Positions 1-64,000 of a stretch of 64,000 bases of DNA are shown one piece after another. Within the stretch, counting starts at the first letter, position 1, and each line of letters begins with the position of its first letter. The notes under the pieces were generated by a model. The model had not been told where the DNA came from and did no database searches. It saw only the letters and a list, made by a program, of their open reading frames with translations. This DNA is from a virus (Duplodnaviria; Caudoviricetes), in IMG/VR virus record IMGVR_UViG_3300025098_005131; one strand, given 5' to 3'. Both the position numbers and the translations under genes were made by a program.

Positions 1-41
1 GTGATTAGTAGTAGTTGTAGGATGGAGATGGGGGATTTGAT

Positions 42-242
42 ATGACGTATATGATTGGTGGAGTGTTAGGATTGGGGTTATTGATGTATGTATTAGTGAT
101 GTTTTTGTTTTTGCGTGGGAAGAGTGGATTAGAGAGGGAGGTAGAGAGGAAGATGAAGTTGGGGATGGAGTTGCAGCGTAGTGGGAAGTTGAGGGAGTAT
201 GGTGAGTTGATGAGGGAGATAGAGGAGTTGGAGGGGAAGTGA
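42..242 (+). CDS. small membrane-anchored hypothetical protein
   Basis: N-terminal TM helix and charged helix, ends just before a promoter. Confidence 0.6.
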   Translation: MTYMIGGVLGLGLLMYVLVMFLFLRGKSGLEREVERKMKLGMELQRSGKLREYGELMREIEELEGK

Positions 243-341
243 TTGTGTGTTTGTTATGAGATTTATCGAGTGTATATTGAGTATGCGAGAGAGTATAATA
301 TAATATAGGGAATCAATCAATTATTTGAGAGGGGTTATGAT

Positions 342-749
342 ATGGTTAGATCATTGGTAGAAGTAGAGTTTCATGAGATTAATCCGTTTGAAGAGATAGT
401 GTATGTGCATGATCATTCTGAGCATAATATGTTGGGAGAGTTGCATACGAGGGAGAGGGGAGTGGAGGCAGTGACGTATGCGGGGAGCGTAGATCATGTA
501 GAGAAGTTTGATTTGAGGGATGTGACGAAGACTTGGGATTCGCAGGTGAGGGTGGAGTGGGGATTTCATAAGGGAGAAGAGTTTGATGAGGTGTTGCATA
601 TACCTGTTAATATAAGTCAGCAGCCTATATTGGGGAATTTAGTTTTGGTGAACTTATTGAAGGCGCATAATGTTGGGTATGTGACGTTAGGGAAGATTAA
701 TGAGGATAAGTTTATGAAGTTAGAAGATTTCTGTGAGAATTATTTATAG
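342..749 (+). CDS. hypothetical protein, paralog of the C-terminal part of 8115-8735
   Basis: DVTKTWDSQ/DITKVWDSQ and HIPVNI/HIPLNI shared. Follows a promoter and SD. Confidence 0.75.
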   Translation: MVRSLVEVEFHEINPFEEIVYVHDHSEHNMLGELHTRERGVEAVTYAGSVDHVEKFDLRDVTKTWDSQVRVEWGFHKGEEFDEVLHIPVNISQQPILGNLVLVNLLKAHNVGYVTLGKINEDKFMKLEDFCENYL

Positions 750-826
750 GTGTAGGTTAGATTAACTTTGTATTATAATATACTATAAGGTACGTTCAAT
801 CGATCATTCAATTAGAGGGATATATT

Positions 827-1339
827 ATGAAGAGGGTAAAAGATGTTTTTGGTGAGCTGCGAGCTTTAGCGGATGTAGCGCAGGAGATTTATGTGAGTAA
901 TGATCCTTATGATAAGTTTACTTCGGAGTATTCAGCAGCGAACAAGTTAGCTAGAGATTTTCAAGCGGGTATAGCTCCGGAGCTTGTTGTGAGTCTTAAG
1001 AAGGCGCAGGAGTGGATTAGGGAGAAGCATTCTGTAGTTTATTGTGGGAGTAATTGGACTAATTGTTTTGGTATGGAAGAAGCGTTGTTTGAGTATGTGG
1101 GATTTAATCGGTATAGGATGGATAGGGAGCGTGGAGAAGAGGAGTTTAAGGTAGTAGATGTTTCTCCTAAGCAGATGATTGTAGATGGTTATAAGTATTA
1201 TAAGATTCTTGCGGATCGAGAAGCAGATGTTTTGGCTGCAGGTGGTGTTGATACAGAGAGAGTCTTTACTTTAGAAGATGCTATAGCAAGTATGTTATTA
1301 GATTTGAAAGAGTTTGATGATCAGTTAGAGTCTGTATAG
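827..1339 (+). CDS. hypothetical protein
   Basis: ORF fills a promoter-to-promoter cassette. Confidence 0.7.
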   Translation: MKRVKDVFGELRALADVAQEIYVSNDPYDKFTSEYSAANKLARDFQAGIAPELVVSLKKAQEWIREKHSVVYCGSNWTNCFGMEEALFEYVGFNRYRMDRERGEEEFKVVDVSPKQMIVDGYKYYKILADREADVLAAGGVDTERVFTLEDAIASMLLDLKEFDDQLESV

Positions 1340-1413
1340 GTGTAAATGAGATTGATTGTATATTATAATATATTATAAGGTATGTTTGGATTATTATTTT
1401 AGGAGGAAGCAGC

Positions 1414-1779
1414 ATGGATTTATTTAATGAGGCAGCTGAAGCTTTTGATAGCAGCAGAGATTTTGTGAAGTATCATATTGAAGAAGAGAGTTCTATTGAG
1501 TGGATGGGAGTTGCTGCGTGTGTTTCTGGTTTGGAGCCTGTTTCTTTGATTGAGAGAGATGATGGATTGTTAGGGCTTGCCTTTAGATATAAGGAGACAA
1601 TAACAGAAGCTCATTTTTCTACTGATGTTCATGGTAATGAAAGAGTTAATCCTGGTCAGCTTAGGTATTATCCTTCAGATATATTATATGGTGTTTATGA
1701 TCAGCAAGGAAATGTTTTTACAACTAAGAAAAAAGACTTTGAATCTTTATGTTCTAGTTTGAATGCAAGAGGCGTTTAG
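1414..1779 (+). CDS. hypothetical protein
   Basis: SD AGGAGG, cassette ORF. Confidence 0.7.
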   Translation: MDLFNEAAEAFDSSRDFVKYHIEEESSIEWMGVAACVSGLEPVSLIERDDGLLGLAFRYKETITEAHFSTDVHGNERVNPGQLRYYPSDILYGVYDQQGNVFTTKKKDFESLCSSLNARGV

Positions 1780-1839
1780 TAGTATTGTATATGTGTAAAT
1801 AAGACTAGTGTGTAGGTATAATATACCATAGGGGGATAT

Positions 1840-2172
1840 ATGATAAAAAGAAAAAGAAGATCTGATAGAAATCATATAATCTACCGGCTGAAGAATGCTG
1901 AGACAGGTAATGAGTATATTGGTATTACTGTGCAAAAAGATCAAAAAGTTATTGGTAGTGTGAAGTTACGTTTTAAGCAGCATGTATCTCGTTGTAAAAC
2001 ATCTGGTAAGCAGTGGTTATTATATCAGGAAATGAGAGAGTATGGATATGAGAGCTTTAGTTATGAAGTGATAGAAGTTGTTCGTGGTAAGAAGAAAACT
2101 CATCAGAGAGAAATAGAATATATCAATGTTTATAATCCTCAGCTTAACACTAAGAAGAAATCAATTATATAG
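1840..2172 (+). CDS. GIY-YIG family endonuclease (stand-alone catalytic domain)
   Basis: IIY...YIGIT, RFKQH, E..YI...LN motifs. Confidence 0.8.
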   Translation: MIKRKRRSDRNHIIYRLKNAETGNEYIGITVQKDQKVIGSVKLRFKQHVSRCKTSGKQWLLYQEMREYGYESFSYEVIEVVRGKKKTHQREIEYINVYNPQLNTKKKSII

Positions 2173-2184
2173 AAGGGTAGTATC

Positions 2185-2637
2185 ATGAGCAGCACGAACT
2201 TTAAGAAGGCATATACTGAGACGGGTTATCAGCGGACGACTTATATGTCGCATTCAGTCGAGGGTATCTGTAATTTTGATGTGCATGGAGATGATTATTC
2301 TGAGAGTATTGAGGTTTTTCATAAATCTTATGTTGCTTCACGCAAGCAGCTCTTTAAAGATATAGGTTTGGGCAAGTGGAGTGAAGACAGCGACATAGGT
2401 TATCAGAATTATCTACGTGTTTTAGAGAGCGGAGAGTATGAGTTAGGTTATTATGAGAACGAATTTTCTTACAGGGTGCCAGCACAGATTAAGTGTTGTG
2501 ATGTCTGGTTAAGCTTAGGTAAGTTTACTAATACTTGTAGCTTGTGTGATGCAGATTATAATGGAAGCGGGCAGCTCTTAGCCTCTCGTTCCCAATGGGG
2601 TGAGGAGACTGGTGAGCATTGGTCTGAGTGTACGTGA
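2185..2637 (+). CDS. hypothetical protein with Cys cluster
   Basis: C-terminal CC..FTNTCSLC..YNGSGQLLA..SQWGEETGE. Confidence 0.7.
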   Translation: MSSTNFKKAYTETGYQRTTYMSHSVEGICNFDVHGDDYSESIEVFHKSYVASRKQLFKDIGLGKWSEDSDIGYQNYLRVLESGEYELGYYENEFSYRVPAQIKCCDVWLSLGKFTNTCSLCDADYNGSGQLLASRSQWGEETGEHWSECT

Positions 2638-2736
2638 TCTAGAAAGACACTTAATAAGTGTAAATAAGATTAGTGGTATATTATAATATGTTATAAGGCA
2701 ACAACATTCAATCATTCAATTAAAAGGAAATCCAAT

Positions 2737-3363
2737 ATGGGTAAATATACTTCTAATGATAATAGGTCTATGCAGTGTAATCCTAATAACGAAAGATACT
2801 GGTCGTCAAGAGGGTATAATGATTATGATGATGAAGATTCATATTCCAATAATGATCATGACAAATGGGCTAAAGAAAGAGATTTTAAATACAAAGAAGC
2901 AATTGATGAAACGGCTTTTAGCTATTTAGACAAAAAAATTCTATTCAAAGATGCTACTCGGGCTGTATTTGGTTTTGATCCTATTGGTGGAACCGTTGAG
3001 TATTTAAGTGAAAACATTCTTGAAGAAAAGTTAATCTTTAAAAAAGACTTTAATATTAAAAGGTCTGATTTGAGAAGTTTTCTTTTAAACAATACTCCTT
3101 CAAAGAATATTGAAATAAAACAAAATTGGTTTATAAGGGACATAGTTGAAAAAGAAGGTGGTTATTTTCGAAGATACGAGTATTTATTATTAGAAATGTT
3201 TGTGAGTTTAAACTATGTTATATTCTTATTTAACGATTATCGGCAAGGATTGAAGTCTATACCAAGTTACGGCCCTCAGCGTTGGATGTTTAAAGACTTT
3301 AAGAGTGGAGAGCTCGATTTTAAGACAGACAACGTAGTAGAAGATTTGTCTGAGTGTTATTAA
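2737..3363 (+). CDS. hypothetical protein
   Basis: Cassette ORF with SD. Confidence 0.65.
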   Translation: MGKYTSNDNRSMQCNPNNERYWSSRGYNDYDDEDSYSNNDHDKWAKERDFKYKEAIDETAFSYLDKKILFKDATRAVFGFDPIGGTVEYLSENILEEKLIFKKDFNIKRSDLRSFLLNNTPSKNIEIKQNWFIRDIVEKEGGYFRRYEYLLLEMFVSLNYVIFLFNDYRQGLKSIPSYGPQRWMFKDFKSGELDFKTDNVVEDLSECY

Positions 3364-3379
3364 TTTAGAAAGTTTTACT

Positions 3380-3622
3380 ATGAAGTATATGTTATTGTTA
3401 TTAGTTATGTTTTCTATTGCATGCAGCGAAACTAACGCTGCTGAAGGCGATCAGAAATACGAATTAGTTTGTAAGCATCCTATAGGACATATTGTGAGAT
3501 ATCCCGTAAGCTTTGATACGTTCTGGAGTCCTGTCAATACAAGAGGCGGAATCTTTAGATTTAAGACGTTAAATGGACTGATTGTTAGAAGTAGTTTTTG
3601 CCATGGAGAAGCTAAGCATTAA
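3380..3622 (+). CDS. small lipoprotein, paralog of 12933-13211
   Basis: Lipobox IAC. Shared CKHP..G.V.Y...F...NG..V.SS.C. Confidence 0.7.
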   Translation: MKYMLLLLVMFSIACSETNAAEGDQKYELVCKHPIGHIVRYPVSFDTFWSPVNTRGGIFRFKTLNGLIVRSSFCHGEAKH

Positions 3623-3666
3623 AAGACTTGTTTATAGCGATTTGTAATACTTCTGTAATGTTATTA

Positions 3667-3725
3667 ATGTGTAAATAAGATTTATTTTGTATTATAATAT
3701 ACCATAAGGTACATTCAATCATTCA
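3667..3725 (+). repeat. 59-bp promoter repeat, copy A (58/59 identical to 5792-5850)
   Basis: Direct sequence comparison. Confidence 0.9.
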
Positions 3726-3746
3726 ATCACACAAGGCTTTATTATT

Positions 3747-4652
3747 ATGAAGAAATTTTTAATAGCTGCATCTATAATAGCTAATTCTGGCTGTGGCGTT
3801 TTGATGACAGTCGAAAGTCATAATATGATTATCTCAGCTCGAGATAAGATTATAAAACGTAACATGCAAGAAATCAGCGTTAAAAAAAGAACAATAGAGG
3901 AAATAGAAGAAAAGAATGCAAATTATAAATATAAACATGTTGTTCTAAATCAAAGCATTAAAAGAAAAGAAAAGTCTGTTAGTGTCTTGCGTCAGCAAAT
4001 AAAGAGTATCAATGCTAAGTATGCAGATTTAAACAAACAATTTACTAAAGTATTAGCAGAGAAGAGTAAGCTGGAGTCAAACAGAGTTAAGCAAATTGCA
4101 ATTAGTCAGGATAGTAAAGAGTTTCTAGCACTATATTTGCTTGCTTTAGAAGAAGGCTACGATGGTTTCTTTCGACAATATGCAGAAAACTTTTCAGAGT
4201 CTGGACATAGTAGTAAGAGTGTAGAAAAAGAAGTTAGAAAGATTTATGATCAAACTTTAAAACTTGGAAAGAAAACTATATTTGAGAAAAGTGCAGACTT
4301 TAAAATTGAGTACATAAACAAAAAAGTTCAAGGTGAAATAAGTTTTGAAGTAGGTAATCATTTATATGTGCATGAGTTCATAGTAAAAAGAGATTTAAGC
4401 AAACTTAAAAATAGCGGCATAAATTATGTTGTAGGCTTTAAAGTAAAAAATGACAATTGTTTTAAGATAATAGAAAAGCCTTTATACGACAAGTACGGGG
4501 ATCCGGTCATTGAGTATAAGGATGTTAATGATTATGAGCAGGTAGCAGTAGAAAAATATAAAAAAGTAAAGAAGAAATATAAGTGTTTAAAGGTAAACGC
4601 AAGTTACTTAGTCTACACATACAATGGAGAAGCTATAAAATATGAAACTTAA
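3747..4652 (+). CDS. coiled-coil putative lipoprotein
   Basis: Signal with SGC and a long heptad region. Confidence 0.6.
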   Translation: MKKFLIAASIIANSGCGVLMTVESHNMIISARDKIIKRNMQEISVKKRTIEEIEEKNANYKYKHVVLNQSIKRKEKSVSVLRQQIKSINAKYADLNKQFTKVLAEKSKLESNRVKQIAISQDSKEFLALYLLALEEGYDGFFRQYAENFSESGHSSKSVEKEVRKIYDQTLKLGKKTIFEKSADFKIEYINKKVQGEISFEVGNHLYVHEFIVKRDLSKLKNSGINYVVGFKVKNDNCFKIIEKPLYDKYGDPVIEYKDVNDYEQVAVEKYKKVKKKYKCLKVNASYLVYTYNGEAIKYET

Positions 4653-5790
4653 TAAAAAGCATTTGTTGATTTTGTGCGTGCCGTTATTTTGCTGCAGTGA
4701 AAGTAAAAACATAACGACTTCTGACAAAGAACAAATTAGGCAAGAAGATCGTAATGAAAAAGGATTTGATCTGGAAACAGGAGAAGAAAAACTATTTTGT
4801 GCTAAAGAAGACTTAATCTGTAATGAAGACTTGGACTGCACAACTTCAACAGGCGTTTCAGCTTCTTGCGTGCAAGGTGTATGTGTTACTGATGGTCCGG
4901 GCTGTATGTATGATAGTGATTGTTTTGATAGCAATCCGTGTGTTGTGCATACTTGTGAAGAAGGAATGTGTAAACCTTATAGTAGTTCAAGTAAAAGTAG
5001 CTGTGAGGATCCTGAGACTGGATTGAGTGGTATTTGCGCAGGCACTACTTGTGTTGTATTAAAAGAGACGTTAGAAGAAAACATAAAAAACGTTTGTGAT
5101 ACTGAAGCTGAAGGTTTTAATGAAGACGAATGTGTTTTTTCAAGTAATAGTTGTATGAAGTTTTCTATGAAAGAAAATACTTTTAAGCAGCTGCCAAACG
5201 GAACTGAGTGTGAGAACGATCTTGGCGCTCCAGGCCAATGCCAATCAGGTTATTGTAGATATGATGATGACATAGAAATAAAAACTGAAGTTAAGTGTGG
5301 TTACAAGAATTATTATGACAACTGGGGTAGAGTAATCTATAGAGAAAAAAAGTGCAGAAACAAAAAGAAAATCCAGTTTAAGATTAGTAAAGAAAAGTTA
5401 AGCAAATCAGCAAAGAAACTTAAGCGATCGATAATGAAAAACTTAAGATACGATGTGCATGTTGGAATAGTTCACAGTCATAGTGGTGGTTATAATATAG
5501 TTATAACAAACACAAACAAAAAAGATAAAGTTAGAGGTATGATTGATCCATCTTTGATTGCATGGGAAATTGCATCGTTTACAAAGAAAACAAATTGGAG
5601 AAGCGCAAACTTACAAGTATGGACAAGACCTAGACACGATGGCTGGCATATGTCTACTAGCGGTTCAAGAAGAGCAGTTAGAAAAGGTCAACAAGGTGCG
5701 GGATGGTTAGGCATGTATGGTGTAGTTAACGTTCGAACGTTTAGAGTGTGGTTGGAAAAGAATTTTAGATATATTGAAAAGGGTTATTGA
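4642..5790 (+). CDS. Cys-rich repeat putative lipoprotein
   Basis: LFCC lipobox. C..D.DC.DSNPC....C..G.C repeats. Confidence 0.65.
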   Translation: MKLNKKHLLILCVPLFCCSESKNITTSDKEQIRQEDRNEKGFDLETGEEKLFCAKEDLICNEDLDCTTSTGVSASCVQGVCVTDGPGCMYDSDCFDSNPCVVHTCEEGMCKPYSSSSKSSCEDPETGLSGICAGTTCVVLKETLEENIKNVCDTEAEGFNEDECVFSSNSCMKFSMKENTFKQLPNGTECENDLGAPGQCQSGYCRYDDDIEIKTEVKCGYKNYYDNWGRVIYREKKCRNKKKIQFKISKEKLSKSAKKLKRSIMKNLRYDVHVGIVHSHSGGYNIVITNTNKKDKVRGMIDPSLIAWEIASFTKKTNWRSANLQVWTRPRHDGWHMSTSGSRRAVRKGQQGAGWLGMYGVVNVRTFRVWLEKNFRYIEKGY

Positions 5791-5791
5791 T

Positions 5792-5850
5792 ATGTGTAAA
5801 TAAGATTTATTTTGTATTATAATATACCATAAGGTACGTTCAATCATTCA
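5792..5850 (+). repeat. 59-bp promoter repeat, copy B
   Basis: Direct sequence comparison with 3667-3725. Confidence 0.9.
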
Positions 5851-5869
5851 TTTAAAAAGGATATAATAT

Positions 5870-6340
5870 ATGAATCCAGCAATCCAGAAACTAAACGAGC
5901 TTATTTGTGAAGAATATAATGTCGAGATAAAGCTTGATCAATCTCTTATACACGACTCTTACGATGAAGGTGAGTTAGAAGAGTATTATTTTTATCATAA
6001 TGTTGCTGAATACTGTTTTTACTCTCAACCTGACACTTTATCTGAAAAGTTAAGAAATAAGTTAAACTTCATCTCAAATGGAGAATTGCAGACTGAAATT
6101 GTTTCTGATTTAGATAGTGATGATGAGCTTAGTTGTTTTGAAGACAGACTTTGTATGATGCAGCAGACAAGAGAAGATAGGACACAACCATCTGAAGATG
6201 AAGTTGAGTTATGGAAAAAGGGAGAGTTTAAGCTGTTTAATCTTTATACAGAGTTTAAGATTTACTTTAATGGTCAACAGATTTCAGATCTTGATCTAAT
6301 CAGAGATCTGGTAAAAGAAAATACGTATCTAACAGCATGA
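5870..6340 (+). CDS. hypothetical acidic protein
   Basis: Cassette ORF with SD. Confidence 0.65.
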   Translation: MNPAIQKLNELICEEYNVEIKLDQSLIHDSYDEGELEEYYFYHNVAEYCFYSQPDTLSEKLRNKLNFISNGELQTEIVSDLDSDDELSCFEDRLCMMQQTREDRTQPSEDEVELWKKGEFKLFNLYTEFKIYFNGQQISDLDLIRDLVKENTYLTA

Positions 6341-6350
6341 TGAGGTTGAG

Positions 6351-6857
6351 TTGATGAAGAAGTTTATTGTATTATTGGTTACAGCATTTATGATGTCTGC
6401 TGCTGCAGTTCAAGCTAAGCCTAAAGAGTTATCTGGCCCTAGGCTAGGATTGACGTATATTACCCCTGGAGAAATAACAAATGAGATTGATGGAAGTTTC
6501 ATAACACAGTATGGCTGGCAATTTGAAACAAGATTTGTTTCTGGAGATGAGTTAGCTGGTTTAGTAGAGTGGGTGCTTTTAGCAGGTGGATTAGAGAAGG
6601 GATACGTATTACCATCAGTAACTTCTATAATTGGTTTAAGAGCTAAGAATGGTTTTGAAATAGGAGCTGGACCTAATTTATCTTTAGTGGGCGTTGGTTT
6701 AGCTTTTGCTATTGGATATAACTTTAGTATAGGAAGTTTAAATCTACCTTTAAACTTTTCTTGGGTGCCTTCAACACGAATTGAAGATGAGGATGATTCG
6801 TCTAAAACTCTTGATGCCGGGCATAGAGTTTCTTTAACTTTTGGGTTTAATATGTAG
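6351..6857 (+). CDS. putative outer-membrane beta-barrel protein
   Basis: Signal peptide (AVQA), amphipathic Gly/aromatic strands, C-terminal LTFGFNM. Confidence 0.6.
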   Translation: MMKKFIVLLVTAFMMSAAAVQAKPKELSGPRLGLTYITPGEITNEIDGSFITQYGWQFETRFVSGDELAGLVEWVLLAGGLEKGYVLPSVTSIIGLRAKNGFEIGAGPNLSLVGVGLAFAIGYNFSIGSLNLPLNFSWVPSTRIEDEDDSSKTLDAGHRVSLTFGFNM

Positions 6858-6948
6858 AGTAATCTTAGCGTGTAATTAGGTTCAACTTTATATTATAATA
6901 TATCATAAGGTAAAAACAAACAATCAATCAATCAAAAGGAAAACAATA

Positions 6949-7185
6949 ATGAGTAACAAATATAGATTTGAAGAAATAAAAGAGCAAATCAAAGAACTAC
7001 TTGATGAGGCATTTGATCTTGTTCCTGATCATGCAAGAGCTCGAGCTGAGTCTTATTGGTATGCACACATATCTACAGCATTAGACGAAGATCATGGTTA
7101 TCTTGGTGGTAGTATGTGTAGCATGCAAGATACCTTGGAAGAGTTTGATGAAGAGGATGAAGAAGATGAAGAGGATGAAGACTAA
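6949..7185 (+). CDS. hypothetical protein with acidic tail
   Basis: Cassette ORF. Confidence 0.65.
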   Translation: MSNKYRFEEIKEQIKELLDEAFDLVPDHARARAESYWYAHISTALDEDHGYLGGSMCSMQDTLEEFDEEDEEDEEDED

Positions 7186-7346
7186 TGCTGTATACTGTTT
7201 GGGTTGGTGGACAAGAAGTTAATGATTATTACTTCGATAACATTACTAAAGCAAGACTTTTGGCAAGTAAATATGTTAACAAAGGATATACAGACGTGTG
7301 TATCGAAGCGTTTAAAAAAGAAACATTAAAAGAAAGAGATCAATAA
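7185..7346 (+). CDS. small hypothetical protein (53 aa, below track cutoff)
   Basis: MLYTVWVGGQEVNDYY..., start overlaps the previous stop (TAATG). Confidence 0.6.
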   Translation: MLYTVWVGGQEVNDYYFDNITKARLLASKYVNKGYTDVCIEAFKKETLKERDQ

Positions 7347-7347
7347 T

Positions 7348-7566
7348 ATGCCAATGCCTAGAGAATATACTATTATTATGCGAGACTTAGTTGAAAACGA
7401 GGTCTTAGATCCTAAAGAAGTTTTGTTTAGCCTTCTAAACTGGTTGCCGGAAGATGATGTATATATGTTCAGTCAGGATGAATATGATGTAGCAACCAAT
7501 TCTGAGTATAAATCAAAGTATGACGCTTTGGATGCAAGCAATGAGGAAATAGAAGAATATGATTAA
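7348..7566 (+). CDS. hypothetical protein
   Basis: Operon packing. Confidence 0.6.
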   Translation: MPMPREYTIIMRDLVENEVLDPKEVLFSLLNWLPEDDVYMFSQDEYDVATNSEYKSKYDALDASNEEIEEYD

Positions 7567-7750
7567 GAATCCTTTTAAGACTGGTGACATTATTAATTTT
7601 AGAAGTCTTTACTATGGTTTAATAGTTAAAGCGAAATACCATAATAGCTACATCTTTCTTGAGGTTTTAAATACAAGTAATCATGTTAGACAGCTTAATT
7701 TGACGCTTTTAGAAAATCATAATTACGCTTATAAAGTTATTAACGTGTAA
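7559..7750 (+). CDS. small SH3/KOW-like hypothetical protein
   Basis: FKTGDIINF..YGLIVK pattern. Stop is the TAA of a GTGTAA promoter hexamer. Confidence 0.55.
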   Translation: MIKNPFKTGDIINFRSLYYGLIVKAKYHNSYIFLEVLNTSNHVRQLNLTLLENHNYAYKVINV

Positions 7751-7818
7751 GTTAGATTAATTGTTGGTTATAATATATTATAAGGCAACAACAAACATTC
7801 ATTCAATAAGGACATAAT

Positions 7819-8028
7819 ATGTTTTTTATATTTACTCACAACGATCAAAAAGTTTTCGAAGGCATTTTAAAAGAAAATGCTTTCAAGATAAGCAAACATA
7901 TACAGAGTAATCCAAACGACAGCTTTTCGCTTAAGATTGTAAAGCCGCTTAAAACAAAAGTTAAAGTTCTTAAAGAGATAACAAACACATGTGACATCAC
8001 AGAGTATTGCTTGTATAGCTTAATGTAA
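7819..8028 (+). CDS. hypothetical protein
   Basis: Cassette ORF. Confidence 0.6.
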   Translation: MFFIFTHNDQKVFEGILKENAFKISKHIQSNPNDSFSLKIVKPLKTKVKVLKEITNTCDITEYCLYSLM

Positions 8029-8114
8029 TACTCTTATCGTGTAACTTAGATTAATTTCATATTATAATATACCATAAGGTACATTCAATCATTCAATCAA
8101 AAAGGACATTTAAT

Positions 8115-8735
8115 ATGACACTTTCAAGAGATAAATACGTTCCAAATAGTTTAGAAAACATCGAAAAGCTTACACGAAAAATTTTGGAAAGCATGGATTT
8201 CGATACAATGCGGGAGTCAGCTTACCAAGGTTTAATTAATCATTATACTGATAATGATCAATGTTTTGTTGAGGATTATTATAAGACATTTTCAGACGAA
8301 GATCCTGAGTTAAACGGTTTTCAAGAAGAAGAAGCTGATAAGATAATTTACTATCATGGTCATCATTCCAATCCATGTGTAGTAGGAGAAATCCACAAGC
8401 ACGAAACTGTAAAAATGAGTGATGGTTCAATGCACAAGGGTATTGAAGTTATCATAATAACACATGACATTATATGTGAAGACTATGATGATAACCTTAG
8501 CGACATTACCAAAGTCTGGGATAGTCAAACGCAATCTGAAGTTTGTAACAGACGATATGATACAGATCCAGATACATGTGTTCACATTCCCCTAAATATA
8601 GGTGAACATACCAATTTAAGCAATCAAGTCCTCAAGCAAATTTTATTAAATAACAATGTAGAGTTTGTATCTTTTGGTCGTAAAGATGATCTAACAAGTC
8701 TCAGCAATTTCTTAAAGAACAATTTAGGAGCATAA
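8115..8735 (+). CDS. hypothetical protein, paralog of 342-749 with extra N-terminal region
   Basis: Alignment by eye. Confidence 0.75.
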   Translation: MTLSRDKYVPNSLENIEKLTRKILESMDFDTMRESAYQGLINHYTDNDQCFVEDYYKTFSDEDPELNGFQEEEADKIIYYHGHHSNPCVVGEIHKHETVKMSDGSMHKGIEVIIITHDIICEDYDDNLSDITKVWDSQTQSEVCNRRYDTDPDTCVHIPLNIGEHTNLSNQVLKQILLNNNVEFVSFGRKDDLTSLSNFLKNNLGA

Positions 8736-8738
8736 GAT

Positions 8739-8939
8739 ATGAAGTTCTATGCTTATAAGCCTTCACCATATGGCCAAGAGCCGATTGGTAAGAATGGCAG
8801 AATTCTATTTAAAAGTAACACGAACGAAGACGCAATTAAACATACAGAAAGTATTCTTGGTAATAGATACATGCTGTTTAGTTATACTACTATCTATAAA
8901 GACAAAAAAAAGTATAAGCTTGTGATGGCTTCTGTTTAA
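8739..8939 (+). CDS. hypothetical protein, similar to 14042-14257
   Basis: YAY...FKS....AIK.....G...Y.LFS shared. Confidence 0.6.
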   Translation: MKFYAYKPSPYGQEPIGKNGRILFKSNTNEDAIKHTESILGNRYMLFSYTTIYKDKKKYKLVMASV

Positions 8940-8965
8940 AGTAATTAGGTTTGAAAGGATAAGAT

Positions 8966-9259
8966 ATGTTTCATTTTTCAGAGCAGTGGCGTATAAAACC
9001 TGAAAGAGAAGCTTTAATTGATCCAGCTGCAGACTTTGTTGGTGAGACTAAATTACTCAAGAAGCCTTCACTGAAAGATTTATATGACAAGGGTGTTAAG
9101 GTAAGAAGAAGTAGTTGGTGCAGAGGTGCTGCTGATATAGAAAACTATGCAAACAAAATGGAAGACATCACAGGTAAAAAAGAGTTCAGAGCATATCATT
9201 ATTTTGATAGCGAATATAAGATGTGGTGCACAGAGTACTATGAGTTAACGTATCCTTAG
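8966..9259 (+). CDS. hypothetical protein
   Basis: SD and operon packing. Confidence 0.6.
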   Translation: MFHFSEQWRIKPEREALIDPAADFVGETKLLKKPSLKDLYDKGVKVRRSSWCRGAADIENYANKMEDITGKKEFRAYHYFDSEYKMWCTEYYELTYP

Positions 9260-9267
9260 GTAAATGT

Positions 9268-9570
9268 ATGAAGAAAATTAAAAGATTAAACAACGGTTTT
9301 ATTATCAGTAAATGGCGTTCTATGATTGGCAGTGAAAGAGAAGTTGAAGGCGAGTTAATATGCTATAGTAATCACAGTGGTAATCTTAAACTATATAATG
9401 ACGGAAGTATTTACTATTACAAGTTATTGATTGCTGATATTGTTGACGGGGTTCATACAGTCTATGATCACACAGCAACAGGTGGAAGCTTTGTGTCTAA
9501 AACTACAAGTCGTAGAGTAAATACTTTAAAAGAATACGCATTAAAGGTAGTAAGCTATAATGAAAAGTGA
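9268..9570 (+). CDS. hypothetical protein
   Basis: Operon packing. Confidence 0.6.
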   Translation: MKKIKRLNNGFIISKWRSMIGSEREVEGELICYSNHSGNLKLYNDGSIYYYKLLIADIVDGVHTVYDHTATGGSFVSKTTSRRVNTLKEYALKVVSYNEK

Positions 9571-9784
9571 CAAGATGAGTTTTTTTGGAGTTGAAGTTGA
9601 GAGAGACTGTATTACTAAGCTGCCTTCTTTTTTCAGGTATGATAACAGGAGATGGGATTACGCAATTAAGACTAATTCTGGAACCGCTAAAGATTTTGCA
9701 ATGAAACTGCAGTCTACAGGAATTTTCAGAACAGCACAAATTCCAGAATCTGGTGTCTGGATCATTAAAGAGATAAGACACTAA
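9560..9784 (+). CDS. hypothetical protein
   Basis: Ends just before a promoter. Confidence 0.55.
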   Translation: MKSDKMSFFGVEVERDCITKLPSFFRYDNRRWDYAIKTNSGTAKDFAMKLQSTGIFRTAQIPESGVWIIKEIRH

Positions 9785-9835
9785 TCGTGTAATTTAGATT
9801 CATTTTATATTATAATATACCATAAGGCAACAACA

Positions 9836-9931
9836 ATGATTTATATCACATCAGGAATCATTATATCGTTAATCGCTTACTCTTTCTATATTGTGTACAA
9901 TATATGCACAGGAAAAATCTACAGGAGATAA
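9836..9931 (+). CDS. 31-aa single-TM peptide
   Basis: MIYITSGIIISLIAYSFYIVYNICTGKIYRR, directly after the promoter at 9787. Confidence 0.4.
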   Translation: MIYITSGIIISLIAYSFYIVYNICTGKIYRR

Positions 9932-9933
9932 AA

Positions 9934-10311
9934 ATGGAATCGATCACAGTCAAAGTAAATGTTAGTGACAATCCTTGGCTTGCAAACTATAAAGAGTTTT
10001 CTTTTTCCAAGGAAAAAATTGTGACCATTGCAAAAGATCTTGTAGTTGAATGCACAGGTAGAGACTATAAGGCTTCACACGATTACGGTAAACATGTTTC
10101 TTTTGTTATGGAAAAATCTTGGGATAACACATGTGGTTCGATCATACCTCTTTATAAAGCTTTACAAGTTGTTTTAAGAGAGTTGAAAAAACCTGATGAG
10201 GGTTGGAGTGGTGGTGCAACTGCTGCAATAAGATGTATTGAAAGAAGAATGGCTTACGCTACACCAGGCTTTATCGAAGCAAAAAGATATAATGAAATAT
10301 ACGGGAGTTAA
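9934..10311 (+). CDS. hypothetical protein
   Basis: SD AGGAGA supports a start at 9934. Confidence 0.65.
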   Translation: MESITVKVNVSDNPWLANYKEFSFSKEKIVTIAKDLVVECTGRDYKASHDYGKHVSFVMEKSWDNTCGSIIPLYKALQVVLRELKKPDEGWSGGATAAIRCIERRMAYATPGFIEAKRYNEIYGS

Positions 10312-10334
10312 TATGAATAGTCGAGGTTTCTATA

Positions 10335-10544
10335 ATGGCTGATGATTTTGCTTTACTTTTTACAAGTCTTTGGTTTTTTTTATTGACAATCATGTTATCC
10401 ATTGCGAAAAACTTGTTTTGTTTTGAATGCATAGGCACTTTAAATACATCATTAATAGCTTTACTCTGCATCCTTTGCAGCCATGAAATTGCTGTTACAA
10501 TATCTTCGAGATTTTTCAAGGTGAATAAAAACCAAAAGAATTAA
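10335..10544 (+). CDS. small membrane protein
   Basis: Two hydrophobic stretches. Confidence 0.45.
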   Translation: MADDFALLFTSLWFFLLTIMLSIAKNLFCFECIGTLNTSLIALLCILCSHEIAVTISSRFFKVNKNQKN

Positions 10545-10626
10545 TTCTTCGTGTAAATTAGACCAAATACCAATTATAATATACCATAAGGTAACAACAA
10601 CAAATTTTTTAAAAAGGACATTAAAT

Positions 10627-11322
10627 ATGAACAACAACTTAATTGAAATTACAACTCCACTTCAATCTAAAAACGGAACTCGTATGTTTGAGTGCACTCG
10701 TACCGGAGCACATTACGGAAGTTACGCATCAGGTTACGTAAGAAGAAAAACTAACGGAAGTCACAATACTAAACGTTTTTACCAGTTAAACAAAAAGAAA
10801 AATTTCCCTGTGTTTAATGCTGCACTCAATATGACATTCAAAAATACGCAGCGTGTCATGATTGATACAGAAGAAGAAAGGCTTGCGCTTATTAATCAGC
10901 GAAGTTTAAAGTTTAAGTCTAATACACAACAAGTTAATACACAACAAGTTAATACACAACAAGTTAATACACAACAAGAAGAAGTTATGCTTAAAACTAA
11001 TACTACTACAAACACAAATCTTGATAAAAGTATATCTCATAGAAGCAGATCTTATGCTAATGCTAGAAAGAACTTGAAGTGGCCATCATACATTGTCCAG
11101 GTTGTTCACTCAAGTATGATGCTTAACGAAACACCTGGCATTATCGCAAGCCGTTTAGACCAGATGCTAACAGATATCCCAGGACATAGGTTTAATTTCA
11201 ACTCTCAGGAAGCAAAGATTGAAGCTATTCATAATGTCATGCAACACTTACAGTCTCGAGCTCGCCAATCTGTTAATCGTATGATTGATCACATTGATAA
11301 TGTAGATAGAACTAGAGGATAG
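10627..11322 (+). CDS. hypothetical protein with NTQQV repeats, N-terminus similar to 16948-17334
   Basis: KNGT..F...G..Y....G...R shared. Confidence 0.65.
   Translation: MNNNLIEITTPLQSKNGTRMFECTRTGAHYGSYASGYVRRKTNGSHNTKRFYQLNKKKNFPVFNAALNMTFKNTQRVMIDTEEERLALINQRSLKFKSNTQQVNTQQVNTQQVNTQQEEVMLKTNTTTNTNLDKSISHRSRSYANARKNLKWPSYIVQVVHSSMMLNETPGIIASRLDQMLTDIPGHRFNFNSQEAKIEAIHNVMQHLQSRARQSVNRMIDHIDNVDRTRG
10921..10978 (+). repeat. 15-bp tandem repeat AATACACAACAAGTT x about 4 (in frame)
   Basis: Direct. Confidence 0.95.
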
Positions 11323-11343
11323 AACTAGAGGATAGAACTAGAG
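11305..11343 (+). repeat. 13-bp tandem repeat GATAGAACTAGAG x3 spanning the stop codon
   Basis: Direct. Confidence 0.95.
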
Positions 11344-11355
11344 AGATTCTCTTGC

Positions 11356-11421
11356 GTGCAACTTAGATTAAATTCATATTATAATATACCATAAGGCAAC
11401 AACAATTAATCATTCAAAAGG
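11356..11421 (+). repeat. 66-bp promoter repeat, copy C (63/66 identical to 11693-11758)
   Basis: Direct comparison. The pair brackets one gene. Confidence 0.9.
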
Positions 11422-11427
11422 TCTTAA

Positions 11428-11703
11428 ATGAAAAACAATTATTCAGCAAGCTTGGCATCTGATGTGATAAGAGGTAGCAGAAATTTAGGTAGAAATAGAG
11501 AACTAAATAATCTATCTTCAGATGACTTAATTAACTTAATTAAAGACTACGTTAACAAGTACGGTCAGCCTGAAAATTATAATGGCATGTTGGTTTGGTC
11601 AAATGTTTCAGGTAACACTTATAGTTTAAGTGCCTATAAAAACAACAAGCCTTTCAATCCAGAAGAATTAAATCTAAATAATGCTCTCTTAAGTGTAACT
11701 TAG
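11428..11703 (+). CDS. hypothetical protein
   Basis: Sole gene between 66-bp repeats C and D. Confidence 0.65.
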   Translation: MKNNYSASLASDVIRGSRNLGRNRELNNLSSDDLINLIKDYVNKYGQPENYNGMLVWSNVSGNTYSLSAYKNNKPFNPEELNLNNALLSVT

Positions 11704-11758
11704 ATCAACTTCATATTATAATATACCATAAGGCAACAACAATTAATCATTCAAAAGG
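11693..11758 (+). repeat. 66-bp promoter repeat, copy D
   Basis: Direct comparison with 11356-11421. Confidence 0.9.
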
Positions 11759-11766
11759 ACTTTATT

Positions 11767-12534
11767 ATGAATACCAACATTCAAAACATCAATACTAATA
11801 ATAACAACCAGCCTGTAGGGGTTTCCATGAACACAACAAATTCTTTGATTCAAGCACTTGTTACTCACTTTAATGATAATCCTCAAGGATTTACTTCTTA
11901 TCGAAAAGAAATTGAAAGCCTTCTCAAGGAAAATATCAAGCCTATTGCTTCTCGCAGTTCTAAAGTTGGTGATAACTGGCGTGCTGATCTTAAATCCAAG
12001 TTCAGCGGCCGAGGTGCTAAATGGGTCTTTGTTTCGCTTGAAAGCATCGAACAAACACTCGTTCAGCTTGAAACTAACGGCATTGATTGCGCTGACTATC
12101 GTAAAAACGTTGTGAAGCTTGGTAAGGCTTGGGTTCGATTTAATGGTGCTCGGGTTGACAGTGGTATTAAATGTGCTGCATTTGAAGTTCGTACTGAAGG
12201 CTCAACCATTGATCACCCCAAGCAGGTTCATATGATTAATGTTGATGACTTGGATGATTTAATTGAGGTTATGCCTGGTACGCCAAAAGGTTTAAAGCTT
12301 GAAGAAGACGCAGCTCCAATGCCTAGAATTTCTAAGTCTAAAGTAGAGAACAAACCAAAATCAAAACCAGCTGTTAGCGAGCTTGAAGCTTTAAGTGAAG
12401 AAATTAATCTAGAGCTTCGAGAGCCAGAACTAAATGACACTCCAGAAAGTAACGATCCTGCAGACTGGGAAGCATTCTTAGCTTCAGAAGGTCTTATTGA
12501 TGATGACTTTGATATGATTGATGACGAGATCTAA
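11767..12534 (+). CDS. hypothetical protein, SGRG..W family paralog 1, acidic tail
   Basis: FSGRGAKW..KAWVRF..FEVRTEGSTIDHP..TPKGLKL. Confidence 0.75.
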   Translation: MNTNIQNINTNNNNQPVGVSMNTTNSLIQALVTHFNDNPQGFTSYRKEIESLLKENIKPIASRSSKVGDNWRADLKSKFSGRGAKWVFVSLESIEQTLVQLETNGIDCADYRKNVVKLGKAWVRFNGARVDSGIKCAAFEVRTEGSTIDHPKQVHMINVDDLDDLIEVMPGTPKGLKLEEDAAPMPRISKSKVENKPKSKPAVSELEALSEEINLELREPELNDTPESNDPADWEAFLASEGLIDDDFDMIDDEI

Positions 12535-12548
12535 TACATAATACATGT

Positions 12549-12577
12549 CTTGCGTGTCCTACCCCTTGTCCCGTCAA
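12549..12577. other. bipartite motif TTGC(G/C)-N17-CGTCAA, copy 1
   Basis: Same spacing at 32336-32364 and 33901-33929. Confidence 0.45.
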
Positions 12578-12607
12578 GCCCGTTCTCTTTTTGTGTTCGG
12601 CAAATAT

Positions 12608-12680
12608 CCTCTTGTAGCTCAGTGGTAAGAGCAGTATTCTTAAAAAGTAAAGGTCGGCAGTTCAATCCTGCCCAAGAGGT
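12608..12680 (+). tRNA. non-canonical tRNA, anticodon UAA, short variable loop
   Basis: Perfect acceptor stem CCTCTTG/CAAGAGG, D arm, GGCAG-TTCAATC-CTGCC T arm. Weak anticodon stem, U73, no CCA. Confidence 0.7.
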
Positions 12681-12730
12681 CTCTGTTTTACGACAGGATT
12701 AATCTTATTCAATACAAAGGAAATTATATT

Positions 12731-12925
12731 ATGAATCATTCTACATACACTACATTCAATAATCAAGCAAACGTTCTAGTTGTATACTCAGCTGTGTCTC
12801 ATGTTATTAATGACAAAAGCGAAGGCTGTTGGATTTGGTTCCATAGTGGTAAGTGTGTTCACGTCGCTGAATCGATGAGCGATGTAACAGCTGATGTTGG
12901 TGACTACCTTGACACTTTAAAATAG
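12731..12925 (+). CDS. hypothetical protein
   Basis: SD and ATG. Confidence 0.55.
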   Translation: MNHSTYTTFNNQANVLVVYSAVSHVINDKSEGCWIWFHSGKCVHVAESMSDVTADVGDYLDTLK

Positions 12926-12932
12926 GAGACAC

Positions 12933-13211
12933 ATGAAAACACTCATGCTTTCAGCTTTGCTTGTAATATGCGGTTGCAATTTTAAAGAGCCACGTCGCGA
13001 CGGCAAGACTAAAATCCCAGTTTTTAAAGTTATATGTAAACACCCACATAAAGGTTACGTATCTTATTTTGTCAAAGATGTTTACAAAAATATAAGACCA
13101 TATAAACATAGAAACTCTATCTGGTTTTTTAGAGATATCAATGGTGTTTTAGTTGAATCTAGTCTAGGGTGTTATACAGACTCCACCATGAAAGGCTTTA
13201 TGAAAAAATGA
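12933..13211 (+). CDS. small lipoprotein, paralog of 3380-3622
   Basis: ICGC lipobox and shared motif. Confidence 0.7.
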   Translation: MKTLMLSALLVICGCNFKEPRRDGKTKIPVFKVICKHPHKGYVSYFVKDVYKNIRPYKHRNSIWFFRDINGVLVESSLGCYTDSTMKGFMKK

Positions 13212-13510
13212 AATTACTAACAGTAAAAAGCTCTTTTGTGTTAAACAGTAAAGATTTAAATTGTATTGTGCCAGTAGGTGCTAAACTCAATTATATTAAG
13301 GAAACATATCACTTTTATCATGCTTATTATGAGTCACATAATTACAAGGCAGCTGCTGTGTATAAAGAAAAAGAGTTAGAATTAAGAGTTCATAGAGTTC
13401 ATGGGTCAAAAAGTTTTAAGATCTTAGACTGCAAGCCTACACATGGTGATAAAAGCAAAGCATACTGGCAGGACTTATTTGAAGAAGAGTGCCCGTTGGA
13501 GATTAGGTAG
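13208..13510 (+). CDS. hypothetical protein
   Basis: ATGA overlap start at 13208. Confidence 0.55.
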   Translation: MKLLTVKSSFVLNSKDLNCIVPVGAKLNYIKETYHFYHAYYESHNYKAAAVYKEKELELRVHRVHGSKSFKILDCKPTHGDKSKAYWQDLFEEECPLEIR

Positions 13511-13514
13511 TTTT

Positions 13515-13682
13515 ATGATAATCAATGAAGATTTACAAAGCATTGTAACTATTATACTTTTAATCTGTGCAGTATTTATGACTTTTTATCTTGTCGTCAT
13601 TTTTCCAACTTATTTCGCCGGATTCTTTTTTGGTCTATTGTTCTACTCTTTTATAGATGCGTTTATAAAGAAAGATCTGTAA
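13515..13682 (+). CDS. small membrane protein
   Basis: Two TM segments. Confidence 0.5.
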   Translation: MIINEDLQSIVTIILLICAVFMTFYLVVIFPTYFAGFFFGLLFYSFIDAFIKKDL

Positions 13683-13687
13683 GGTAA

Positions 13688-13996
13688 ATGAAATTGGAAG
13701 CCTTCAAAGTAAAAAGTTTAATAACACTAAGAAAAGATATGGGTAGCTTTCCTTTAGCAAACCAGTTACCTGACTTTACAAAGAAGTTTGATGTTATTCC
13801 TTACTATCTAGGACCACATCATGATGGCTTTGCGCTAGAAGATGACACTTTACTTATCTTAGAAACTTTTACGCAGAAGAGAAAGTCTATGCCTTACGCT
13901 TATAAATGTTTATTTAAAGACAGAATAGTTTATCTTGTTCATATGCAAGCAGAAAGAATAGATCCTAATATATGTTTTGTCACGTGTAATAAATAA
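13688..13996 (+). CDS. hypothetical protein
   Basis: 3' end overlaps a promoter hexamer. Confidence 0.55.
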   Translation: MKLEAFKVKSLITLRKDMGSFPLANQLPDFTKKFDVIPYYLGPHHDGFALEDDTLLILETFTQKRKSMPYAYKCLFKDRIVYLVHMQAERIDPNICFVTCNK

Positions 13997-14041
13997 AATT
14001 ATTGTTTATAATATAAAGTCAGGAAAAAAAGGAGAATAAAT

Positions 14042-14257
14042 TTGATAAATTATTATGCATATTCAGGTGATAAAACTCTTGAAGAAAGTAGAAAGTCTGA
14101 TATTAATTCAACTAACTTTAAATCAGGAAGCAGCGATTTTGCAATAAAACTTTGCAATAAAAAATTCGGAAAGAATAAATATAAATTGTTTTCATTCAAA
14201 AACTTTAACGACTTAACAACTTTTGATCAAATTATTCAGGAGGCAAAATGTTCATAA
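14042..14257 (+). CDS. hypothetical protein, similar to 8739-8939
   Basis: SD AGGAGA, TTG start. Confidence 0.55.
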   Translation: MINYYAYSGDKTLEESRKSDINSTNFKSGSSDFAIKLCNKKFGKNKYKLFSFKNFNDLTTFDQIIQEAKCS

Positions 14258-14502
14258 CAGACTTTTACGAGATCGCTGACGGCGCCGAACAAGAAATCGG
14301 AGTCAACATGTATTTAGACATAATTTTCAGTGATGAATTAAACAAGTATTTTAATTATAAGTACAATTATGACGATGATGTTATTACCTTAAACTTCGAA
14401 GTTGAAAAAGGCTCAGCGTCTATTGATATAGTTAATGCTCAATCACCAAATTATAGTTATCGTTTTAACAATATTTTTGAAAAACATATCGAGAGTGAGT
14501 GA
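14248..14502 (+). CDS. hypothetical protein
   Basis: SD AGGAGG. Confidence 0.6.
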   Translation: MFITDFYEIADGAEQEIGVNMYLDIIFSDELNKYFNYKYNYDDDVITLNFEVEKGSASIDIVNAQSPNYSYRFNNIFEKHIESE

Positions 14503-14753
14503 TAGATGTTATGTCAATATCTAAAAAACTTTGCAAAATAAGAATTGTTACTGATTGTACAGAATCTGGTAGAGAAGATATAAACGAAGAATCTCTAATT
14601 AAAGTTATAGACTTGAAAACTATCTATTATGATTTGAAAAGTAGTTCAAAAACAATCTTGGAAGATAAAAGATTAACAGCAGTCAACGAAAACAGACTTT
14701 TGTCAATTCTTATCTTAGACCAAAATATTGACTGGAGCAAAATAATTTCTTGA
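14499..14753 (+). CDS. hypothetical protein
   Basis: GTGA overlap. Confidence 0.55.
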   Translation: MIDVMSISKKLCKIRIVTDCTESGREDINEESLIKVIDLKTIYYDLKSSSKTILEDKRLTAVNENRLLSILILDQNIDWSKIIS

Positions 14754-15007
14754 AAAGGAATGATAGTTTTTTAGATATTGACATTGTCAAATACGCATTT
14801 TTCATTTGGTCGTTAAGCTTTTGTACTTGGCTAATTGAAATTAACTTTAAAATAGAAAGACTTTTAGCAGGAGCCTTTGTGTTCTTAGCTTTAATTTTAT
14901 TTCTAATTGTTAGGAGACTTTTGTGAGTTGTTATTACGACTACTTTGTTGGAGCATGTATTTGTGAAGAAAAAATTGAACAGATACCTTTAAGCCAACTT
15001 TTTACTT

Positions 15008-15322
15008 TTGCAATGGAGTTGCTTAATGTATAAATTAACATTACTATTAGCAAGTGCTTTTTTAATATTAGACGGATGCACAGATGCTGAATTTAGTAGA
15101 TATACAACGTTCGGACAGCGTGCTGAAATTATTTGTCGTAGTGGCGGCAAGATTACTTTTCATGGGATATCTACAGGCAAGGTATCTAATGAAAAAAATA
15201 GTGATGGTTACTTTGCCAAGTGGGAAGTAATTTCAGCACCTGATTACAGGCATGCAAAGCCAGGAGACGTTACTCCTGCAACGCTTTCAAGCGACTGTGA
15301 TATAATTTATATAGAAGACTAA
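15008..15322 (+). CDS. phage lipoprotein-like protein
   Basis: GCTDA lipobox. C.SGG...F.G.STGKV....SDGY motif. Confidence 0.65.
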   Translation: MQWSCLMYKLTLLLASAFLILDGCTDAEFSRYTTFGQRAEIICRSGGKITFHGISTGKVSNEKNSDGYFAKWEVISAPDYRHAKPGDVTPATLSSDCDIIYIED

Positions 15323-15345
15323 AAACAAAAACAAGGACTTATTTA

Positions 15346-15720
15346 GTGACATTTAGAAATATGTTTGCCCTACTTCTCTCTCTACAATATGGCTGTGAAG
15401 CTGATTCTAAATCTACAAGTCATATAGAATTTTTAAAAGATTCCGGTTACAAACGTTTATCATGTAATCTGGCATATAATAACACAGTTAATTCATATGA
15501 CTTTACTGCTGAAGTTGTTCCTGTTTCTAATAACTTAGAAATGCTCTTAGCAAGATGCAGTAAAAATGGATGTGATTTTAAAGTAATAAAAGATAATTCT
15601 ACGCCAAACAAGATTTTGTGTCAAAGGTATTATAACAACGACAGCTTTGATTCTGAGTTCGACAAAGATCAATTAGTCTTAACCTTTAATACAAAATATT
15701 TCTTAGATATAAAAGAATAA
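15346..15720 (+). CDS. putative lipoprotein
   Basis: YGC after a hydrophobic signal. Confidence 0.55.
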   Translation: MTFRNMFALLLSLQYGCEADSKSTSHIEFLKDSGYKRLSCNLAYNNTVNSYDFTAEVVPVSNNLEMLLARCSKNGCDFKVIKDNSTPNKILCQRYYNNDSFDSEFDKDQLVLTFNTKYFLDIKE

Positions 15721-15794
15721 TATAAAGTGTAAATTATCAAATAATAAATTATAATATATTATAATAAATAAAAAACAAATTTAGGAGCAAATAC

Positions 15795-15986
15795 TTGAAC
15801 ATTCCTTATATAAGCTTAATGATGCTTTATCTTATTCCAATTAGCGCAATGTTAATATTAAATTCTATTCAAGACATCAAAGACATATTTAGAAGAATAA
15901 AGACAGGTGATTATTTTGTTGTAGTAGAAAAATGTGCTGCACCGATCTTATCTTTGGGAATTGCAGCTTCTTTTTATCTTTACTGA
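15795..15986 (+). CDS. small membrane protein
   Basis: Two TM segments, follows a promoter. Confidence 0.5.
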   Translation: MNIPYISLMMLYLIPISAMLILNSIQDIKDIFRRIKTGDYFVVVEKCAAPILSLGIAASFYLY

Positions 15987-15995
15987 AAGGGTTTT

Positions 15996-16295
15996 ATGAA
16001 AGACTTAATTGAATACAAGTTTGGAGATATTTCTATTAAAAAGGTTTCAAACGGTTGGATGCTCGTTGAAGGCTCTTCAAGAGATGAAGATGAAATAATG
16101 TTTTCTGTTTATGAGTCTGAAGAAAGACCTTTTTTAGATCATACTAATGCTACTTTAGGTGATGCCGAATCACTAGTAAGGCTTTTAGAAGATGCATTTG
16201 AATCTTATCTTCAATGCAAGCAGTTTGGTGGCATTTCAATCAGTTTTCATGAAAAAGGTTATGAAGATGATAAAGAAAAATTAATTGAAACATAA
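15996..16295 (+). CDS. hypothetical protein
   Basis: SD and ATG. Confidence 0.6.
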   Translation: MKDLIEYKFGDISIKKVSNGWMLVEGSSRDEDEIMFSVYESEERPFLDHTNATLGDAESLVRLLEDAFESYLQCKQFGGISISFHEKGYEDDKEKLIET

Positions 16296-16369
16296 TGTGT
16301 AAATTAGATTAAATACAAATATAATAATAGTATAAGGCAACAAAAATTAATTCTTTAAAGGTATAAAAA

Positions 16370-16531
16370 ATGGCAAGGTATATTTCAAAGTTCGAGTTTG
16401 CTTGTGAATTATTTGGCTATGAAAAAGCAATTAACATGGACAAGCCCATTATAGAATCATATTATAATGACTGGAAATCTTCTACTTATTCTTTAAAAAT
16501 TTACAAAAACTTACTTAAAACTAGAGGTTAA
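16370..16531 (+). CDS. 53-aa hypothetical protein (below track cutoff)
   Basis: MARYISKFEFACELFG..., first gene after the promoter at 16297. Confidence 0.55.
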   Translation: MARYISKFEFACELFGYEKAINMDKPIIESYYNDWKSSTYSLKIYKNLLKTRG

Positions 16532-16532
16532 T

Positions 16533-16820
16533 TTGATTATCAAAGAAGACTTTATGATGCTAGACTTTAATAAATTTGAACACACGAAAAAATACTGCCA
16601 GCTTCTTAGCTCTAAACCAGAAGATTTAATGATGTGCAAAGAGTCTAATTCTTACAACAGCTTAATTAATAAGTCTAATAAGATGGGAACACTTAATCTC
16701 AAATATAACGGTGAGTTTTTTGATGTAGTTTTTAGAAACATTGCAGGAAACCCTTTTGCTTTCTATCCTGGAATGAAGTTAATAATCATCGGCCGCCGAT
16801 CTTTAGATCGCTTACTTTAA
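16533..16820 (+). CDS. hypothetical protein
   Basis: Operon packing. Confidence 0.5.
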   Translation: MIIKEDFMMLDFNKFEHTKKYCQLLSSKPEDLMMCKESNSYNSLINKSNKMGTLNLKYNGEFFDVVFRNIAGNPFAFYPGMKLIIIGRRSLDRLL

Positions 16821-16947
16821 CAATAAAAGACTACATCTGTAGTCAAAACAAACGCAATAATAAGTTTATTGTGAATTACTTAGTTAAACTATAATATAGT
16901 TTTTCTAAGCTACCCAAACTTAAACACACCACTTGAAAGGAAAAAGC

Positions 16948-17334
16948 ATGGGAAATACACTTTTTGATACTAATCGTTTTGTTGAGAATACTTCTGTAAA
17001 CCAATTGAAGAATGGCACAATCCAATTTATGGACACACAAAATCCAGGAGTTTATTACACAACTCATCGTAACGGAAACATCAATAGAGTAATTAAGACT
17101 AACGAGACAATTGTAACATCTGATGGAACTAATACTACTCGTCAAATTGTTAAACCACGTACACGATCTTATTCAGTAAATTATCGACAGTCAGGTAATG
17201 GTGGCTTTGTAAAGCTCCACCGTCTATCAGACCAACTTGGTCGTATCCAAGAGGTAGGAGCTTTCTATTCTACAGATCAGACTATGAATGTTGTTAACGC
17301 AGATGGTCAAACAATTATTACAACACCTCGTTAA
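16948..17334 (+). CDS. hypothetical protein, N-terminus similar to 10627-11322
   Basis: SD AAGGAA before the ATG at 16948. Confidence 0.65.
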   Translation: MGNTLFDTNRFVENTSVNQLKNGTIQFMDTQNPGVYYTTHRNGNINRVIKTNETIVTSDGTNTTRQIVKPRTRSYSVNYRQSGNGGFVKLHRLSDQLGRIQEVGAFYSTDQTMNVVNADGQTIITTPR

Positions 17335-17378
17335 AACTTGTTTAAACTTTTAACTTATTAGTTATATAATGTAACTAA

Positions 17379-17400
17379 GGTTTATCCATCGGGATAAGCC
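17379..17400 (+). other. hairpin at the 5' leader of the tRNA cluster
   Basis: GGTTTATCC-ATCG-GGATAAGCC, just downstream of TATAAT at 17365. Confidence 0.5.
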
Positions 17401-17406
17401 AATTTA

Positions 17407-17479
17407 GGGCCTTTAGCTCAGTGGTTAGAGCATCCGACTCATAATCGGCAGGTCCTGGGTTCAAACCCCAGAGGGCCCA
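17407..17479 (+). tRNA. tRNA-Ile2 (CAU, lysidine type), Met less likely
   Basis: Cloverleaf, anticodon loop CTCATAA, body resembles bacterial Ile2. No CCA. Confidence 0.85.
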
Positions 17480-17505
17480 TTCTTTTAAATTAATAAATCA
17501 AATAT

Positions 17506-17578
17506 GCTGGTGTAGCTCAATTGGCAGAGCAGCTGATTTGTAATCAGCAGGTTAAGGGTTCGAGTCCCCTCATCAGCT
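17506..17578 (+). tRNA. tRNA-Thr(UGU)
   Basis: Cloverleaf, GCTGA-TTTGTAA-TCAGC. Confidence 0.95.
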
Positions 17579-17626
17579 TTCCCGTAATTAAACAATTACA
17601 GACACAGACACAGAAAGGAGTTTGAT

Positions 17627-17830
17627 ATGGGAGATTTAAATAAAAACGGTTACGAGATTCGTGAGAGTTTACTTGGACTTGCAGTCGGAATTTTGGATAC
17701 AAGAAACGCTACTTTGCGTGAAAACGAGTATTTAAAAGCTGAAGGTAAGCAACAAGAAATTCAACCGTACGACGTTCAAGAAGTTTTAAAAACTGCTGAG
17801 ACATTGTATCAATTCGTATCCAAGAAGTAA
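17627..17830 (+). CDS. small phage protein
   Basis: YEIR..LL.LA...EVL.TAE.LYQFV pattern, strong SD. Confidence 0.7.
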   Translation: MGDLNKNGYEIRESLLGLAVGILDTRNATLRENEYLKAEGKQQEIQPYDVQEVLKTAETLYQFVSKK

Positions 17831-17839
17831 TGAGTTTTT

Positions 17840-18007
17840 ATGTTGCACAAAGTAGTAAGATTTTTATTAGGTTTGCATGGTTCTTTTCATGTTGTTGAAA
17901 CAGGATTAAATCTATATGAAGGTGCTTATCTTAGTGCAGCATTAACTTTATTTTCTTCAATTGTGATGTTACTTGGCGCTTATATTGATCATGAGCATCA
18001 CAGATAA
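17840..18007 (+). CDS. 55-aa His-rich membrane peptide (below track cutoff)
   Basis: MLHKVVRFLLGLHGSFHVVE...DHEHHR. Confidence 0.5.
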   Translation: MLHKVVRFLLGLHGSFHVVETGLNLYEGAYLSAALTLFSSIVMLLGAYIDHEHHR

Positions 18008-18018
18008 TTAATAATTTA

Positions 18019-18100
18019 GCTCTGATGGTGGAACGGTATACACAGAAGACTTAAAATCTTCCGCCTTTAAGGCTTGCGGGTTCGAATCCCGCTCGGAGCA
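18019..18100 (+). tRNA. tRNA-Leu(UAA)
   Basis: Long variable arm, GAAGA-CTTAAAA-TCTTC, A73. Confidence 0.95.
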
Positions 18101-18141
18101 TTTATTTTACAACCTTTTAATTTAAAATGCGAGTTTAAATC

Positions 18142-18408
18142 ATGCATTCTTATATAGACTTATTAAGAGAAAACAATTACCTTAAAGGTTGTCTTAAGTT
18201 TGAAGACTTTGTTTATGCTGTATGTATAGGTGCTTCAGGTTCCCAAGTAAAAGCGCTAGGATGCATAAAGTTTCAAAACGGCGTTGATCACTATAGAAGC
18301 AGAGATAAAATGTTTAAGAACGTTGATTGCGAAAAATATTGGGTTCTCGTTGAAGAAGATGTTTACACTAACTTCAAAAAAGGATATAATACTTTTGTAG
18401 TAAAATAA
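18142..18408 (+). CDS. hypothetical protein
   Basis: ORF between tRNAs. Confidence 0.55.
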   Translation: MHSYIDLLRENNYLKGCLKFEDFVYAVCIGASGSQVKALGCIKFQNGVDHYRSRDKMFKNVDCEKYWVLVEEDVYTNFKKGYNTFVVK

Positions 18409-18412
18409 TTAA

Positions 18413-18485
18413 GGGATATTAGCTTAATCGGTAAAGCACCGGACTTTTAATCCGTTGAGTGTAGGTTCGAGTCCTACATGTCCCA
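18413..18485 (+). tRNA. tRNA-Lys(UUU)
   Basis: Cloverleaf, CGGA-CTTTTAA-TCCG. Confidence 0.9.
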
Positions 18486-18489
18486 TTCA

Positions 18490-18561
18490 GCACTCGTAGC
18501 TCAGCGGAAGAGCAGTGGCCTTCTAAGCCATTGGTCGTAGGTTCAAATCCTACCGGGTGTA
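18490..18561 (+). tRNA. tRNA-Arg(UCU)
   Basis: Cloverleaf, TGGC-CTTCTAA-GCCA. Confidence 0.92.
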
Positions 18562-18593
18562 CTTATATGTTTTTTTAATATGAAAAGCAAAAA

Positions 18594-18800
18594 ATGATAA
18601 AAAAATCAAACGTCAATGATCTTGTTAGAATAGTAGGCCGGTCATATATGCCCCTAAAAGATAGGCCAGTTTACCTTGTTTTAAAGAAAAAAGAAGATGA
18701 TTATAAATATGATTTTCTTTTATTGAGTGAAAACGGAGAATCATTCTGGACCAGATTTGTTAGGAAAAGTAAAGACGGTAACTTAGTCATTATATCCTAA
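18594..18800 (+). CDS. small SH3-like hypothetical protein
   Basis: NDLVRIV..YLVLK..Y.FLL pattern. Confidence 0.5.
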   Translation: MIKKSNVNDLVRIVGRSYMPLKDRPVYLVLKKKEDDYKYDFLLLSENGESFWTRFVRKSKDGNLVIIS

Positions 18801-20983
18801 ATAAATACTTCATCTCTCAGCGTAGGCAAGTTAAATGTATCTTCAACGATCCATCCAAGATTATCTATTTTTTCTCTAATAACCTTCATCTTAACAAAAT
18901 CACTTGAAAGAGCAGTAGCACTATTAAATGCTTTCATGCCTTCTTTAAACATTTCTTTAGGTAAATCCGCTGCATCTCTTAAAGCATATCCGTCTTTTAC
19001 ATCATACATTTTTTCTAATATAAACTTAGGATCAAACTTATCTCTATTTATAGTGTAAGCTGATGCACCAAAGTCCACTACACCAATTTGCTCTGAAAGT
19101 GTGTAAAATATGTCTCCCCCGCCGCCACAGGAGTTAGAGTAATAGCCAAATTGTTTAGCAATCTCGTCAAAATTAATAGAACCATTGACTAGTCCTTCTT
19201 TTTCAAGGTTGATAACTGTGTTGTATTTAAATAAGTTTTTTAAAACAGTCAAACTTTCGGATGTTTTAAGTCTTTCGTCATTAAATAAATCAATCAATTC
19301 TTTCTCTACATCACTTGCTGTTGACGAATTACTTTCAAGTGAATCATTTAAAGCTTTCGCATCGTTTGTTGTATTTAATATGATGTCGTCTATTTTAAAT
19401 CTAGAAATAGAATTATCAACTACACAAGTGCCTCCGCTACCAATGACATCATCATAAATTTTATATACAAATTCATCAGCAAGACCTTCGTCATTCATTA
19501 AATAAAACTTACCCTTTAAAGGTTCAAGCTCTTGCTCTACAAGTCTTGCAAATTCTTCTTCGTTTTGTGCTACACATTTTAAACCGTTAAGTTCAAAGTC
19601 TGCTAACTTTGGTTCATTTGGATCAAAAGATAGTGCATACTTTTTTAATAGATAACAATACTTTTCAAATTCATCTTTACTAACAATTTCAAGTCCTGGA
19701 CCAAAAGTATCAACAAAAGTTAGAAAAGGTTCAGCTAAGATAGAACAGATAAATTGTATGTACTTATATGACTTAGCTAAATCTCTACAATAATTGTCAA
19801 AAGCAGGCTGAGTATTTTCTACTCTTGAAATAATAAGGTCTTCAGCGGCATCACCATAAGCTTCCATTAAAGGATCTAGCACACTGTTAACTTCCTTAGG
19901 AAAGTTTTCTAAAAACTCATCATCGCTATCATTTTCTTTTGAAAAGTTTGCAAGTTTTTGTTTTAGTTCTTCACCTCTCTTTAGATTAAACTCATTATCA
20001 TCTTCGTCTATTTCTTGTGAGAAAGTAAATACATCTTCAAGACTTGTTCCTGATCTGCCTATTAACCTTTCAATTTCATCTTCAATTATAGGTTCACCTT
20101 CTTTGCCAAAATATCCTGCACCTGTGAGTTTATATGAATTTGACATTTCCGGGTAATAAATAACGCAAACAGGACCATCATTTCGCCCGTGAAAGATTAC
20201 ACCAGTTATAACATCTCTCAGTTTTGTATACTTTCCTCTTTTAAATAGCTTACTATATTTATTTATAACATGCAATGCCATTGGAGCAGTTCTAATATCT
20301 GTCTCATAAGTGCTATTTAAAAATTCAGGTCTGTCTGACATTTTTGATAATACATCAAGAAAGCTGCTTATAGCATCATCAGCATCAGGTGAAATATCTA
20401 GTTTAACTTCTTGATTATAGAAACCACGAATATCAACGTTCATTTTTCTGCATATTTCTAAAAACTGGTCTTCTAATCTAAAATTGTCTCCGTATATACC
20501 TTTTGCTATTCCTGCATTAAAAATTAGCATTGAAGATATATCAACATCAAATCTTAAAATAACGCTACCATATGTTCTTGCAATTTCTGGGTTTAATTTA
20601 TAACATGTATAAAGACCTTTAGCATACATCCTACCCTCTCCAGCTATGAAATAGCTACCTGCGTCCCAAGAACCAGTTCTAATACTATCTGCTATATGAT
20701 ATGCTTGTCCTTGAGGCGTCTTAAATTTCTCAAGATCTTTTGCGGCGGCTTTGTATTCCATTTTAGATAAAATACTTTTTGCTCTTGTTTTTTTCTTGCT
20801 CTTGCTTTTTGCTTCAATTTCATCTCTCAAGCCTTTGTCTGTTTTGTCCAACTTTTTCTTATAGGCAGAGTCGTACTGAGATGTCTTAAATCCTGTCAAG
20901 TGGTAGACAGTTGCTTTCTTTGAGCTATAATCTATTTCTTCTTTAAGCAGCTTTTGATAATGCTCTTTTAATAACTTTCTCAT
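18797..20983 (-). CDS. PARP-like ADP-ribosyltransferase domain protein with L-x-E leader, paralog of 47765-50527
   Basis: VYHLT, G.GRMYAKGLYTC...ARTYG, GVIFHGRNDGPVCV. Confidence 0.6.
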   Translation of the reverse strand: MRKLLKEHYQKLLKEEIDYSSKKATVYHLTGFKTSQYDSAYKKKLDKTDKGLRDEIEAKSKSKKKTRAKSILSKMEYKAAAKDLEKFKTPQGQAYHIADSIRTGSWDAGSYFIAGEGRMYAKGLYTCYKLNPEIARTYGSVILRFDVDISSMLIFNAGIAKGIYGDNFRLEDQFLEICRKMNVDIRGFYNQEVKLDISPDADDAISSFLDVLSKMSDRPEFLNSTYETDIRTAPMALHVINKYSKLFKRGKYTKLRDVITGVIFHGRNDGPVCVIYYPEMSNSYKLTGAGYFGKEGEPIIEDEIERLIGRSGTSLEDVFTFSQEIDEDDNEFNLKRGEELKQKLANFSKENDSDDEFLENFPKEVNSVLDPLMEAYGDAAEDLIISRVENTQPAFDNYCRDLAKSYKYIQFICSILAEPFLTFVDTFGPGLEIVSKDEFEKYCYLLKKYALSFDPNEPKLADFELNGLKCVAQNEEEFARLVEQELEPLKGKFYLMNDEGLADEFVYKIYDDVIGSGGTCVVDNSISRFKIDDIILNTTNDAKALNDSLESNSSTASDVEKELIDLFNDERLKTSESLTVLKNLFKYNTVINLEKEGLVNGSINFDEIAKQFGYYSNSCGGGGDIFYTLSEQIGVVDFGASAYTINRDKFDPKFILEKMYDVKDGYALRDAADLPKEMFKEGMKAFNSATALSSDFVKMKVIREKIDNLGWIVEDTFNLPTLRDEVFI

Positions 20984-21520
20984 CTATTCTCCGAATTTTA
21001 TGTTTTGAGGTTTTCTATCTTTTGGTAATACATAACTATGTTTAATGACTTTAAATATATCTTCTTCTGAGCTAAAGTCATAGACTTTTTTAGTTTTATG
21101 GTTAATAAACCTAAAAGGTGTGTATCTTATATCAGTATTGTTTTTTAAGTGCTTCATAATTCTTAAATTCCAATCTTCACATCCTGTTAAAAAGAAAAGC
21201 ATAGAATAATAATTGTGATGCCCAGCAATAAATAAATCAATACCCGTATCAAGTATTTGACCTTTATAAAAAGATCCTTTAGAGAAAAACTGGTAATCCA
21301 TTGTATCTTCTAATGTTTTCCCTGCAAGCTGGGGATTGTCTACTTCAATAACGATATCTAAATCACCTATTGTTTTTCTTCCTCTTCTTAAAGATCCTGC
21401 AGGCGAAATGTTTTTAACTTGGATGCCATTCTGCTCAAGAACAAAAACAATATCTTTTGACTCTAATTGGTATAAACTATTTGCACTTTCCCAAGACATC
21501 CTATTAGGTTTAATCCTCAT
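20984..21520 (-). CDS. minimal X-family DNA polymerase (palm+thumb)
   Basis: AGSLRRG...GDLDIV, IDLF, FLTG..WN, EEDIF...Y.LP.DR. 178 aa. Confidence 0.8.
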   Translation of the reverse strand: MRIKPNRMSWESANSLYQLESKDIVFVLEQNGIQVKNISPAGSLRRGRKTIGDLDIVIEVDNPQLAGKTLEDTMDYQFFSKGSFYKGQILDTGIDLFIAGHHNYYSMLFFLTGCEDWNLRIMKHLKNNTDIRYTPFRFINHKTKKVYDFSSEEDIFKVIKHSYVLPKDRKPQNIKFGE

Positions 21521-21611
21521 TTTTTTCCTTGTGTGTAAAATAAAAATATTTATGTTATAATATAAAAAACAATAAAGATATTAAATTTAAATTAAAAGAA
21601 AAATTTAAAAA

Positions 21612-22274
21612 ATGAAAAAAAAGTTAAACAACATAAAGCATAATCTATTAGAACAGTGGAAAAAATCCTTTGATTATAAAGGATTTAGTGACTTAAAACT
21701 TGAAGAAATTAAAAAACTTTTATTGAAGCAGAAAAACATATCTTTGTTAACTGAAAAGTATGGTGCAGATATTTTGCTAGATCTAGAAAAACTAAATATA
21801 AGTTTAATAAAGTCTCAAGCTATAGCAAAAAAGCGTGGTGACCTTTTTGAAGAATTTATACTTAGTAATTCTTTAAAAATAACAGCGAGTAAAGATGTTG
21901 AAATATATACTCAAATAGATAAGAAAAGCATTTTATTTCCTGACTTTTTAAAAAAAGATATTCCAATAGACAAGATCGATCTCTTAATTAAAAGTAAAGA
22001 CTATAATGCAGTCTGTTATATTCAAGTAAGTCTTTGGGGAGGAGGTCAACAGCTAAACAGGGGCGAAAAATATAACTCTATTGAAAAAAACAGCTTATAT
22101 GATATATGTCGTGCTAATGGCTGGAAATTTCATACTATAGTTTGTAATGAGCCTCCCAACATATCAGCTACGAAAAAAGAAACAAGAACTTTTCAGATAA
22201 TAAAGTCTGGTCATGAAAACAATATAATGATGTACCCATCAAAGTTTTTTCATATTTTAAAGGAAATACAATGA
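21612..22274 (+). CDS. putative restriction endonuclease (PD-(D/E)xK-like)
   Basis: RGDLFEEF...IDLLI...YIQVSLWGGG. Overlaps the MTase start. Confidence 0.5.
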   Translation: MKKKLNNIKHNLLEQWKKSFDYKGFSDLKLEEIKKLLLKQKNISLLTEKYGADILLDLEKLNISLIKSQAIAKKRGDLFEEFILSNSLKITASKDVEIYTQIDKKSILFPDFLKKDIPIDKIDLLIKSKDYNAVCYIQVSLWGGGQQLNRGEKYNSIEKNSLYDICRANGWKFHTIVCNEPPNISATKKETRTFQIIKSGHENNIMMYPSKFFHILKEIQ

Positions 22275-23101
22275 TTAAGAGCGAAGTAACGAACGATCAA
22301 TTCTATACAAAAGATGCAGTTGCGCATACCTTAATTAAAAAATTGCAGAACAAATATAAAAGTATAGACATGTATTTAGAACCATCAGCTGGGTCTGGTT
22401 CTTTTTATAACTTTTTGCCTAAAGGTAAAAGGATGGGTCTAGATATCGACCCTAAGCATGAAGAAATAAAAAAGCAAGACTTTTTTAGTTTCGATAGCAG
22501 TAACTTAATAAAATCATACAACAGTATTTGTGTAGTAGGAAATCCTCCTTTTGGGAAGAACTCATCTTTAGCAATTAAATTTTTTAATCACAGCGCTGAA
22601 TTTGCCAAATATATAGCTTTTATTGTTCCTAGAACGTTTCGTAAAGAGTCAGTAGTTAATAGACTAGATAAACACTTTCACTTGGTATATGAAGAAATTT
22701 TAGAAAAAAAATCATTCAAGCTAGTTGATAACACTGACTATTCTGTGCCATGTACCTTTCAAGTATGGGAAAAGAAAAACTTTAGTCGTAAAGTTGTGTT
22801 AAGAAGTAAAAATCACAAAGATTGGTCTTGGGTTTCGAAAGAAGACAATCCAAAATTTGCTATAAGGAGAGTTGGTGTAAACGCTGGTAAGATTTTTAAA
22901 TTTGATAAAAACATATCACCTTCTTCACACTACTTTATAAAATGTGATTTGCGAGTATTTGATAATTTTAAAAAGCTATTTGAAACAATGTATAGTAAAG
23001 AAAACAATAACACACATAAGTATGATACAGTTGGAAACCCTTCAATTAGTATGTCCGACTTGGTTGAGGACTATTCTAGATTATTCCAGCGTGCAACTTA
23101 A
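22271..23101 (+). CDS. amino (likely N6-adenine) DNA methyltransferase
   Basis: DQFYT, LEPSAGSGSF (motif I), GNPPFG (motif IV). Confidence 0.85.
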   Translation: MIKSEVTNDQFYTKDAVAHTLIKKLQNKYKSIDMYLEPSAGSGSFYNFLPKGKRMGLDIDPKHEEIKKQDFFSFDSSNLIKSYNSICVVGNPPFGKNSSLAIKFFNHSAEFAKYIAFIVPRTFRKESVVNRLDKHFHLVYEEILEKKSFKLVDNTDYSVPCTFQVWEKKNFSRKVVLRSKNHKDWSWVSKEDNPKFAIRRVGVNAGKIFKFDKNISPSSHYFIKCDLRVFDNFKKLFETMYSKENNNTHKYDTVGNPSISMSDLVEDYSRLFQRAT

Positions 23102-23193
23102 CAAACTTTAATAATTCATAATAGACAGTTATAGATATAAAACGATATTAAAACTAATCACGTATTAATCCAGTTTTAAAGGACCGAAAATAA

Positions 23194-24177
23194 ATGAATA
23201 ATCATATCAATTCCATCAGACTTCCTAACCATATTCAATACGTGCTTTCTACATTATTTAAGACAATTGATGTTTATGATTACTTAAAAGAAGAAGCTTG
23301 GATTGCCGGGGGTTTTCCCAGAATTATTAGTAAAGAACTTAACTCTAATACGTCAGAGACTTTAGGAAAAGTTTATAGATATTTTTATAACATGGGTGAT
23401 ATCGACATTTTTTCAAGCAATAAAGATAAAGTTAATGATATCACCAACGTAATTAGTAATAGAGTTAAAGCTATTAGAGAAGAAATAATGTATGACGGCT
23501 TTTGTCTTAATAAAGTAAGTGATGCAATTAAAGACGTAAACAGTTTTGAACTACCTTTTACTTTTAATTACGAAAGAAATTTAACTGCTTTAAATAAAAT
23601 CTGCAAGAAAAACAAAGTTAAATATGTAGATGAAGCCCTAAAAGTAGACTTAGAGTTTAGTGTAATACAGACACAGTTTGTTAATAAGTTTATATTTAAA
23701 GACATTAATGAATGCTTTGATAATTTTGACTTTTCTAATTCTAAACTAGCAATATCATTCAAAAGTGGAGAATATTATTTACATTATACAGACTTAGCAG
23801 AGTTTTACAATTCTAGAAACATTTTGAATATTGAGAAAGTTGAGTCACCATATCTTTCAAGTAGAATAACAAAGTATACAAGAAAATACATGTTTGATAT
23901 TGATGATAACAAAAATTTTAGAAATCAGATCAAAGATTATCTATATAAGATACTGCAAGGAAAGTGGCCTGATGTATATAATGGTGCATTCGATATGTCT
24001 AGTTCTGTAAAGAATCTTCATTCTAGTATCGAGCTAGACAGCAAAGATCTTTGCCTTTTCCTGGGAATGTTTACGCACATGAACAGAGTAGCAAGTAAAA
24101 GTGGGTATGGTTTTATGCGTAGTAAAATTATTGAAGTTGACTGGGCAAAACATGAAATGAGTCAAAAAAATGGTTAA
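23194..24177 (+). CDS. Pol-beta superfamily nucleotidyltransferase (CCA/poly(A) polymerase head-like)
   Basis: WIAGGFPR, GDIDIF, QFV...FDF. Confidence 0.6.
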   Translation: MNNHINSIRLPNHIQYVLSTLFKTIDVYDYLKEEAWIAGGFPRIISKELNSNTSETLGKVYRYFYNMGDIDIFSSNKDKVNDITNVISNRVKAIREEIMYDGFCLNKVSDAIKDVNSFELPFTFNYERNLTALNKICKKNKVKYVDEALKVDLEFSVIQTQFVNKFIFKDINECFDNFDFSNSKLAISFKSGEYYLHYTDLAEFYNSRNILNIEKVESPYLSSRITKYTRKYMFDIDDNKNFRNQIKDYLYKILQGKWPDVYNGAFDMSSSVKNLHSSIELDSKDLCLFLGMFTHMNRVASKSGYGFMRSKIIEVDWAKHEMSQKNG

Positions 24178-24355
24178 AAAAGAAGAAATTAAAACAAAGT
24201 TAGAAAAGTGTCCGTATTGTAAAAAGAAGACAGTTACATTCTATCTGCATGAATGTGAAAGATCAATGTCAGAGTATTACGGTTGCAATAAGTGTGACGA
24301 CTGGTGTGTTCACTGCAATAAGGAGTGGGCTGATGGAACAAATAAAAAAGGGTAA
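24170..24355 (+). CDS. Zn-ribbon small protein
   Basis: CPYC, C..C..WC..C. Confidence 0.6.
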   Translation: MVKKEEIKTKLEKCPYCKKKTVTFYLHECERSMSEYYGCNKCDDWCVHCNKEWADGTNKKG

Positions 24356-24551
24356 AATTTATATTCTTGATAATGGTTTTGATGACATCAAGATTGTTAT
24401 CGCCTTAGAAACTGAAAGAGAATTGCGTTATGAAGAGGACGTTGTATATAATATGTCTTTAGACTTTGTCGAAGTTCTTATAGAAAATAAAGTAGAGACA
24501 ACATTAGTTTCAGACTTACATAAAATTACAGGAGTTAAGTATAATGATTAG
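24333..24551 (+). CDS. small SH3-like hypothetical protein
   Basis: Likely start MEQIKKG. Confidence 0.5.
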   Translation: MEQIKKGKIYILDNGFDDIKIVIALETERELRYEEDVVYNMSLDFVEVLIENKVETTLVSDLHKITGVKYND

Positions 24552-24957
24552 TGTAGTATTCGGAATTACACATCCCAGACTATGTGAAGAGTTACCAGAA
24601 GGTAAACATAAGTTTTTTGATATTGGTGAGACAAAGTCTTCTACGTTGATATTAAAAAACTTAATGAAAGATTTGCTGGATTATGACAGCCATCCAGATA
24701 TTGATTTAGTTTTTAGCGACTTTTGTAAAAGCAGAGTATTAAATAACGAAAGCAATTACCATCACATAAGACTTAAAAATATATTCAAAGAGTTTAGCAA
24801 ATGGTACAATGGAACAAAGGTCTCCGCTACTAAAATGTATTTAATTAAAAGAGAAGGAAACAAAGTCTTAGATGTATATGAAAGATGGAATACTTATAGA
24901 GAAAATCCATTCTTTGTTCCGAAAAAAGCAAAGCCTAAAAAGACTTTTTATGTGTAA
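24544..24957 (+). CDS. hypothetical protein
   Basis: Stop is the TAA of GTGTAA at 24952. Confidence 0.6.
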   Translation: MISVVFGITHPRLCEELPEGKHKFFDIGETKSSTLILKNLMKDLLDYDSHPDIDLVFSDFCKSRVLNNESNYHHIRLKNIFKEFSKWYNGTKVSATKMYLIKREGNKVLDVYERWNTYRENPFFVPKKAKPKKTFYV

Positions 24958-24999
24958 TTTATATAATAAAAACTTATAATAGTCTATAAGGAGAAAATA

Positions 25000-25284
25000 G
25001 TGATTCAATTAAATAAAATATACTTTGATGGTAAAGGTTATATACAAAGGCGTATAGACTTAAATGATCTGCCTGCAAATGATCTTATCAAGATCTGCTC
25101 GAGATTTAATTTTACGCCTGTTGATAGTATATCATTTGAAAACTATGAACCACAAACTTTTTGTGACATTACAATAAATGACTACTTCATTCAATGCGTT
25201 TCAATTAAACACATCTATACAGACTCTAAAAAGTCGACTCATACTGTATTGTATCCTTCACACAATCCAAGTAGACTTTATTAA
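25000..25284 (+). CDS. hypothetical protein
   Basis: Promoter and SD, GTG start. Confidence 0.55.
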   Translation: MIQLNKIYFDGKGYIQRRIDLNDLPANDLIKICSRFNFTPVDSISFENYEPQTFCDITINDYFIQCVSIKHIYTDSKKSTHTVLYPSHNPSRLY

Positions 25285-25300
25285 ATAGAAAGAAATATAA

Positions 25301-25510
25301 ATGCAGCAAGTACAAAGTAAACATAAATGGATTCCAGTCGTAGTTGATTATCTATATGTTGCTGGTGATAAACTAGAAAACATTTTTGCTCATGCAAAAG
25401 TTATACATGGTTATCGTGAAGATGGATATGAGTATTACGAAATAATGATTCCATCACACAACTTTTTTACTTGCTATATTGATGCAGATAAAATAGAGGA
25501 ATTTCTATGA
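25301..25510 (+). CDS. hypothetical protein
   Basis: Operon packing. Confidence 0.55.
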   Translation: MQQVQSKHKWIPVVVDYLYVAGDKLENIFAHAKVIHGYREDGYEYYEIMIPSHNFFTCYIDADKIEEFL

Positions 25511-25622
25511 AAATCGACAAACTTAGTATTTTATCTGGTATTTTTTTCTGTTTAACTTTCATACCTGTTTCAATGGTTATGATAGGAACAACACTTACTA
25601 TTTTAGGAATTTTATAGTTAAA

Positions 25623-25862
25623 ATGACAGAAGAAAACATTAAAGAGTTTTTTTACAGTATCAATAGTTTGAATCTTAATAAAAAACAAAAAAAAAGAATA
25701 CTACAGCTTTTTCAAGTAAGAGGTATTAATAAGAAAAACAAAGTAATGACTTACTGTGAATTCAAGAAAATTCTTTTAAATAGACAAGGCAAGATAACTA
25801 GTTTAGTATTAGGGCCAAAGTGGAATAGACTTGTTTTTGCTGATATAGACATAGAGTTATAA
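25623..25862 (+). CDS. hypothetical protein
   Basis: Operon packing. Confidence 0.5.
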   Translation: MTEENIKEFFYSINSLNLNKKQKKRILQLFQVRGINKKNKVMTYCEFKKILLNRQGKITSLVLGPKWNRLVFADIDIEL

Positions 25863-25863
25863 A

Positions 25864-26133
25864 ATGAAAGATAAAGATGCAAACGAAGTTCAAAAACAAG
25901 TTATTGACGAAATTAAAGAAAGTGGTGCAATATTAGTTTATATAAATGTTGACGGAAACATTACTCTGTTAACGTCAGGCAATATAACTAAATTGCAATC
26001 AAAGACTGCTGAGCGTATGTTAATTTCTGTAAATCCTTCAATTATTTTAAGTATCATAATATGGATGGAAATTAACTTTGTTAAGCTAGAAGATACAGTT
26101 TATGGGTTTCTTAGGAAGATATTCAAAGTGTAA
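25864..26133 (+). CDS. hypothetical protein
   Basis: Stop is the TAA of GTGTAA at 26128. Confidence 0.55.
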   Translation: MKDKDANEVQKQVIDEIKESGAILVYINVDGNITLLTSGNITKLQSKTAERMLISVNPSIILSIIIWMEINFVKLEDTVYGFLRKIFKV

Positions 26134-26189
26134 TTTGTACAATTAATGTTTATAATATAATGTAAACAACAATCATTGAGGACAAAAAT

Positions 26190-26744
26190 ATGTCAAAAAA
26201 TAAATTTAAAAAACAAATTCAAGAAAAGTACAAAGGTAGAGGAAATACGTGGGTAAAGATTCCAAAAGACTCTCCTGCTTTTCAAAGTTTTTTAAGTCTT
26301 ATTCCTAGTTGTAGTGATGGAACTATGTTTCTTGATCATGTTAATCGCGAAGGTTTTGGTTGGGCTAGATTTTCCAAAGTCGAAGGAGATGAATCAAATC
26401 CTGTTGAATTATTTGAAGTTAGATATAAAGGATCTAGGTTTGATCATCCTGAAAATATTTTAAACGTTCCTCATTCTGTGTCTAAAGACTTTCCTTTACT
26501 AGGCAATACTCCTGTTAAGATTGATATCGAAGTACTTCCAGAAAACAGGAAAAGCAAAAAACAAGTAAATACTTTCAAACGTAAGATTGTTAAAAACAGT
26601 GAAGAAGTAATTGAAGACTATCAAAGTATAGAACAAGAAATTACAATTATTAAAGAAGCAGCACTAACTAAACCTTCAAACAAAGAGCTTGAAAACTGGT
26701 ATGAGTTTTTAAAGCTTAACGGGCTTTATGAGGAAAATGTTTGA
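26190..26744 (+). CDS. SGRG..W family paralog 2
   Basis: YKGRGNTW..GWARF..FEVRYKGSRFDHP..NTP. Confidence 0.75.
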   Translation: MSKNKFKKQIQEKYKGRGNTWVKIPKDSPAFQSFLSLIPSCSDGTMFLDHVNREGFGWARFSKVEGDESNPVELFEVRYKGSRFDHPENILNVPHSVSKDFPLLGNTPVKIDIEVLPENRKSKKQVNTFKRKIVKNSEEVIEDYQSIEQEITIIKEAALTKPSNKELENWYEFLKLNGLYEENV

Positions 26745-26906
26745 CTTTTATACTTTAACTGCGTTTGTTATACTATTTAGTTATTTGCATTCTTTCTACA
26801 ACCATAGAAAAAGAACAGACGTTTACTTTATATTTTTATTTACAGAACTTACTTTATTGTTTACTTATATTAACTTCCAAAGCTTTTTTAAATAAAGGAC
26901 TTAGCT

Positions 26907-27239
26907 ATGACACAATGGGTTGAAATCAGACAAGGTGATACTATTCACTTCAAAGAAAAGTCTGGAAAAGGATCAGTTGTATTTACTTCTAACAACGGAA
27001 ACTATTTTATGCCGGCAAAAGTCGGCATGAGAATTAAAGGTGTTGCAAAGCCTATTTTGAAAAATGAAGAGTTTATCTTTAGCCAAAGCACAGTTCAGTC
27101 TGTTTCAGGTGCAACTCGTGTTGTTAAATGTGAGTTATTAAGACTTTCTGATAATTCTAACTTCTTTGTATCAGAAATGGACTTAATGTCATACTTTTCT
27201 AAATCAAACAAAAGCAGTCTAGGCGGACACGTTTATTAA
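26907..27239 (+). CDS. hypothetical protein
   Basis: SD AAGGA. Confidence 0.65.
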   Translation: MTQWVEIRQGDTIHFKEKSGKGSVVFTSNNGNYFMPAKVGMRIKGVAKPILKNEEFIFSQSTVQSVSGATRVVKCELLRLSDNSNFFVSEMDLMSYFSKSNKSSLGGHVY

Positions 27240-27248
27240 GGAATAAAC

Positions 27249-27506
27249 ATGAAATATCTTTACGTAATATGTTTTATAATTATAACTTTGTATTCTTGTA
27301 TATCGAAAAGAGAATATGATAGAGTGTTAAATGAAAACAAAGATATCATGAAAACAATTGAGAAAAACGACCTATTAACACAAGATGTAAGACAGCTTGA
27401 ATTTAAGATTAAAAACATTGAGTTTAGCTTACAAATGTGTGAAATAAAATTAAGAAAGCAAGATAGAAAACTTGTTGAATGTATAAACATGCGAGGTTGC
27501 AAATGA
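27249..27506 (+). CDS. coiled-coil putative lipoprotein
   Basis: LYSC lipobox, then .SKREYD. Confidence 0.55.
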   Translation: MKYLYVICFIIITLYSCISKREYDRVLNENKDIMKTIEKNDLLTQDVRQLEFKIKNIEFSLQMCEIKLRKQDRKLVECINMRGCK

Positions 27507-27733
27507 TTAGATCTAGCGATGAACTTATAGATAGAAAAATAGAAATAGACTTAAGAGGCAGAGATGGTAATGCTTTTGTTTTATTAGGATATGTGGACAC
27601 AATTGGCGAGCAAATCAACATACCAAAAAGAGTTAGAAACGACATTAAAAAAACAATGATGATGGGTAATTATGATCAGTTGATTAATACTTTTGATATT
27701 TGGTTTGGTAACTATGTCGACCTCTACAGATGA
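27503..27733 (+). CDS. small phage protein
   Basis: IDLRGRDGNAFVLLG motif. Confidence 0.65.
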   Translation: MIRSSDELIDRKIEIDLRGRDGNAFVLLGYVDTIGEQINIPKRVRNDIKKTMMMGNYDQLINTFDIWFGNYVDLYR

Positions 27734-27989
27734 TTTCTATTTAAATCCTGGTGATATGATATGGGTTCACTTAAAAGGTCCAGACCAAAATTATGGCCAT
27801 GGTGAAGTTAAAGAAGTTTGGTTTGATGAAGAAATCAAAGAAGAGCTTTTTTGCTTTCATTGTTTAGTTAACGGTGGTTATAGAATGGGGAAAACATCTG
27901 AGCTAATAGAGAAACCAAACGCAAGAATGGTTTCAAAACTCTTACAGTCAAGAAAAGAATTCAATGAGATAATGAAGGAAAGAAGATAA
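27714..27989 (+). CDS. SH3-like hypothetical protein
   Basis: LNPGDMIWV...GEVKEV. Confidence 0.55.
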   Translation: MSTSTDDFYLNPGDMIWVHLKGPDQNYGHGEVKEVWFDEEIKEELFCFHCLVNGGYRMGKTSELIEKPNARMVSKLLQSRKEFNEIMKERR

Positions 27990-28050
27990 TAAAGTGTAAC
28001 TCTTAAAATGTAGTGTTATAATAATAAAAACAAGGAAAAGGAATATTAAA

Positions 28051-28671
28051 ATGGACATTCAATCAATCAGAAAAATTATTTTCCCAAAAGTAAATGATAT
28101 CATTGCTAAGCTTGAAGAAGATCAACACGAAATTAAACTAACATTACTTCGAGAAATATTTAATGATGCAATCAATAGTCATCTAAACATTAGTCATACA
28201 AGCAATGTAAGTATTAAAGCTATGTTTTCAGGTAGAGGGCGTGCTTGGGCAAAAGTTAATGTAGACGATAATAACCCAGCCTGGGTCGAAATAAAAAACT
28301 CTTTAAGTCATGAGATATCAACATCTGTCAGTAGTTCAAATATGTTTGCAGAATGTAGTAATATGATTGATATATTTGAGAGTGCTGGGTTTGCATGGAT
28401 AAGATTTTCTTCTTCCTCGAAAGGATTTTCAAAATTTCAGATAAGAACAAAAGGTTCAAAGCTAGAAGACCATATAAAAGTAAGAATAGAAAATACAGAT
28501 TTATTAAATAATAATGTAGTCAATCTTGAAGGAGTTCCTCATAATCTAGGATTAGAAACAGGAATCTTTGAAAACAAAAAATGCATAAAAGAAATTATCA
28601 ACATTCCTGTTGAAACTAAAGACTTAGATGCAGTAGGTATTATAAGACTAGAAGACTTGCTAGATGCCTGA
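28051..28671 (+). CDS. SGRG..W family paralog 3
   Basis: FSGRGRAW..AWIRF..FQIRTKGS. Confidence 0.75.
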   Translation: MDIQSIRKIIFPKVNDIIAKLEEDQHEIKLTLLREIFNDAINSHLNISHTSNVSIKAMFSGRGRAWAKVNVDDNNPAWVEIKNSLSHEISTSVSSSNMFAECSNMIDIFESAGFAWIRFSSSSKGFSKFQIRTKGSKLEDHIKVRIENTDLLNNNVVNLEGVPHNLGLETGIFENKKCIKEIINIPVETKDLDAVGIIRLEDLLDA

Positions 28672-28879
28672 GTTAGTGGTTGGTGAACTTGTTTTATTTA
28701 AATCACCTATGTATCAAAAAGGTTTATTGTGTTTAATAATTTCTATTGACAAGATATATAATATCCCTACTAAGGATTATTTTCTTCAGTACAATTTGTT
28801 TTGTCCAGAATCTATTCATAAATTTAGAATCTGGAATAGTTCTTGTAAAAATTCATCCAAGATAGAAAAGGTAAATTAA
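28664..28879 (+). CDS. small SH3-like hypothetical protein
   Basis: VGELVLF..GLLCLII. Confidence 0.5.
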   Translation: MPELVVGELVLFKSPMYQKGLLCLIISIDKIYNIPTKDYFLQYNLFCPESIHKFRIWNSSCKNSSKIEKVN

Positions 28880-28880
28880 T

Positions 28881-29165
28881 ATGTCAAAGTGTGCTCGATG
28901 TACAACCTGTACTGCTGGTATTATGTGCCAATGTGGTAAATCAAAAAAGAAAGAAAGATCAAGCGTAAATCATCCTGATCATTATATGAAGACATCAGGC
29001 CATGAAGTCATCGACGTGATTGATGCATGGCGTCTTGATTTTAATTTAGGAAATGCAGTTAAATATATTGGTAGAGCAGGAAAAAAGAATCCAGATAAAG
29101 CTGTAGAAGATCTTGAAAAAGCTGTCTGGTATATTACTCACGAAATTAATTCTTTAAAAAAGTAA
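28881..29165 (+). CDS. T7 gp1.7-like nucleotide kinase domain protein
   Basis: VNHPDHY, DFNLGNAVKYI.RAGKK...EDL.KA.WY. Confidence 0.8.
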   Translation: MSKCARCTTCTAGIMCQCGKSKKKERSSVNHPDHYMKTSGHEVIDVIDAWRLDFNLGNAVKYIGRAGKKNPDKAVEDLEKAVWYITHEINSLKK

Positions 29166-29216
29166 AAACAAATACAATTTTTATGTTATATATAGACTCA
29201 AAATAGGAGATTTAAT

Positions 29217-29429
29217 ATGATTAAAGTTAAGAAAATTGTTTGGTCGTTTGATGGAACAGACTTTGAAGATTGTGATTACGAAGAATCAAGAAAGATTGCA
29301 GTATTACCTAAGTCGTTAAAAATAAATGAAGATGATATTGATAGCGACGCGCAAGAAGAAGATATCTTTGAATATCTTGAATCTATTTACGGATTTGAAG
29401 TTGAATCAGTAGTTTTCGAAGAGGACTAA
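29217..29429 (+). CDS. small acidic hypothetical protein
   Basis: SD AGGAGA. Confidence 0.65.
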   Translation: MIKVKKIVWSFDGTDFEDCDYEESRKIAVLPKSLKINEDDIDSDAQEEDIFEYLESIYGFEVESVVFEED

Positions 29430-29478
29430 ACGTGTATTAACATTAATTTTGTTTTATAATAACAAAAAAAAGGAAATT

Positions 29479-30024
29479 ATGAAAAACAAAATTAAAGAAA
29501 AATTTAGTGGTGTAAAACATAAATGGATATACTTTCATACTGATACTGTTGAGTTTCAGCATATTCTAGACAAAATAACAATTGCCATTCATGAAAAAAG
29601 ATTTTCTTCAAAGAAAGCAATAACGCTTATTAAGTCTTTTAAGCTTCATGAAAAAGCTTTTATAAAATTTATAAAAACATCAGGCAGGAAAAAATTTGTT
29701 TGTGTCTGCAATATTATCGACAAGGAAAATAACAAATTAGAAGTTATCTTAAAACCAGAAACCCTTATTAACGCCAATATGCTTTCTAATACGCCTAAGG
29801 CATTGAAGTTATATAAGACAGATGAAAAAAACAAAGGACAATGGAAAAAGCCAGACGATGGATTTGTTGATCCAGTTCAATATCCTTTAGTTGAAGAAGA
29901 GCTTACAGAACTTGGATATGCAATGTACAAAGACTGGACTGAAGAGGTTGCTGCTTCTGGCTTGAGTAGCACTGATTATTATAGAAAGATTTGTGGGACG
30001 CTTAAATTCTATCAGAGAGGATAA
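29479..30024 (+). CDS. divergent SGRG..W family paralog 4
   Basis: KEKFSGVKHKW..KAFIKF..SNTPKALKL. Confidence 0.6.
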   Translation: MKNKIKEKFSGVKHKWIYFHTDTVEFQHILDKITIAIHEKRFSSKKAITLIKSFKLHEKAFIKFIKTSGRKKFVCVCNIIDKENNKLEVILKPETLINANMLSNTPKALKLYKTDEKNKGQWKKPDDGFVDPVQYPLVEEELTELGYAMYKDWTEEVAASGLSSTDYYRKICGTLKFYQRG

Positions 30025-30025
30025 T

Positions 30026-30223
30026 ATGGCTTATTGTAATGTTTGCAGTCGAGAATACCCTAACAAAAGAAAAGAATTAGGGTATGAAACATGTATTAGT
30101 TGTGGTGATAAATTTGCAAAAAAAGAAGCAAAAAGAAAATCTAAGTGTGTTGCTCCCCTATTTAATAAAGGCGCATATCAGTTTATTGGTAATATAAATG
30201 AAGCAAAAACTCTAGGCAGATAA
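30026..30223 (+). CDS. C4 Zn-finger (TraR/DksA-finger-like) small protein
   Basis: CNVC...RKELGYETCISC. Confidence 0.6.
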   Translation: MAYCNVCSREYPNKRKELGYETCISCGDKFAKKEAKRKSKCVAPLFNKGAYQFIGNINEAKTLGR

Positions 30224-30230
30224 TGAAAGT

Positions 30231-30713
30231 TTGGCAATGAAAGAATGCTGGAAGACAGGAAAAAGAGAGTCTATATCTATTAAAGATATGTTTCAAATAT
30301 TAGAGAATGTGTCTAAGTGTGAAGGGCATAAAATAATAGTAGGAACTGATAGTTTTAAATTGGGCTACAACTTTGTCTTTGCTAGCGCTATCTGCGTTTT
30401 AAATTCTGATTTTTATGACAGAAGATATTTTTATATAAGAGAAAAATATAGAGATGATATTTATTTAGACTTATCAAGAAGACTTCTCAAAGAAGCAGAA
30501 GATTCAATTAAGATTGCAATAAATATTAAAGAAAAACTCAATACAGCTAATATTGAAATTCACGCTGATATAAATGAAAGTTTAAATCATTTATCTTCTA
30601 AGTACAAGAATATGATTAAAGGTTATGTGACAGGTTGTGGATTTAATGTAAAAACAAAACCACGATCATTCGTTGCTTCATCAATTGCTGATCTTCATAC
30701 AAGAAAGGCCTAG
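30231..30713 (+). CDS. RNase H-like YkuK family protein
   Basis: IIVGTDS, RLLKEA..SI.IA, EIHADI, AS.IAD. Confidence 0.75.
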   Translation: MAMKECWKTGKRESISIKDMFQILENVSKCEGHKIIVGTDSFKLGYNFVFASAICVLNSDFYDRRYFYIREKYRDDIYLDLSRRLLKEAEDSIKIAINIKEKLNTANIEIHADINESLNHLSSKYKNMIKGYVTGCGFNVKTKPRSFVASSIADLHTRKA

Positions 30714-30957
30714 CATTTTGAGCAGAGTAGCTTCTCACTTTTTAGTCAATATTGAAGAAGTAAACTCTGTTTTTGGTTATAGTATTAAAAACCCTGCAAA
30801 AAAAATAAAGTCTACCTATTTAAAAACAGGTGTATATCTTTGCTTTGTTGATGAAATGTTATTAAATAAAAACATTGACGAACAATTTTGCGAAATATTA
30901 TATGAAGGAGAAATAATAATACTCAGACATAAAGATATTATTAAACTCGTAATATAA
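30673..30957 (+). CDS. hypothetical protein (start uncertain)
   Basis: Operon packing. Confidence 0.4.
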   Translation: MLHQLLIFIQERPSILSRVASHFLVNIEEVNSVFGYSIKNPAKKIKSTYLKTGVYLCFVDEMLLNKNIDEQFCEILYEGEIIILRHKDIIKLVI

Positions 30958-30987
30958 ACACTTATATTTAATATAAGGAGGTGTATT

Positions 30988-31239
30988 ATGTCCACTTTAT
31001 TAATTACTGTTAATGATGCAAACAATACGTTTGAAATTGCAAACAAAACAAAGATTTATGTTTTTGACAATGTAAAGGAATACAAAGAAGAGTTGTGTGA
31101 CATTATTGAAAAAAATAAAATGTCTTACGTTGAAATAAAGTCTTTAGTTGAAAGCTGGGGAGGAAACATTGATTTAGTTGATTTGAATACTTTAATAAAA
31201 AATTATAAAAAAAATGAGACAAAAGGGTTACCAATTTAA
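30988..31239 (+). CDS. hypothetical protein
   Basis: Strong SD AAGGAGG. Confidence 0.65.
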   Translation: MSTLLITVNDANNTFEIANKTKIYVFDNVKEYKEELCDIIEKNKMSYVEIKSLVESWGGNIDLVDLNTLIKNYKKNETKGLPI

Positions 31240-31284
31240 ATTTAGTGTTTAAATTATTCATAACAATATTTTAGGAGAAAAATT

Positions 31285-31686
31285 ATGTTTAACACAGTTT
31301 ATGGAGAATTTCCAGTCAATTGCTATTCTTATAAAGACTACAGTAAAGTAATTGATGCTATTACAAATGATGTTTTAAATCTTGCGTCTTCAGCAAATAA
31401 TTCATCTTATTTATTAAAAGAAATAGACAGTAATCTTGTTTTTGATTGTATTGCGACTAGTATTACAAAAGAAAATCTGTCTATAACTTTTAAAGATAGA
31501 AAGCTCATCGTAAAGACTATTGATGAATCAAAAGATTTATCTTATTTCAAGCCTGTTAATATTTCTTTAACTCTAAGAAAAGATATTGATGTTAAGTCTT
31601 CTTTTGCAGAACTTGAAAACGGTGTTCTTAAAATCACGATGCCTTTAAAAGAAGACTCTAAAGAAAAGAAGATTAGCTTTAAATAA
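31285..31686 (+). CDS. small heat-shock protein (Hsp20)
   Basis: Alpha-crystallin C-terminus AELENGVLKITMP...KISF. Confidence 0.8.
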   Translation: MFNTVYGEFPVNCYSYKDYSKVIDAITNDVLNLASSANNSSYLLKEIDSNLVFDCIATSITKENLSITFKDRKLIVKTIDESKDLSYFKPVNISLTLRKDIDVKSSFAELENGVLKITMPLKEDSKEKKISFK

Positions 31687-31708
31687 AGATTTTGAAAAAA
31701 GAAAACAA

Positions 31709-31736
31709 AAAAAAACCAGCTTACGCTGGTTTTTTT
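31709..31736. terminator. bidirectional intrinsic terminator at the strand switch
   Basis: A-tract-CCAGC-TTAC-GCTGG-T7 between convergent genes. Confidence 0.9.
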
Positions 31737-31757
31737 GTATTTAAAAAAAGAATTAAA

Positions 31758-32015
31758 TTATTGATCGATAGTAATAGATTTCTGCGAAGTGTAAAGTGTT
31801 TCTTCTCCTTCAACGATATCTATAGTTTCTACATTATCTTCTAGATAACCTATATAGCCTTGTCCTTCTATATAGACCTCACACTCATGACTATATAGTT
31901 TTACTCTATGTTTATCTAGCAAAGCTCTTAAGTCATTTAAAAAATACTTGACTCTCTTGTCAGCACTTGCATTTAACTGCATATAGTCTGTCTCTGTAAA
32001 TCCTTTAGATGTCAT
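31758..32015 (-). CDS. hypothetical protein
   Basis: SD, ends at the terminator. Confidence 0.6.
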   Translation of the reverse strand: MTSKGFTETDYMQLNASADKRVKYFLNDLRALLDKHRVKLYSHECEVYIEGQGYIGYLEDNVETIDIVEGEETLYTSQKSITIDQ

Positions 32016-32170
32016 TGTTTCCTTTCCTTACGTTAAATATTGACAAATTCCTGGAATAGTAAATGTTATAAAGTATATTATAGCTAAATAAATTGGTGCG
32101 TTTTCGCATTCGTTTTTCATAGTAATCACCTCTTATTTTATGAGGTAATTATATACAATGTGATCAAAGT

Positions 32171-32347
32171 TTATAAAAATGTTATGTTTTTATTTGACAT
32201 TACTAAAATGTTATTGTTTAATAAGATTCTAAACCACTTAAGTCTATCTGTTGTTACATTATTGTATTCATCTATTACTAAGCACGGAGCACCTTTATAA
32301 TTACCGCTATTGATAATACCTAACCTGTTTCTTGTTTTGCGTTTCAT
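32171..32347 (-). CDS. 58-aa SH3-like ORF (below track cutoff)
   Basis: MKRKTRNRLGIINSGNYKGAPCLVID...FRILLNN. Confidence 0.45.
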   Translation of the reverse strand: MKRKTRNRLGIINSGNYKGAPCLVIDEYNNVTTDRLKWFRILLNNNILVMSNKNITFL

Positions 32348-32371
32348 AGGTTTCGCTTCGTCAAATCTGCT
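32337..32371. repeat. 35-bp direct repeat (28/35 with 33902-33936) containing TTGC-N17-CGTCAA
   Basis: 15-bp identical core TTCGTCAAATCTGCT. Confidence 0.75.
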
Positions 32372-32377
32372 TCTAAT

Positions 32378-33001
32378 CTACTTGACAAAAAGAAAAGATA
32401 TCATGATAATAAGAAGAACCCACATGAGATTGTTATCACGACTTTGATTACAGCTTTCATGGCTTTCGTTAATATTAGGTCTTTCTTGTCTTTTAGCAGT
32501 TATTTTGTTTTTATTGTCATGATTTATAATGTTATTACTATCACTAATTACTAAATCAAGTTCAGCACACGTGCTGCCCCATTGCGTAGGACAGCCATCA
32601 TCAACATTTAAAATGCCGTCGCCATCACTGTCATCATCACAGCCGTCTCCCCAATCATCGCCGTCCATATCTTCTTGCATTGGATTATAATACTCAAGGC
32701 AATTATCACACATATCACCAGTGTTATCGCCATCCATGTCTAATTGATCTGGGTTAGGATAACGCATGCAATTATCATAAGGATCTTCAACACCATCATC
32801 ATCATAATCATCAGCATTCTGATGAGAATCGCCTAAATCTGTGTTTGCTATTAACACTGATCCTTTTCCGCCACCTCCGCCGCCGCTTTGATTAGGCGTA
32901 CCACATTGTTCAAAATTGTTATCGCATTCATAACTTTGACCCCATGATATATTGTTCATGAAAACAAAGAAAGACAAACAGAGGCCAAAATAAAACCTCA
33001 T
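32378..33001 (-). CDS. secreted thrombospondin type-3 repeat protein with C-terminal anchor
   Basis: Signal peptide, DxDxDGxGDxCD repeats, C-terminal SC...W-hydrophobic-K. True start likely 33001. Confidence 0.75.
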   Translation of the reverse strand: MRFYFGLCLSFFVFMNNISWGQSYECDNNFEQCGTPNQSGGGGGGKGSVLIANTDLGDSHQNADDYDDDGVEDPYDNCMRYPNPDQLDMDGDNTGDMCDNCLEYYNPMQEDMDGDDWGDGCDDDSDGDGILNVDDGCPTQWGSTCAELDLVISDSNNIINHDNKNKITAKRQERPNINESHESCNQSRDNNLMWVLLIIMISFLFVK

Positions 33002-33002
33002 T

Positions 33003-33842
33003 CTAATTTCCTTTGACAAGGTGAATCCACCCAGGTAAATAAGCACTTCCATTTGAAGTAAAGACTGCATTCTCAAAAGCTTTTTTCGAATACTTTGTAA
33101 CACCGTTATAGTTGCCTGATGTGTATCCGCACTTAAAACAACCATCCCATTTACCAGCTGGATCATTAACATAATAATACTGACTATCATATCCTCTAAC
33201 AACCAAGACATGACCGTAAGACGTAAAATAGCCGTGGACAATCGCAATGTAACCTTGAGATAATGCTGAAGTTAGATCTTCTGGTGATGCATTAGTATAT
33301 GTATTGATTTTACTTGTTGCCGCGTAACTGCTATATACATAGTTCAGACCTGATGGCGATTGTGCCATGTCTTTGCCCCATCTAGAAAATATTTCGTCTG
33401 GGTGAATGCTGTATTGGAAGTGACTCAAAACCATTGCAACAGATGTATTCTGGCATGTTGAAGACGGATGATTTCTATTATCATATTGATTGTAATACGG
33501 CAGTTCAGAAGTCTGATTATTTTGAGTTTCTATTGATTCTTGAACATCTTCTTGTTGAATCCATAAGTTTTCCGGAATTGAGTCTTGACTACATAAAGTA
33601 TACGCATCGCCTTCTTTTACACATGCGCAAGGACCTTCAATACAGTCGTATTGTTTTTCCTGAATATTGTAAGATACTGCATAACTAGAATAAATACATT
33701 GTGTATTACAAGTTGCTCCAACGTGCTTAACTTCAGAATACGACTTACTTCTAAAATCTGATTCGTAACCTTGGTAACCTGTCAACTCATCTGAACAGTT
33801 TAATGCTAACAATGAAAAAAGTAAAACCAATTTTTGTTTCAT
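33003..33842 (-). CDS. lipoprotein with peptidase C39-like domain
   Basis: LNC lipobox, YYNQ..N....TCQ.TSVAM, GH..V..GYD...YVNDP. Confidence 0.8.
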   Translation of the reverse strand: MKQKLVLLFSLLALNCSDELTGYQGYESDFRSKSYSEVKHVGATCNTQCIYSSYAVSYNIQEKQYDCIEGPCACVKEGDAYTLCSQDSIPENLWIQQEDVQESIETQNNQTSELPYYNQYDNRNHPSSTCQNTSVAMVLSHFQYSIHPDEIFSRWGKDMAQSPSGLNYVYSSYAATSKINTYTNASPEDLTSALSQGYIAIVHGYFTSYGHVLVVRGYDSQYYYVNDPAGKWDGCFKCGYTSGNYNGVTKYSKKAFENAVFTSNGSAYLPGWIHLVKGN

Positions 33843-33901
33843 AATATCTCCTATGTAGTTATAGTATAAATATATTCTATAATTTATAAATCTAATGTGC
33901 C

Positions 33902-33936
33902 TTGCCGTGCATACGCTTTGATTCGTCAAATCTGCT
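33902..33936. repeat. 35-bp direct repeat, second copy
   Basis: See 32337-32371. Confidence 0.75.
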
Positions 33937-33953
33937 ATTCTTTTTGCAGATAC

Positions 33954-33979
33954 AAAAAAACCAGCAATGAGCTGGTTTT
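33954..33979 (-). terminator. intrinsic terminator
   Basis: CCAGC-N5-GCTGG followed by T7 on the - strand. Confidence 0.85.
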
Positions 33980-34004
33980 AGACATGACTTAGTTTTTTTT
34001 GTTA

Positions 34005-34361
34005 TCAATAAAAGTCTCTAGGTAAGATAGCGTCTAATGACTCTGGGGCACATGTGTTTTCAAGACACCTTCTAAATGTTACAACATCCTTTTCAGACTC
34101 ATCTAACAGAGATTGTGCAGCATTCTCAATTTGTTTTCTTGTCATAGCGTCAGAGATCATCCAAGATGAACACATTTGCGAAAAAATGTCAAGAAATGGA
34201 TGCTCTTCTGCAGAGCTTGCATGATCAAAATCTTTATGTCTTGGGTCATGTGTATCTTGAAATTCTGGCAAGCCAGGATCTGCTGTTATGTCGAGGTCGC
34301 CTATGTTTTCTGCGATAACGCTTCTGATAATGTTTCTTAGTTTACTTTCAGTAATTTTCAT
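34005..34361 (-). CDS. hypothetical protein with L/I-x-E leader
   Basis: MKITESKLRNIIRSVIAE. Confidence 0.7.
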   Translation of the reverse strand: MKITESKLRNIIRSVIAENIGDLDITADPGLPEFQDTHDPRHKDFDHASSAEEHPFLDIFSQMCSSWMISDAMTRKQIENAAQSLLDESEKDVVTFRRCLENTCAPESLDAILPRDFY

Positions 34362-34412
34362 ACTAACTCCAGACTTTAAATGTATATAGTATATATATAT
34401 ATAAAAATCTTA

Positions 34413-34616
34413 TTATCTTATTAACTTTAGAGAATTAATAGAAACAACATCAATAGAGCCATCGTTAAACATGACTTCGTATCTTTGTGGCATTTCTAGA
34501 TTATCATCATGTATATTGAATGACAATTTGAGCTTTTTAACTACTAAAACTGTATGCCCTCTAAAATCGCAAAGCTTACCAGTTAAACTTTTATTTGTTT
34601 TAAAATTTTCTTTCAT
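34413..34616 (-). CDS. small SH3-like protein
   Basis: GKLCDF..VLVV..YEVMF.DG. Confidence 0.55.
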   Translation of the reverse strand: MKENFKTNKSLTGKLCDFRGHTVLVVKKLKLSFNIHDDNLEMPQRYEVMFNDGSIDVVSINSLKLIR

Positions 34617-35892
34617 TACCGTGAATAACCTTTATAACTGGAAATCTTAAAGAGTATTCTCCTAATTGGTTTTTAGATTCTTCAAAGTACTGAACTGTAA
34701 TTGTTTTTCCTAGTATATCATGAGGATTTTTAAACAAGAGTTTACGTTGATCTATTGTAAATCCGCTGCCAACTCTAACAGTGTTTCCTTTATGCTCAAT
34801 GGCTACTCCACTCAACATTTCTTCTTCTACTTCTACTCCTTCTTTAATATATCTAAGAGGACCAAAAAAAGTTTCTATCACCTTATATTCAGAATCGTAA
34901 AAAGTTTTCACCTTCAAGATATCATTAGATCTTTTACCTTGATAAGGAACGTTCTTTCTTAACATTAAACCTTCCCACCCCCTTTTAGAGGCTGTTATTG
35001 TTAGATCATCTAGCTCTTTAAAAGAAGATACCGGAGATTGTTCAAGAAAATTAATTAAATTGTTTTGTTTTCCCAGCATTATATTCTGTAATGCGTTTAT
35101 TCTTTGCGTAAAAAGACCAGTTTCTCCGGATCCTTTAGAAAACATTCTGTAAGGAATAAAGTCAAAGATCTGAAATAGACCGTTTTGGATTGTATGATCT
35201 TTTCTTCCGATTTCTTTCATTATACTTTGAAAGTCTTCATTACCTTCTTCGTCTACGATACACATTTCGCCATCATAAACGACGTTTTTAACACCTAGTT
35301 CTTCAATTTCTTTTTCAACCAAGGATAATGTATGAAATTGTTTTCCTGATCTTGCAAAAGATTTTGCTTTTCCTTTGTCGTCCACAATAATAAGGCAGCG
35401 AACACCATCGAGTTTTCTTGATACATACCAAACATTTTTTTCAAAATCAACTTTCTTCTTTGTTTTTTCATCATACTTATTTGCTAATGCAACATTAAAA
35501 GTAGGAATAAGACCCGGTAAAGCTTTATTAATAATTTTAACTGAGGCTCTAATTTTTAGGTTTCTATCTAGGACTAGATATAGTAAGTCCTTAATCTCAG
35601 GATTACAATAGACATACCCGTTAATTTCTTTTATTGCTCTATGTCCTGTAATTAGTCTTTGATTTAAAGACTCAAGCAACTGAAACATGGAGTCAAATTT
35701 GGTATAATCCTGAGTTATGTCAGGCCTTTTTTCTAAAAGCTTTGTTGTAACATAATACTGAAGAAAATTATTGTAAGTGTAATACAGTACTTTTCTCACG
35801 TTTTTACTTGCTGTTAGAATAGTTTTAACTTTATCGTTAGATGAAGTAGACTTATTCATCTCTTCTAGAAAAGCGTTGACTTCATTAATCAT
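34600..35892 (-). CDS. ATP-dependent DNA ligase
   Basis: KLDGVR, YDGE, FQIFD, EGLMLR, LKVK, VGSGF, LRFP. Confidence 0.95.
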   Translation of the reverse strand: MINEVNAFLEEMNKSTSSNDKVKTILTASKNVRKVLYYTYNNFLQYYVTTKLLEKRPDITQDYTKFDSMFQLLESLNQRLITGHRAIKEINGYVYCNPEIKDLLYLVLDRNLKIRASVKIINKALPGLIPTFNVALANKYDEKTKKKVDFEKNVWYVSRKLDGVRCLIIVDDKGKAKSFARSGKQFHTLSLVEKEIEELGVKNVVYDGEMCIVDEEGNEDFQSIMKEIGRKDHTIQNGLFQIFDFIPYRMFSKGSGETGLFTQRINALQNIMLGKQNNLINFLEQSPVSSFKELDDLTITASKRGWEGLMLRKNVPYQGKRSNDILKVKTFYDSEYKVIETFFGPLRYIKEGVEVEEEMLSGVAIEHKGNTVRVGSGFTIDQRKLLFKNPHDILGKTITVQYFEESKNQLGEYSLRFPVIKVIHGNERKF

Positions 35893-36085
35893 AAAAAGCT
35901 CCTATAGTTTTAATTGCTAAAACGTAAAAAGATAAAAAAATAAGAAGCTCAACGATAATAAACATGCAAATTGCTATATTAAACGCGAGCTTCTTGTCTT
36001 CAAAAAGGTCTTTGTTATGTTGTGTAGTATCGTAATACAAAAAAGCATTAAAGACCAAGATTAAAATTATACCAGCATAAATCAT
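35885..36085 (-). CDS. small membrane protein
   Basis: Two TM segments. Confidence 0.55.
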   Translation of the reverse strand: MIYAGIILILVFNAFLYYDTTQHNKDLFEDKKLAFNIAICMFIIVELLIFLSFYVLAIKTIGAFYD

Positions 36086-36086
36086 G

Positions 36087-36320
36087 TTACTCTATGTAAT
36101 ACAAATCAGTTTCAGCTGATATTGCAAGTGCTTCTAAAAACAACCTTGATTTATAAGGAATACGTTTGTTTTCCTTTCGACAGCTATCATAGACTACTTC
36201 AACTCTTCTTAATGCATCTTGCGGTGATGAAGACTTAAGAGCATATGCAACGATACTTGTCTCGTATTCTCCTAAACCATTCTTGTCAATAGTAATCTTA
36301 AATCTATTCTTTTTTCTCAT
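36087..36320 (-). CDS. hypothetical protein
   Basis: Operon packing. Confidence 0.55.
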   Translation of the reverse strand: MRKKNRFKITIDKNGLGEYETSIVAYALKSSSPQDALRRVEVVYDSCRKENKRIPYKSRLFLEALAISAETDLYYIE

Positions 36321-36515
36321 TGTCTTACCTATTAGTTTGTATAAAGCCGAGCTGCGGTTTGTGCCTTATCTTGTGTCTTGTACTTACCTACAAATGTCCA
36401 ACCACTGGACCATCTGTTTTCAGCTTTATGATAAAGTTTAAAAACATTGTTTTCTTTAGTAATTTTAAATGTTTCTGTATTTATACTATATAACATAATT
36501 TTCCTGTTTATAAAT

Positions 36516-37802
36516 TTATTTAATGTTAATTACGATGTCTGTTTGATCTGCATCAAACATTAGATTACAGCCAGTAGCTAATACCCAACATCTTTTAAGA
36601 CCTCTAGATATTGAAGGTTTTGGAGCACCACCATCAGTTAAAACAATATAACCATCAAACTTTTTCCTGTTTTTGATTGCATGTTTTGTAACCGATTCAA
36701 AACTTGTTCCGCCTGTGAGTGTTCTTTGCATGTCGGGTCTCGTGTTCTTCTTCCAAAGAAAAGATGATTTTTCATCTACGACATGATCAAACTTATATAC
36801 ATAAAAGTCTGTCCTATTTGATAAATTATCTAACTCTGAATAGAACTTCATTAGCTCTTGGTTTGAAACAGATCCACTTTCGTCAATATAAACAGCAATC
36901 ATAGGCTTGTAAACTTTCTTAAAACCTGCATGAATACCTGGATATTTTCTATTAAGCTTTCTAACTGATGATCTTCTATCATCTCTTCTTGTAAATCCAC
37001 AAAATCTTTTTAGTAATGATTCCCATTTAATTTCGTTAGAAAGCATCTTCATAATTTCTTGACGCATTTCTGAAGATACAGATCCCCAGTTTCTATTATT
37101 AGCTTCTTCTGCAGCCTCTTTTACTATTTCTTTAATTTTACCGGAGATCATTTCTCTTTCAGCTTCAGATATTTCGTCCCAGCCTTCATGATCATCAAAG
37201 CCTAAACTTATCATTTTTTCTTGATCTTCGAGAAAATCCTTGACATCATTATCACTCATTAACTTTTCAAAATAATATTCAGAAGTCTTATTAATAGGCA
37301 TACTTTCGATAAGACTAGAAAGCTTCATAAAAGTTTTTAACTCTTTGTCAGACATCTGTTCTTTTTGATCCGAAGAAATTTTTAAAGCAAAGCCTGGAAT
37401 TAGTCCTCCTTCTGGCAGTTCATTTCTTGGTATGGTAGAATTGATTGCCAAGTCTGTGCCATAGTTCCAAATAATATGAGGATCGCGTCTTCTCTCTGTT
37501 GTATGACCAAACACTAGATGTAGACACTCATGCTTTAGCAATCCACCAATATGTTTCTTAGGGAGACCTGCTAAAAACTCTCTGTTCCACCATAAAGTAA
37601 TTTCTGACTCGTGCGTAGAAACACCAGCAGTTGGTATTGCTATTGACTCGATCTTGTTTAGTGATCTTAAAATCCTGCTATAAAAGGGTTCATTCCAAAG
37701 AAAATCAACTAGATGACTAGTTAGTTCAAAGTTATCAATGTTTTCTTGTGATACCTTGTTTTTCTTTAGTATGCTGTTATTATTTTCTTTTTTGTTTCCC
37801 AT
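36516..37802 (-). CDS. HExxH metallopeptidase-like + vWA domain protein
   Basis: LKHECLH, DLAIN, IDESGSV, GGT.F, LTDG. Confidence 0.85.
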   Translation of the reverse strand: MGNKKENNNSILKKNKVSQENIDNFELTSHLVDFLWNEPFYSRILRSLNKIESIAIPTAGVSTHESEITLWWNREFLAGLPKKHIGGLLKHECLHLVFGHTTERRRDPHIIWNYGTDLAINSTIPRNELPEGGLIPGFALKISSDQKEQMSDKELKTFMKLSSLIESMPINKTSEYYFEKLMSDNDVKDFLEDQEKMISLGFDDHEGWDEISEAEREMISGKIKEIVKEAAEEANNRNWGSVSSEMRQEIMKMLSNEIKWESLLKRFCGFTRRDDRRSSVRKLNRKYPGIHAGFKKVYKPMIAVYIDESGSVSNQELMKFYSELDNLSNRTDFYVYKFDHVVDEKSSFLWKKNTRPDMQRTLTGGTSFESVTKHAIKNRKKFDGYIVLTDGGAPKPSISRGLKRCWVLATGCNLMFDADQTDIVINIK

Positions 37803-37891
37803 AAAAAATATCCTTTATGAATCTTAAATGCCTTATAGTTTATTATAACACAAAGATAATCTTGAATACACTTAAGTGATGACTAGGTGTT

Positions 37892-38974
37892 TTACTTACC
37901 TAATATGTCTCTATTGTTGTTTACAATCTCAACTACATATTGGCCAACTTCTTTATGGAAGTTCTGAATTGTTTTTATGTTTTTCCCTTTAGTAATACAA
38001 GACCAGAAGTGAATCATCATTTCTTCGGAAATAGACTTACCTAACTTAGCTGCGTTCTTAGCTTGTGAAACTGTCCAGTCATTTGTAGCACCATGTTCAC
38101 CTAATCTTTCAATTAAAGAATTGATTCTATCGTTAGACATTGCTTCAATCTTTTCTTTACATTTTGCAAATGATCTAAGAAGCTCTTCAGGTGTTACTAC
38201 AACTTCGTATTTTTTAACAAAATCAGTAAATTCAATTGCTGCCTCATTACCAATGAAACCAATTGCTGTGTTATAGATGTCAAACGTATCTCTATCTTCC
38301 ATGAGTATAGTATTAGTATGTTTTAAAACCTCGTCAAATCTTGCCCAAGAAGCAGGAGTTGGAAATACCTGTCCTGGTTTGACCTTGTTGAGGTTAACAA
38401 AAAGATGTGATTTTCTTGTCTTAAGAAATTCTAAAATCATTGGGTCAACATTTTTAGATTTAGCCCATGTCATCCAGTCATTTTTTGAAGGTTCAATATC
38501 AATAGTCCAAAATCGTCTTAAAAGAGCTGGGTCCATTTCATTAACATCATATTCATTACCATGATTAACTGCTGCAATAATTCTGGTTTCTGGATGAATG
38601 TTATAAGCATTTCCTTCTTCATCATTACCAAGACAGCGATCCAATACAATTTGGAAAAATGATTGTTGTACAGCAGGTAAACCTCGATTTAATTCATCTA
38701 AAAACAAAACAACTGGTTCTTTGCAGGCTCTAACAAACCATGAAGGCATACAAAACGTCATTACACCTTTTGATTTCATGCCTTCGATATCAGGATAGCC
38801 TTGAACATCACCTTCAGACATAATAGATGCTCGAACATCAATAAGAGGTAGTGAAACGTCTCCAGCAATTTGATTTGCTAGTGCAGACTTTCCAATACCA
38901 GTTCCACCTCGCATAAGAATTGAAATGTGTGGAGGGAGATTAGGAGCTACTTTAAGAAAATTATTAATATTCAA
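37892..38974 (-). CDS. MoxR-like AAA+ ATPase
   Basis: GGTGIGKS, LFLDELNR, DPALLRRF, PTPASW. Confidence 0.9.
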   Translation of the reverse strand: MNINNFLKVAPNLPPHISILMRGGTGIGKSALANQIAGDVSLPLIDVRASIMSEGDVQGYPDIEGMKSKGVMTFCMPSWFVRACKEPVVLFLDELNRGLPAVQQSFFQIVLDRCLGNDEEGNAYNIHPETRIIAAVNHGNEYDVNEMDPALLRRFWTIDIEPSKNDWMTWAKSKNVDPMILEFLKTRKSHLFVNLNKVKPGQVFPTPASWARFDEVLKHTNTILMEDRDTFDIYNTAIGFIGNEAAIEFTDFVKKYEVVVTPEELLRSFAKCKEKIEAMSNDRINSLIERLGEHGATNDWTVSQAKNAAKLGKSISEEMMIHFWSCITKGKNIKTIQNFHKEVGQYVVEIVNNNRDILGK

Positions 38975-39058
38975 TTTAAATTCCTTTTAAAATGAAGTTG
39001 TTTGTTATTGATTATACTTTATTATAATTTATTATTAATCTTAATTACACTTTAGAGT

Positions 39059-39394
39059 TTATAATTTGTATTGAATAACTAAAATCAAAACGCTGAGAGC
39101 AGTACAAAGTGCTGTTTTAAACGTAAAAGGTGTTTCACCTAAACACATGTAAGTTAAAATTGGATAGACAAGGTAAGATAGACCAAAAAACATAAATCTT
39201 GCAGACCAAACTGAACCATTAAAGTTGTTAACAAAATAAGTCCAAGCATAAAGATACCCGTATGCAATAGGAAGACTAAATAGGATAATGATCCAGTCTT
39301 GTTTATCTTTATAAACATCATCGATAAACTGCAAGTTCTGTTGCAAAAATGTTAATGTTGCAGCAAAAATATAAGCTGCTAAAGCATATGCCAT
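39059..39394 (-). CDS. 4-TM small membrane protein (DMT/SMR-like)
   Basis: Hydrophobic pattern, GE.PFT near the C-terminus. Confidence 0.55.
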   Translation of the reverse strand: MAYALAAYIFAATLTFLQQNLQFIDDVYKDKQDWIIILFSLPIAYGYLYAWTYFVNNFNGSVWSARFMFFGLSYLVYPILTYMCLGETPFTFKTALCTALSVLILVIQYKL

Positions 39395-39397
39395 ATA

Positions 39398-40147
39398 TTA
39401 TTTAGACCCCACTCGAGCTACTTCGTTAAAACCTTCTTTCTTAAGATCTAAGAAGAAAGTCCAACCAGCTCCGCCAAAACGATTCTTAATCGTTTCTAGA
39501 ACACGTAAACCTTTAAAGTCTTCATCTTTCTTTTCAATAGAAAGGTGTAACATTGCGTCAACCATATGCTTTAACTTTTGCGAGCCAGCCATATTACCAC
39601 TTTTATTAACCTGTCCGATACAGATAACATTAATATAATGCTCTTTAGCATAGTCAGTAAGCATTTGAAGAGACCTTACAGCAGACTGACTGTTTGTATT
39701 TTCTTCTCCATACTTACCATCATTAAGTGTTTGTAAAGAGTCAACAATGAGAAAAAACGGTTTGTTTCCTGACTTCTTTCGAAGCATATCACATTGTTTA
39801 AGAAGCCTTGGAACATATGATTCTTGCCCGGCAATAAATCCGCTTGATAGTTCTAGTCTTTCACACGTAAGCTTTACTTGATACAAGCTTTCTTCAGCAG
39901 TATTAAATAAACATGTATATCCTTGAGATGTTAAAGCGTTAGCAAGTGTAAGCATGAGTGTAGTTTTACCAGCGCCTGGTTCTCCGGTAAACAACGAAAT
40001 CGTAGAAGGAGTAAAGCCTTCACCCCCAAAAGCTGCGTCAATGTAGTCAACGCCACACGGATTTCTCTCTCTTAGTTTCCTAGGAACGCTAATGTCGAGA
40101 ATGTTTGTGCCAAAAACAATACCGTCGTTTTTTACTTTAAGTTTCAT
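39398..40147 (-). CDS. RadA/Sms-like RecA-fold ATPase (no Zn finger, no Lon domain)
   Basis: GEPGAGKTT, IVDSLQT, AGS..LKHMVDA, KNRFG. Confidence 0.85.
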   Translation of the reverse strand: MKLKVKNDGIVFGTNILDISVPRKLRERNPCGVDYIDAAFGGEGFTPSTISLFTGEPGAGKTTLMLTLANALTSQGYTCLFNTAEESLYQVKLTCERLELSSGFIAGQESYVPRLLKQCDMLRKKSGNKPFFLIVDSLQTLNDGKYGEENTNSQSAVRSLQMLTDYAKEHYINVICIGQVNKSGNMAGSQKLKHMVDAMLHLSIEKKDEDFKGLRVLETIKNRFGGAGWTFFLDLKKEGFNEVARVGSK

Positions 40148-40230
40148 TATTTAATAATCCTTTAAAAAGTGATTGTTGATTGATTATACTTAATTATATT
40201 TTATTGTTGATCTTAATTACACTTAAGAGT

Positions 40231-40569
40231 TTAAATCTGGCGTATATATCTACCATCAAACTGCTTAACTGCACCTTTAACTAGCACAAAGAAGCAGTTT
40301 TTCTCAACTCTTCTTGAAAAATATTCAAAATCAGAAACAATTAAACCTATGGACTTTTCAGTGCTGAAGTCTACTTCAACTAACTGATTAGGCTTAAACG
40401 AATATCTGATTATTTTTTTTACTTTTGCAAAATTTTCATCCTTAACAACTCTTTGCGTAGATACTTGCCTTGTTTGCTTCGACGCTTGCCTAGCAGCTTT
40501 TAAACTGTTCGGGTTAGTGTTTTGCATCTTTGATTTAAGCTCTTTAAGCTGTTTTCTAGATAATGACAT
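40231..40569 (-). CDS. hypothetical protein with C-terminal SH3-like part
   Basis: First gene after a - strand promoter. Confidence 0.6.
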   Translation of the reverse strand: MSLSRKQLKELKSKMQNTNPNSLKAARQASKQTRQVSTQRVVKDENFAKVKKIIRYSFKPNQLVEVDFSTEKSIGLIVSDFEYFSRRVEKNCFFVLVKGAVKQFDGRYIRQI

Positions 40570-40613
40570 AACAGTCTCCTTTATATAATTATTATATAAA
40601 CTTTTTAAAACAA

Positions 40614-41084
40614 TTACACACGCTTAGTATATATTATTCCTGCATTAATTTCAGAACCGTACACACTATTTAAACCGTTTCTTACATGAGACATAATACA
40701 ATCAGACATATAATCGTCAAGATCTTCTTTACCGTAAGTAAAGTTTAAGTTCTCAACAAGCTCTTTACCGTAATTCCATGCCAAAATTTCTTCATTCATT
40801 AAGTGAACAAATCCTTTTTTAGATCTAACTGTCCAAGGCATGTTCTTGTTAAAACATATTACACCTTTACGTTTAATTTGATTATCAATAATCATGTGAC
40901 CTGCTTCATGCAAAAGAGTAAAAAATCTTTCTCGATATTTTAGGTTTTGATTAATTCTAATCATGTTAAGTTGAGGATACCAGGCATCTTCTTCGTAAGG
41001 CTTTTGGATCACATTAACAAAGTAATTGTCCTTAATGTATTTAGTTAAAATATAAAATTGATTTTTGTATGTTTGAGGGTTCAT
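40614..41084 (-). CDS. HExxH metallopeptidase (ImmA/IrrE-like)
   Basis: FTLLHEAGH...EEILAW..G. Confidence 0.7.
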   Translation of the reverse strand: MNPQTYKNQFYILTKYIKDNYFVNVIQKPYEEDAWYPQLNMIRINQNLKYRERFFTLLHEAGHMIIDNQIKRKGVICFNKNMPWTVRSKKGFVHLMNEEILAWNYGKELVENLNFTYGKEDLDDYMSDCIMSHVRNGLNSVYGSEINAGIIYTKRV

Positions 41085-41144
41085 GTTGTTGTCCTTTTAT
41101 ATTATTATAAATTATATTTAAACAATTTTGCACTTATGAGTCAT

Positions 41145-41651
41145 CTAAATGTTTTTATATTTCTGGAATATTCTTCTAATCTTTTTGGTATGACTATTGA
41201 CTCCTTTAACATATCTTGAAGTATATTTGTTCTTCTTAGAACATTTGTTTGAATTATTGTAATAACAAAGTGCTTTGTTAAGTGGCTTAAACTTTTTTTT
41301 ATAATACTTTAAAGCTTTGACGCCGTGATGAAATAAATCACATTTTCGTAGTAAGCCATCTCGTTTAACAGCATTTATATTTCCTTTATTGTTGGGACAC
41401 CAAAACTCATATTTAATTTGTAGTGGTCCTACACATTTAAATTTATTAGGTTTTGATTGCTCAGTCATTCTAGACTCTTCCCAAGCAACGCCAAGTGTTA
41501 AAGGTATATCTAAATTATTATTTTTTGCTTCTTCAATTAGAATAGAACATACTGCAAGGTTTTCTTCTCGCGGTTTGTTGTCAGATAATTTATGATAAAC
41601 CTCTTCGCAAAAACTATATTGAACAGATAAAGCAATTAAAAGTTTAATCAA
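41145..41651 (-). CDS. lytic transglycosylase (SLT-like)
   Basis: Signal peptide, VAWEESR, GPLQI, AL.YYN. Confidence 0.7.
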   Translation of the reverse strand: MIKLLIALSVQYSFCEEVYHKLSDNKPREENLAVCSILIEEAKNNNLDIPLTLGVAWEESRMTEQSKPNKFKCVGPLQIKYEFWCPNNKGNINAVKRDGLLRKCDLFHHGVKALKYYKKKFKPLNKALCYYNNSNKCSKKNKYTSRYVKGVNSHTKKIRRIFQKYKNI

Positions 41652-41841
41652 AATGTTTTTGTACGTCTCCTGATCTATGTGTTTCTATTGTATCATCTTG
41701 AAATCTAATTCTATAAAAAACTTTAGCCTCAGTTGTTCCCCCAACGGTTAGTTGGTTATTTCCTTCAGTAAGGATTTCTTCTACTACTCCGATTTTGTTT
41801 ATTCTTTGCCAGTGATAAACTTTGTCGCCTCTTTTTATCAT
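41644..41841 (-). CDS. small SH3/KOW-like protein
   Basis: KRGDKVYH..IGVV..YRIRF.D. Confidence 0.6.
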   Translation of the reverse strand: MIKRGDKVYHWQRINKIGVVEEILTEGNNQLTVGGTTEAKVFYRIRFQDDTIETHRSGDVQKHFD

Positions 41842-41900
41842 TTTAATAACCTTTCGAATATGGTTTATTGTAATAAAAAAAATAAAAAATTACACTTTTA

Positions 41901-42407
41901 TTAAACAAATACGCCACAGTTAACTAATGATTGCAAAACATCTAACAAAGCCTTAGCTGATGATTCTCTGCATGTAGAACCTGAGCAATCCATCATAGGC
42001 TTAAGAAACTTATCAATATCATCTGGAGTGCCCATTAAGTGTTGAGAACAGCTATCATAAGAATCTTTACATGGAACTGTATGGATTGATTGTGCTCTTG
42101 CTTTATTATAATGATCTAGAGACTCTGGATGTTCACAGTGAAATTTAATATGATCTACATATTCTTGTGTAGTTACTTGACCATTATTATTTAAGTCAAA
42201 GTGTGAATATAAGTCTTCTGGCGTAATATGACCATCACCATCCGGGTCTAAGTCGTGATGACTATTATTATGTGGTTCGCTAACAATTTTTACATCATAT
42301 GACTCCAAGGGGTTAGCCATACAATTACAATTAGGTTTTCCACACATCAAACATACATCTAAATTTGCTCTATTTAAAAACTCTCTAATTAATTTTCTTT
42401 CACTCAT
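41901..42407 (-). CDS. EF-hand protein
   Basis: DPDGDGHITPED and DLNNNGQVTTQE loops. Leader RKLIREF. Confidence 0.75.
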   Translation of the reverse strand: MSERKLIREFLNRANLDVCLMCGKPNCNCMANPLESYDVKIVSEPHNNSHHDLDPDGDGHITPEDLYSHFDLNNNGQVTTQEYVDHIKFHCEHPESLDHYNKARAQSIHTVPCKDSYDSCSQHLMGTPDDIDKFLKPMMDCSGSTCRESSAKALLDVLQSLVNCGVFV

Positions 42408-42449
42408 AACAATCCTTTTCTATAATACTACTAATTATAACGCTTTTAG

Positions 42450-43613
42450 TTATAATTTTTCTATGAAATTTATTTGTTGTTTATCGTGAGAATCTTTTCT
42501 GCTTTTGCCTAGTTTTATTAGTTCATTCATTTTTTCTTGTGAAGAAACTTTTTCGGAAAAATTATTGCAATTTTCTTCAGCTTTGTCTGTTAAAATGTTA
42601 ATTGACTGAAAAATGGTTTTTAATCTTTTGAGAACAAAACAAGCAATATGCGCGCTATCTTTAAATATGATTCTTTCAGGCGCTGAATGGGAGATGTCTC
42701 TTTCTAAGAGTGTAGTACAATTTTCAATTGCTGTATGCATGTAAGACTTATAAAGTCTTGTAAGGCCGCATATGTTTTCTGAAAGTATTGGGTTCTTTTT
42801 GTGAGGCATTGCACTTGATCCTTTTTGTCCTTTCGAAAAAGGTTCAGACATTTCATTTACGCCATCAATACTGTATATTCTTATGTCATAAGCAATTTTT
42901 TCTGCTGCTAAAACTACTTTAAGTATTGCATAGAAGTAATCTAAAAAAACATCTCGAGGAATAATCTGTGAACTTCTTATTGGATACAAGCCTAAAGATC
43001 GAAGAGCGTTGTTTTCGTTTCGATATGAGTTGAAAGTATTATTGCCTATTACTCCTGATAATTTTCCCCATTTCAAGCCTTTTTCTACACGAGATATTTC
43101 GTCATAACCTCTTCTTAAATAGTCTATCCATCTTAAAAAGATTTCTCTATAAGTTTGTATTTCAGCAGACTTTCCATGAGTTCGACCTAATATTCTTTTT
43201 TTAGAAAAATCTGATTTTAAAACTTTGTTTAAATGATATAAAGTATCAGCGCAGTAATTGTTAACTTGCTTTAACGATTCTTTACTCATAAGAACAAGTG
43301 AAGTATCTAATATGTCTGATGATGTTAGGCCATAATGTATCCATCTTCCAGCATTACCAGGAATAGATTCTTCTAGCATTTGCACGAAAGCTTGAACGTC
43401 GTGTCTAGTTTCTGATTCTATTTCTTTCCATCTGTCGATATTAATTGATACGTTTTCCTGAATAGTTTTTAACTCTTTTTCAGTAATTGTTTTTTCAATT
43501 ATATTACCAGAAATTGACTCTAAGTGTGCCATTTCAACTTTAAGCCATGTTTTTAATTTATTTTCTGTTTTCCATATATCATGAATTTCTTGTACTTTAT
43601 AACGTGGTATCAT
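42450..43613 (-). CDS. purB: adenylosuccinate lyase
   Basis: HDVQAFV, HYGLTSSD, GRTHG, SSAMPHKKNP signature. Confidence 0.95.
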   Translation of the reverse strand: MIPRYKVQEIHDIWKTENKLKTWLKVEMAHLESISGNIIEKTITEKELKTIQENVSINIDRWKEIESETRHDVQAFVQMLEESIPGNAGRWIHYGLTSSDILDTSLVLMSKESLKQVNNYCADTLYHLNKVLKSDFSKKRILGRTHGKSAEIQTYREIFLRWIDYLRRGYDEISRVEKGLKWGKLSGVIGNNTFNSYRNENNALRSLGLYPIRSSQIIPRDVFLDYFYAILKVVLAAEKIAYDIRIYSIDGVNEMSEPFSKGQKGSSAMPHKKNPILSENICGLTRLYKSYMHTAIENCTTLLERDISHSAPERIIFKDSAHIACFVLKRLKTIFQSINILTDKAEENCNNFSEKVSSQEKMNELIKLGKSRKDSHDKQQINFIEKL

Positions 43614-43792
43614 TTTTTCTCTTTATATTTTTCTATAGTTTCTGTTGGCAATTCAACTATTTGTTTACCTAATAATATTTCTGACAGGCTTTTAGTTTTT
43701 CTGTAAACTTCATTTATACCATACTTGATAGTTACAGGTGAATCATAGTCAAATTTATTAATAACAAGATCACCATGTTTTAACTTGCCCAA
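43610..43792 (-). CDS. small hypothetical protein
   Basis: Overlaps both purA and purB. Confidence 0.5.
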   Translation of the reverse strand: MGKLKHGDLVINKFDYDSPVTIKYGINEVYRKTKSLSEILLGKQIVELPTETIEKYKEKK

Positions 43793-44976
43793 ACTATTTC
43801 GCCTCTTTTAGGGCCAGTTGTATATGATATCTTATTGACTCCAGTATGTATCTCTATCTGATTTAATAATTCTGTAAAACCTGGATCAAAAGCACTTACT
43901 GTATTGATTTTAGATAACAAATAGCTTCTGCCATGAACAAACAAACTAGGTCTTTCGATATGCGTCATAACATCAGTTTTGACTACACATAAATGATCAA
44001 CACCATTTTGTTGAACAGCTCGTTTAACTTCGTCTAAATCAAGCCAGCCACATTGTCTTGGGCGACCTGTAGTTGCTCCGAACTCTTGACCAACTTCAGA
44101 AAGAACTTTTTCTTGGCCGTCTGATATTATACTTGGGAAATCGCCAGATCCAACTTTAGTTTTATAAGATTTTATAACACCAATTACCTCATCTATCTGC
44201 TTATGACTTAAACCTGTAGAATTTAAGGCACCACCTACAGAAGGTGCTGATGATGTAACATCTGGATAGTTATTTGAAAATATGTTGAGACCACTGCCTT
44301 GCGCGCCTTCTAGTAAGATATTATAGTCTTTTTTATAATAATCTTGTAGCACATTTTCATTGTTGAGACGATATAGACCAAGTATTTCAGACATTTCTTT
44401 ATATTTTAAAACCCAATTATTAAACAAGTCAAAATCTGGTTTGAGTTCTTTTAAACTTTCTCCATCTTGTGCTCTCTTTTCTTGTAAGTCAAAAAACTTT
44501 GATTGAATCTTTATAAGAGATTCTTCTGGAGAATCTACGATGTCTTTTACAAGAATAGAATCTCTAGCGTAAAAATCAGAGTAAGCAGGGCCAATTCCTT
44601 TAGCAGTTGTGCCTAGTTTCTTTTGATATTTAAGTCTGTCAATAATTTTATGTGTTGGCTCTATTATTGGGCAGTAACCAGAAACTGAAAGGTTTATGCC
44701 GGGTTTTACATTAAGGCCAGCAACTTCTTGACAAAATTCTTCTATGTCTACAACACAACCTCTTGCAATTATATTAATTACTTCTTTTGAAAGAACGCCG
44801 ACAGGCAAGATGTGTGTAACAAATTTATTTCCTCTTCTATCATAGACAGTATGTCCTGCATTTCCTCCTCCTTGAAATCTTACGACAACGTCAGCCCAAG
44901 TTTGAACTAAATCATCAACTACTCTACCTTTACCTTCGTCTCCGTGCTGGAGACCTAATACTAATTTTGTTGGCAT
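43780..44976 (-). CDS. purA: adenylosuccinate synthetase
   Basis: GDEGKG, RFQGGGNAGHT, GTT..GIGPAY, LEGAQG, GATTGRPR. Confidence 0.95.
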   Translation of the reverse strand: MPTKLVLGLQHGDEGKGRVVDDLVQTWADVVVRFQGGGNAGHTVYDRRGNKFVTHILPVGVLSKEVINIIARGCVVDIEEFCQEVAGLNVKPGINLSVSGYCPIIEPTHKIIDRLKYQKKLGTTAKGIGPAYSDFYARDSILVKDIVDSPEESLIKIQSKFFDLQEKRAQDGESLKELKPDFDLFNNWVLKYKEMSEILGLYRLNNENVLQDYYKKDYNILLEGAQGSGLNIFSNNYPDVTSSAPSVGGALNSTGLSHKQIDEVIGVIKSYKTKVGSGDFPSIISDGQEKVLSEVGQEFGATTGRPRQCGWLDLDEVKRAVQQNGVDHLCVVKTDVMTHIERPSLFVHGRSYLLSKINTVSAFDPGFTELLNQIEIHTGVNKISYTTGPKRGEIVWAS

Positions 44977-45632
44977 TAATTTTCTTTCTCTTCAGAATAA
45001 TCAAAGTTATTTGTTTCACCTAACAATTCGTAAGTCTCATGTGAAAATTCTCTTGGTTTGTCAAAAACTTTAAAGTCAGGTTTTTTAGGATTTTCATAGC
45101 CAAGAGAGCTATGATTCCATAAAATCTTATTATTCGGGCCACAACACAAAACGCCTAATTCGTCTTCAAAGAAAAAGTTTTTTTGCTTATGCTCTGTCCA
45201 AAATTTTGATTCTGTATAGTCAACTGAATTATTTATCTCAGGCGGTTTAAAATCAACTGTAAAGGTGTATCTTCCTCTTAGCAAAGCTTTGTTTCTATTT
45301 TTCATTGTAACATCAACGTTTTTTAAAAATGCTTTTTGATAAATTTCAGCGCTGTCTGTTATACAATCCCACCAAGCAACATCTGTTAAATCGATTTTTA
45401 CATTTGGACTTTCTTCTTTGTTGAATATTGCGCATTGTAATATTTTATCATAACAAGCATTATATTCAGGCATATAAGCTTCAAACAAAGGAGGTTCGTA
45501 CCTTGTGAATCTAACACCTACAAGGTAAGCCTCAATCATATTATGATCTTTTGCCCAAATAAAATTGCTTGAGCCTTTTAAAAAAGATTCTTTAATCCAC
45601 ACTTTTTCGTATGGTAAATTTAAATACATCAT
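44976..45632 (-). CDS. hypothetical phage protein
   Basis: WDC, Y.FT.D, EHK, PNN..W motifs. Embedded in the purine operon. Confidence 0.7.
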   Translation of the reverse strand: MMYLNLPYEKVWIKESFLKGSSNFIWAKDHNMIEAYLVGVRFTRYEPPLFEAYMPEYNACYDKILQCAIFNKEESPNVKIDLTDVAWWDCITDSAEIYQKAFLKNVDVTMKNRNKALLRGRYTFTVDFKPPEINNSVDYTESKFWTEHKQKNFFFEDELGVLCCGPNNKILWNHSSLGYENPKKPDFKVFDKPREFSHETYELLGETNNFDYSEEKEN

Positions 45633-45633
45633 G

Positions 45634-46695
45634 TTATTTTTTCCTGTTAAAAATATGAGGATTACCTTCTACATGTGAAGAAGATGTTTGCTTTCGAAAT
45701 ACTGCATTGTCTATAAGCTCTTGTAAAGTATTTGCACCGCTATAAGACATTCCACTTCTTACATTTGACATTATCTCATTAATCACCTTTGAAGTAGTAC
45801 CTTTGTAAGGGACAAATGAAGCGACGCCTTCGATTGAGTTGTATGTGCCTTTCCAGTTTTTCTGTGCTGCTTTTGAAGCCATTCCGTTATAACGCTTTAA
45901 CTTTTTACCGTCTTGAGTTATTGTTTTTCCTGGCGTTTCTCTTGTTCCACTTAACATAGAACCAAGCATAACAAAATCTGCGCCTGCTGCTAATGACTTA
46001 ACAATATCACCACTATTTTTAATACCACCATCAGCAACAATATAAGGCACTAAACAATCTTTACTGTTATTTAATAGATCTTGTTTTGCCTCATAACAAT
46101 CAAGTATTGCCTGAAATGTTGGTATTCCGTGTCCTGTCTGGATTCTTGTTGTACAAATACTTCCACTCCCTACAGATGTTCGAACAGCATGCGCGCCTGC
46201 CAATGCTAAACGTTTATACGCATGACCTGTAGCAACGTTTCCTGCCATGACAAATAGATGTGGATATTCACTCCTGATAAATTCTATTGCTTTTTCCATA
46301 AGAATATGATCACCGTGAGCAATGTCAATACAGACAATACTTAAATCATTTCTAGAAAGCTCTGATAATCTTTCTTTGTAATCTCCAGTTGCACCAATCG
46401 CTGCAGCTCTATAATCTCTATGATTAACATATCCTAAGAGTTTTGCTTGAAACTCAATTGTATTATACCTGTGAATAATACCTAGTCCACCTTGACTGAT
46501 CATCGCATTAGACATATGCGCTTCAGTTACTGTTGACATAGGAGAGCTGATAATTGGTATTTTAAATTTTAAATTCTTGCCAGAATATTTTACATTAACA
46601 CAAGTATCAATATTCTTTCTAGTTATTAACTCTGAGTATTGAGGTTCTAAAATTACATCATCAAAACTTAATACTTCTTTTTTATTAATTCTCAT
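45634..46695 (-). CDS. IMPDH/GMP reductase family, CBS-less, GMP reductase favoured
   Basis: LSFDDV, DIAHG, GNVAT, GSICTTR, ADGG, GMAS. Flap lacks the Arg-Tyr dyad. Confidence 0.85.
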   Translation of the reverse strand: MRINKKEVLSFDDVILEPQYSELITRKNIDTCVNVKYSGKNLKFKIPIISSPMSTVTEAHMSNAMISQGGLGIIHRYNTIEFQAKLLGYVNHRDYRAAAIGATGDYKERLSELSRNDLSIVCIDIAHGDHILMEKAIEFIRSEYPHLFVMAGNVATGHAYKRLALAGAHAVRTSVGSGSICTTRIQTGHGIPTFQAILDCYEAKQDLLNNSKDCLVPYIVADGGIKNSGDIVKSLAAGADFVMLGSMLSGTRETPGKTITQDGKKLKRYNGMASKAAQKNWKGTYNSIEGVASFVPYKGTTSKVINEIMSNVRSGMSYSGANTLQELIDNAVFRKQTSSSHVEGNPHIFNRKK

Positions 46696-46752
46696 TTAAT
46701 TCCTCTTTATAGTATTAGTGTATATAAATAATTTTTTATTTACACCAAAGAG

Positions 46753-47673
46753 TTATTTATTATTTAAAAAGTCTTTTTTGTATTTTGCTAAAGCTTTTTC
46801 TTTGCATTTAGCTTCTAACATAATGTCAACTGACTTGCCACAGCTATCAAAGGGTTTGTAGTAAAAGTTTGAATGTGCTGCAGATGATCTTGTTGTTGGA
46901 TCTTCAAACTCTTTTTTACCGTTAGAATGATGACAAGTTGGTCGAATTGTAGAAGGCCATGAATCAAAAGCCATGTCAAAGCTCTCATCATAAGGTGCAT
47001 CCTGAGGTCCGAGACTAAAGTGATGAGAGTCGAAGACAATTGGAACGCCTGTAACCTTATAAACATTTTCGTATAGAAACTTTGAACTAAACATTGCAGC
47101 CTTGTCATCGTTTTCTACAGTAAGTCTTGACTGAACTGATGGCGATAGTCTTTGAAAGTTTTTATTAAAGTTGTCTGCGGCTAGTTGTAGATTGCCTCCG
47201 CATGATGAACCAAGATGAATATTGATTTTTGACCAGTGATTTTGATCTAGACCCATAAGATCGAAAAGCTTACCATGTATTTCTAGATCTTTAATACAAT
47301 TTTCTACAACATAATCTTTTTCTGATGCTAAACAATTAAATTGACCTGGGTGAAATGAAACTCTTTGACCAATAACTTTGGTATAATCGCCTGCCATTTT
47401 AAGATAGTGGCATATTTCTTCGTAGTCTGGAAGCTCATGCAACTCATATTCGCTAGCCCAAGGGGTAATTTCTGATGAGAGACGAAAGACTTCTACTTTA
47501 TTTTTGTAATTCCAGTTAAAGATTGGTAACATATCTTTGACATTTTGCAAAACAAGTGACGAAGCATACGTCAACCCTTTTTCAAGGAAAGTCTTTTTTC
47601 TCATTGTCCTAGAATTGAATATACCTTTTTCTCGTAGTTCCATATTGATGCACGCATATCCAAATCGATTCAT
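46753..47673 (-). CDS. uvsE: UV-damage endonuclease
   Basis: FGYACIN, RLSS, SFHPGQF, INIH, ENDD, DSHH, EAK.KE.A. Confidence 0.92.
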   Translation of the reverse strand: MNRFGYACINMELREKGIFNSRTMRKKTFLEKGLTYASSLVLQNVKDMLPIFNWNYKNKVEVFRLSSEITPWASEYELHELPDYEEICHYLKMAGDYTKVIGQRVSFHPGQFNCLASEKDYVVENCIKDLEIHGKLFDLMGLDQNHWSKINIHLGSSCGGNLQLAADNFNKNFQRLSPSVQSRLTVENDDKAAMFSSKFLYENVYKVTGVPIVFDSHHFSLGPQDAPYDESFDMAFDSWPSTIRPTCHHSNGKKEFEDPTTRSSAAHSNFYYKPFDSCGKSVDIMLEAKCKEKALAKYKKDFLNNK

Positions 47674-47764
47674 AATATTACACCTTTTTATTATATTTTA
47701 TATAATAATAATCATATTTATTACACAAATACACGACAAATTTATATTAAAGGTTTGTAAAAAC

Positions 47765-50527
47765 ATGAAAAATAGTATAAGATGGCTATTAACAGAATCA
47801 AAAATATCTAGTCTGGATCCGCAAAAAGTTAATTATGTAAATGGAAAATTAATATGCTATCACTTGACTTCACATCAAAAATGGGCGAATTATAATCCAA
47901 GTATAAAAGACAAGATGGAAAATCCATTAATTAAACACCCAAAACAAGAAGTAAATCCAGATGATGCTAGAGCTGTAAGAATATTAAAAAGTCTAAAAAA
48001 CAGTAATAGAGTTTCTGCAAGAGATTCTTACGATATAGAAGAAGAAACCATTATGGACATGTTAGATGATCCATATACAGATACTAGTGGTTTTAATCCA
48101 GGTGGTGGTGATCATCACGGGAAAGGTCTTTATACATGTTATAAGTTTAACCCAGGTATTGCTAGAACTTATGGAGATATATGTCTTGCTTTTGAAATAG
48201 ATATAAGTAATTTTGTAATAACGTTTGAAGATTTAGCTAAGCAAGTTCACGGTAATGACTGGAGAATTAAAGACCAGCTATTAAAACTTTACAAAAGAAA
48301 CCCAAGAGATGAAGAAAGCTTAGAAAAGTTTTTAAAAATTCTTAATAGAGTTGGATTTGACAAATTTGAGTTAAATCAAACAATAGACGAAATGAGACCG
48401 CATTCATCTGGAATTAGTTATGCCTTAATGAAAGCTTTTGGTAAAGAGCTTATAACTGCAGTATATGATGGTATTATTTTTCTTGGAAGAGGAGACGGTC
48501 CTGTTTGCGTTTCTTTTTACCCAAAATACGATGCTAGATTAATAGGATTAGGAAGACTTAGCAAAAGATCAGCGAAGGCAGATGTTGACTGGTATGACAG
48601 TCTAAATGATTTTGTAGGCGGACGTGCAAGAAACAAATTAGATTTCCAGACAATGAACGCTGTCGCAGATGAAAATACTAGTCTCGAAGAAAAAGAACTG
48701 ATGAAAGAAGATGAAAGAATATTTTATGATGCCAAGCACAACTATGTTCTATCTTCTCTTGACAACATTCGATATGCCGAAGAAACAATTCAAAAGCTAG
48801 TAGAGTTTTATGAAGAAGTTAAAAGCAGCAATGACGAAGGTGAACTTGGTGTATTTTATAGGGAAATTGGAACAGGTAAATTTACACAAAGCTTCAAAGA
48901 ATTTGATAGTTTGAGTCAAAAAGTTCTCCAGGAATATGGAAAAATCCTAGAAGATTCCTATCAGTTTTATAAGAGTAAAAACAATATTGATGAAGTTTCT
49001 GAAATGTTAAGAAACACAGGTTACGTTTTAAACTTAATGTCAAGTATTAATTTCTCTAGTGACTTTTTAGTTAATGGTGTCTATAGTGCTTTTAAGCTAT
49101 TCTTTGAAGAAATAGATAAGTTTGAGTATTATGAGAGAGCAGCTGCTAGCTTCTTAGAATCAGCAAATTCATACATTAAAAATACAAATGTGTCTAAAGA
49201 ATTTGTTCAATTAACTCAAGAACTAAATAATACATACGGCACTGATCTTAAATTAAAAACAGCCAGCTGGATTGAATTGATTGATTTATACGAAAACAGC
49301 AATCAAGAAACTAAAGATAAAATAACAAATCTAACAGACCGCATTTCACAGCATCCATTGAAAAAAATGTCAATGCCAGATCCAGACAACCCAGGTGAAT
49401 TCAAGCCAGTAGATTATTATAAGTCAAAAGAAGTAATAGATAAATTTTGTAATATTGTTGATGTAATGATTAAGAAACACAATGCAAATGTTTTAGATGA
49501 TCTTAGTTTAGCTTTTAAAAATGTCGAGCATCCTCTATCTAATACTGTTATAGAAAAGTGTGTAGACGAGTTGTTAGCGCTTCCAGAAAGTGAAAATAAA
49601 AATAGATTAACTGGTTATCTTGCCGATTATTTTGATAAATTTAGCTCAAGCAATTCTTCAGTAACTGATAAATTTGACGCTGTCTTAGATCTTGTAATGC
49701 AGTCAGCTGAAAAAGAATTTAATAAACTAATATCTAACCTTGAAAAGAAAACAAAGACACAAGCTGGCTTGTTAAGTTATCACAGTATTTATCATGATGC
49801 ATCAAGAAAACGTTATTTTGAAAGCCAGCCAAAAGAATGGCATGAAAGATTTGTTAATCTTATTATAGAAAACGTCAAGTCTAATCATAAGTTTACAAAA
49901 CTAAAAGAAGCAACGTGCAAGGTAATAAATTATTCAGTTAATCTTAAAGACATAAGAATAAGTGATCAAGATATGAGTCTAATATTAATTGCAGCAGGTA
50001 ATAAGGCATTTTGGTTTATAGACTATAAATACATGAGTCAAAGTGTTTATTGTAGCTTTTTAACATCTGCTTTACAGAATAAAGCAAATAATATTTTAAA
50101 TGCATGTCAACTGTCTGAAAATTTTTTCAAGAATCTCTATGAAAACAAACAGCTTCTTGACGCATTTATTCAATATAGTGACAATGGATTTTTTAAAAGA
50201 ACACTTAATCGATTAATTAGTCCACTTAAAGGACAAGCTTGTCCTTTAAGCGTTAACGCGTATAATCTATACAACAACAACATCAACACTCGAGTAGATA
50301 TGTCACAAGTAATTAATCCTAGTGATATTGAATGGTTTAATTACTTGTTAGAAGTAATAAGAGCAAAGACAGACTCAGGAAAGACAAAAAGAACAGAAAA
50401 GTTATTTAAAGAGTTCGATACTTTAATGTCACAGAAAAACGTAAGTCAAGAAATAGAAGCGCCTGAGTTAGATTTAAGTCATAGAAAAATATTTGGCAAT
50501 TCGCTTAAAGAAGTCTACAACTTTTAA
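47765..50527 (+). CDS. large PARP-like ADP-ribosyltransferase domain protein, paralog of 18797-20983
   Basis: CYHLT, GGGDHHGKGLYTC..ARTYG, GIIFLGRGDGPVCV. Start re-assigned to 47765 (MKNSIRWLLTE). Confidence 0.6.
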   Translation: MKNSIRWLLTESKISSLDPQKVNYVNGKLICYHLTSHQKWANYNPSIKDKMENPLIKHPKQEVNPDDARAVRILKSLKNSNRVSARDSYDIEEETIMDMLDDPYTDTSGFNPGGGDHHGKGLYTCYKFNPGIARTYGDICLAFEIDISNFVITFEDLAKQVHGNDWRIKDQLLKLYKRNPRDEESLEKFLKILNRVGFDKFELNQTIDEMRPHSSGISYALMKAFGKELITAVYDGIIFLGRGDGPVCVSFYPKYDARLIGLGRLSKRSAKADVDWYDSLNDFVGGRARNKLDFQTMNAVADENTSLEEKELMKEDERIFYDAKHNYVLSSLDNIRYAEETIQKLVEFYEEVKSSNDEGELGVFYREIGTGKFTQSFKEFDSLSQKVLQEYGKILEDSYQFYKSKNNIDEVSEMLRNTGYVLNLMSSINFSSDFLVNGVYSAFKLFFEEIDKFEYYERAAASFLESANSYIKNTNVSKEFVQLTQELNNTYGTDLKLKTASWIELIDLYENSNQETKDKITNLTDRISQHPLKKMSMPDPDNPGEFKPVDYYKSKEVIDKFCNIVDVMIKKHNANVLDDLSLAFKNVEHPLSNTVIEKCVDELLALPESENKNRLTGYLADYFDKFSSSNSSVTDKFDAVLDLVMQSAEKEFNKLISNLEKKTKTQAGLLSYHSIYHDASRKRYFESQPKEWHERFVNLIIENVKSNHKFTKLKEATCKVINYSVNLKDIRISDQDMSLILIAAGNKAFWFIDYKYMSQSVYCSFLTSALQNKANNILNACQLSENFFKNLYENKQLLDAFIQYSDNGFFKRTLNRLISPLKGQACPLSVNAYNLYNNNINTRVDMSQVINPSDIEWFNYLLEVIRAKTDSGKTKRTEKLFKEFDTLMSQKNVSQEIEAPELDLSHRKIFGNSLKEVYNF

Positions 50528-50536
50528 GGAAAGACT

Positions 50537-50821
50537 ATGTTACCGTTTAGAGAAAAGATAATTGAAGAAAACGAAACATATATACTTGTTCAGCGTGATT
50601 TCATGTCGACACTCATTGAAGAAGACCTAAACTGGCACATGGACGAAGAAGATCGTGATGTATTTGTTGTTGAAGGCGACGGTTGGTATTTACAAATAGA
50701 AAATGAGATACCCCAGTTGATGCAGAAAGAATCTATTTTCAAAATACCAAAAGAAACATGGCATCGAATAATTAATAAAAACGGCACAAATCTAATAATT
50801 AATGTGAGAAAATACAAATGA
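50537..50821 (+). CDS. cupin-fold small protein
   Basis: WHMD.EDR...EG.GW.LQ.....IPK..WHR. Confidence 0.7.
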   Translation: MLPFREKIIEENETYILVQRDFMSTLIEEDLNWHMDEEDRDVFVVEGDGWYLQIENEIPQLMQKESIFKIPKETWHRIINKNGTNLIINVRKYK

Positions 50822-51039
50822 ATAGTTTACTTAAAGATCTTATACTTGAAATAATACTTTCAGAAGGCAATAAGCCGCCTAAGTGGCTTAGAAAAGCAAA
50901 AAAAGCAATGTATAAAGGAAAAGTTGTTAAAGTAGTAGAAGCAGATGGACCCGGGCCTATGTCTATTATAAAGCTTAGAAGTGGTAAAGGAAAGACAAAG
51001 CAAGTTATGACTAAACATTTAAGTAAGGTTAAGAAATGA
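50818..51039 (+). CDS. small basic protein with L/I-x-E leader
   Basis: LILEIILSE followed by a basic SH3-like part. Confidence 0.6.
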   Translation: MNSLLKDLILEIILSEGNKPPKWLRKAKKAMYKGKVVKVVEADGPGPMSIIKLRSGKGKTKQVMTKHLSKVKK

Positions 51040-52796
51040 TTTTATTAGAAAAATACATAAAGACTTTTTTAAAAGAAGCAGCATCGACAGCTATTATTAA
51101 AAGAGCAAGTGACATTACAGGTCAAGGACAACACCAAAGTGCTGCTTCTTACAGTAATAATATGACAGAAATAGGCAATCAAGAAGTTTTATTAAAACTT
51201 CTTGAAAATGTTGGTAGCAATTGTTTTATTTCTTTTGTTGATAAGTATGATGAAAAAATTCCTAGACTCGAAGTAAGCCCTGAAGTATCATATGATACGC
51301 CTCACGGAAATTACGCTTATCCACTTACTGTTAAGTCTTTAAAGGATATCGTTGAAAAAAGCAGCATTGGAGGGGCAAATTTTGCGATTGAAAGACCCTA
51401 CTTTCATATGTTTAAAAAATCTAATAGTGCCCAATCTGTAGAAATACAACCTGATGGTAGCAACAACTATAGCGGTAGTTATAAAAAAGACTTAAGAACA
51501 ATCGTGCATACTGCAGTTATGTTTAATTCAGCCAAAAAATTAGAAAGTAATCCAATAAAATATGCAGCGCCATCTGACTCTGGTGAAGAAGAAAACAGAT
51601 TAATAAATTTTGGGCGGACAAAACGTCGTATAAAAAGAAAAATAAATGCTAATTCAACACCAAGTCAAGCAAGAGACAGCATATTCAGCAAGACAATGTT
51701 TGCTTTAATTGAAGACTTATGCTATCTTGTCAATCTTAACGACAAAAAATATCCAAGAGAAAGCGTAGAATTAATTGTTGACTACTTAACTAAAGCAATA
51801 GAATTTAAAATTAATTCACGTCAAAATAAATTTTTTAATCGTAAAAATGGAGAAAGTGAATTATTGTCTAAGTTTCATGGACTATATTATGCGTGTTTTA
51901 TGCTTGCAAAAGTAATGTCAGATGATATAGATATATTTGAAGATGATGATGCTAATGCTTTTGATGTAGATAAAATAAACAACCCTAAAGAAAATAGAGT
52001 GCGTCAAGGGTCTATTTTTACAATGCTGTTAAACTCTATTGATATAGACTTTATAAATGACAGAGGATCTAAAACTTTACATCCTAGTGAACCTATACAA
52101 GCTGTTTACTTGAATTCATCTAAAAAAGAAAATGTTGTTTTAGTTGGAACGTTTAAAAATATTTTTCAGATTAAATACTCTCGGGATTACAAAAAAAATA
52201 AAGAACCACATGACCCGGTTACGATGAATAAAATTGTTGATATTCTTGTAAAAAATCCTCAACTTAATGATCTTTTTGGAACAGAACTTTTTGACGATGC
52301 AAAGCTAGATAATCAAGTAGAATTTGATAGAAAACTTGCATGGGCAGATTTAACTAAAAAGAAATTGCTCATTGCAAAATTTATACAGTTCCACTCAACA
52401 AACGATATTTTTAATTTAAACATGTATGTTGGAGATAATGAATTAATAATATTTGATATTGGATTAAAAGGAAACTTTGTTAATTTACCAATAAATGAAA
52501 AGATTATTTCAATAAAAAACAATTTAAAAAAGATGGCAAAAATTGAACATCGTCTTGACTATATTGGAGTGTTTTTAAATAAACAAATGTGGAAAAACAA
52601 AAATCTTTATACTACTCACCCCTACTCAGCCCAGTCAATGTATGAGATTTGCGATAAAGTTTATACAGAAATGGAAAATTACTTGGCAAGCTTAGATGAT
52701 TTAGGTAAAAAAGAAAATCAAGAAAAATACATAACAATTAAAATGTTTGTTGAGTTTTTGGAGCAAATTATTATTTTTCTTCAAAATTTAAAATAA
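51036..52796 (+). CDS. hypothetical protein with L/I-x-E leader
   Basis: LLEKYIKTFLKE, YDTPHGNYAYP, LHPSEPIQAV. Confidence 0.7.
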   Translation: MILLEKYIKTFLKEAASTAIIKRASDITGQGQHQSAASYSNNMTEIGNQEVLLKLLENVGSNCFISFVDKYDEKIPRLEVSPEVSYDTPHGNYAYPLTVKSLKDIVEKSSIGGANFAIERPYFHMFKKSNSAQSVEIQPDGSNNYSGSYKKDLRTIVHTAVMFNSAKKLESNPIKYAAPSDSGEEENRLINFGRTKRRIKRKINANSTPSQARDSIFSKTMFALIEDLCYLVNLNDKKYPRESVELIVDYLTKAIEFKINSRQNKFFNRKNGESELLSKFHGLYYACFMLAKVMSDDIDIFEDDDANAFDVDKINNPKENRVRQGSIFTMLLNSIDIDFINDRGSKTLHPSEPIQAVYLNSSKKENVVLVGTFKNIFQIKYSRDYKKNKEPHDPVTMNKIVDILVKNPQLNDLFGTELFDDAKLDNQVEFDRKLAWADLTKKKLLIAKFIQFHSTNDIFNLNMYVGDNELIIFDIGLKGNFVNLPINEKIISIKNNLKKMAKIEHRLDYIGVFLNKQMWKNKNLYTTHPYSAQSMYEICDKVYTEMENYLASLDDLGKKENQEKYITIKMFVEFLEQIIIFLQNLK

Positions 52797-52846
52797 ACTA
52801 TTCTGGAATATTTTATAAGGGCGAAAATTGATTAGGTTGCATTGAA

Positions 52847-53248
52847 ATGAGTAACGATTTTATTTTAGAAGAGTATATTAAAGAAGCTTTATTAATCGAA
52901 AGCAAGAAGAAAAAGAAAGATCCTAAAGTAGGCACAGGTAAAAAACCCAAAGGAAGTGGAAGACGTTTATATACAGACGAAAATCCTAAAGATACTGTAA
53001 GAGTAAAATTTAGAACAGCTACAGATATTCGTGATACTCTTTCAAAAAAATCTTTTAAGTCTAAATCTCATGCTAGACAATCACAAATTATAAATTTAAT
53101 CCATCAGCGAGTTAGAGCTGCTTATAGAAATGCAAAAGACCCAAAAGTAAAAGCACGACTCAAAAAAGCATATGAATATGCAAAGAAGCGAAAAGAATCT
53201 TCAAAACAAAAAACGAAAAGAATAAATAAAAGCAAAAACAAGAAATAA
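52847..53248 (+). CDS. basic protein with leader
   Basis: LEEYIKEALLIE then KKKK. LYTDENPKDT motif. Confidence 0.7.
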   Translation: MSNDFILEEYIKEALLIESKKKKKDPKVGTGKKPKGSGRRLYTDENPKDTVRVKFRTATDIRDTLSKKSFKSKSHARQSQIINLIHQRVRAAYRNAKDPKVKARLKKAYEYAKKRKESSKQKTKRINKSKNKK

Positions 53249-53284
53249 TTATTTTATATAAAAGAAGACTTTTGAGTAGCAACA

Positions 53285-53581
53285 ATGCAAGATTTATTAA
53301 TGTTAGAAGAATTTATTAGAGAAACCTTGTTAGATGAGGCAAGAAAAAAACAAAAGAGGAAAAAGAGTAAATCAAAAAAGAAATCTCCAGAGAAAAAATA
53401 TCCATCTCAATATAAAGCTAAAGGTAAAAGAAAAAAGAAGTTAGATCGTGCAACAGATTTAGCAAAAAGTAGCAAAGCATCTGACAGACAAAAAGCTTAT
53501 AAAATGAGAGATAATATGGAAAAGTCTGAGAGAAAGAAAAAAGGTTACAAAAACGTTCCAAGGCATGATAGTAAGAAATAG
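53285..53581 (+). CDS. very basic protein with leader
   Basis: LEEFIRETLLDE then a K/R-rich body. Confidence 0.7.
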   Translation: MQDLLMLEEFIRETLLDEARKKQKRKKSKSKKKSPEKKYPSQYKAKGKRKKKLDRATDLAKSSKASDRQKAYKMRDNMEKSERKKKGYKNVPRHDSKK

Positions 53582-53591
53582 GAAAATATAG

Positions 53592-53963
53592 ATGAACGAC
53601 TTGATATTATTAGAAGAATTTATTAGAGAATCATTATTAGATGAAGCCAAAAAAGGTAGAAAAAAGAAAAAGAAAAAAAGTTCTGCCAAAAAAAAGACTA
53701 CTAAGAAAACAAAAAAGAAGTCTTCGTCAGGAGGCTTGTCTGCAGCTACAAAAGAAACTTTAAATAAAAAGGCAGACAAAAGAGGTTTAACAAGAGGTTC
53801 TGTTTACGCTGAGTATAGAAAAGGTTTAGCAGCTTGGGCAACTAGCGGTAGTAGAAAAGGCATGTCGCAACATCAATGGGCTCATGCAAGAGTTAACTCA
53901 GCAACACCTTCAAAGCCTTGGGCTGTTGTTAAAAAGAAAGCTGCCGGCAAAAAGAAAAAATGA
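53592..53963 (+). CDS. very basic protein with leader
   Basis: LEEFIRESLLDE, GLAAW...QWAHARVNS. Confidence 0.7.
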   Translation: MNDLILLEEFIRESLLDEAKKGRKKKKKKSSAKKKTTKKTKKKSSSGGLSAATKETLNKKADKRGLTRGSVYAEYRKGLAAWATSGSRKGMSQHQWAHARVNSATPSKPWAVVKKKAAGKKKK

Positions 53964-54616
53964 ACAATCTACTAATAGAACATAAAAAAATATTATCTGA
54001 AGGCTTGCAGTTTCATTTAATAGAAAGTATAGGAATAGAAAATAATATCTACCGCCCAGGATCCTCTAAATACTTCAGTTTGTTTAGAGAAGTAAGAGAC
54101 TTAAGTGAAATAGGTTTATATGAATTAAGTCCAGCAGAAGCTTATTATATTAACGAAACAAGTATTGGTGAATGGGACTTTTACAATGGTGATCTTGTCC
54201 CCTTAGACTATCCTATTTTGGAAGGTGACGAATCTTTAAAAGCAAGTATTCCTCTAGAAATATTAGAAGAAAAGCGAAAGCGAAAAAAGAAGAAGAAGTC
54301 ACGCAAAGGAAAGAGCACGAAAAAAAGTGGCAACATGTATAAAGGTAAAAAAGTTGAGCTTAATAAACCTAGAAGAGGTGGTTCTAAAAAGTTTTATGTA
54401 TATGTTAAAAACCTAAAAACAGGAAATATTAAAAAGGTTCAGTGGGGTGCAAAAGGAATGTCTGTAGGTATTAGTGATCCTAAAAGAAGGAAATCATTTG
54501 CAGCTCGTCACCGATGTCATTTAACTAAAGACAAAACAACAGCAAGTTATTGGGCCTGTAGAACTGGCAGGTATCCTCATTTGACAGGAGGAAAAAAGAA
54601 ATATACATGGTGGTGA
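53960..54616 (+). CDS. basic phage protein with leader and internal ILEE site
   Basis: YFSLFREVR, YKGKKVELNKP..KKFYVYV, FAARH.C..YWAC. Confidence 0.7.
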   Translation: MNNLLIEHKKILSEGLQFHLIESIGIENNIYRPGSSKYFSLFREVRDLSEIGLYELSPAEAYYINETSIGEWDFYNGDLVPLDYPILEGDESLKASIPLEILEEKRKRKKKKKSRKGKSTKKSGNMYKGKKVELNKPRRGGSKKFYVYVKNLKTGNIKKVQWGAKGMSVGISDPKRRKSFAARHRCHLTKDKTTASYWACRTGRYPHLTGGKKKYTWW

Positions 54617-54617
54617 T

Positions 54618-55109
54618 TTATTTTTTAGAAAACTTTTTATAACCTTTAACAGTTCTGTTATTAAATCTTTTTGAAAGATAATTTCTAAGTTCATCTGTCA
54701 TATTAAAATTCGCTAGTTTTTGATCGTCAGGTACATTATTGATTTTTTTTACTAACTCTTTTATGAAATCATTTTCTAAATCATTGTCTACAATTGCTGA
54801 CGTATCATCATCGACATCAAAATTAGCCATAAAGTTACTTGGCCGATTTTCATCTTTAAGGCTTGCTAAAGATTTAATAAGTTCTGCTACATCTAATGCG
54901 CCACCAACAGGAGTAAAACCTAGTGCTGCCTTTATTACTTCTCCCCCTTTTTTAGCCTTACCTTTCAGGACTGTTTTATTTAAAAGGCTTTTTAACTCAC
55001 CGTATGTAGTGTCTTTATTTATATTATTGAAAGGATTTTCTAGCAATACTTTTTTGTTTAAAGAAGTTATTTTCTCTTTAATATAGTTTTCAAGAATTTT
55101 ATTGTTCAT
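54618..55109 (-). CDS. hypothetical protein with leader
   Basis: ILENYIKE...VLLE. Confidence 0.65.
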   Translation of the reverse strand: MNNKILENYIKEKITSLNKKVLLENPFNNINKDTTYGELKSLLNKTVLKGKAKKGGEVIKAALGFTPVGGALDVAELIKSLASLKDENRPSNFMANFDVDDDTSAIVDNDLENDFIKELVKKINNVPDDQKLANFNMTDELRNYLSKRFNNRTVKGYKKFSKK

Positions 55110-55177
55110 ATTTCATCCTATAATGATTTTTTCTCATATATTTACTATATATTTGATTTGCTATAAAAAGGTAAGAT

Positions 55178-55543
55178 ATGAAACCGTATTATTATATTGC
55201 TGATGTTGTAAAAGTTTATGATGGCGATACGTGCACATGTGTTGTTGACTTAGGCTTTAAAACGTCTACGCGCATTAAAGTAAGACTTGTAGGTATTGAT
55301 ACACCAGAAGTTAGAACAAAAGACTTAGACGAGAAAGAAAAAGGTTTAGCAACACGTGATTGGTTGCGTGAGAGAATTCTTGGTAAGAAGGTGCTATTAC
55401 ATACAGCCAAGCGAGGAAAGTTCGGTAGATGGCTTGGAACCATTTGGGAGTTAGAACAAGATAAACCTGAGTTTGAAAATAGTTATAATAAACAATTAAT
55501 AAACGAAGGCTTAGCTAAAGAATACTGGGGTGGCAAAAGATGA
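55178..55543 (+). CDS. thermonuclease (SNase) family nuclease
   Basis: KVYDGDT, VRLVGIDTPE, GKFGRWLG. Confidence 0.9.
   Translation: MKPYYYIADVVKVYDGDTCTCVVDLGFKTSTRIKVRLVGIDTPEVRTKDLDEKEKGLATRDWLRERILGKKVLLHTAKRGKFGRWLGTIWELEQDKPEFENSYNKQLINEGLAKEYWGGKR

Positions 55544-64000: not shown

What the first reader, a model, noticed from the sequence alone, without database searches (positions are those of the whole stretch)
1..3000. Extreme C-depletion / G-excess at the left edge that decays inward
Seen (hand count): nt 1-240 contain about 103 G and only 4 C, yet the region codes for plausible proteins, including a paralog of 8115-8735. The bias fades over a few kb, and by about 10-12 kb the + strand has C/A-rich stretches. 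Established: single-stranded exposure gives C->T and A->G deamination gradients. Inference: the window starts at or near a genome terminus, origin or first-ejected end with prolonged + strand exposure or targeted deamination.
Basis: partly seen in the sequence, partly recalled or inferred. Interest (0 to 1): 0.62.

Follow-up and report, generated by a model that had tools for sequence, protein, structure and literature searches.

The report
Strand-bias flip marking probable phage origin
The near-absence of C at the window's left edge is real, but it is not a genome end: it is the right half of a sharp, conserved reversal of DNA strand composition inside an uncultured marine giant phage, most likely the mutational scar of a fixed site where DNA copying starts in both directions.

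Summary
Observation confirmed exactly: nt 1-240 hold 103 G and 4 C, the extreme of the whole window. The bias is strongest at silent codon positions. GC3 skew is 1.0, 0.91, 0.93, 0.64, 0.68, 0.32, 0.13 for the first seven genes.

The terminus reading is not supported. The window edge is only a window cut, inside a gene. About 0.45 kb further left, eight related metagenomic contigs show a conserved ~280-nt spacer where the + strand flips from C/A-rich to almost C-free. Genes on both sides point the same way and use the same promoter type.

The bias follows position, not gene. Families found on both sides switch sign (12 of 12 pairs). In the right arm the copy nearer the flip is more skewed (57 of 64 pairs). 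Silent differences between arms are mostly C/T (39:2) and A/G (17:0). Mean GC3 skew runs from -0.61 just left to +0.98 just right, then decays over about 10 kb.

More distant relatives keep the flip and a CCAYTTGTTR motif there. Near a second flip, genes of both orientations share one sign.

Best reading (about 0.5): a replication start site with long-lived single-stranded or uncoupled outward synthesis. No experiment supports this. This scan noted similar extreme flips in other phages.

The parts
1..44 (+). 3' end (last 14 codons plus stop) of the first gene of the C-free zone, a small lipoprotein-like protein. The window cuts it.
   Evidence: Frame 1 reads VISSSCRMEMGDLI*, matching the end of L003:3953-4252. 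The family has GC3 skew 0.91-0.96 in L003, L001 and L002.
42..242 (+). 66-aa membrane/coiled-coil protein gene. It is the most extreme C-free gene: 4 C in 201 nt, GC3 skew 1.0, GC3 0.66.
   Evidence: Homologues at +187 to +507 nt from the flip all have GC3 skew 1.0. Homologues at +4.4 and +6.3 kb have 0.44 and 0.40.
342..749 (+). 135-aa early gene, GC3 skew 0.91. It is a paralogue of 8115-8735.
827..1339 (+). 170-aa early gene, GC3 skew 0.93.
1414..1779 (+). 121-aa early gene, GC3 skew 0.64.
1840..2172 (+). GIY-YIG homing-endonuclease gene, a mobile gene whose copies take on the local bias. GC3 skew is 0.68 here and 0.23-0.25 in copies 2.6-3.4 kb from the flip.
   Evidence: PHROG hits E 1e-11. 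Across copies, A>G is 12:2 at third positions.
2185..2637 (+). 150-aa early gene, GC3 skew 0.32.
1..10000 (+). Right arm of the strand-composition reversal: G/T excess and C/A deficit on the + strand, decaying inward. The reversal point itself lies about 250-470 nt left of window base 1, outside the window.
750..779 (+). GTGTAR-N-TATAAT promoter-like site. Further sites lie at 1340-1369, 1793-1822, 2658-2687, 3669-3698, 5794-5823 and beyond. Their non-coding spacers follow the local skew.
   Evidence: 22 matches in the window against 0.33 expected by chance. Spacer G:C runs from 4:0 at 1340 to 1:4 at 10551 and 11693, read.
8115..8735 (+). 206-aa paralogue of 342-749, lying 8.6 kb from the flip. 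GC3 skew -0.26, close to the values of the genes around it.
10400..11800 (+). C/A-rich stretch of the + strand (GC skew -0.09 to -0.32), where the gradient has run out and gone slightly negative.

Best explanation
The C-free left edge is the right arm of a fixed, conserved strand-composition reversal. About 0.45 kb left of the window lies a ~280-nt non-coding spacer that carries a conserved CCAYTTGTTR promoter-like motif. On either side of it, the strand that runs 5'->3' away from the spacer has gained G and T and lost C and A. The effect is strongest within 1 kb and fades over about 3 kb to the left and about 10 kb to the right.

I read this as a mutational imprint of a replication start site. 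Leading strands are laid down outwards in both directions, while the displaced parental strands stay single-stranded, or are copied separately, for unusually long. C->T and A->G changes then accumulate on them. The principle is the same as in bacterial leading strands and the vertebrate mitochondrial heavy strand, but here it is local and about as strong as in mitochondria.

Shown: the reversal, its conservation, its dependence on position rather than on gene or transcript, and its transition-dominated spectrum.
Inferred: that the point is an origin, and that single-strand exposure or uncoupled synthesis is the cause.
For: 1. Sharp sign switch between co-directional genes. In L003 and L001 the + strand ORFs left of the spacer have GC3 skew -0.3 to -0.93 and those to the right +0.9 to +1.0. 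Both sides use the same GTGTAA-N-TATAAT promoters and CA-rich leaders.

2. Eight of the nine contigs that hold the spacer element show the flip. More distant relatives (L015, L017, L022) keep both the flip and the motif CCAYTTGTTR at it.

3. Position decides the bias, not the gene.
- Families present on both sides switch sign in 12 of 12 pairs.
- Within the right arm the nearer copy has the higher skew in 57 of 64 pairs.
- Spearman correlation of skew with distance is -0.80, p 1e-27.

4. The bias acts at all weakly constrained sites.
- Four-fold sites go from baseline A.40 C.09 G.06 T.45 to A.23 C.01 G.41 T.35 (right, 0-1 kb) and to A.33 C.29 G.04 T.34 (left, 0-1.5 kb).
- Promoter spacers follow the same trend.
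- Amino-acid content shifts too.

5. The spectrum is transition-dominated. Silent differences between homologues across the flip are left C / right T 39:2 and left A / right G 17:0. Homing-endonuclease copies show A>G 12:2. GC3 and AT3 skews are coupled (rho -0.60).

6. The bias is a property of the DNA strand. Left of a second upward flip in G005, long ORFs of both orientations share the same + strand sign.

7. The polarity (minus to plus along the + strand) is that of an origin, not a terminus.

8. There is no sign of selection for G-runs, G-quadruplex motifs or Shine-Dalgarno-like words beyond composition. G3+ runs give z -2.9, canonical G4 motifs number 0, GGAGG gives z -2.3.
Against: - No replication data exist for this uncultured phage. 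No replication genes were found in the related fragments searched.
- The bias does not persist along a whole replichore. It fades within about 10 kb, and GC3 skew is about 0 from 20 to 64 kb. An ordinary fork-direction effect is therefore not enough, and a special origin-proximal process has to be assumed.
- The first kb right of the flip is G+C-richer than average (0.40-0.46), unlike an A+T-rich unwinding element.
- Four-fold sites in the first kb also show a net gain of purines (R 0.64 against 0.46), so deamination-type transitions are not the whole story.
- One family, the lipoprotein gene, stays C-free 3.9-4.7 kb from the flip in L001 and L002, without the spacer element. This needs either a recent relocation or a second, cassette-borne site.
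- Spontaneous deamination during a short single-stranded phase may be too weak to give skews near 1. Selection on nucleic-acid composition cannot be excluded from sequence alone.
Confidence: 0.5

Rival explanations
1. Selection on the early transcripts. The RNA made just downstream of the conserved promoter is kept C-free, and the RNA at the end of the preceding block is kept C-rich and G-poor. The reason would be some RNA-level need:
- escape from Rho loading at the start of a unit and Rho-type stopping at its end;
- resistance to a C-dependent ribonuclease;
- little RNA secondary structure;
- independence from CTP.
For: - The fully C-free state begins about 50 nt after the promoter-like motif, that is, near the likely transcript start.
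- The lipoprotein gene, with its own similar CTTGTT promoter, stays C-free when found 3.9-4.7 kb away.
- A C-poor, G-rich RNA lacks the C-rich stretches that Rho binds (established knowledge of rut sites). This lead came from earlier notes of this scan on other DNA.
Against: - Genes on the two sides have the same orientation and promoter class but opposite bias.
- Near a second flip, genes of both orientations carry the same + strand sign. This fits a DNA-level cause, not an RNA-level one.
- The A/T skew changes together with the G/C skew, and the differences are mostly transitions. An RNA composition rule does not predict either.
- The C-rich left arm consists of translated genes with their own promoters, an odd place for a stop zone.
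- The decay is smooth over about 10 kb and independent of gene family.
Confidence: 0.17
2. The flip marks a physical genome end or the edge of a long terminal repeat. The two arms would then be the two ends of the virion DNA, joined in assemblies. The bias would come from end-specific single-strandedness, from end-primed strand displacement, or from protection of first-entering DNA.
For: - This resembles the early-gene terminal repeats of T5 and SPO1 (from my own knowledge).
- The polarity (the strand with its 5' end at the point is G/T-rich) fits displacement synthesis started at ends.
Against: - At least ten contigs from different samples read through the flip without a break.
- IMG/VR found no end repeats on these fragments.
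- 5'->3' resection of an end would expose the opposite strand and predict the opposite polarity (inference).
- The strongest arms lie outside the block between the flips, where a terminal-repeat model predicts nothing.
- GC-containing palindromes are not depleted: 23.6 per kb in 1-1400 against 22.7 per kb in 20-64 kb, and 33 observed against 25 expected by shuffling. Restriction avoidance is therefore not achieved.
- Earlier notes call the phage T4-related (not checked here). Phages of that type usually have permuted ends.
Confidence: 0.12
3. Transcription-associated mutation. A very strong promoter at the flip keeps the non-template strand exposed, possibly through R-loops that feed back as the strand becomes G-rich. 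That strand deaminates, and the intensity falls along the transcription unit.
For: The right arm starts at a promoter-like motif and decays downstream. The changes are C->T and A->G on the non-template strand, which is the known direction of transcription-associated deamination.
Against: - The left arm is transcribed in the same direction yet has the opposite bias, growing toward the flip.
- No convincing leftward promoter is present in the spacer: 4 consensus matches against 2.4 expected.
- The sign is independent of gene orientation in G005.
- G clusters that seed R-loops are under-represented, not enriched.
Confidence: 0.13

Closest known systems
Replication-associated strand asymmetry at bacterial and viral origins (GC/keto skew, 'chirochores')
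   Same: - Sign switch from minus to plus at a point.
- G>C together with T>A on the outward (leading-type) strand.
- Independence from gene orientation.
- Strongest at silent sites.
   Different: - Amplitude is far larger: GC3 skew up to 1.0, against the roughly 0.05-0.3 that I recall for bacterial chromosomes (not checked in the papers searched here).
- The effect is local, fading in 3-10 kb rather than lasting a whole replichore.
- At least two upward jumps lie only 7-10 kb apart.
Vertebrate mitochondrial heavy/light-strand asymmetry and its gradient with time spent single-stranded (strand-displacement replication)
   Same: - C->T and A->G on the displaced strand.
- A graded effect with distance from the start site.
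- Comparable extremes at four-fold sites: here G 0.04 with C 0.29-0.45 in one arm, and C 0.01 with G 0.41 in the other.
   Different: - Here there are two mirror-image arms around one point in a double-stranded DNA phage of more than 236 kb.
- The gradient spans kilobases, not the genome.
- The replication mode is unknown.
Phage T4 oriF/oriG (promoter-primed R-loop origins) and ColE1 (RNA-primed start, with polymerase I copying the first kilobase or so)
   Same: A promoter-like element sits at the start site. The effect is limited to the first few kb of outward synthesis, like the distance-limited mutation footprint of ColE1 leading-strand initiation (from my own knowledge).
   Different: - No A+T-rich unwinding element lies downstream.
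- No T4-type helicase loader or polymerase was found in the fragments available.
- As far as I know, no such composition scar has been reported at the T4 origins.
Skew 'N-domains' of mammalian genomes (upward skew jumps at origins with a decline between them)
   Same: A sawtooth of upward jumps and gradual declines between neighbouring jumps, independent of gene direction.
   Different: The scale is kb rather than Mb, the amplitude is tens of times larger, and the peaks hug the jumps rather than declining linearly.

Membership tests
Replication-origin type strand-asymmetry switch | Skew on one strand changes sign from minus to plus at a point | tested here: met
   Eight contigs go from -0.2..-0.48 to +0.7..+0.94 within about 300 nt.
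Replication-origin type strand-asymmetry switch | Independent of gene orientation and of gene identity | tested here: met
   Co-directional genes have opposite bias. Families switch sign in 12 of 12 pairs. Genes of both orientations share a sign in G005.
Replication-origin type strand-asymmetry switch | Strongest at silent and non-coding sites, with G>C coupled to T>A | tested here: met
   GC3 against AT3 skew gives rho -0.60.
Replication-origin type strand-asymmetry switch | Bias persists along the whole replication arm | tested here: not met
   The bias fades to about 0 by 8-12 kb and stays about 0 from 20 to 64 kb.
Replication-origin type strand-asymmetry switch | Initiation of DNA synthesis demonstrated at the site | not testable with these tools
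Single-strand exposure (mitochondrial-type) mutation gradient | C->T and A->G on the exposed strand dominate | tested here: met
   Silent differences across the flip are C/T 39:2 and A/G 17:0, and transversions are fewer. Four-fold sites in the first kb also gain purines, so transitions are not the only change.
Single-strand exposure (mitochondrial-type) mutation gradient | Magnitude graded with distance from the start site | tested here: met
   The binned means decline monotonically in both arms.
T4-type R-loop origin (promoter plus unwinding element) | Promoter at the site | tested here: inconclusive
   A conserved CCAYTTGTTR is followed by a -10-like hexamer at every flip. Promoter activity is not shown.
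T4-type R-loop origin (promoter plus unwinding element) | A+T-rich unwinding element just downstream | tested here: not met
   The first 500 nt downstream are 0.40-0.46 G+C, above the 0.31 average.
Genome terminus / first-ejected end | The sequence lies at a physical end of the record or genome | tested here: not met
   The window starts inside a gene. The record continues at least 17.5 kb to the left (position data). Contigs read through. True virion ends could not be tested.
Restriction-site avoidance in leading DNA | Depletion of G/C-containing palindromes | tested here: not met
   23.6 per kb in 1-1400 against 22.7 per kb elsewhere, and 33 observed against 25 expected by shuffling.
2-aminoadenine (Z) genome, considered as a source of A->G changes | PurZ rather than PurA | tested here: not met
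   The protein of 43780-44976 (-) matches solved PurA structures at E 1e-64 and PurZ at 8e-11. NCBIfam gives PurA 309 bits against PurZ 122 bits. The GDEGKG motif is kept.

The most novel reading that the evidence does not exclude
These phages start replication at fixed promoter-linked sites by a long-lived, uncoupled strand-displacement phase. That would be a mitochondrion-like mode not described for large tailed phages. Alternatively, the outward strands are kept nearly C-free by selection, so that DNA synthesis can begin before the phage's modified-cytosine nucleotide pool exists. In either case, extreme local skew flips would be a sequence-only way to map initiation sites in uncultured phages.
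Probability: 0.15. Interest if true: 0.85.

Novelty: new variant of a known kind. Interest (0 to 1): 0.62.

Why it matters
Strand-composition switches are the standard sequence clue to replication origins. They are normally weak and genome-wide. Here the switch is close to the maximum possible: silent-site GC skew goes from about -0.6 to +1.0 across 300 nt. It is also local, conserved across diverged relatives, and overrides both codon choice and amino-acid content of whatever gene cassette sits there.

If it marks initiation sites, it gives a testable map of origins in a large, uncultured marine phage lineage. It would also point to an unusually asymmetric way of copying DNA.

It matters for annotation as well. 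Composition-based gene finders, codon-usage measures and horizontal-transfer detectors will misjudge genes in these arms.

Earlier notes of this scan describe comparable extreme, orientation-independent flips in other, unrelated phages. The phenomenon may therefore be widespread, though I found no description of it in the papers searched.

Tried and rejected
- **Sequencing or assembly artefact.** Rejected: the same pattern, with conserved proteins, occurs in contigs from at least eight samples.
- **Amino-acid content as the cause.** Rejected: the third-position signal is the strongest.
- **Z-genome idea** (2-aminoadenine deaminating to G). Rejected: the enzyme is PurA-like, not PurZ-like.
- **G-quadruplex or R-loop-seeding G clusters, or a Shine-Dalgarno 'ribosome sponge'.** Rejected: G runs and GGAGG are under-represented against synonymous-codon shuffles, and there are no canonical G4 motifs.
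- **Primase GTT sites or Chi-like GNTGGTGG.** No enrichment.
- **Restriction-palindrome avoidance.** Not seen.
- **Small RNA between the Fur-box-like palindrome and the T-run of the spacer.** The consensus fold is weak, with an unfavourable covariation term (+2.88). There are no Rfam matches.
- **Leftward promoter in the spacer.** Nothing above chance.
- **Searches that led nowhere.**
  - The first 6 kb against GenBank phages gave no match.
  - The ligase gave only about 31% identity to Bacillus phages.
  - The 230-aa early protein gave no match.
  - The window's own sequence is absent from the viral and metagenome contig collections.
  - No whole genome is held for the window.
  - T4 gp59 and family-B polymerase were not found in five related fragments. 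This is uninformative, because those fragments cover only 16-41% of a genome.
- **Divergence against distance from the flip between close relatives.** Too mosaic to read.
- **Literature.** Two searches found no description of such local extreme skews in phages.
Full report
**1. The observation**

The count is exact. Window 1-240 holds A60, C4, G103, T73. No other 240-nt stretch of the 64 kb comes close. All windows with C<=8 start at nt 1-144, and beyond nt 3000 the minimum C is 14. Binomial P is 1.7e-12 for C and 2.6e-21 for G.

GC skew falls from 0.91 (1-200) to about 0.3 (2-7.5 kb). It reaches about 0 to -0.3 at 10.4-11.8 kb.

The stretch is densely coding on the + strand. The paralogy of 342-749 with 8115-8735 holds: 32% identity, E 3e-16.

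GC3 skew is 1.0, 0.91, 0.93, 0.64, 0.68, 0.32, 0.13 for the first seven genes. Genes from 20 to 64 kb lie at 0 +/- 0.2.

**2. The window edge is not an end**

- The first 44 nt are the last 14 codons of a gene that is complete in a 97%-identical relative, L003:3953-4252.
- Position data attached to earlier notes place at least 17.5 kb of the same record to the left of the window. One unfollowed note describes a skew reversal about 450 nt before my first base and another about 7.8 kb before it.
- I could not read that DNA itself. No genome is held, and the window's sequence is absent from the contig collections. I therefore used relatives.

**3. What lies to the left**

L001 and L003 run past the equivalent of window base 1. 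Upstream there is a ~280-nt spacer. Beyond it are + strand genes with the opposite bias: GC3 skew -0.3 to -0.93, with raised GC3.

A 22-nt piece of the spacer retrieved nine contigs. Eight show the same flip: + strand GC skew -0.2 to -0.48 for about 2.5 kb on the left, and +0.7 to +0.94 on the right, decaying to about 0.3. The ninth (L006) is an unrelated context.

Genes on both sides point the same way. They carry the same GTGTAA-N-TATAAT promoter-like sites and CA-rich leaders. That promoter pattern occurs 22 times in the window against 0.33 expected. Its non-coding spacers follow the local bias.

**4. Position, not gene, decides the bias**

The early-gene cassettes are heavily shuffled among relatives. 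This provides a natural experiment.

| Gene family | Position relative to flip | GC3 skew |
|---|---|---|
| 71-75 aa | -3.3 kb / +0.2 kb | -0.33 / +0.94 |
| 91-96 aa | left / right | -0.33 to -0.5 / +0.95 |
| 121-137 aa | left / right | -0.55 / +0.44 |
| Small membrane protein | within 0.5 kb / 4.4-6.3 kb | 1.0 / 0.40-0.44 |
| 342-749 and its paralogue at 8.6 kb | near / far | 0.91 / -0.26 |

Across seven non-redundant loci:
- Homologues on opposite sides differ in the expected direction in 12 of 12 pairs.
- Within the right arm the nearer copy has the higher skew in 57 of 64 pairs.

Mean GC3 skew by distance from the flip:

| Distance (kb) | Mean GC3 skew |
|---|---|
| -5.2 to -3 | -0.12 |
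| -3 to -1.5 | -0.39 |
| -1.5 to 0 | -0.61 |
| 0 to 0.5 | +0.98 |
| 0.5 to 1 | 0.86 |
| 1 to 2 | 0.68 |
| 2 to 3 | 0.47 |
| 3 to 5 | 0.35 |
| 5 to 8 | 0.22 |
| 8 to 12 | 0.05 |
| 12 to 20 | -0.13 |

Spearman correlation with distance in the right arm is -0.80, p 1e-27.

Proteins bend to the pressure as well. Amino acids whose codons all need C (P, H, Q, T, A) drop from 0.13 to 0.03 in two families.

**5. The spectrum**

Four-fold site composition:

| Region | A | C | G | T |
|---|---|---|---|---|
| Baseline | .40 | .09 | .06 | .45 |
| Right, 0-1 kb | .23 | .01 | .41 | .35 |
| Left, 0-1.5 kb | .33 | .29 | .04 | .34 |

In codon alignments of three families that straddle the flip, strictly silent differences are as follows:
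- left C / right T: 39:2
- left A / right G: 17:0
- left T / right G: 8:2
- left A / right T: 12:5

Copies of the mobile GIY-YIG endonuclease gene that lie nearer the flip have gained G for A, 12:2 at third positions.

GC3 and AT3 skews are coupled (rho -0.60).

So the same process acts on the + strand to the right and on the - strand to the left. It consists mainly of C->T and A->G on the outward-running strand. A smaller transversion component enriches G in the first kb.

**6. A property of the DNA strand, conserved in depth**

More distant relatives were found through a 230-aa early protein (45-62% identity). L017 and L022 show two upward flips about 9.5 kb apart, with a sawtooth between them.
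- The second flip is again between co-directional genes. It carries the motif CCAYTTGTTR, followed by a -10-like hexamer and a tiny hydrophobic ORF.
- The motif sits at the flip in each of the eight non-redundant loci that show one. One further match in the fetched loci shows no flip, and neither does the window's single match at 57385.
- The Fur-box-like palindrome TGATAATGATTATCA of the close relatives is not conserved that far.

Pooled over eight loci, the switch is centred about 150 nt upstream of the motif. The fully C-free state starts about 50 nt after it.

Left of the first flip in G005, long ORFs of both orientations (161-307 aa) share the same negative + strand GC3 skew.

**7. Interpretation**

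The polarity is minus to plus, and the outward 5'->3' strand is G/T-rich. Together with orientation independence, the silent-site focus and the transition spectrum, these are the hallmarks of replication-associated asymmetry at an origin. They are also the hallmarks of single-strand exposure as in mitochondrial DNA.

Two things are unusual: the amplitude, and the decay over kilobases on both sides. A plain fork-direction effect should persist, and it does not.

The simplest model that fits has three parts:
- Synthesis starts at a fixed site.
- The first few kb of each leading strand are made before the complementary strand is copied.
- The displaced parental strands therefore stay exposed longest next to the start site.

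An error-prone or pool-biased first phase of synthesis would give the same polarity.

5'->3' resection from a break or an end would expose the opposite strand. On a deamination model it is therefore disfavoured.

I put about 0.5 on 'origin-type initiation site with an asymmetric first phase'.

**8. Rivals**

- *RNA-level selection (0.17).* Candidates are Rho escape and Rho stop zones, nuclease resistance, or unstructured RNA. It fits the start of the C-free state near the transcript start, and the lipoprotein cassette that stays C-free 3.9-4.7 kb away without the spacer. It does not explain opposite bias in co-directional genes of one promoter class, the coupled A/T skew, or orientation independence.
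- *Transcription-associated mutation (0.13).* It fails on the left arm, and no leftward promoter stands out.
- *Terminus or terminal-repeat edge (0.12).* It cannot be excluded without reads. However, contigs read through, the strongest arms lie outside the inter-flip block, and palindromes are not depleted.

Motif-level tests found no selection for G runs, G4 motifs, Shine-Dalgarno-like words, GTT or Chi-like words.

A Z-base genome, which could have made A->G easy, is not supported: the enzyme is PurA-like.

**9. Novelty**

No cultured relative exists in the phage collection. Two literature searches found no description of local, near-maximal skew flips in phages.

Earlier notes of this scan report comparable flips in other phages. 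I did not test those.

I class this as a new variant of a known kind: replication-type strand asymmetry, extreme and local. The mechanism remains inferred.

Noticed in passing
L003:3742-3756 (and L001, L004, L005, L007-L010); about 465 nt left of window base 1: A perfect 7-1-7 Fur-box-type palindrome, TGATAATGATTATCA, sits in the conserved spacer about 160 nt upstream of the promoter-like motif. It is conserved in close relatives only. It might tie early expression or initiation to host iron status, or it might bind a phage protein.
   Followed up: partly
window 42450-46695 (-): Three adjacent genes look like GMP reductase (IMPDH/GMPR fold without a CBS domain), adenylosuccinate synthase (PurA-like, not PurZ) and adenylosuccinate lyase (PurB). 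Together they would convert G nucleotides into A nucleotides, which would suit a 31% G+C phage. All three score below the NCBIfam equivalog cut-offs.
   Followed up: partly
window 750-28022 (+) and 39021-40619 (-): The promoter-like pattern GTGTAR-N14-20-TATAAT occurs 22 times against 0.33 expected. It usually precedes a CA-rich leader (tcaatcattcaat) and a Shine-Dalgarno site. This is a cassette layout like the promoter/stem-loop cassettes of T4-type hyperplastic regions.
   Followed up: partly
window 1840-2172 (+); L003:4988-5320, L001:5560-5892, L002:1787-2119: A free-standing GIY-YIG homing-endonuclease gene occupies different slots among relatives, 0.5-3.4 kb from the flip, always just upstream of the 150-aa Cys-rich gene.
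   Followed up: partly
L002:3081-3389 and L001:6854-7162: A second copy of the lipoprotein gene is C-free (GC3 skew 0.91-0.96) far from the flip. The gene before it has a dip in skew (-0.03), and skew is raised for about 2 kb after it. This may be a second, cassette-borne mini-flip.
   Followed up: partly
window 12608-18562 (+): Six tRNA genes: Leu-TAA twice, Met-CAT, Thr-TGT, Lys-TTT, Arg-TCT. Five of the six have anticodons starting with T and so read A-ending codons. The G-ending codons (AGG, TTG, AAG, GAG) that dominate the C-free genes would have to rely on wobble or host tRNAs.
   Followed up: no
window 46753-47673 (-): A UvdE-type UV-damage endonuclease gene (Pfam E 4e-50) lies next to the purine genes.
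   Followed up: no
L006:8000-8380: An unrelated viral contig carries three tandem Fur-box-like repeats (AATAATNATTATCAAAATCA) beside G- and C-rich blocks. It was found only because it shares the 22-mer.
   Followed up: no

What the first reader, a model, noticed from the sequence alone, without database searches (positions are those of the whole stretch)
270..16531. Promoter-delimited gene-cassette array that may be rearranged by recombination between promoter repeats
Seen: 1-7 small genes lie between successive promoter repeats. ORF stops abut or fall inside the next repeat (749/750, 1339/1340, 7750, 11703, 13996, and later 24957, 26133). Near-identical 59-bp (3667/5792) and 66-bp (11356/11693) copies exist, and the latter pair brackets exactly one gene. 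Paralogs recur in different cassettes. Inference: an integron-like but recombinase-free accessory array in which homologous recombination adds, deletes or duplicates self-expressing cassettes of host-takeover genes.
Basis: partly seen in the sequence, partly recalled or inferred. Interest (0 to 1): 0.7.

Follow-up and report, generated by a model that had tools for sequence, protein, structure and literature searches.

The report
Promoter repeats shuffle phage gene cassettes
An uncultured marine giant phage carries a long row of small unknown genes, each group headed by the same ~75-base promoter-plus-leader, and related phages gain, lose and reorder these groups largely at those repeats, as already described for "PeSL" cassettes of T4-type phages.

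Summary
Seventeen copies of one promoter-plus-leader repeat (GTGTAAnTTAGATT-N11-TATAATATACCATAAGG, a CA-rich leader, then SD and ATG) head groups of 1-7 small plus-strand ORFs between 270 and 16531. Upstream stop codons abut or lie inside the repeat. The core motif occurs 21 times in the window against 0.16 in shuffles.

The window is a marine jumbo phage with no cultured close relative. The array runs on at least 5 kb left of the window.

Strains at 99.9% identity are syntenic here. Relatives at 75-95% identity are heavily shuffled.

Five clean indels of a single cassette have both ends in promoter copies. One is the predicted 11428-11703 cassette, but I saw it missing only in divergent relatives. 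Another separates two 99.9%-identical strains. 37% of homology-block ends fall in repeats that cover 11% of the DNA. Many other breaks sit at promoterless gene junctions, so the repeats are hot spots rather than the only break sites.

The mechanism is known: PeSL-mediated modular shuffling in T4-type phages (PMC2839356, PMC4122927). This array differs in having no stem-loop or terminator, a non-canonical -35 and a new lineage. There is no integrase and no attC, so "integron-like" is only an analogy. A host-takeover role and early timing are untested.

The scan has noted similar arrays on other DNA (e1-5319812, e1-4508208).

The parts
270..341 (+). Variant promoter+leader copy (GTGTAT-N18-TATAAT) ahead of ORF 342-749
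   Evidence: Contigs in three other metagenomes skip 234-311.
750..826 (+). Promoter+leader repeat. The stop of ORF 342-749 abuts it. Heads ORF 827-1339.
1340..1413 (+). Promoter+leader repeat. The stop of 827-1339 abuts it. Heads ORF 1414-1779.
1793..1839 (+). Promoter repeat with a very short leader. Heads the GIY-YIG ORF 1840-2172 and ORF 2185-2637.
   Evidence: The block 1792-2686 is conserved from promoter to promoter in L001 and L008.
2658..2736 (+). Promoter+leader repeat. Heads ORFs 2737-3363 and 3380-3622.
3669..3746 (+). Promoter+leader repeat, 94% identical to the 5794 copy. Heads ORFs 3747-4652 and 4642-5790.
5794..5869 (+). Promoter+leader repeat. Heads ORFs 5870-6340 and 6351-6857.
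6870..6948 (+). Promoter+leader repeat. Heads four ORFs between 6949 and 7750.
   Evidence: Metagenome contigs join 6310 to 6870 exactly at its 5' edge.
7745..7818 (+). Promoter+leader repeat. Its GTGTAA holds the stop of ORF 7559-7750. Heads ORF 7819-8028.
8039..8114 (+). Promoter+leader repeat. Heads five ORFs between 8115 and 9784.
9787..9903 (+). Promoter repeat with a longer leader. Heads ORFs 9904-10311 and 10335-10544.
10551..10626 (+). Promoter+leader repeat. Heads ORF 10627-11322.
   Evidence: Metagenome contigs join 9258 to 10551 at its 5' edge.
11356..11427 (+). Left copy of the 95%-identical promoter pair
11428..11703 (+). Single-gene cassette (91 aa) bracketed by the promoter pair. 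Absent, with one promoter left in its place, in relatives L005 and L013.
   Evidence: Present in all near-identical strains.
11693..11766 (+). Right copy of the promoter pair. Its TTAGAT holds the stop of 11428-11703. Heads 11767-12534, tRNA-Leu and five or six more ORFs up to 13996.
13984..14041 (+). Degenerate promoter copy (GTGTAA-N17-TATAAT only). Heads six ORFs between 14042 and 15720.
15727..15794 (+). Degenerate promoter copy. Heads ORFs 15795-15986 and 15996-16295.
16297..16369 (+). Promoter+leader repeat. Heads ORFs 16370-16531, 16533-16820 and 16933-17334, then the tRNA cluster.
1840..2172 (+). GIY-YIG (homing-endonuclease-like) ORF, the only array ORF with a family match
   Evidence: Contigs in runs X6 and X8 join a promoter leader directly to ORF 2185, with no sequence of this ORF between.

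Best explanation
This is the hyperplastic, probably early-expressed, accessory-gene region of an uncultured marine jumbo phage. Each transcription unit starts with the same ~75-nt module. The module has a sigma70-type promoter with a perfect extended -10 (TATAATATAcCATAAGG) and a non-canonical -35 (GTGTAA, 17-18 nt spacer). It then has an unstructured CA-rich leader, a Shine-Dalgarno site and the start codon. The units hold 1-7 small ORFan genes that are under purifying selection. There are no terminators, so transcription probably reads through and adds up along the array. The modules are direct repeats that share up to 46-49 identical bases. General homologous recombination, within one genome or between co-infecting relatives, can therefore cross over inside them. 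That deletes, inserts or swaps whole promoter-plus-gene cassettes and always leaves a working promoter at the joint. This is the PeSL 'modular shuffling' mechanism of T4-type phages, here without the stem-loop part. Shown: the repeats, the cassette layout, shuffled order in relatives, five promoter-to-promoter cassette indels with the switch of flank inside the shared core, and enrichment of block ends in the repeats. Inferred: promoter activity and timing, which RNA polymerase holoenzyme reads GTGTAA, the recombination machinery, and what the genes do.
For: The repeat is real and far beyond chance. dN/dS is 0.05-0.34 for 20 ORFs (14 in the array, 6 in 17.6-28.7 kb), so these are real genes. 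Gene order is shuffled in eight IMG/VR relatives at 75-95% nt identity. There are five precise single-cassette indels bounded by two promoter copies. In each, the single promoter of the other genome carries the left copy's upstream flank and the right copy's downstream flank. The five are: W 11356/11693 against L005 and L013; L005 7515/8401 against L013 535; L003 5598/5928 and L003 3798/4149 against L007; and L019 493/746 against L018 776, in two strains 99.9% identical to the window. Independent samples carry several of these arrangements: L003 and L006; L004 and L007; L005 and L013 for the g11428-less form; L023, L024 and L025 for the window's form. That argues against misassembly. Of 257 homology-block ends, 95 lie within -25..+90 of a promoter start (11% of the length). 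That is 1.07 ends per promoter junction against 0.34 per promoterless junction. Offsets peak at the 5' edge and at the end of the leader, as crossover inside the repeat predicts. Adjacent promoters are more alike than distant ones (permutation p = 0.009). Contigs from other marine metagenomes join array parts at promoter edges: 6310 to 6870, 9258 to 10551, 3357 to 8039, 8036 to 11693 and 278 to 1364. The published PeSL model describes the same logic.
Against: Many rearrangements do not use two promoters. A promoterless 210-aa gene is inserted between genes in L007. Several indels have one end at a stop codon and only GTGT-type microhomology at the promoter's 5' edge. Against divergent relatives, gene adjacency is lost about as often at promoterless junctions (51 of 64) as at promoter junctions (34 of 37), p = 0.16. 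The counts are not independent events, because lineages are shared. Selection for intact transcription units would also place surviving breakpoints at promoters. Near-identical strains are syntenic across the window part, so events are not frequent on short time scales. Promoter function and early timing are unmeasured. The phage encodes its own sigma factor, whose gene also has a GTGTAA-type promoter.
Confidence: 0.75

Rival explanations
1. The repeats are only strong promoters kept alike by selection for expression. Rearrangements arise by illegitimate or microhomology recombination anywhere, and selection keeps only those that preserve whole transcription units. Breakpoints then merely appear to sit at promoters.
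For: Several junctions show only GTGT-scale microhomology at the promoter's 5' edge, or lie at stop codons. The adjacency test is not significant. dS varies gene by gene, not only cassette by cassette.
Against: In five indels the junction lies inside the repeated promoter-leader module. In the two cleanest it falls inside a 30-43 nt stretch identical in both copies, and the product is an exact single repeat. That is the signature of homologous rather than illegitimate exchange. Block ends are 3 times more frequent per promoter junction than per promoterless junction, although both kinds preserve ORFs.
Confidence: 0.15
2. The apparent shuffling is an artefact of metagenome assembly, with chimeric joins across the repeats between co-occurring strains.
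For: Logan contigs of the source-like run break exactly at the repeats: 3696, 5821, 6954, 8089 and 9836. Many relatives are short contigs.
Against: The same arrangements recur at 99.6-100% identity in assemblies of different samples: L002, L005 and L009; L003, L006 and L010; L004 and L007; and the window with L018, L019, L020, L021 and L023-L025. Exact shared runs are at most 49 nt, which is shorter than the reads and than the final k of one assembly (its contigs are named k141).
Confidence: 0.04
3. A dedicated site-specific system (integron-like integrase, or homing endonucleases) moves the cassettes, and the repeats are its recognition sites.
For: A GIY-YIG nuclease ORF lies in the array and seems to be present or absent in natural variants. 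Its block 1792-2686 is the most widely conserved one.
Against: No integrase or recombinase domain was found in any array ORF of 200 aa or more. The repeats have no conserved hairpin or attC-like structure. There is only one nuclease gene for about 17 repeats. Crossover points vary within the repeat.
Confidence: 0.05

Closest known systems
PeSL (promoter-early stem-loop) regulatory cassettes of T4-type phages: RB49/phi1, T4/PST, KVP40/nt-1 (Arbiol et al. 2010, PMC2839356; Comeau et al. 2014, PMC4122927)
   Same: Both are repeated intergenic modules of about 75-100 nt running from the upstream stop codon through a sigma70-like promoter to SD and ATG. Both are concentrated in hyperplastic regions full of ORFans. 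Relatives differ by cassettes flanked by two modules against a single module. Some indels have a module on one side only, and homing endonucleases are also present.
   Different: There is no stem-loop or terminator component here. The -35 is GTGTAA rather than the E. coli consensus. The leader is conserved too. The density is very high: 17 copies in 16 kb and at least 25 in the 21.6 kb I examined, and an earlier unchecked note of this scan counts 37 over about 37 kb. The phage is an uncultured marine jumbo phage with no close cultured relative, and I did not show it to be T4-like. Mini-circles were not tested.
Host-takeover and pre-early gene modules with multiple strong early promoters (Bacillus phage SPO1 host-takeover module; phage T5 first-step-transfer region). 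This comparison rests on my own knowledge and was not tested here.
   Same: Both are dense runs of very small, mostly unknown genes on one strand, behind several strong host-type promoters, near one end of a large lytic phage genome.
   Different: Those modules are not known for near-identical promoter-leader repeats that delimit exchangeable cassettes. The location of this array relative to a genome end is unknown.
Integrons
   Same: Both are arrays of small exchangeable gene cassettes separated by repeated recombination sites.
   Different: There is no IntI integrase, no folded attC sites and no single Pc promoter. Each cassette here carries its own promoter, and exchange is by general homologous recombination.

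Membership tests
PeSL cassettes of T4-type phages | Repeated sigma70-like early promoter in intergenic position, ending in SD and a start codon | tested here: met
   All copies have TATAAT with GTGTAA 17-18 nt upstream, then AAAGGA and ATG. The -35 is non-canonical and promoter activity was not measured.
PeSL cassettes of T4-type phages | Stable stem-loop (terminator or attenuator) as part of the module | tested here: not met
   Folding of -60..+45 and -10..+80 around 17 copies gave no conserved hairpin, and z-scores scattered around 0. The terminator scan found 5 sites in 19 kb, none at a repeat, against 7.2 expected.
PeSL cassettes of T4-type phages | Concentrated in hyperplastic regions, upstream of ORFans | tested here: met
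   In the 26 array ORFs scanned (all of 200 aa or more, plus 20 smaller ones) the only family match was one GIY-YIG. Gene order is shuffled in relatives.
PeSL cassettes of T4-type phages | Indels between close relatives are flanked by two modules in one genome and replaced by one (chimeric) module in the other | tested here: met
   Five cases.
PeSL cassettes of T4-type phages | Excised mini-circles with one chimeric module | not testable with these tools
   Only Logan contigs could be laid, not raw reads. One low-depth 'goes back' joint (8103 to 7327) is not promoter to promoter.
PeSL cassettes of T4-type phages | Host phage is a T4-type myovirus | tested here: inconclusive
   No T4 core gene lies in the window. 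Ligase and 5'-3' exonuclease are at most 34% identical to any cultured phage. Most large proteins have no PHROG hit.
Integron | IntI tyrosine recombinase next to the array | tested here: not met
   No recombinase domain in the array ORFs or in the large ORFs of the window that were scanned.
Integron | attC sites (imperfect inverted repeats that fold) between promoterless cassettes, all expressed from one Pc | tested here: not met
   The repeats are direct, unstructured promoters, one per cassette.

The most novel reading that the evidence does not exclude
The module is kept more uniform than promoter function requires: runs of 46-49 identical bases, a conserved leader, and stop codons built into the -35. 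On this reading it is selected as a portable recombination site. The array would then act as a recombinase-free cassette exchange system, passing self-expressing genes (perhaps as mini-circles) among co-infecting marine jumbo phages. A related open point is that the GTGTAA -35 might be read not by the host sigma but by the phage's own split sigma factor plus its small HTH partner, which would make this a phage-private promoter and recombination code.
Probability: 0.15. Interest if true: 0.7.

Novelty: new variant of a known kind. Interest (0 to 1): 0.45.

Why it matters
Promoter-mediated modular shuffling has so far been documented in a few pairs of cultured T4-type phages. This array shows it also shapes the accessory genome of an abundant, uncultured marine jumbo-phage lineage. 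It works with a promoter-leader module that has no stem-loop. That gives a concrete rule for how ORFan genes turn over in ocean phages. It also explains why such regions fragment in metagenome assemblies. The array further supplies a ready set of about 40 small, selected, probably early genes as candidates for host-interaction functions.

Tried and rejected
A near-identity DNA search of 1-17000 against GenBank phages found nothing. No whole genome is held for this window.

Pfam and PHROG scans of 26 array ORFs gave only one GIY-YIG hit. ESM Atlas look-ups of 4642-5790 and 11767-12534 gave no usable lead. The 'host-takeover' reading therefore could not be tested.

A gene-adjacency test against divergent relatives was not significant. 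Adjacency was conserved at 3 of 37 promoter junctions and 13 of 64 promoterless junctions, p = 0.16. I do not use it as support.

I looked for the predicted 11428-11703 deletion among near-identical strains. All of them keep the cassette.

Laid contigs cannot show circles or rare junctions. Joints with short sides (30-45 nt) at 90% likeness are weak. The tRNA-tRNA joint 12627 to 18533 is probably cross-matching of tRNAs. Parts without cover in runs X6-X8 prove nothing.

A full-text search for a GTGTAA phage promoter found no relevant paper.

Taxonomic placement by ligase and 5'-3' exonuclease was uninformative. The sigma-70 scan with a TTGACA -35 does not pick up these promoters and is not enriched over shuffles.
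Full report
**What the window is.** The window is AT-rich (about 31% G+C) and densely packed with small ORFs on the plus strand. It has a tRNA cluster and phage-type enzymes: ATP-dependent ligase, a PolX-like protein, UvdE, IMPDH/GMP reductase, PurA-like and PurB-like proteins, and a MoxR ATPase with a VWA protein. It has no near match among GenBank phages. Conserved enzymes are at most 34% identical to any cultured phage. Public runs that hold the DNA are marine or seawater metagenomes. Exact proteins of the window occur on contigs in the 0.2-1 Mb class, next to a phage sigma factor, GroEL and a 5'-3' exonuclease. I conclude it is an uncultured marine jumbo phage. I could not show that it is T4-like.

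**The observation.** A direct-repeat search and a pattern scan confirm the repeat. Its consensus is GTGTAAnTTAGATT-N11-TATAATATAcCATAAGG. A CA-rich leader of two types follows (GGTACATTCAATCATTCAATCA or GGCAACAACAATTAATCATTCAA), then AAAGGA and the ATG.
- Strong copies start at 750, 1340, 1793, 2658, 3669, 5794, 6870, 7745, 8039, 9787, 10551, 11356, 11693 and 16297.
- Variant or degenerate copies start at 270, 13984 and 15727.
- Weaker GTGTAA-N17-TATAAT sites continue to 29432. They also precede minus-strand replication and metabolism genes at 37871-41895 and 47726.
- GTGTAA-N17/18-TATAAT occurs 21 times in the window, against 0.16 on average in shuffles.
- Cassettes hold 1-7 ORFs.
GTGTAA supplies a TAA and TTAGAT supplies a TAG.
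- The near-identical pairs are real. 3669/5794 is 94% identical with 46 exact bases. 11356/11693 is 95% identical with 49 exact bases and brackets only ORF 11428-11703.
- Paralogs across cassettes exist but are few and distant.
- The ORFs are genuine genes. dN/dS is 0.05-0.34 for 20 ORFs, 14 in the array and 6 in 17.6-28.7 kb, compared with relatives.
- None of the 26 array ORFs scanned, except a GIY-YIG nuclease at 1840-2172, matches Pfam or PHROGs.

**No stem-loop, no terminator.** Folding 17 copies gave no conserved hairpin. The module tends to be less structured than shuffles. A terminator scan found nothing at the repeats. The repeated unit is therefore promoter plus leader, and transcription probably reads through from cassette to cassette.

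**The array is larger than the finding.** Contigs L018-L021 and L023-L025 come from JGI, ENA and Logan assemblies of other samples. They are 99.9-100% identical to the window and syntenic with it. L018 and L019 extend 5.1 kb left of window position 1 and carry 8 more promoter copies there.

**Relatives are shuffled.** A pattern scan of IMG/VR with the promoter found ten contigs. A protein search with the 728-aa neighbour found four more. At 75-95% nt identity the cassettes occur in different orders and combinations, with many genes unique to one lineage. By contrast, 12830-22000 is collinear in the closest of these contigs, L011.

**Breakpoints.** Five clean events have both ends in promoter copies.
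1. The window has P11356-g11428-P11693. L005 and L013 have one promoter between the homologues of 10627-11322 and 11767-12534. The two alignments overlap by 92 nt, which is the repeat.
2. L005 has p7515, a 268-aa gene and p8401. L013 has one promoter there.
3. L003 has p5598, an 88-aa gene and p5928. L007 has one promoter.
4. L003 has p3798, a 91-aa gene and p4149. L007 has one promoter.
5. L019 has p493, a 54-aa gene and p746. L018 has one promoter. Both are the window's own phage at 99.9% identity.

In each case the single promoter carries the left copy's upstream flank and the right copy's downstream flank. In cases 2 and 4 the switch falls inside a stretch of 30-43 identical bases. In case 3 the promoter itself is a finer mosaic. 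Several alleles are seen in assemblies of two or more samples: L003 and L006, L004 and L007, L005 and L013, and the window with L023-L025. That argues against assembly chimeras.

**Enrichment.** In an all-against-all comparison of ten loci, 95 of 257 homology-block ends lie within -25..+90 of a promoter start, an interval class that covers 11% of the sequence. A further 54 lie at promoterless gene junctions. Per junction this is 1.07 against 0.34. Offsets pile up at the 5' edge and at +50..+80, as expected if crossovers occur inside the repeat. These counts share ancestry, so the p-values are inflated. Adjacent promoters are slightly more alike than non-adjacent ones (75% against 71%, permutation p = 0.009).

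**Population data.** In the source-like run, Logan contigs break at the repeats. In three other marine runs, contigs join array parts with one end exactly at a promoter's 5' edge (6310 to 6870, 9258 to 10551, 3357 to 8039, 8036 to 11693), in a leader (811 or 7806 to 2185), or promoter to promoter (278 to 1364). The sides are short (30-45 nt) and likeness was set to 90%, so this is weak, supporting evidence only. Contigs cannot show circles.

**Limits.** Promoters are hot spots, not the only break sites.
- L007 has a promoterless 210-aa gene inserted between two genes.
- L007 also has an 814-nt block of about two genes, a g3380-like ORF that overlaps the end of the g2185 homologue and a g6351 homologue. 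It is inserted between that gene's 3' end and a promoter, with only GTGT microhomology.
- L008 differs from L001 by a 770-nt block whose left end is not a promoter.
- Against divergent relatives, adjacency is lost at 34 of 37 promoter junctions and at 51 of 64 promoterless ones (p = 0.16).
- dS changes from gene to gene within cassettes.
- All near-identical strains keep 11428-11703.

The PeSL papers report the same mixture of two-sided, one-sided and non-PeSL events.

**How it most likely works.** The modules are strong promoters with translation leaders for accessory genes. Because they are long direct repeats, general homologous recombination between copies deletes, duplicates, inserts or swaps whole units and regenerates a working promoter. 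This can happen within one genome or between co-infecting relatives.

Which holoenzyme reads GTGTAA is open. The phage encodes a sigma70-family protein just beyond the window. However, its own gene is preceded by a GTGTAA-N17-TATAAT site, so either the host enzyme reads these sites or the factor is delivered or auto-amplified. Early timing and a host-takeover function are inferences only.

**Comparison with what is known.** The closest described system is the PeSL cassette of T4-type phages (PMC2839356, PMC4122927). Architecture, location and indel patterns are the same. The differences are the missing stem-loop, the non-canonical -35, the conserved leader, the density and the lineage. A defining PeSL feature, the stem-loop, was tested and not met. 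I therefore file this as a new variant of a known kind and not as a PeSL member. The integron analogy fails on integrase, attC and Pc. The scan has noted similar things on other DNA: e1-5319812 (GTG(T/C)AA-N17 cassettes in another genome) and e1-4508208 (a PeSL-like duplicated promoter module).

**Verdict.** Interest is moderate.

Noticed in passing
window 1-2000 (and L018 4750-7000): The sense strand is extremely depleted in C. C is 2% and G 43% in 1-250, C is 6-12% up to 2 kb, and C rises to 17-20% by 11-12 kb. In the 99.9%-identical contig L018 the 4.7 kb just upstream is the opposite (C 20-27%), with an abrupt switch about 380 nt left of the window start, although all genes are on the same strand. 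ORFs 42-242 and 342-749 are coded almost without C. Unexplained.
   Followed up: partly
window 1840-2172 and joints 811->2185 / 7806->2185: The GIY-YIG nuclease ORF sits between promoter 1793 and ORF 2185. Contigs in two other marine metagenomes join a promoter leader plus AAGGAAAATTAA directly to the ATG of ORF 2185. This looks like a free-standing homing endonuclease gene that is present or absent. The block 1792-2686 is the most widely conserved part of the array.
   Followed up: partly
just beyond window end (L015 8498-9554): The phage-encoded sigma70-family gene (250 aa, regions 1.2-3) with a small overlapping downstream ORF is itself preceded by GTGTAA-N17-TATAAT. This bears on which polymerase reads the array promoters.
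   Followed up: partly
window 42450-46695 (-): A purine-nucleotide gene set: an IMPDH/GMP-reductase family protein (45634-46695), an adenylosuccinate synthetase-like protein (43780-44976) and a Lyase_1 (PurB-like) protein (42450-43613).
   Followed up: no
window 10920-10978 and 11300-11345: A 15-nt tandem repeat lies inside ORF 10627-11322, which is 231 aa here and 221 aa in some near-identical strains. A 13-nt tandem repeat (GGATAGAACTAGA) lies just before promoter 11356, and one metagenome contig lacks one unit.
   Followed up: no
window 17400-21600 vs L013: In the relative L013, the segment homologous to 17556-18408 lies on the other side of the minus-strand module (728-aa protein plus PolX-like, 18797-21520), while the tRNAs stay in place. 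This is a local transposition or inversion outside the promoter array.
   Followed up: no
L018 150-220 and 505-547 (upstream of the window): The two leftmost promoter copies are preceded by a shared GC-rich element (TGACTC...GG..ACC...TGGCGTCGTC.CTC) that could form a short hairpin. The copies inside the window have no such element.
   Followed up: no
window 12608-12681: A lone tRNA-Leu(UAA) lies inside a cassette, 5 kb from the tRNA cluster, which already holds another tRNA-Leu(UAA) at 18019-18100.
   Followed up: no

What the first reader, a model, noticed from the sequence alone, without database searches (positions are those of the whole stretch)
42450..46695. Probable GMP->IMP->AMP shunt operon that converts host guanine nucleotides to adenine
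Seen: one promoter (46740) followed by an IMPDH/GMPR-family gene, an unknown gene, purA, a tiny ORF and purB. The first gene lacks CBS domains, has GMAS, and has a short flap (KAAQKNWKGTYNSIEG) without an Arg-Tyr pair. Established: IMPDH uses an Arg-Tyr flap dyad that GMP reductases lack, and GMPR+PurA+PurB convert GMP to AMP. Inference: an AT-rich phage rebalancing purine pools of a GC-rich host. If the enzyme is IMPDH instead, the operon supplies both branches from IMP.
Basis: partly seen in the sequence, partly recalled or inferred. Interest (0 to 1): 0.72.

Follow-up and report, generated by a model that had tools for sequence, protein, structure and literature searches.

The report
Phage operon converting GMP to AMP
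An uncultured, AT-rich marine giant phage and about twenty relatives carry one tightly packed operon of three purine enzymes that most likely turns guanine nucleotides into adenine nucleotides, textbook chemistry that I did not find described as a complete virus-encoded route.

Summary
On the minus strand, a GTGTAA-type promoter (46745-46717) heads five abutting or overlapping genes: an IMPDH/GMPR-family protein (353 aa), an unknown 218-aa gene, PurA, a 60-aa ORF and PurB.

About 21 related viral contigs keep the order UvdE, GMPR-like, PurA, PurB. The 218-aa gene is a wandering cassette and the 60-aa ORF is optional, so neither belongs to the pathway.

The first enzyme has no CBS domain. Its flap is 14 residues long and lacks the Arg-Tyr dyad, but it keeps the Cys, Thr and Glu shared by GMP reductases. 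It lies outside a fully supported clade of dyad-bearing IMPDHs, which includes the three guaA-adjacent ones. It also lies outside the canonical GuaC clades and scores below every curated cut-off. A complete relative has no GuaA and no 7-deazapurine genes. PurA keeps the Asp13 that PurZ replaces, and its GTP motif.

Best reading (about 0.65): GMP to IMP to adenylosuccinate to AMP, feeding a 32% GC genome.

The "GC-rich host" claim is untested, because the host is unknown. No enzyme was assayed. An earlier first-reader note in this scan gave the same reading for this stretch.

The parts
46717..46745 (-). Promoter-like element of the phage's own class: GTGTAA (46745-46740), 17-nt spacer, TACACT (46722-46717). 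An AAAGAGGA ribosome-binding site follows at 46708-46701.
   Evidence: Read directly. GTGTAA-N16-19-TATAAT occurs 21 times in the window against 0.14 expected. Here the -10 box is imperfect (4 of 6 matches), so this copy was not found by the exact pattern.
45634..46695 (-). IMPDH/GMPR-family enzyme, 353 aa, predicted GMP reductase. It has no CBS domain and a 14-residue flap without the Arg-Tyr dyad. Catalytic Cys181, Thr183 and Glu289 are present.
44976..45632 (-). X218, a 218-aa protein of unknown function inserted between the reductase gene and purA. It is a passenger cassette, not part of the conserved pathway.
   Evidence: It is absent from 20 of 21 related contigs and present in L036 at 90% identity, where the flanking genes are only 58-64% identical. 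Elsewhere it lies beside PhoH or GH16/RegB genes. It has no Pfam match and its predicted all-beta fold has no named relative.
43780..44976 (-). PurA, adenylosuccinate synthetase, 398 aa. It lacks about 30 residues near the C-terminus compared with E. coli PurA.
   Evidence: NF002223 scores 308.6 bits against 122.1 for PurZ. Invariant with E. coli PurA: GDEGKG including Asp13, His41, Gln224, the TTGR aspartate site and the K-x-D guanine motif. The best solved relative is T. thermophilus PurA, 6jrq.
43610..43792 (-). orf60, a small ORF overlapping the purA stop and the purB start. It is an optional accessory gene.
   Evidence: A weakly similar ORF of about 55-75 aa, most with an N-terminal GDLV or GDLI motif, fills the same slot in 5 relatives. 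Other relatives have only a 7-38 nt gap there. No family match.
42450..43613 (-). PurB, adenylosuccinate lyase of the B. subtilis/T. maritima type, 387 aa. It lacks about 45 C-terminal residues.
   Evidence: TIGR00928 scores 291 bits and Lyase_1 matches. Aligned end to end with 1f1o, it keeps HYGLTS, GRTHG and the GSSAMPHK-NP signature loop.

Best explanation
This is a phage-encoded, probably co-transcribed purine-interconversion route.

1. The first enzyme reductively deaminates GMP to IMP, with NADPH as the expected cofactor.
2. PurA condenses IMP with aspartate, at the cost of GTP, to give adenylosuccinate.
3. PurB releases fumarate to give AMP.
4. AMP then enters the adenylate pool and, through the ribonucleotide reductase found in the relatives, the dATP pool.

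The net effect is to turn guanine nucleotides released from host RNA and nucleotide pools into the adenine nucleotides that a 32% GC genome needs, about 2.1 A for each G. The reductase has no CBS module, so it should escape the ATP/GTP allosteric control that governs CBS-bearing members such as mycobacterial GuaB1.

Shown here: gene identities, operon anatomy, conservation, and the catalytic and specificity residues.

Inferred: the direction of the first reaction, the cofactor, the flux, and the benefit to the phage.
For: Anatomy. One promoter-like element is followed by abutting or overlapping genes. The trio is syntenic in about 21 related contigs with intact frames. All the genes have phage-like composition, with GC3 about 0.20-0.25.

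First enzyme.
- The flap is 14 residues with no Arg-Tyr. Ten IMPDHs examined have 22-27 residues with an RY dyad (D/E/A-R-Y). E. coli-type GuaC has 17 residues and Firmicute GuaC has 10, neither with the dyad.
- The literature states that GMPRs lack the dyad and have a truncated flap, while Thr321 and Glu431 are kept (PMC2525682).
- Cys181, Thr183, Glu289 and the ribose-binding Asp222 are invariant in the family.
- A search of solved structures with the flap region alone ranks the dyad-less Legionella protein 3r2g and human GMPR2 first.
- In cellular genomes, the three guaA-adjacent homologues keep the RY flap, and two of them lack CBS. Second paralogues in the same genomes are dyad-less.
- In an IQ-TREE analysis, all RY-bearing and guaA-linked proteins form a clade with support 100 that excludes the phage protein.

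Genome content. A complete 239,550-bp relative has no GuaA and has ribonucleotide reductase.

PurA and PurB. PurA has the PurA-type Asp13, where PurZ has Ser. PurB keeps its catalytic signature.

Independent association. In an unrelated phage group, the same reductase family lies within a few kb of a 334-aa PurA in about 5-6 of 73 loci.

Precedents.
- Five cultured phages that carry an IMPDH/GMPR-family gene (variously annotated GMP reductase, dehydrogenase, or IMPDH/GMPR) have loci of 30-50% GC. From my own knowledge, all their hosts are more GC-rich.
- TubD, a CBS-less family member, is an NADPH-dependent GMP reductase (PMC6112128).
- Cyanophage MazG was proposed to recycle G/C nucleotides for an AT-rich phage (PMC6850273).
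Against: - No member of this dyad-less, 14-residue-flap subfamily has been assayed, as far as I could find.
- Overall, the protein is more similar to IMPDH than to GuaC: 41% against 32% identity, the best PDB hits are IMPDHs, and the best NCBIfam model is IMPDH.
- It scores below every curated equivalog cut-off and lies outside both canonical GuaC clades.
- IMPDH stripped of its Arg keeps about 10^-3 of its activity through the Thr/Glu relay (PMC2525682). A dyad-less enzyme could therefore still oxidise IMP slowly.
- One CPR genome (Beckwithbacteria) has GuaA and only a dyad-less homologue.
- A contig of the other phage group, 44.5% GC, sits in a Pelagibacteraceae single-cell assembly. If that reflects infection, it does not fit an 'AT-rich phage, GC-rich host' rule.
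- The host of this phage is unknown.
Confidence: 0.65

Rival explanations
1. The first enzyme is a stripped-down IMP dehydrogenase. The operon then boosts both exits from IMP: XMP/GMP through this enzyme plus the host GuaA, and AMP through PurA and PurB. PurB would also help de novo synthesis.
For: Overall similarity to IMPDHs is higher than to GuaC, and the best NCBIfam and PDB hits are IMPDHs. The family branches on the IMPDH side of the tree rather than with GuaC. Naturally CBS-less IMPDHs exist, for example in Mycoplasma and a Verrucomicrobiae genome. The Thr/Glu water-activation relay is intact, and the literature proposes it as the ancestral IMPDH mechanism. The Beckwithbacteria genome has GuaA and only a dyad-less homologue.
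Against: The Arg-Tyr dyad and the long flap are missing, whereas every IMPDH examined keeps them, including all three guaA-adjacent ones and those without CBS. The phage protein is excluded from the support-100 IMPDH clade. The complete relative has no GuaA. A 32% GC phage needs more A than G, not more G.
Confidence: 0.15
2. The three enzymes work on deoxynucleotides: dGMP to dIMP to succino-dAMP to dAMP. Guanine from degraded host DNA would be recycled into adenine without passing through ribonucleotides. This would be a purine counterpart of the dCMP deaminase plus thymidylate synthase route.
For: T4-like phages break host DNA down to dNMPs (my own knowledge). PurZ shows that a PurA-fold enzyme plus PurB can act on a deoxynucleotide. 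PurA here has a remodelled middle segment and a C-terminal deletion.
Against: The Asp that binds the ribose diol in IMPDH/GMPR enzymes (Asp222) is invariant in the family. PurA keeps the canonical IMP and aspartate site residues. Nothing in the sequences points to a deoxy preference. The relatives encode ribonucleotide reductase, so the ribonucleotide route is complete.
Confidence: 0.08
3. The trio tailors a non-canonical purine, as in toyocamycin clusters, where a GMP reductase, an adenylosuccinate synthetase and a lyase turn a 7-deazaguanine nucleotide into a 7-deazaadenine nucleotide. Alternatively it makes 2-aminoadenine. Either way the product would be a modified base for phage DNA.
For: The same three Pfam families are the signature tailoring set of toyocamycin gene clusters. 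Other notes in this scan suggest that this phage modifies pyrimidines (not checked here).
Against: The complete relative has no QueC, TGT/DpdA, QueD/PTPS or GTP cyclohydrolase I. PurA has Asp13 and scores 122 bits against the 300-bit cut-off for PurZ. No DatZ- or MazZ-type MazG gene was found.
Confidence: 0.04

Closest known systems
Bacterial GMP reductase GuaC (E. coli type, NF003470/TIGR01305; Firmicute type, NF003966/TIGR01306)
   Same: TIM-barrel IMPDH/GMPR fold and a length of about 350 aa. No CBS domain. Catalytic Cys, Thr and Glu are present. The flap is short and lacks the Arg-Tyr dyad. The IDIAHG and HR(Y/F) motifs resemble the Firmicute type.
   Different: Only 32% identity to E. coli GuaC. 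It scores below both curated cut-offs and lies outside both GuaC clades. It has its own conserved flap motif, A-Q-x-x-W-(R/K)-G.
IMP dehydrogenase GuaB, including naturally CBS-less forms
   Same: This is the highest overall similarity (41% to E. coli GuaB). The catalytic loop GSGSICTTR and the DGGI-x-x-SGD motif are shared.
   Different: No Arg-Tyr dyad. The flap is 14 residues against 22-27. There is no guaA linkage, and the protein is excluded from the IMPDH clade, which has support 100.
TubD/ToyE with ToyG and ToyF of tubercidin and toyocamycin biosynthesis in Streptomyces
   Same: A CBS-less IMPDH/GMPR-family reductase works with an adenylosuccinate synthetase and a lyase to convert a guanine-type nucleotide into an adenine-type one. 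TubD reduces GMP with NADPH and needs K+ (PMC6112128). In toyocamycin clusters the three families are clustered.
   Different: Those clusters also carry 7-deazapurine scaffold genes and a phosphoribosyltransferase, which this phage lineage lacks. I could not compare the TubD or ToyE sequences, because none was held by the tools.
PurZ pathway of Z-genome phages (PurZ plus host PurB)
   Same: A phage-encoded PurA-fold enzyme re-routes a guanine nucleotide towards an adenine-type base, with PurB chemistry as the second step.
   Different: PurZ has Ser where PurA has Asp13, acts on dGMP and makes 2-aminoadenine. Here Asp13 and the PurA profile are kept.
Solitary IMPDH/GMPR-family genes of cultured phages (Cr30, XacN1, RAS14, phage G, YS40)
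   Same: These are AT-rich phages carrying an IMPDH/GMPR-family gene among their nucleotide-metabolism genes.
   Different: Those genes stand alone, with no purA or purB nearby. The Cr30, XacN1 and phage G genes belong to the canonical GuaC types, not to this subfamily.
Cyanophage MazG (S-PM2)
   Same: It was proposed to bias nucleotide recycling from a GC-rich host towards an AT-rich phage genome (PMC6850273).
   Different: It is a pyrophosphohydrolase acting on dGTP and dCTP, and it does not interconvert bases. No MazG was found in the relatives.

Membership tests
IMP dehydrogenase (GuaB, EC 1.1.1.205) | Arg-Tyr catalytic dyad on a long mobile flap that activates water | tested here: not met
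   The flap is 14 residues, KAAQKNWKGTYNSI. Thr stands where IMPDH has Arg. Ten IMPDHs examined have 22-27 residues with RY.
IMP dehydrogenase (GuaB, EC 1.1.1.205) | Score above the curated equivalog cut-off (TIGR01302) | tested here: not met
   273 bits against a cut-off of 481.5.
IMP dehydrogenase (GuaB, EC 1.1.1.205) | Placement within the clade of dyad-bearing IMPDHs (includes the guaA-adjacent ones) | tested here: not met
   The IMPDH clade has UFBoot support 100 and contains only the 8 RY-bearing proteins. The phage protein lies outside it.
IMP dehydrogenase (GuaB, EC 1.1.1.205) | NAD+-dependent oxidation of IMP to XMP | not testable with these tools
   An enzyme assay is needed.
GMP reductase (GuaC, EC 1.7.1.7) | Catalytic Cys, Thr and Glu (human GMPR2 Cys186, Thr188, Glu289) | tested here: met
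   Cys181, Thr183 and Glu289 are invariant in alignments with E. coli GuaC and across the family. These residues are shared with IMPDH, so they are necessary but do not discriminate.
GMP reductase (GuaC, EC 1.7.1.7) | Truncated flap without the Arg-Tyr dyad, and no CBS domain | tested here: met
   The criterion is taken from PMC2525682.
GMP reductase (GuaC, EC 1.7.1.7) | Score above a curated equivalog cut-off, or placement in a canonical GuaC clade | tested here: not met
   NF003470 scores 230 against 397, TIGR01305 203 against 492, and NF003966 200.6 against 344. The protein lies outside the GuaC type 1 and type 2 clades.
GMP reductase (GuaC, EC 1.7.1.7) | NADPH-dependent reductive deamination of GMP | not testable with these tools
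   An enzyme assay is needed.
Adenylosuccinate synthetase (PurA) | GDEGKG P-loop with Asp13, plus His41, Gln224, the Thr300/Thr301/Arg303 aspartate site and the K-x-D guanine motif | tested here: met
   All of these columns are invariant in the alignment with E. coli PurA and four phage homologues.
Adenylosuccinate synthetase (PurA) | Score above the curated equivalog cut-off | tested here: not met
   NF002223 scores 308.6 against 402. The profile match stops at position 340 of 430, and about 30 residues are missing near the C-terminus.
PurZ (succino-amino-deoxyadenylate synthase) | Ser in place of Asp13, and a score above the NF038379 cut-off | tested here: not met
   Asp is present. The score is 122 bits against 300.
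Adenylosuccinate lyase (PurB) | Fumarase/lyase fold with the SSxMPxKxN signature loop and the His general acid and base motifs | tested here: met
   HYGLTSSD, GRTHG and GSSAMPHKKNP align with B. subtilis ASL, 1f1o. PF00206 matches.
Adenylosuccinate lyase (PurB) | Score above the curated equivalog cut-off, with the C-terminal ADSL_C segment present | tested here: not met
   TIGR00928 scores 291.2 against 326.2. The match ends at position 380 of 436, so about 45 C-terminal residues are absent.
Toyocamycin-type 7-deazapurine G-to-A tailoring set | Co-occurrence with preQ0/CDG scaffold genes (FolE, QueD, QueC) or a DpdA/TGT | tested here: not met
   None of these was found in the complete relative G001.

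The most novel reading that the evidence does not exclude
The operon works at the deoxynucleotide level, converting dGMP to dIMP to dAMP. It would then be the purine counterpart of the dCMP-deaminase plus thymidylate-synthase route, letting an AT-rich phage turn the G of degraded host DNA directly into A. A milder version is much more likely, at about 0.6. In that version the dyad-less, CBS-less enzymes with the 14-residue A-Q-x-x-W-(R/K)-G flap are a third, unassayed class of GMP reductase, present on at least 585 viral contigs.
Probability: 0.08. Interest if true: 0.8.

Novelty: new variant of a known kind. Interest (0 to 1): 0.45.

Why it matters
If the first enzyme is a GMP reductase, this phage lineage carries the whole guanine-to-adenine interconversion route. 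It would not depend on host GuaC, which my own knowledge says many bacteria lack, nor on host PurA and PurB. That would be a clear case of a virus tuning the purine base ratio of its building blocks to its own genome composition. It would complement the well-known pyrimidine route from dCMP to dTMP.

The work also points to a large subfamily that has not been assayed. It has thousands of proteins and lies on at least 585 viral contigs. Databases label it inconsistently as IMP dehydrogenase or GMP reductase, and one enzyme assay would settle the annotation.

The chemistry itself is textbook, so the finding is of moderate interest rather than a surprise.

Tried and rejected
1. No whole genome is held for this window. 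Genome-level absences therefore rest on a complete 239,550-bp relative (G001) and an 84% complete one (G011).
2. A 7-deazaadenine pathway: rejected, because QueC, TGT, PTPS and GTP cyclohydrolase I are absent.
3. A Z-base (PurZ) pathway: rejected on the Asp13 residue and the profile scores.
4. X218 as a pathway component: rejected. It is absent from 20 of 21 related contigs and sits in unrelated contexts elsewhere. Fold searches of its model (pLDDT 79.5) gave no named match in the PDB or AlphaFold clusters. The protein atlas gave nothing.
5. Phylogeny alone cannot assign the function. The subfamily sits in a dyad-less grade between the canonical GuaC and IMPDH clades.
6. DNA similarity to the phage records is negligible.
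7. No MazG was found in the relatives.
A 7-sequence alignment worked.
10. Literature searches found no description of a phage GMPR-PurA-PurB operon. There was only a passing mention of a GMP reductase in deep-water pelagimyophages (PMC7029224) and of canonical PurA on unmodified aquatic phage contigs (bioRxiv 10.1101/2025.10.22.683976).
11. The host's GC content could not be determined.

Full report
**What is there**

The window is 31.8% GC and has the look of a large phage. It has many short ORFs, six tRNA genes and 21 copies of a GTGTAA-N16-19-TATAAT promoter motif, against 0.14 expected by chance.

On the minus strand between 46745 and 42450 lie, in order:
- a GTGTAA element (46745-46740), a 17-nt spacer, TACACT (46722-46717) and a strong ribosome-binding site;
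- an IMPDH/GMPR-family gene of 353 aa (46695..45634; PF00478, E 4e-96);
- a 218-aa gene with no Pfam match (45632..44976);
- PurA, 398 aa (44976..43780; PF00709, E 2e-94);
- a 60-aa ORF (43792..43610);
- PurB, 387 aa (43613..42450; TIGR00928, E 1e-86).

The junctions leave 1 untranslated base or overlap by 1, 13 and 4 bases, which is the usual anatomy of an operon. No terminator-like site was found inside or just after it.

**Conservation and what is core**

Two scans of IMG/VR returned about 21 distinct related contigs with the order UvdE, reductase-like gene, PurA, PurB, EF-hand protein. Protein identities are 58-95% and every frame is intact. In nearly all of them purA starts 2-8 bases after the reductase gene.

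The 218-aa gene (X218) is found in only one of them, L036, in the same slot. There it is 90% identical while its neighbours are only 58-64% identical. Its homologues elsewhere sit beside PhoH or beside GH16/RegB genes. X218 is therefore a wandering accessory cassette and not a pathway component. Its predicted all-beta fold (pLDDT 79.5) has no named relative.

The small ORF between purA and purB is present in some relatives, as a weakly similar protein that often starts with a GDLV-like motif. In others it is replaced by a gap of 7-38 nt. The conserved unit is the three enzymes.

**PurA and PurB**

PurA scores 308.6 bits on the bacterial PurA model and 122 on the PurZ model. Aligned with E. coli PurA, the following are invariant: the GDEGKG loop with Asp13, His41, Gln224, the TTGR aspartate site and the K-x-D guanine-specificity motif. 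About 30 residues near the C-terminus are missing. PurZ enzymes carry Ser at the Asp13 position, and that residue governs their selectivity for dGMP (bioRxiv 10.1101/2025.10.22.683976). This protein is therefore of the PurA type.

PurB aligns end to end with B. subtilis adenylosuccinate lyase (1f1o). It keeps the HYGLTS and GRTHG motifs and the GSSAMPHK-NP signature loop, and lacks about 45 C-terminal residues. Both proteins fall somewhat below NCBI's equivalog cut-offs because of these deletions. Their activity is therefore very likely, but it is not proven.

**Reductase or dehydrogenase?**

This is the crux. Homology alone does not settle it.
- The protein is 41% identical to E. coli GuaB and 32% identical to GuaC.
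- Its best solved relatives are IMPDHs.
- It is below the curated cut-off of every IMPDH, GuaC, GuaB1 and GuaB3 model.

The mechanistic criterion comes from Hedstrom and colleagues. IMPDH hydrolyses the covalent E-XMP* intermediate using an Arg-Tyr dyad carried on a long mobile flap. GMP reductases must avoid that hydrolysis, so they lack the dyad and have a truncated flap. Both enzymes keep the Thr and Glu of the older proton relay (PMC2525682).

The phage protein has no CBS insert. Its flap is 14 residues (KAAQKNWKGTYNSI), with Thr where IMPDH has Arg. Cys181, Thr183 and Glu289 are conserved. For comparison:
- E. coli, Acinetobacter, Staphylococcus and Listeria GuaB have 22-27 flap residues with D-R-Y;
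- E. coli-type GuaC has 17 residues without the dyad;
- Firmicute GuaC has 10 residues without the dyad.

A search of solved structures with the flap region alone puts a dyad-less Legionella protein (3r2g) and human GMPR2 first.

I then tested the criterion against gene context in cellular genomes. In a Mycoplasma, a Verrucomicrobiae and a Bacteriovoracia genome, the homologue next to guaA keeps the long RY flap, even where CBS is missing. The Rosettibacter long paralogue also keeps it. The second paralogues in Rosettibacter, Bacteriovoracia and the Verrucomicrobiae genome are dyad-less.

In an IQ-TREE analysis of 65 sequences, all eight RY-bearing proteins form a clade with support 100 that excludes the phage protein. 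The phage protein sits in a broad dyad-less grade. It is also outside the canonical GuaC clades.

A complete 239,550-bp relative has no GuaA, so a phage IMPDH would have no partner of its own.

Taken together, I put about 0.7 on GMP reductase activity and about 0.65 on the whole GMP to AMP route.

**Caveats**

- No member of this subfamily has been assayed, as far as I could find.
- IMPDH without its Arg keeps about a thousandth of its activity.
- One CPR genome has GuaA and only a dyad-less homologue.

**The subfamily and its associations**

The family is large. There are 8000 or more close proteins in the 5.8-billion-sequence set, 11,932 representative clusters at E of 0.001 or better, and at least 585 viral contigs. 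Most members share the flap motif A-Q-x-x-W-(R/K)-G.

Outside the present lineage, most viral members belong to a different phage group that encodes a Pol III alpha subunit, GroEL, ClpP and a dUTPase-like protein. There the gene stands without purB. In about 5-6 of 73 such loci a 334-aa PurA, again of the PurA type and not the PurZ type, lies a few kb away. This is a second, independent link between this reductase-like family and PurA.

Cultured phages with IMPDH/GMPR-family genes (Cr30, XacN1, RAS14, phage G, YS40, Mel-JY01) carry them alone. The Cr30, XacN1 and phage G genes are of the canonical GuaC types.

**Rationale and the host question**

A 31.8% GC genome needs about 2.1 A for every G. 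Relatives encode ribonucleotide reductase, so AMP made by the operon can reach dATP.

The loci of the five cultured phages that carry an IMPDH/GMPR-family gene are 30-50% GC. From my own knowledge, their hosts (Caulobacter, Xanthomonas, Thermus, B. megaterium, Microcystis) are all more GC-rich, three of them by a wide margin. The idea of recycling G/C nucleotides for an AT-rich phage has a published precedent in cyanophage MazG (PMC6850273).

The tRNA genes found (two Leu-UAA, one CAU, Thr-UGU, Lys-UUU, Arg-UCU) all read A-ending or AT-rich codons. That fits a phage more AT-rich than its host's tRNA pool, but it is weak evidence. The route would also be useful against an AT-rich host, because ribosomal RNA holds much more G, relative to A, than this genome needs (my own knowledge).

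**Alternatives examined**

- Toyocamycin gene clusters use the same three families to turn a 7-deazaguanine nucleotide into a 7-deazaadenine one (PMC6112128; bioRxiv 10.64898/2026.04.15.718813). The complete relative has no QueC, TGT/DpdA, PTPS or GTP cyclohydrolase I, so I rate this at about 0.04.
- A deoxynucleotide version (dGMP to dAMP) is attractive and would be new. However, the ribose-binding Asp222 is invariant and nothing in the sequences points to a deoxy preference, so I rate it at about 0.08.
- The IMPDH reading keeps about 0.15.

**Novelty**

Each enzyme and the pathway itself are textbook. Solitary phage GMP reductase genes are annotated in several genomes, and canonical PurA on aquatic phage contigs has been noted. 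I found no paper describing a phage operon that joins all three steps, and none characterising the dyad-less 14-residue-flap subfamily.

I class this as a new variant of a known kind, of moderate interest. It is readily testable with one spectrophotometric assay and standard E. coli complementation.

Noticed in passing
window 44976-45632 (-); L036:7031-7681: The 218-aa X218 gene sits in the same slot, between the reductase gene and purA, in only two distantly related phages. It is 90% identical between them while the flanking genes are 58-64% identical. That suggests recent lateral movement of a cassette into one precise intergenic site. Its fold has no named relative, and it carries several invariant Cys, His, Trp and Asp residues.
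   Followed up: partly
proteins P0132, P0180 (about 700 aa) and P0129 (479 aa), homologues of the reductase-like protein: Many homologues carry an intein inserted in the catalytic loop just before the Ser-x-Cys. Hint and intein-splicing domain matches are weak, with E values of 1e-6 to 1e-3, below Pfam cut-offs. Both full-size forms and mini forms occur.
   Followed up: partly
window 43610-43792 (-); gaps between purA and purB in L001, L006, L010, L014, L036: A small, fast-evolving ORF family of about 55-75 aa, most members with an N-terminal GDLV or GDLI motif, occupies the purA-purB spacer in some relatives and is absent from others.
   Followed up: partly
window 41901-42407 (-): A 168-aa protein with an EF-hand calcium-binding motif (PF00036, E 2e-7) follows purB in every relative, 42 nt downstream with no terminator between. 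It may be co-transcribed with the purine genes.
   Followed up: no
loci L037-L109 (IMG/VR): A second, unrelated and abundant marine phage group carries a 45-52% identical reductase-like gene. This group encodes a Pol III alpha subunit, GroEL, ClpP, a dUTPase-like protein and a small sigma region-4 protein. About 5-6 of 73 loci also have a minimal 334-aa PurA.
   Followed up: partly
G001:C1:67492-70118 and G011:C1:186971-189600 (relatives): The large subunit of ribonucleotide reductase matches in three separate pieces, one of them with an internal TAA. This suggests an intron, an intein or a split gene.
   Followed up: no
L194 (Candidatus Beckwithbacteria, complete genome): This CPR genome has GuaA, but its only IMPDH/GMPR homologue is dyad-less. 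This is either a counter-example to the dyad rule or a salvage-only purine economy.
   Followed up: no
L110 (Pelagibacteraceae single-cell assembly AG-430-L09, 7-kb contig): A 50% identical reductase-like gene lies on a short 44.5% GC contig within a SAR11 single-cell genome. This may be a virus-host link for the other phage group.
   Followed up: no
window 46753-47673 (-): A UV-damage endonuclease (UvdE/UvsE, E 4e-50) lies immediately upstream of the operon in all but one relative whose locus reaches that far upstream (L013 gave no UvdE match). The operon's promoter sits in the 57-nt gap after its stop codon.
   Followed up: no
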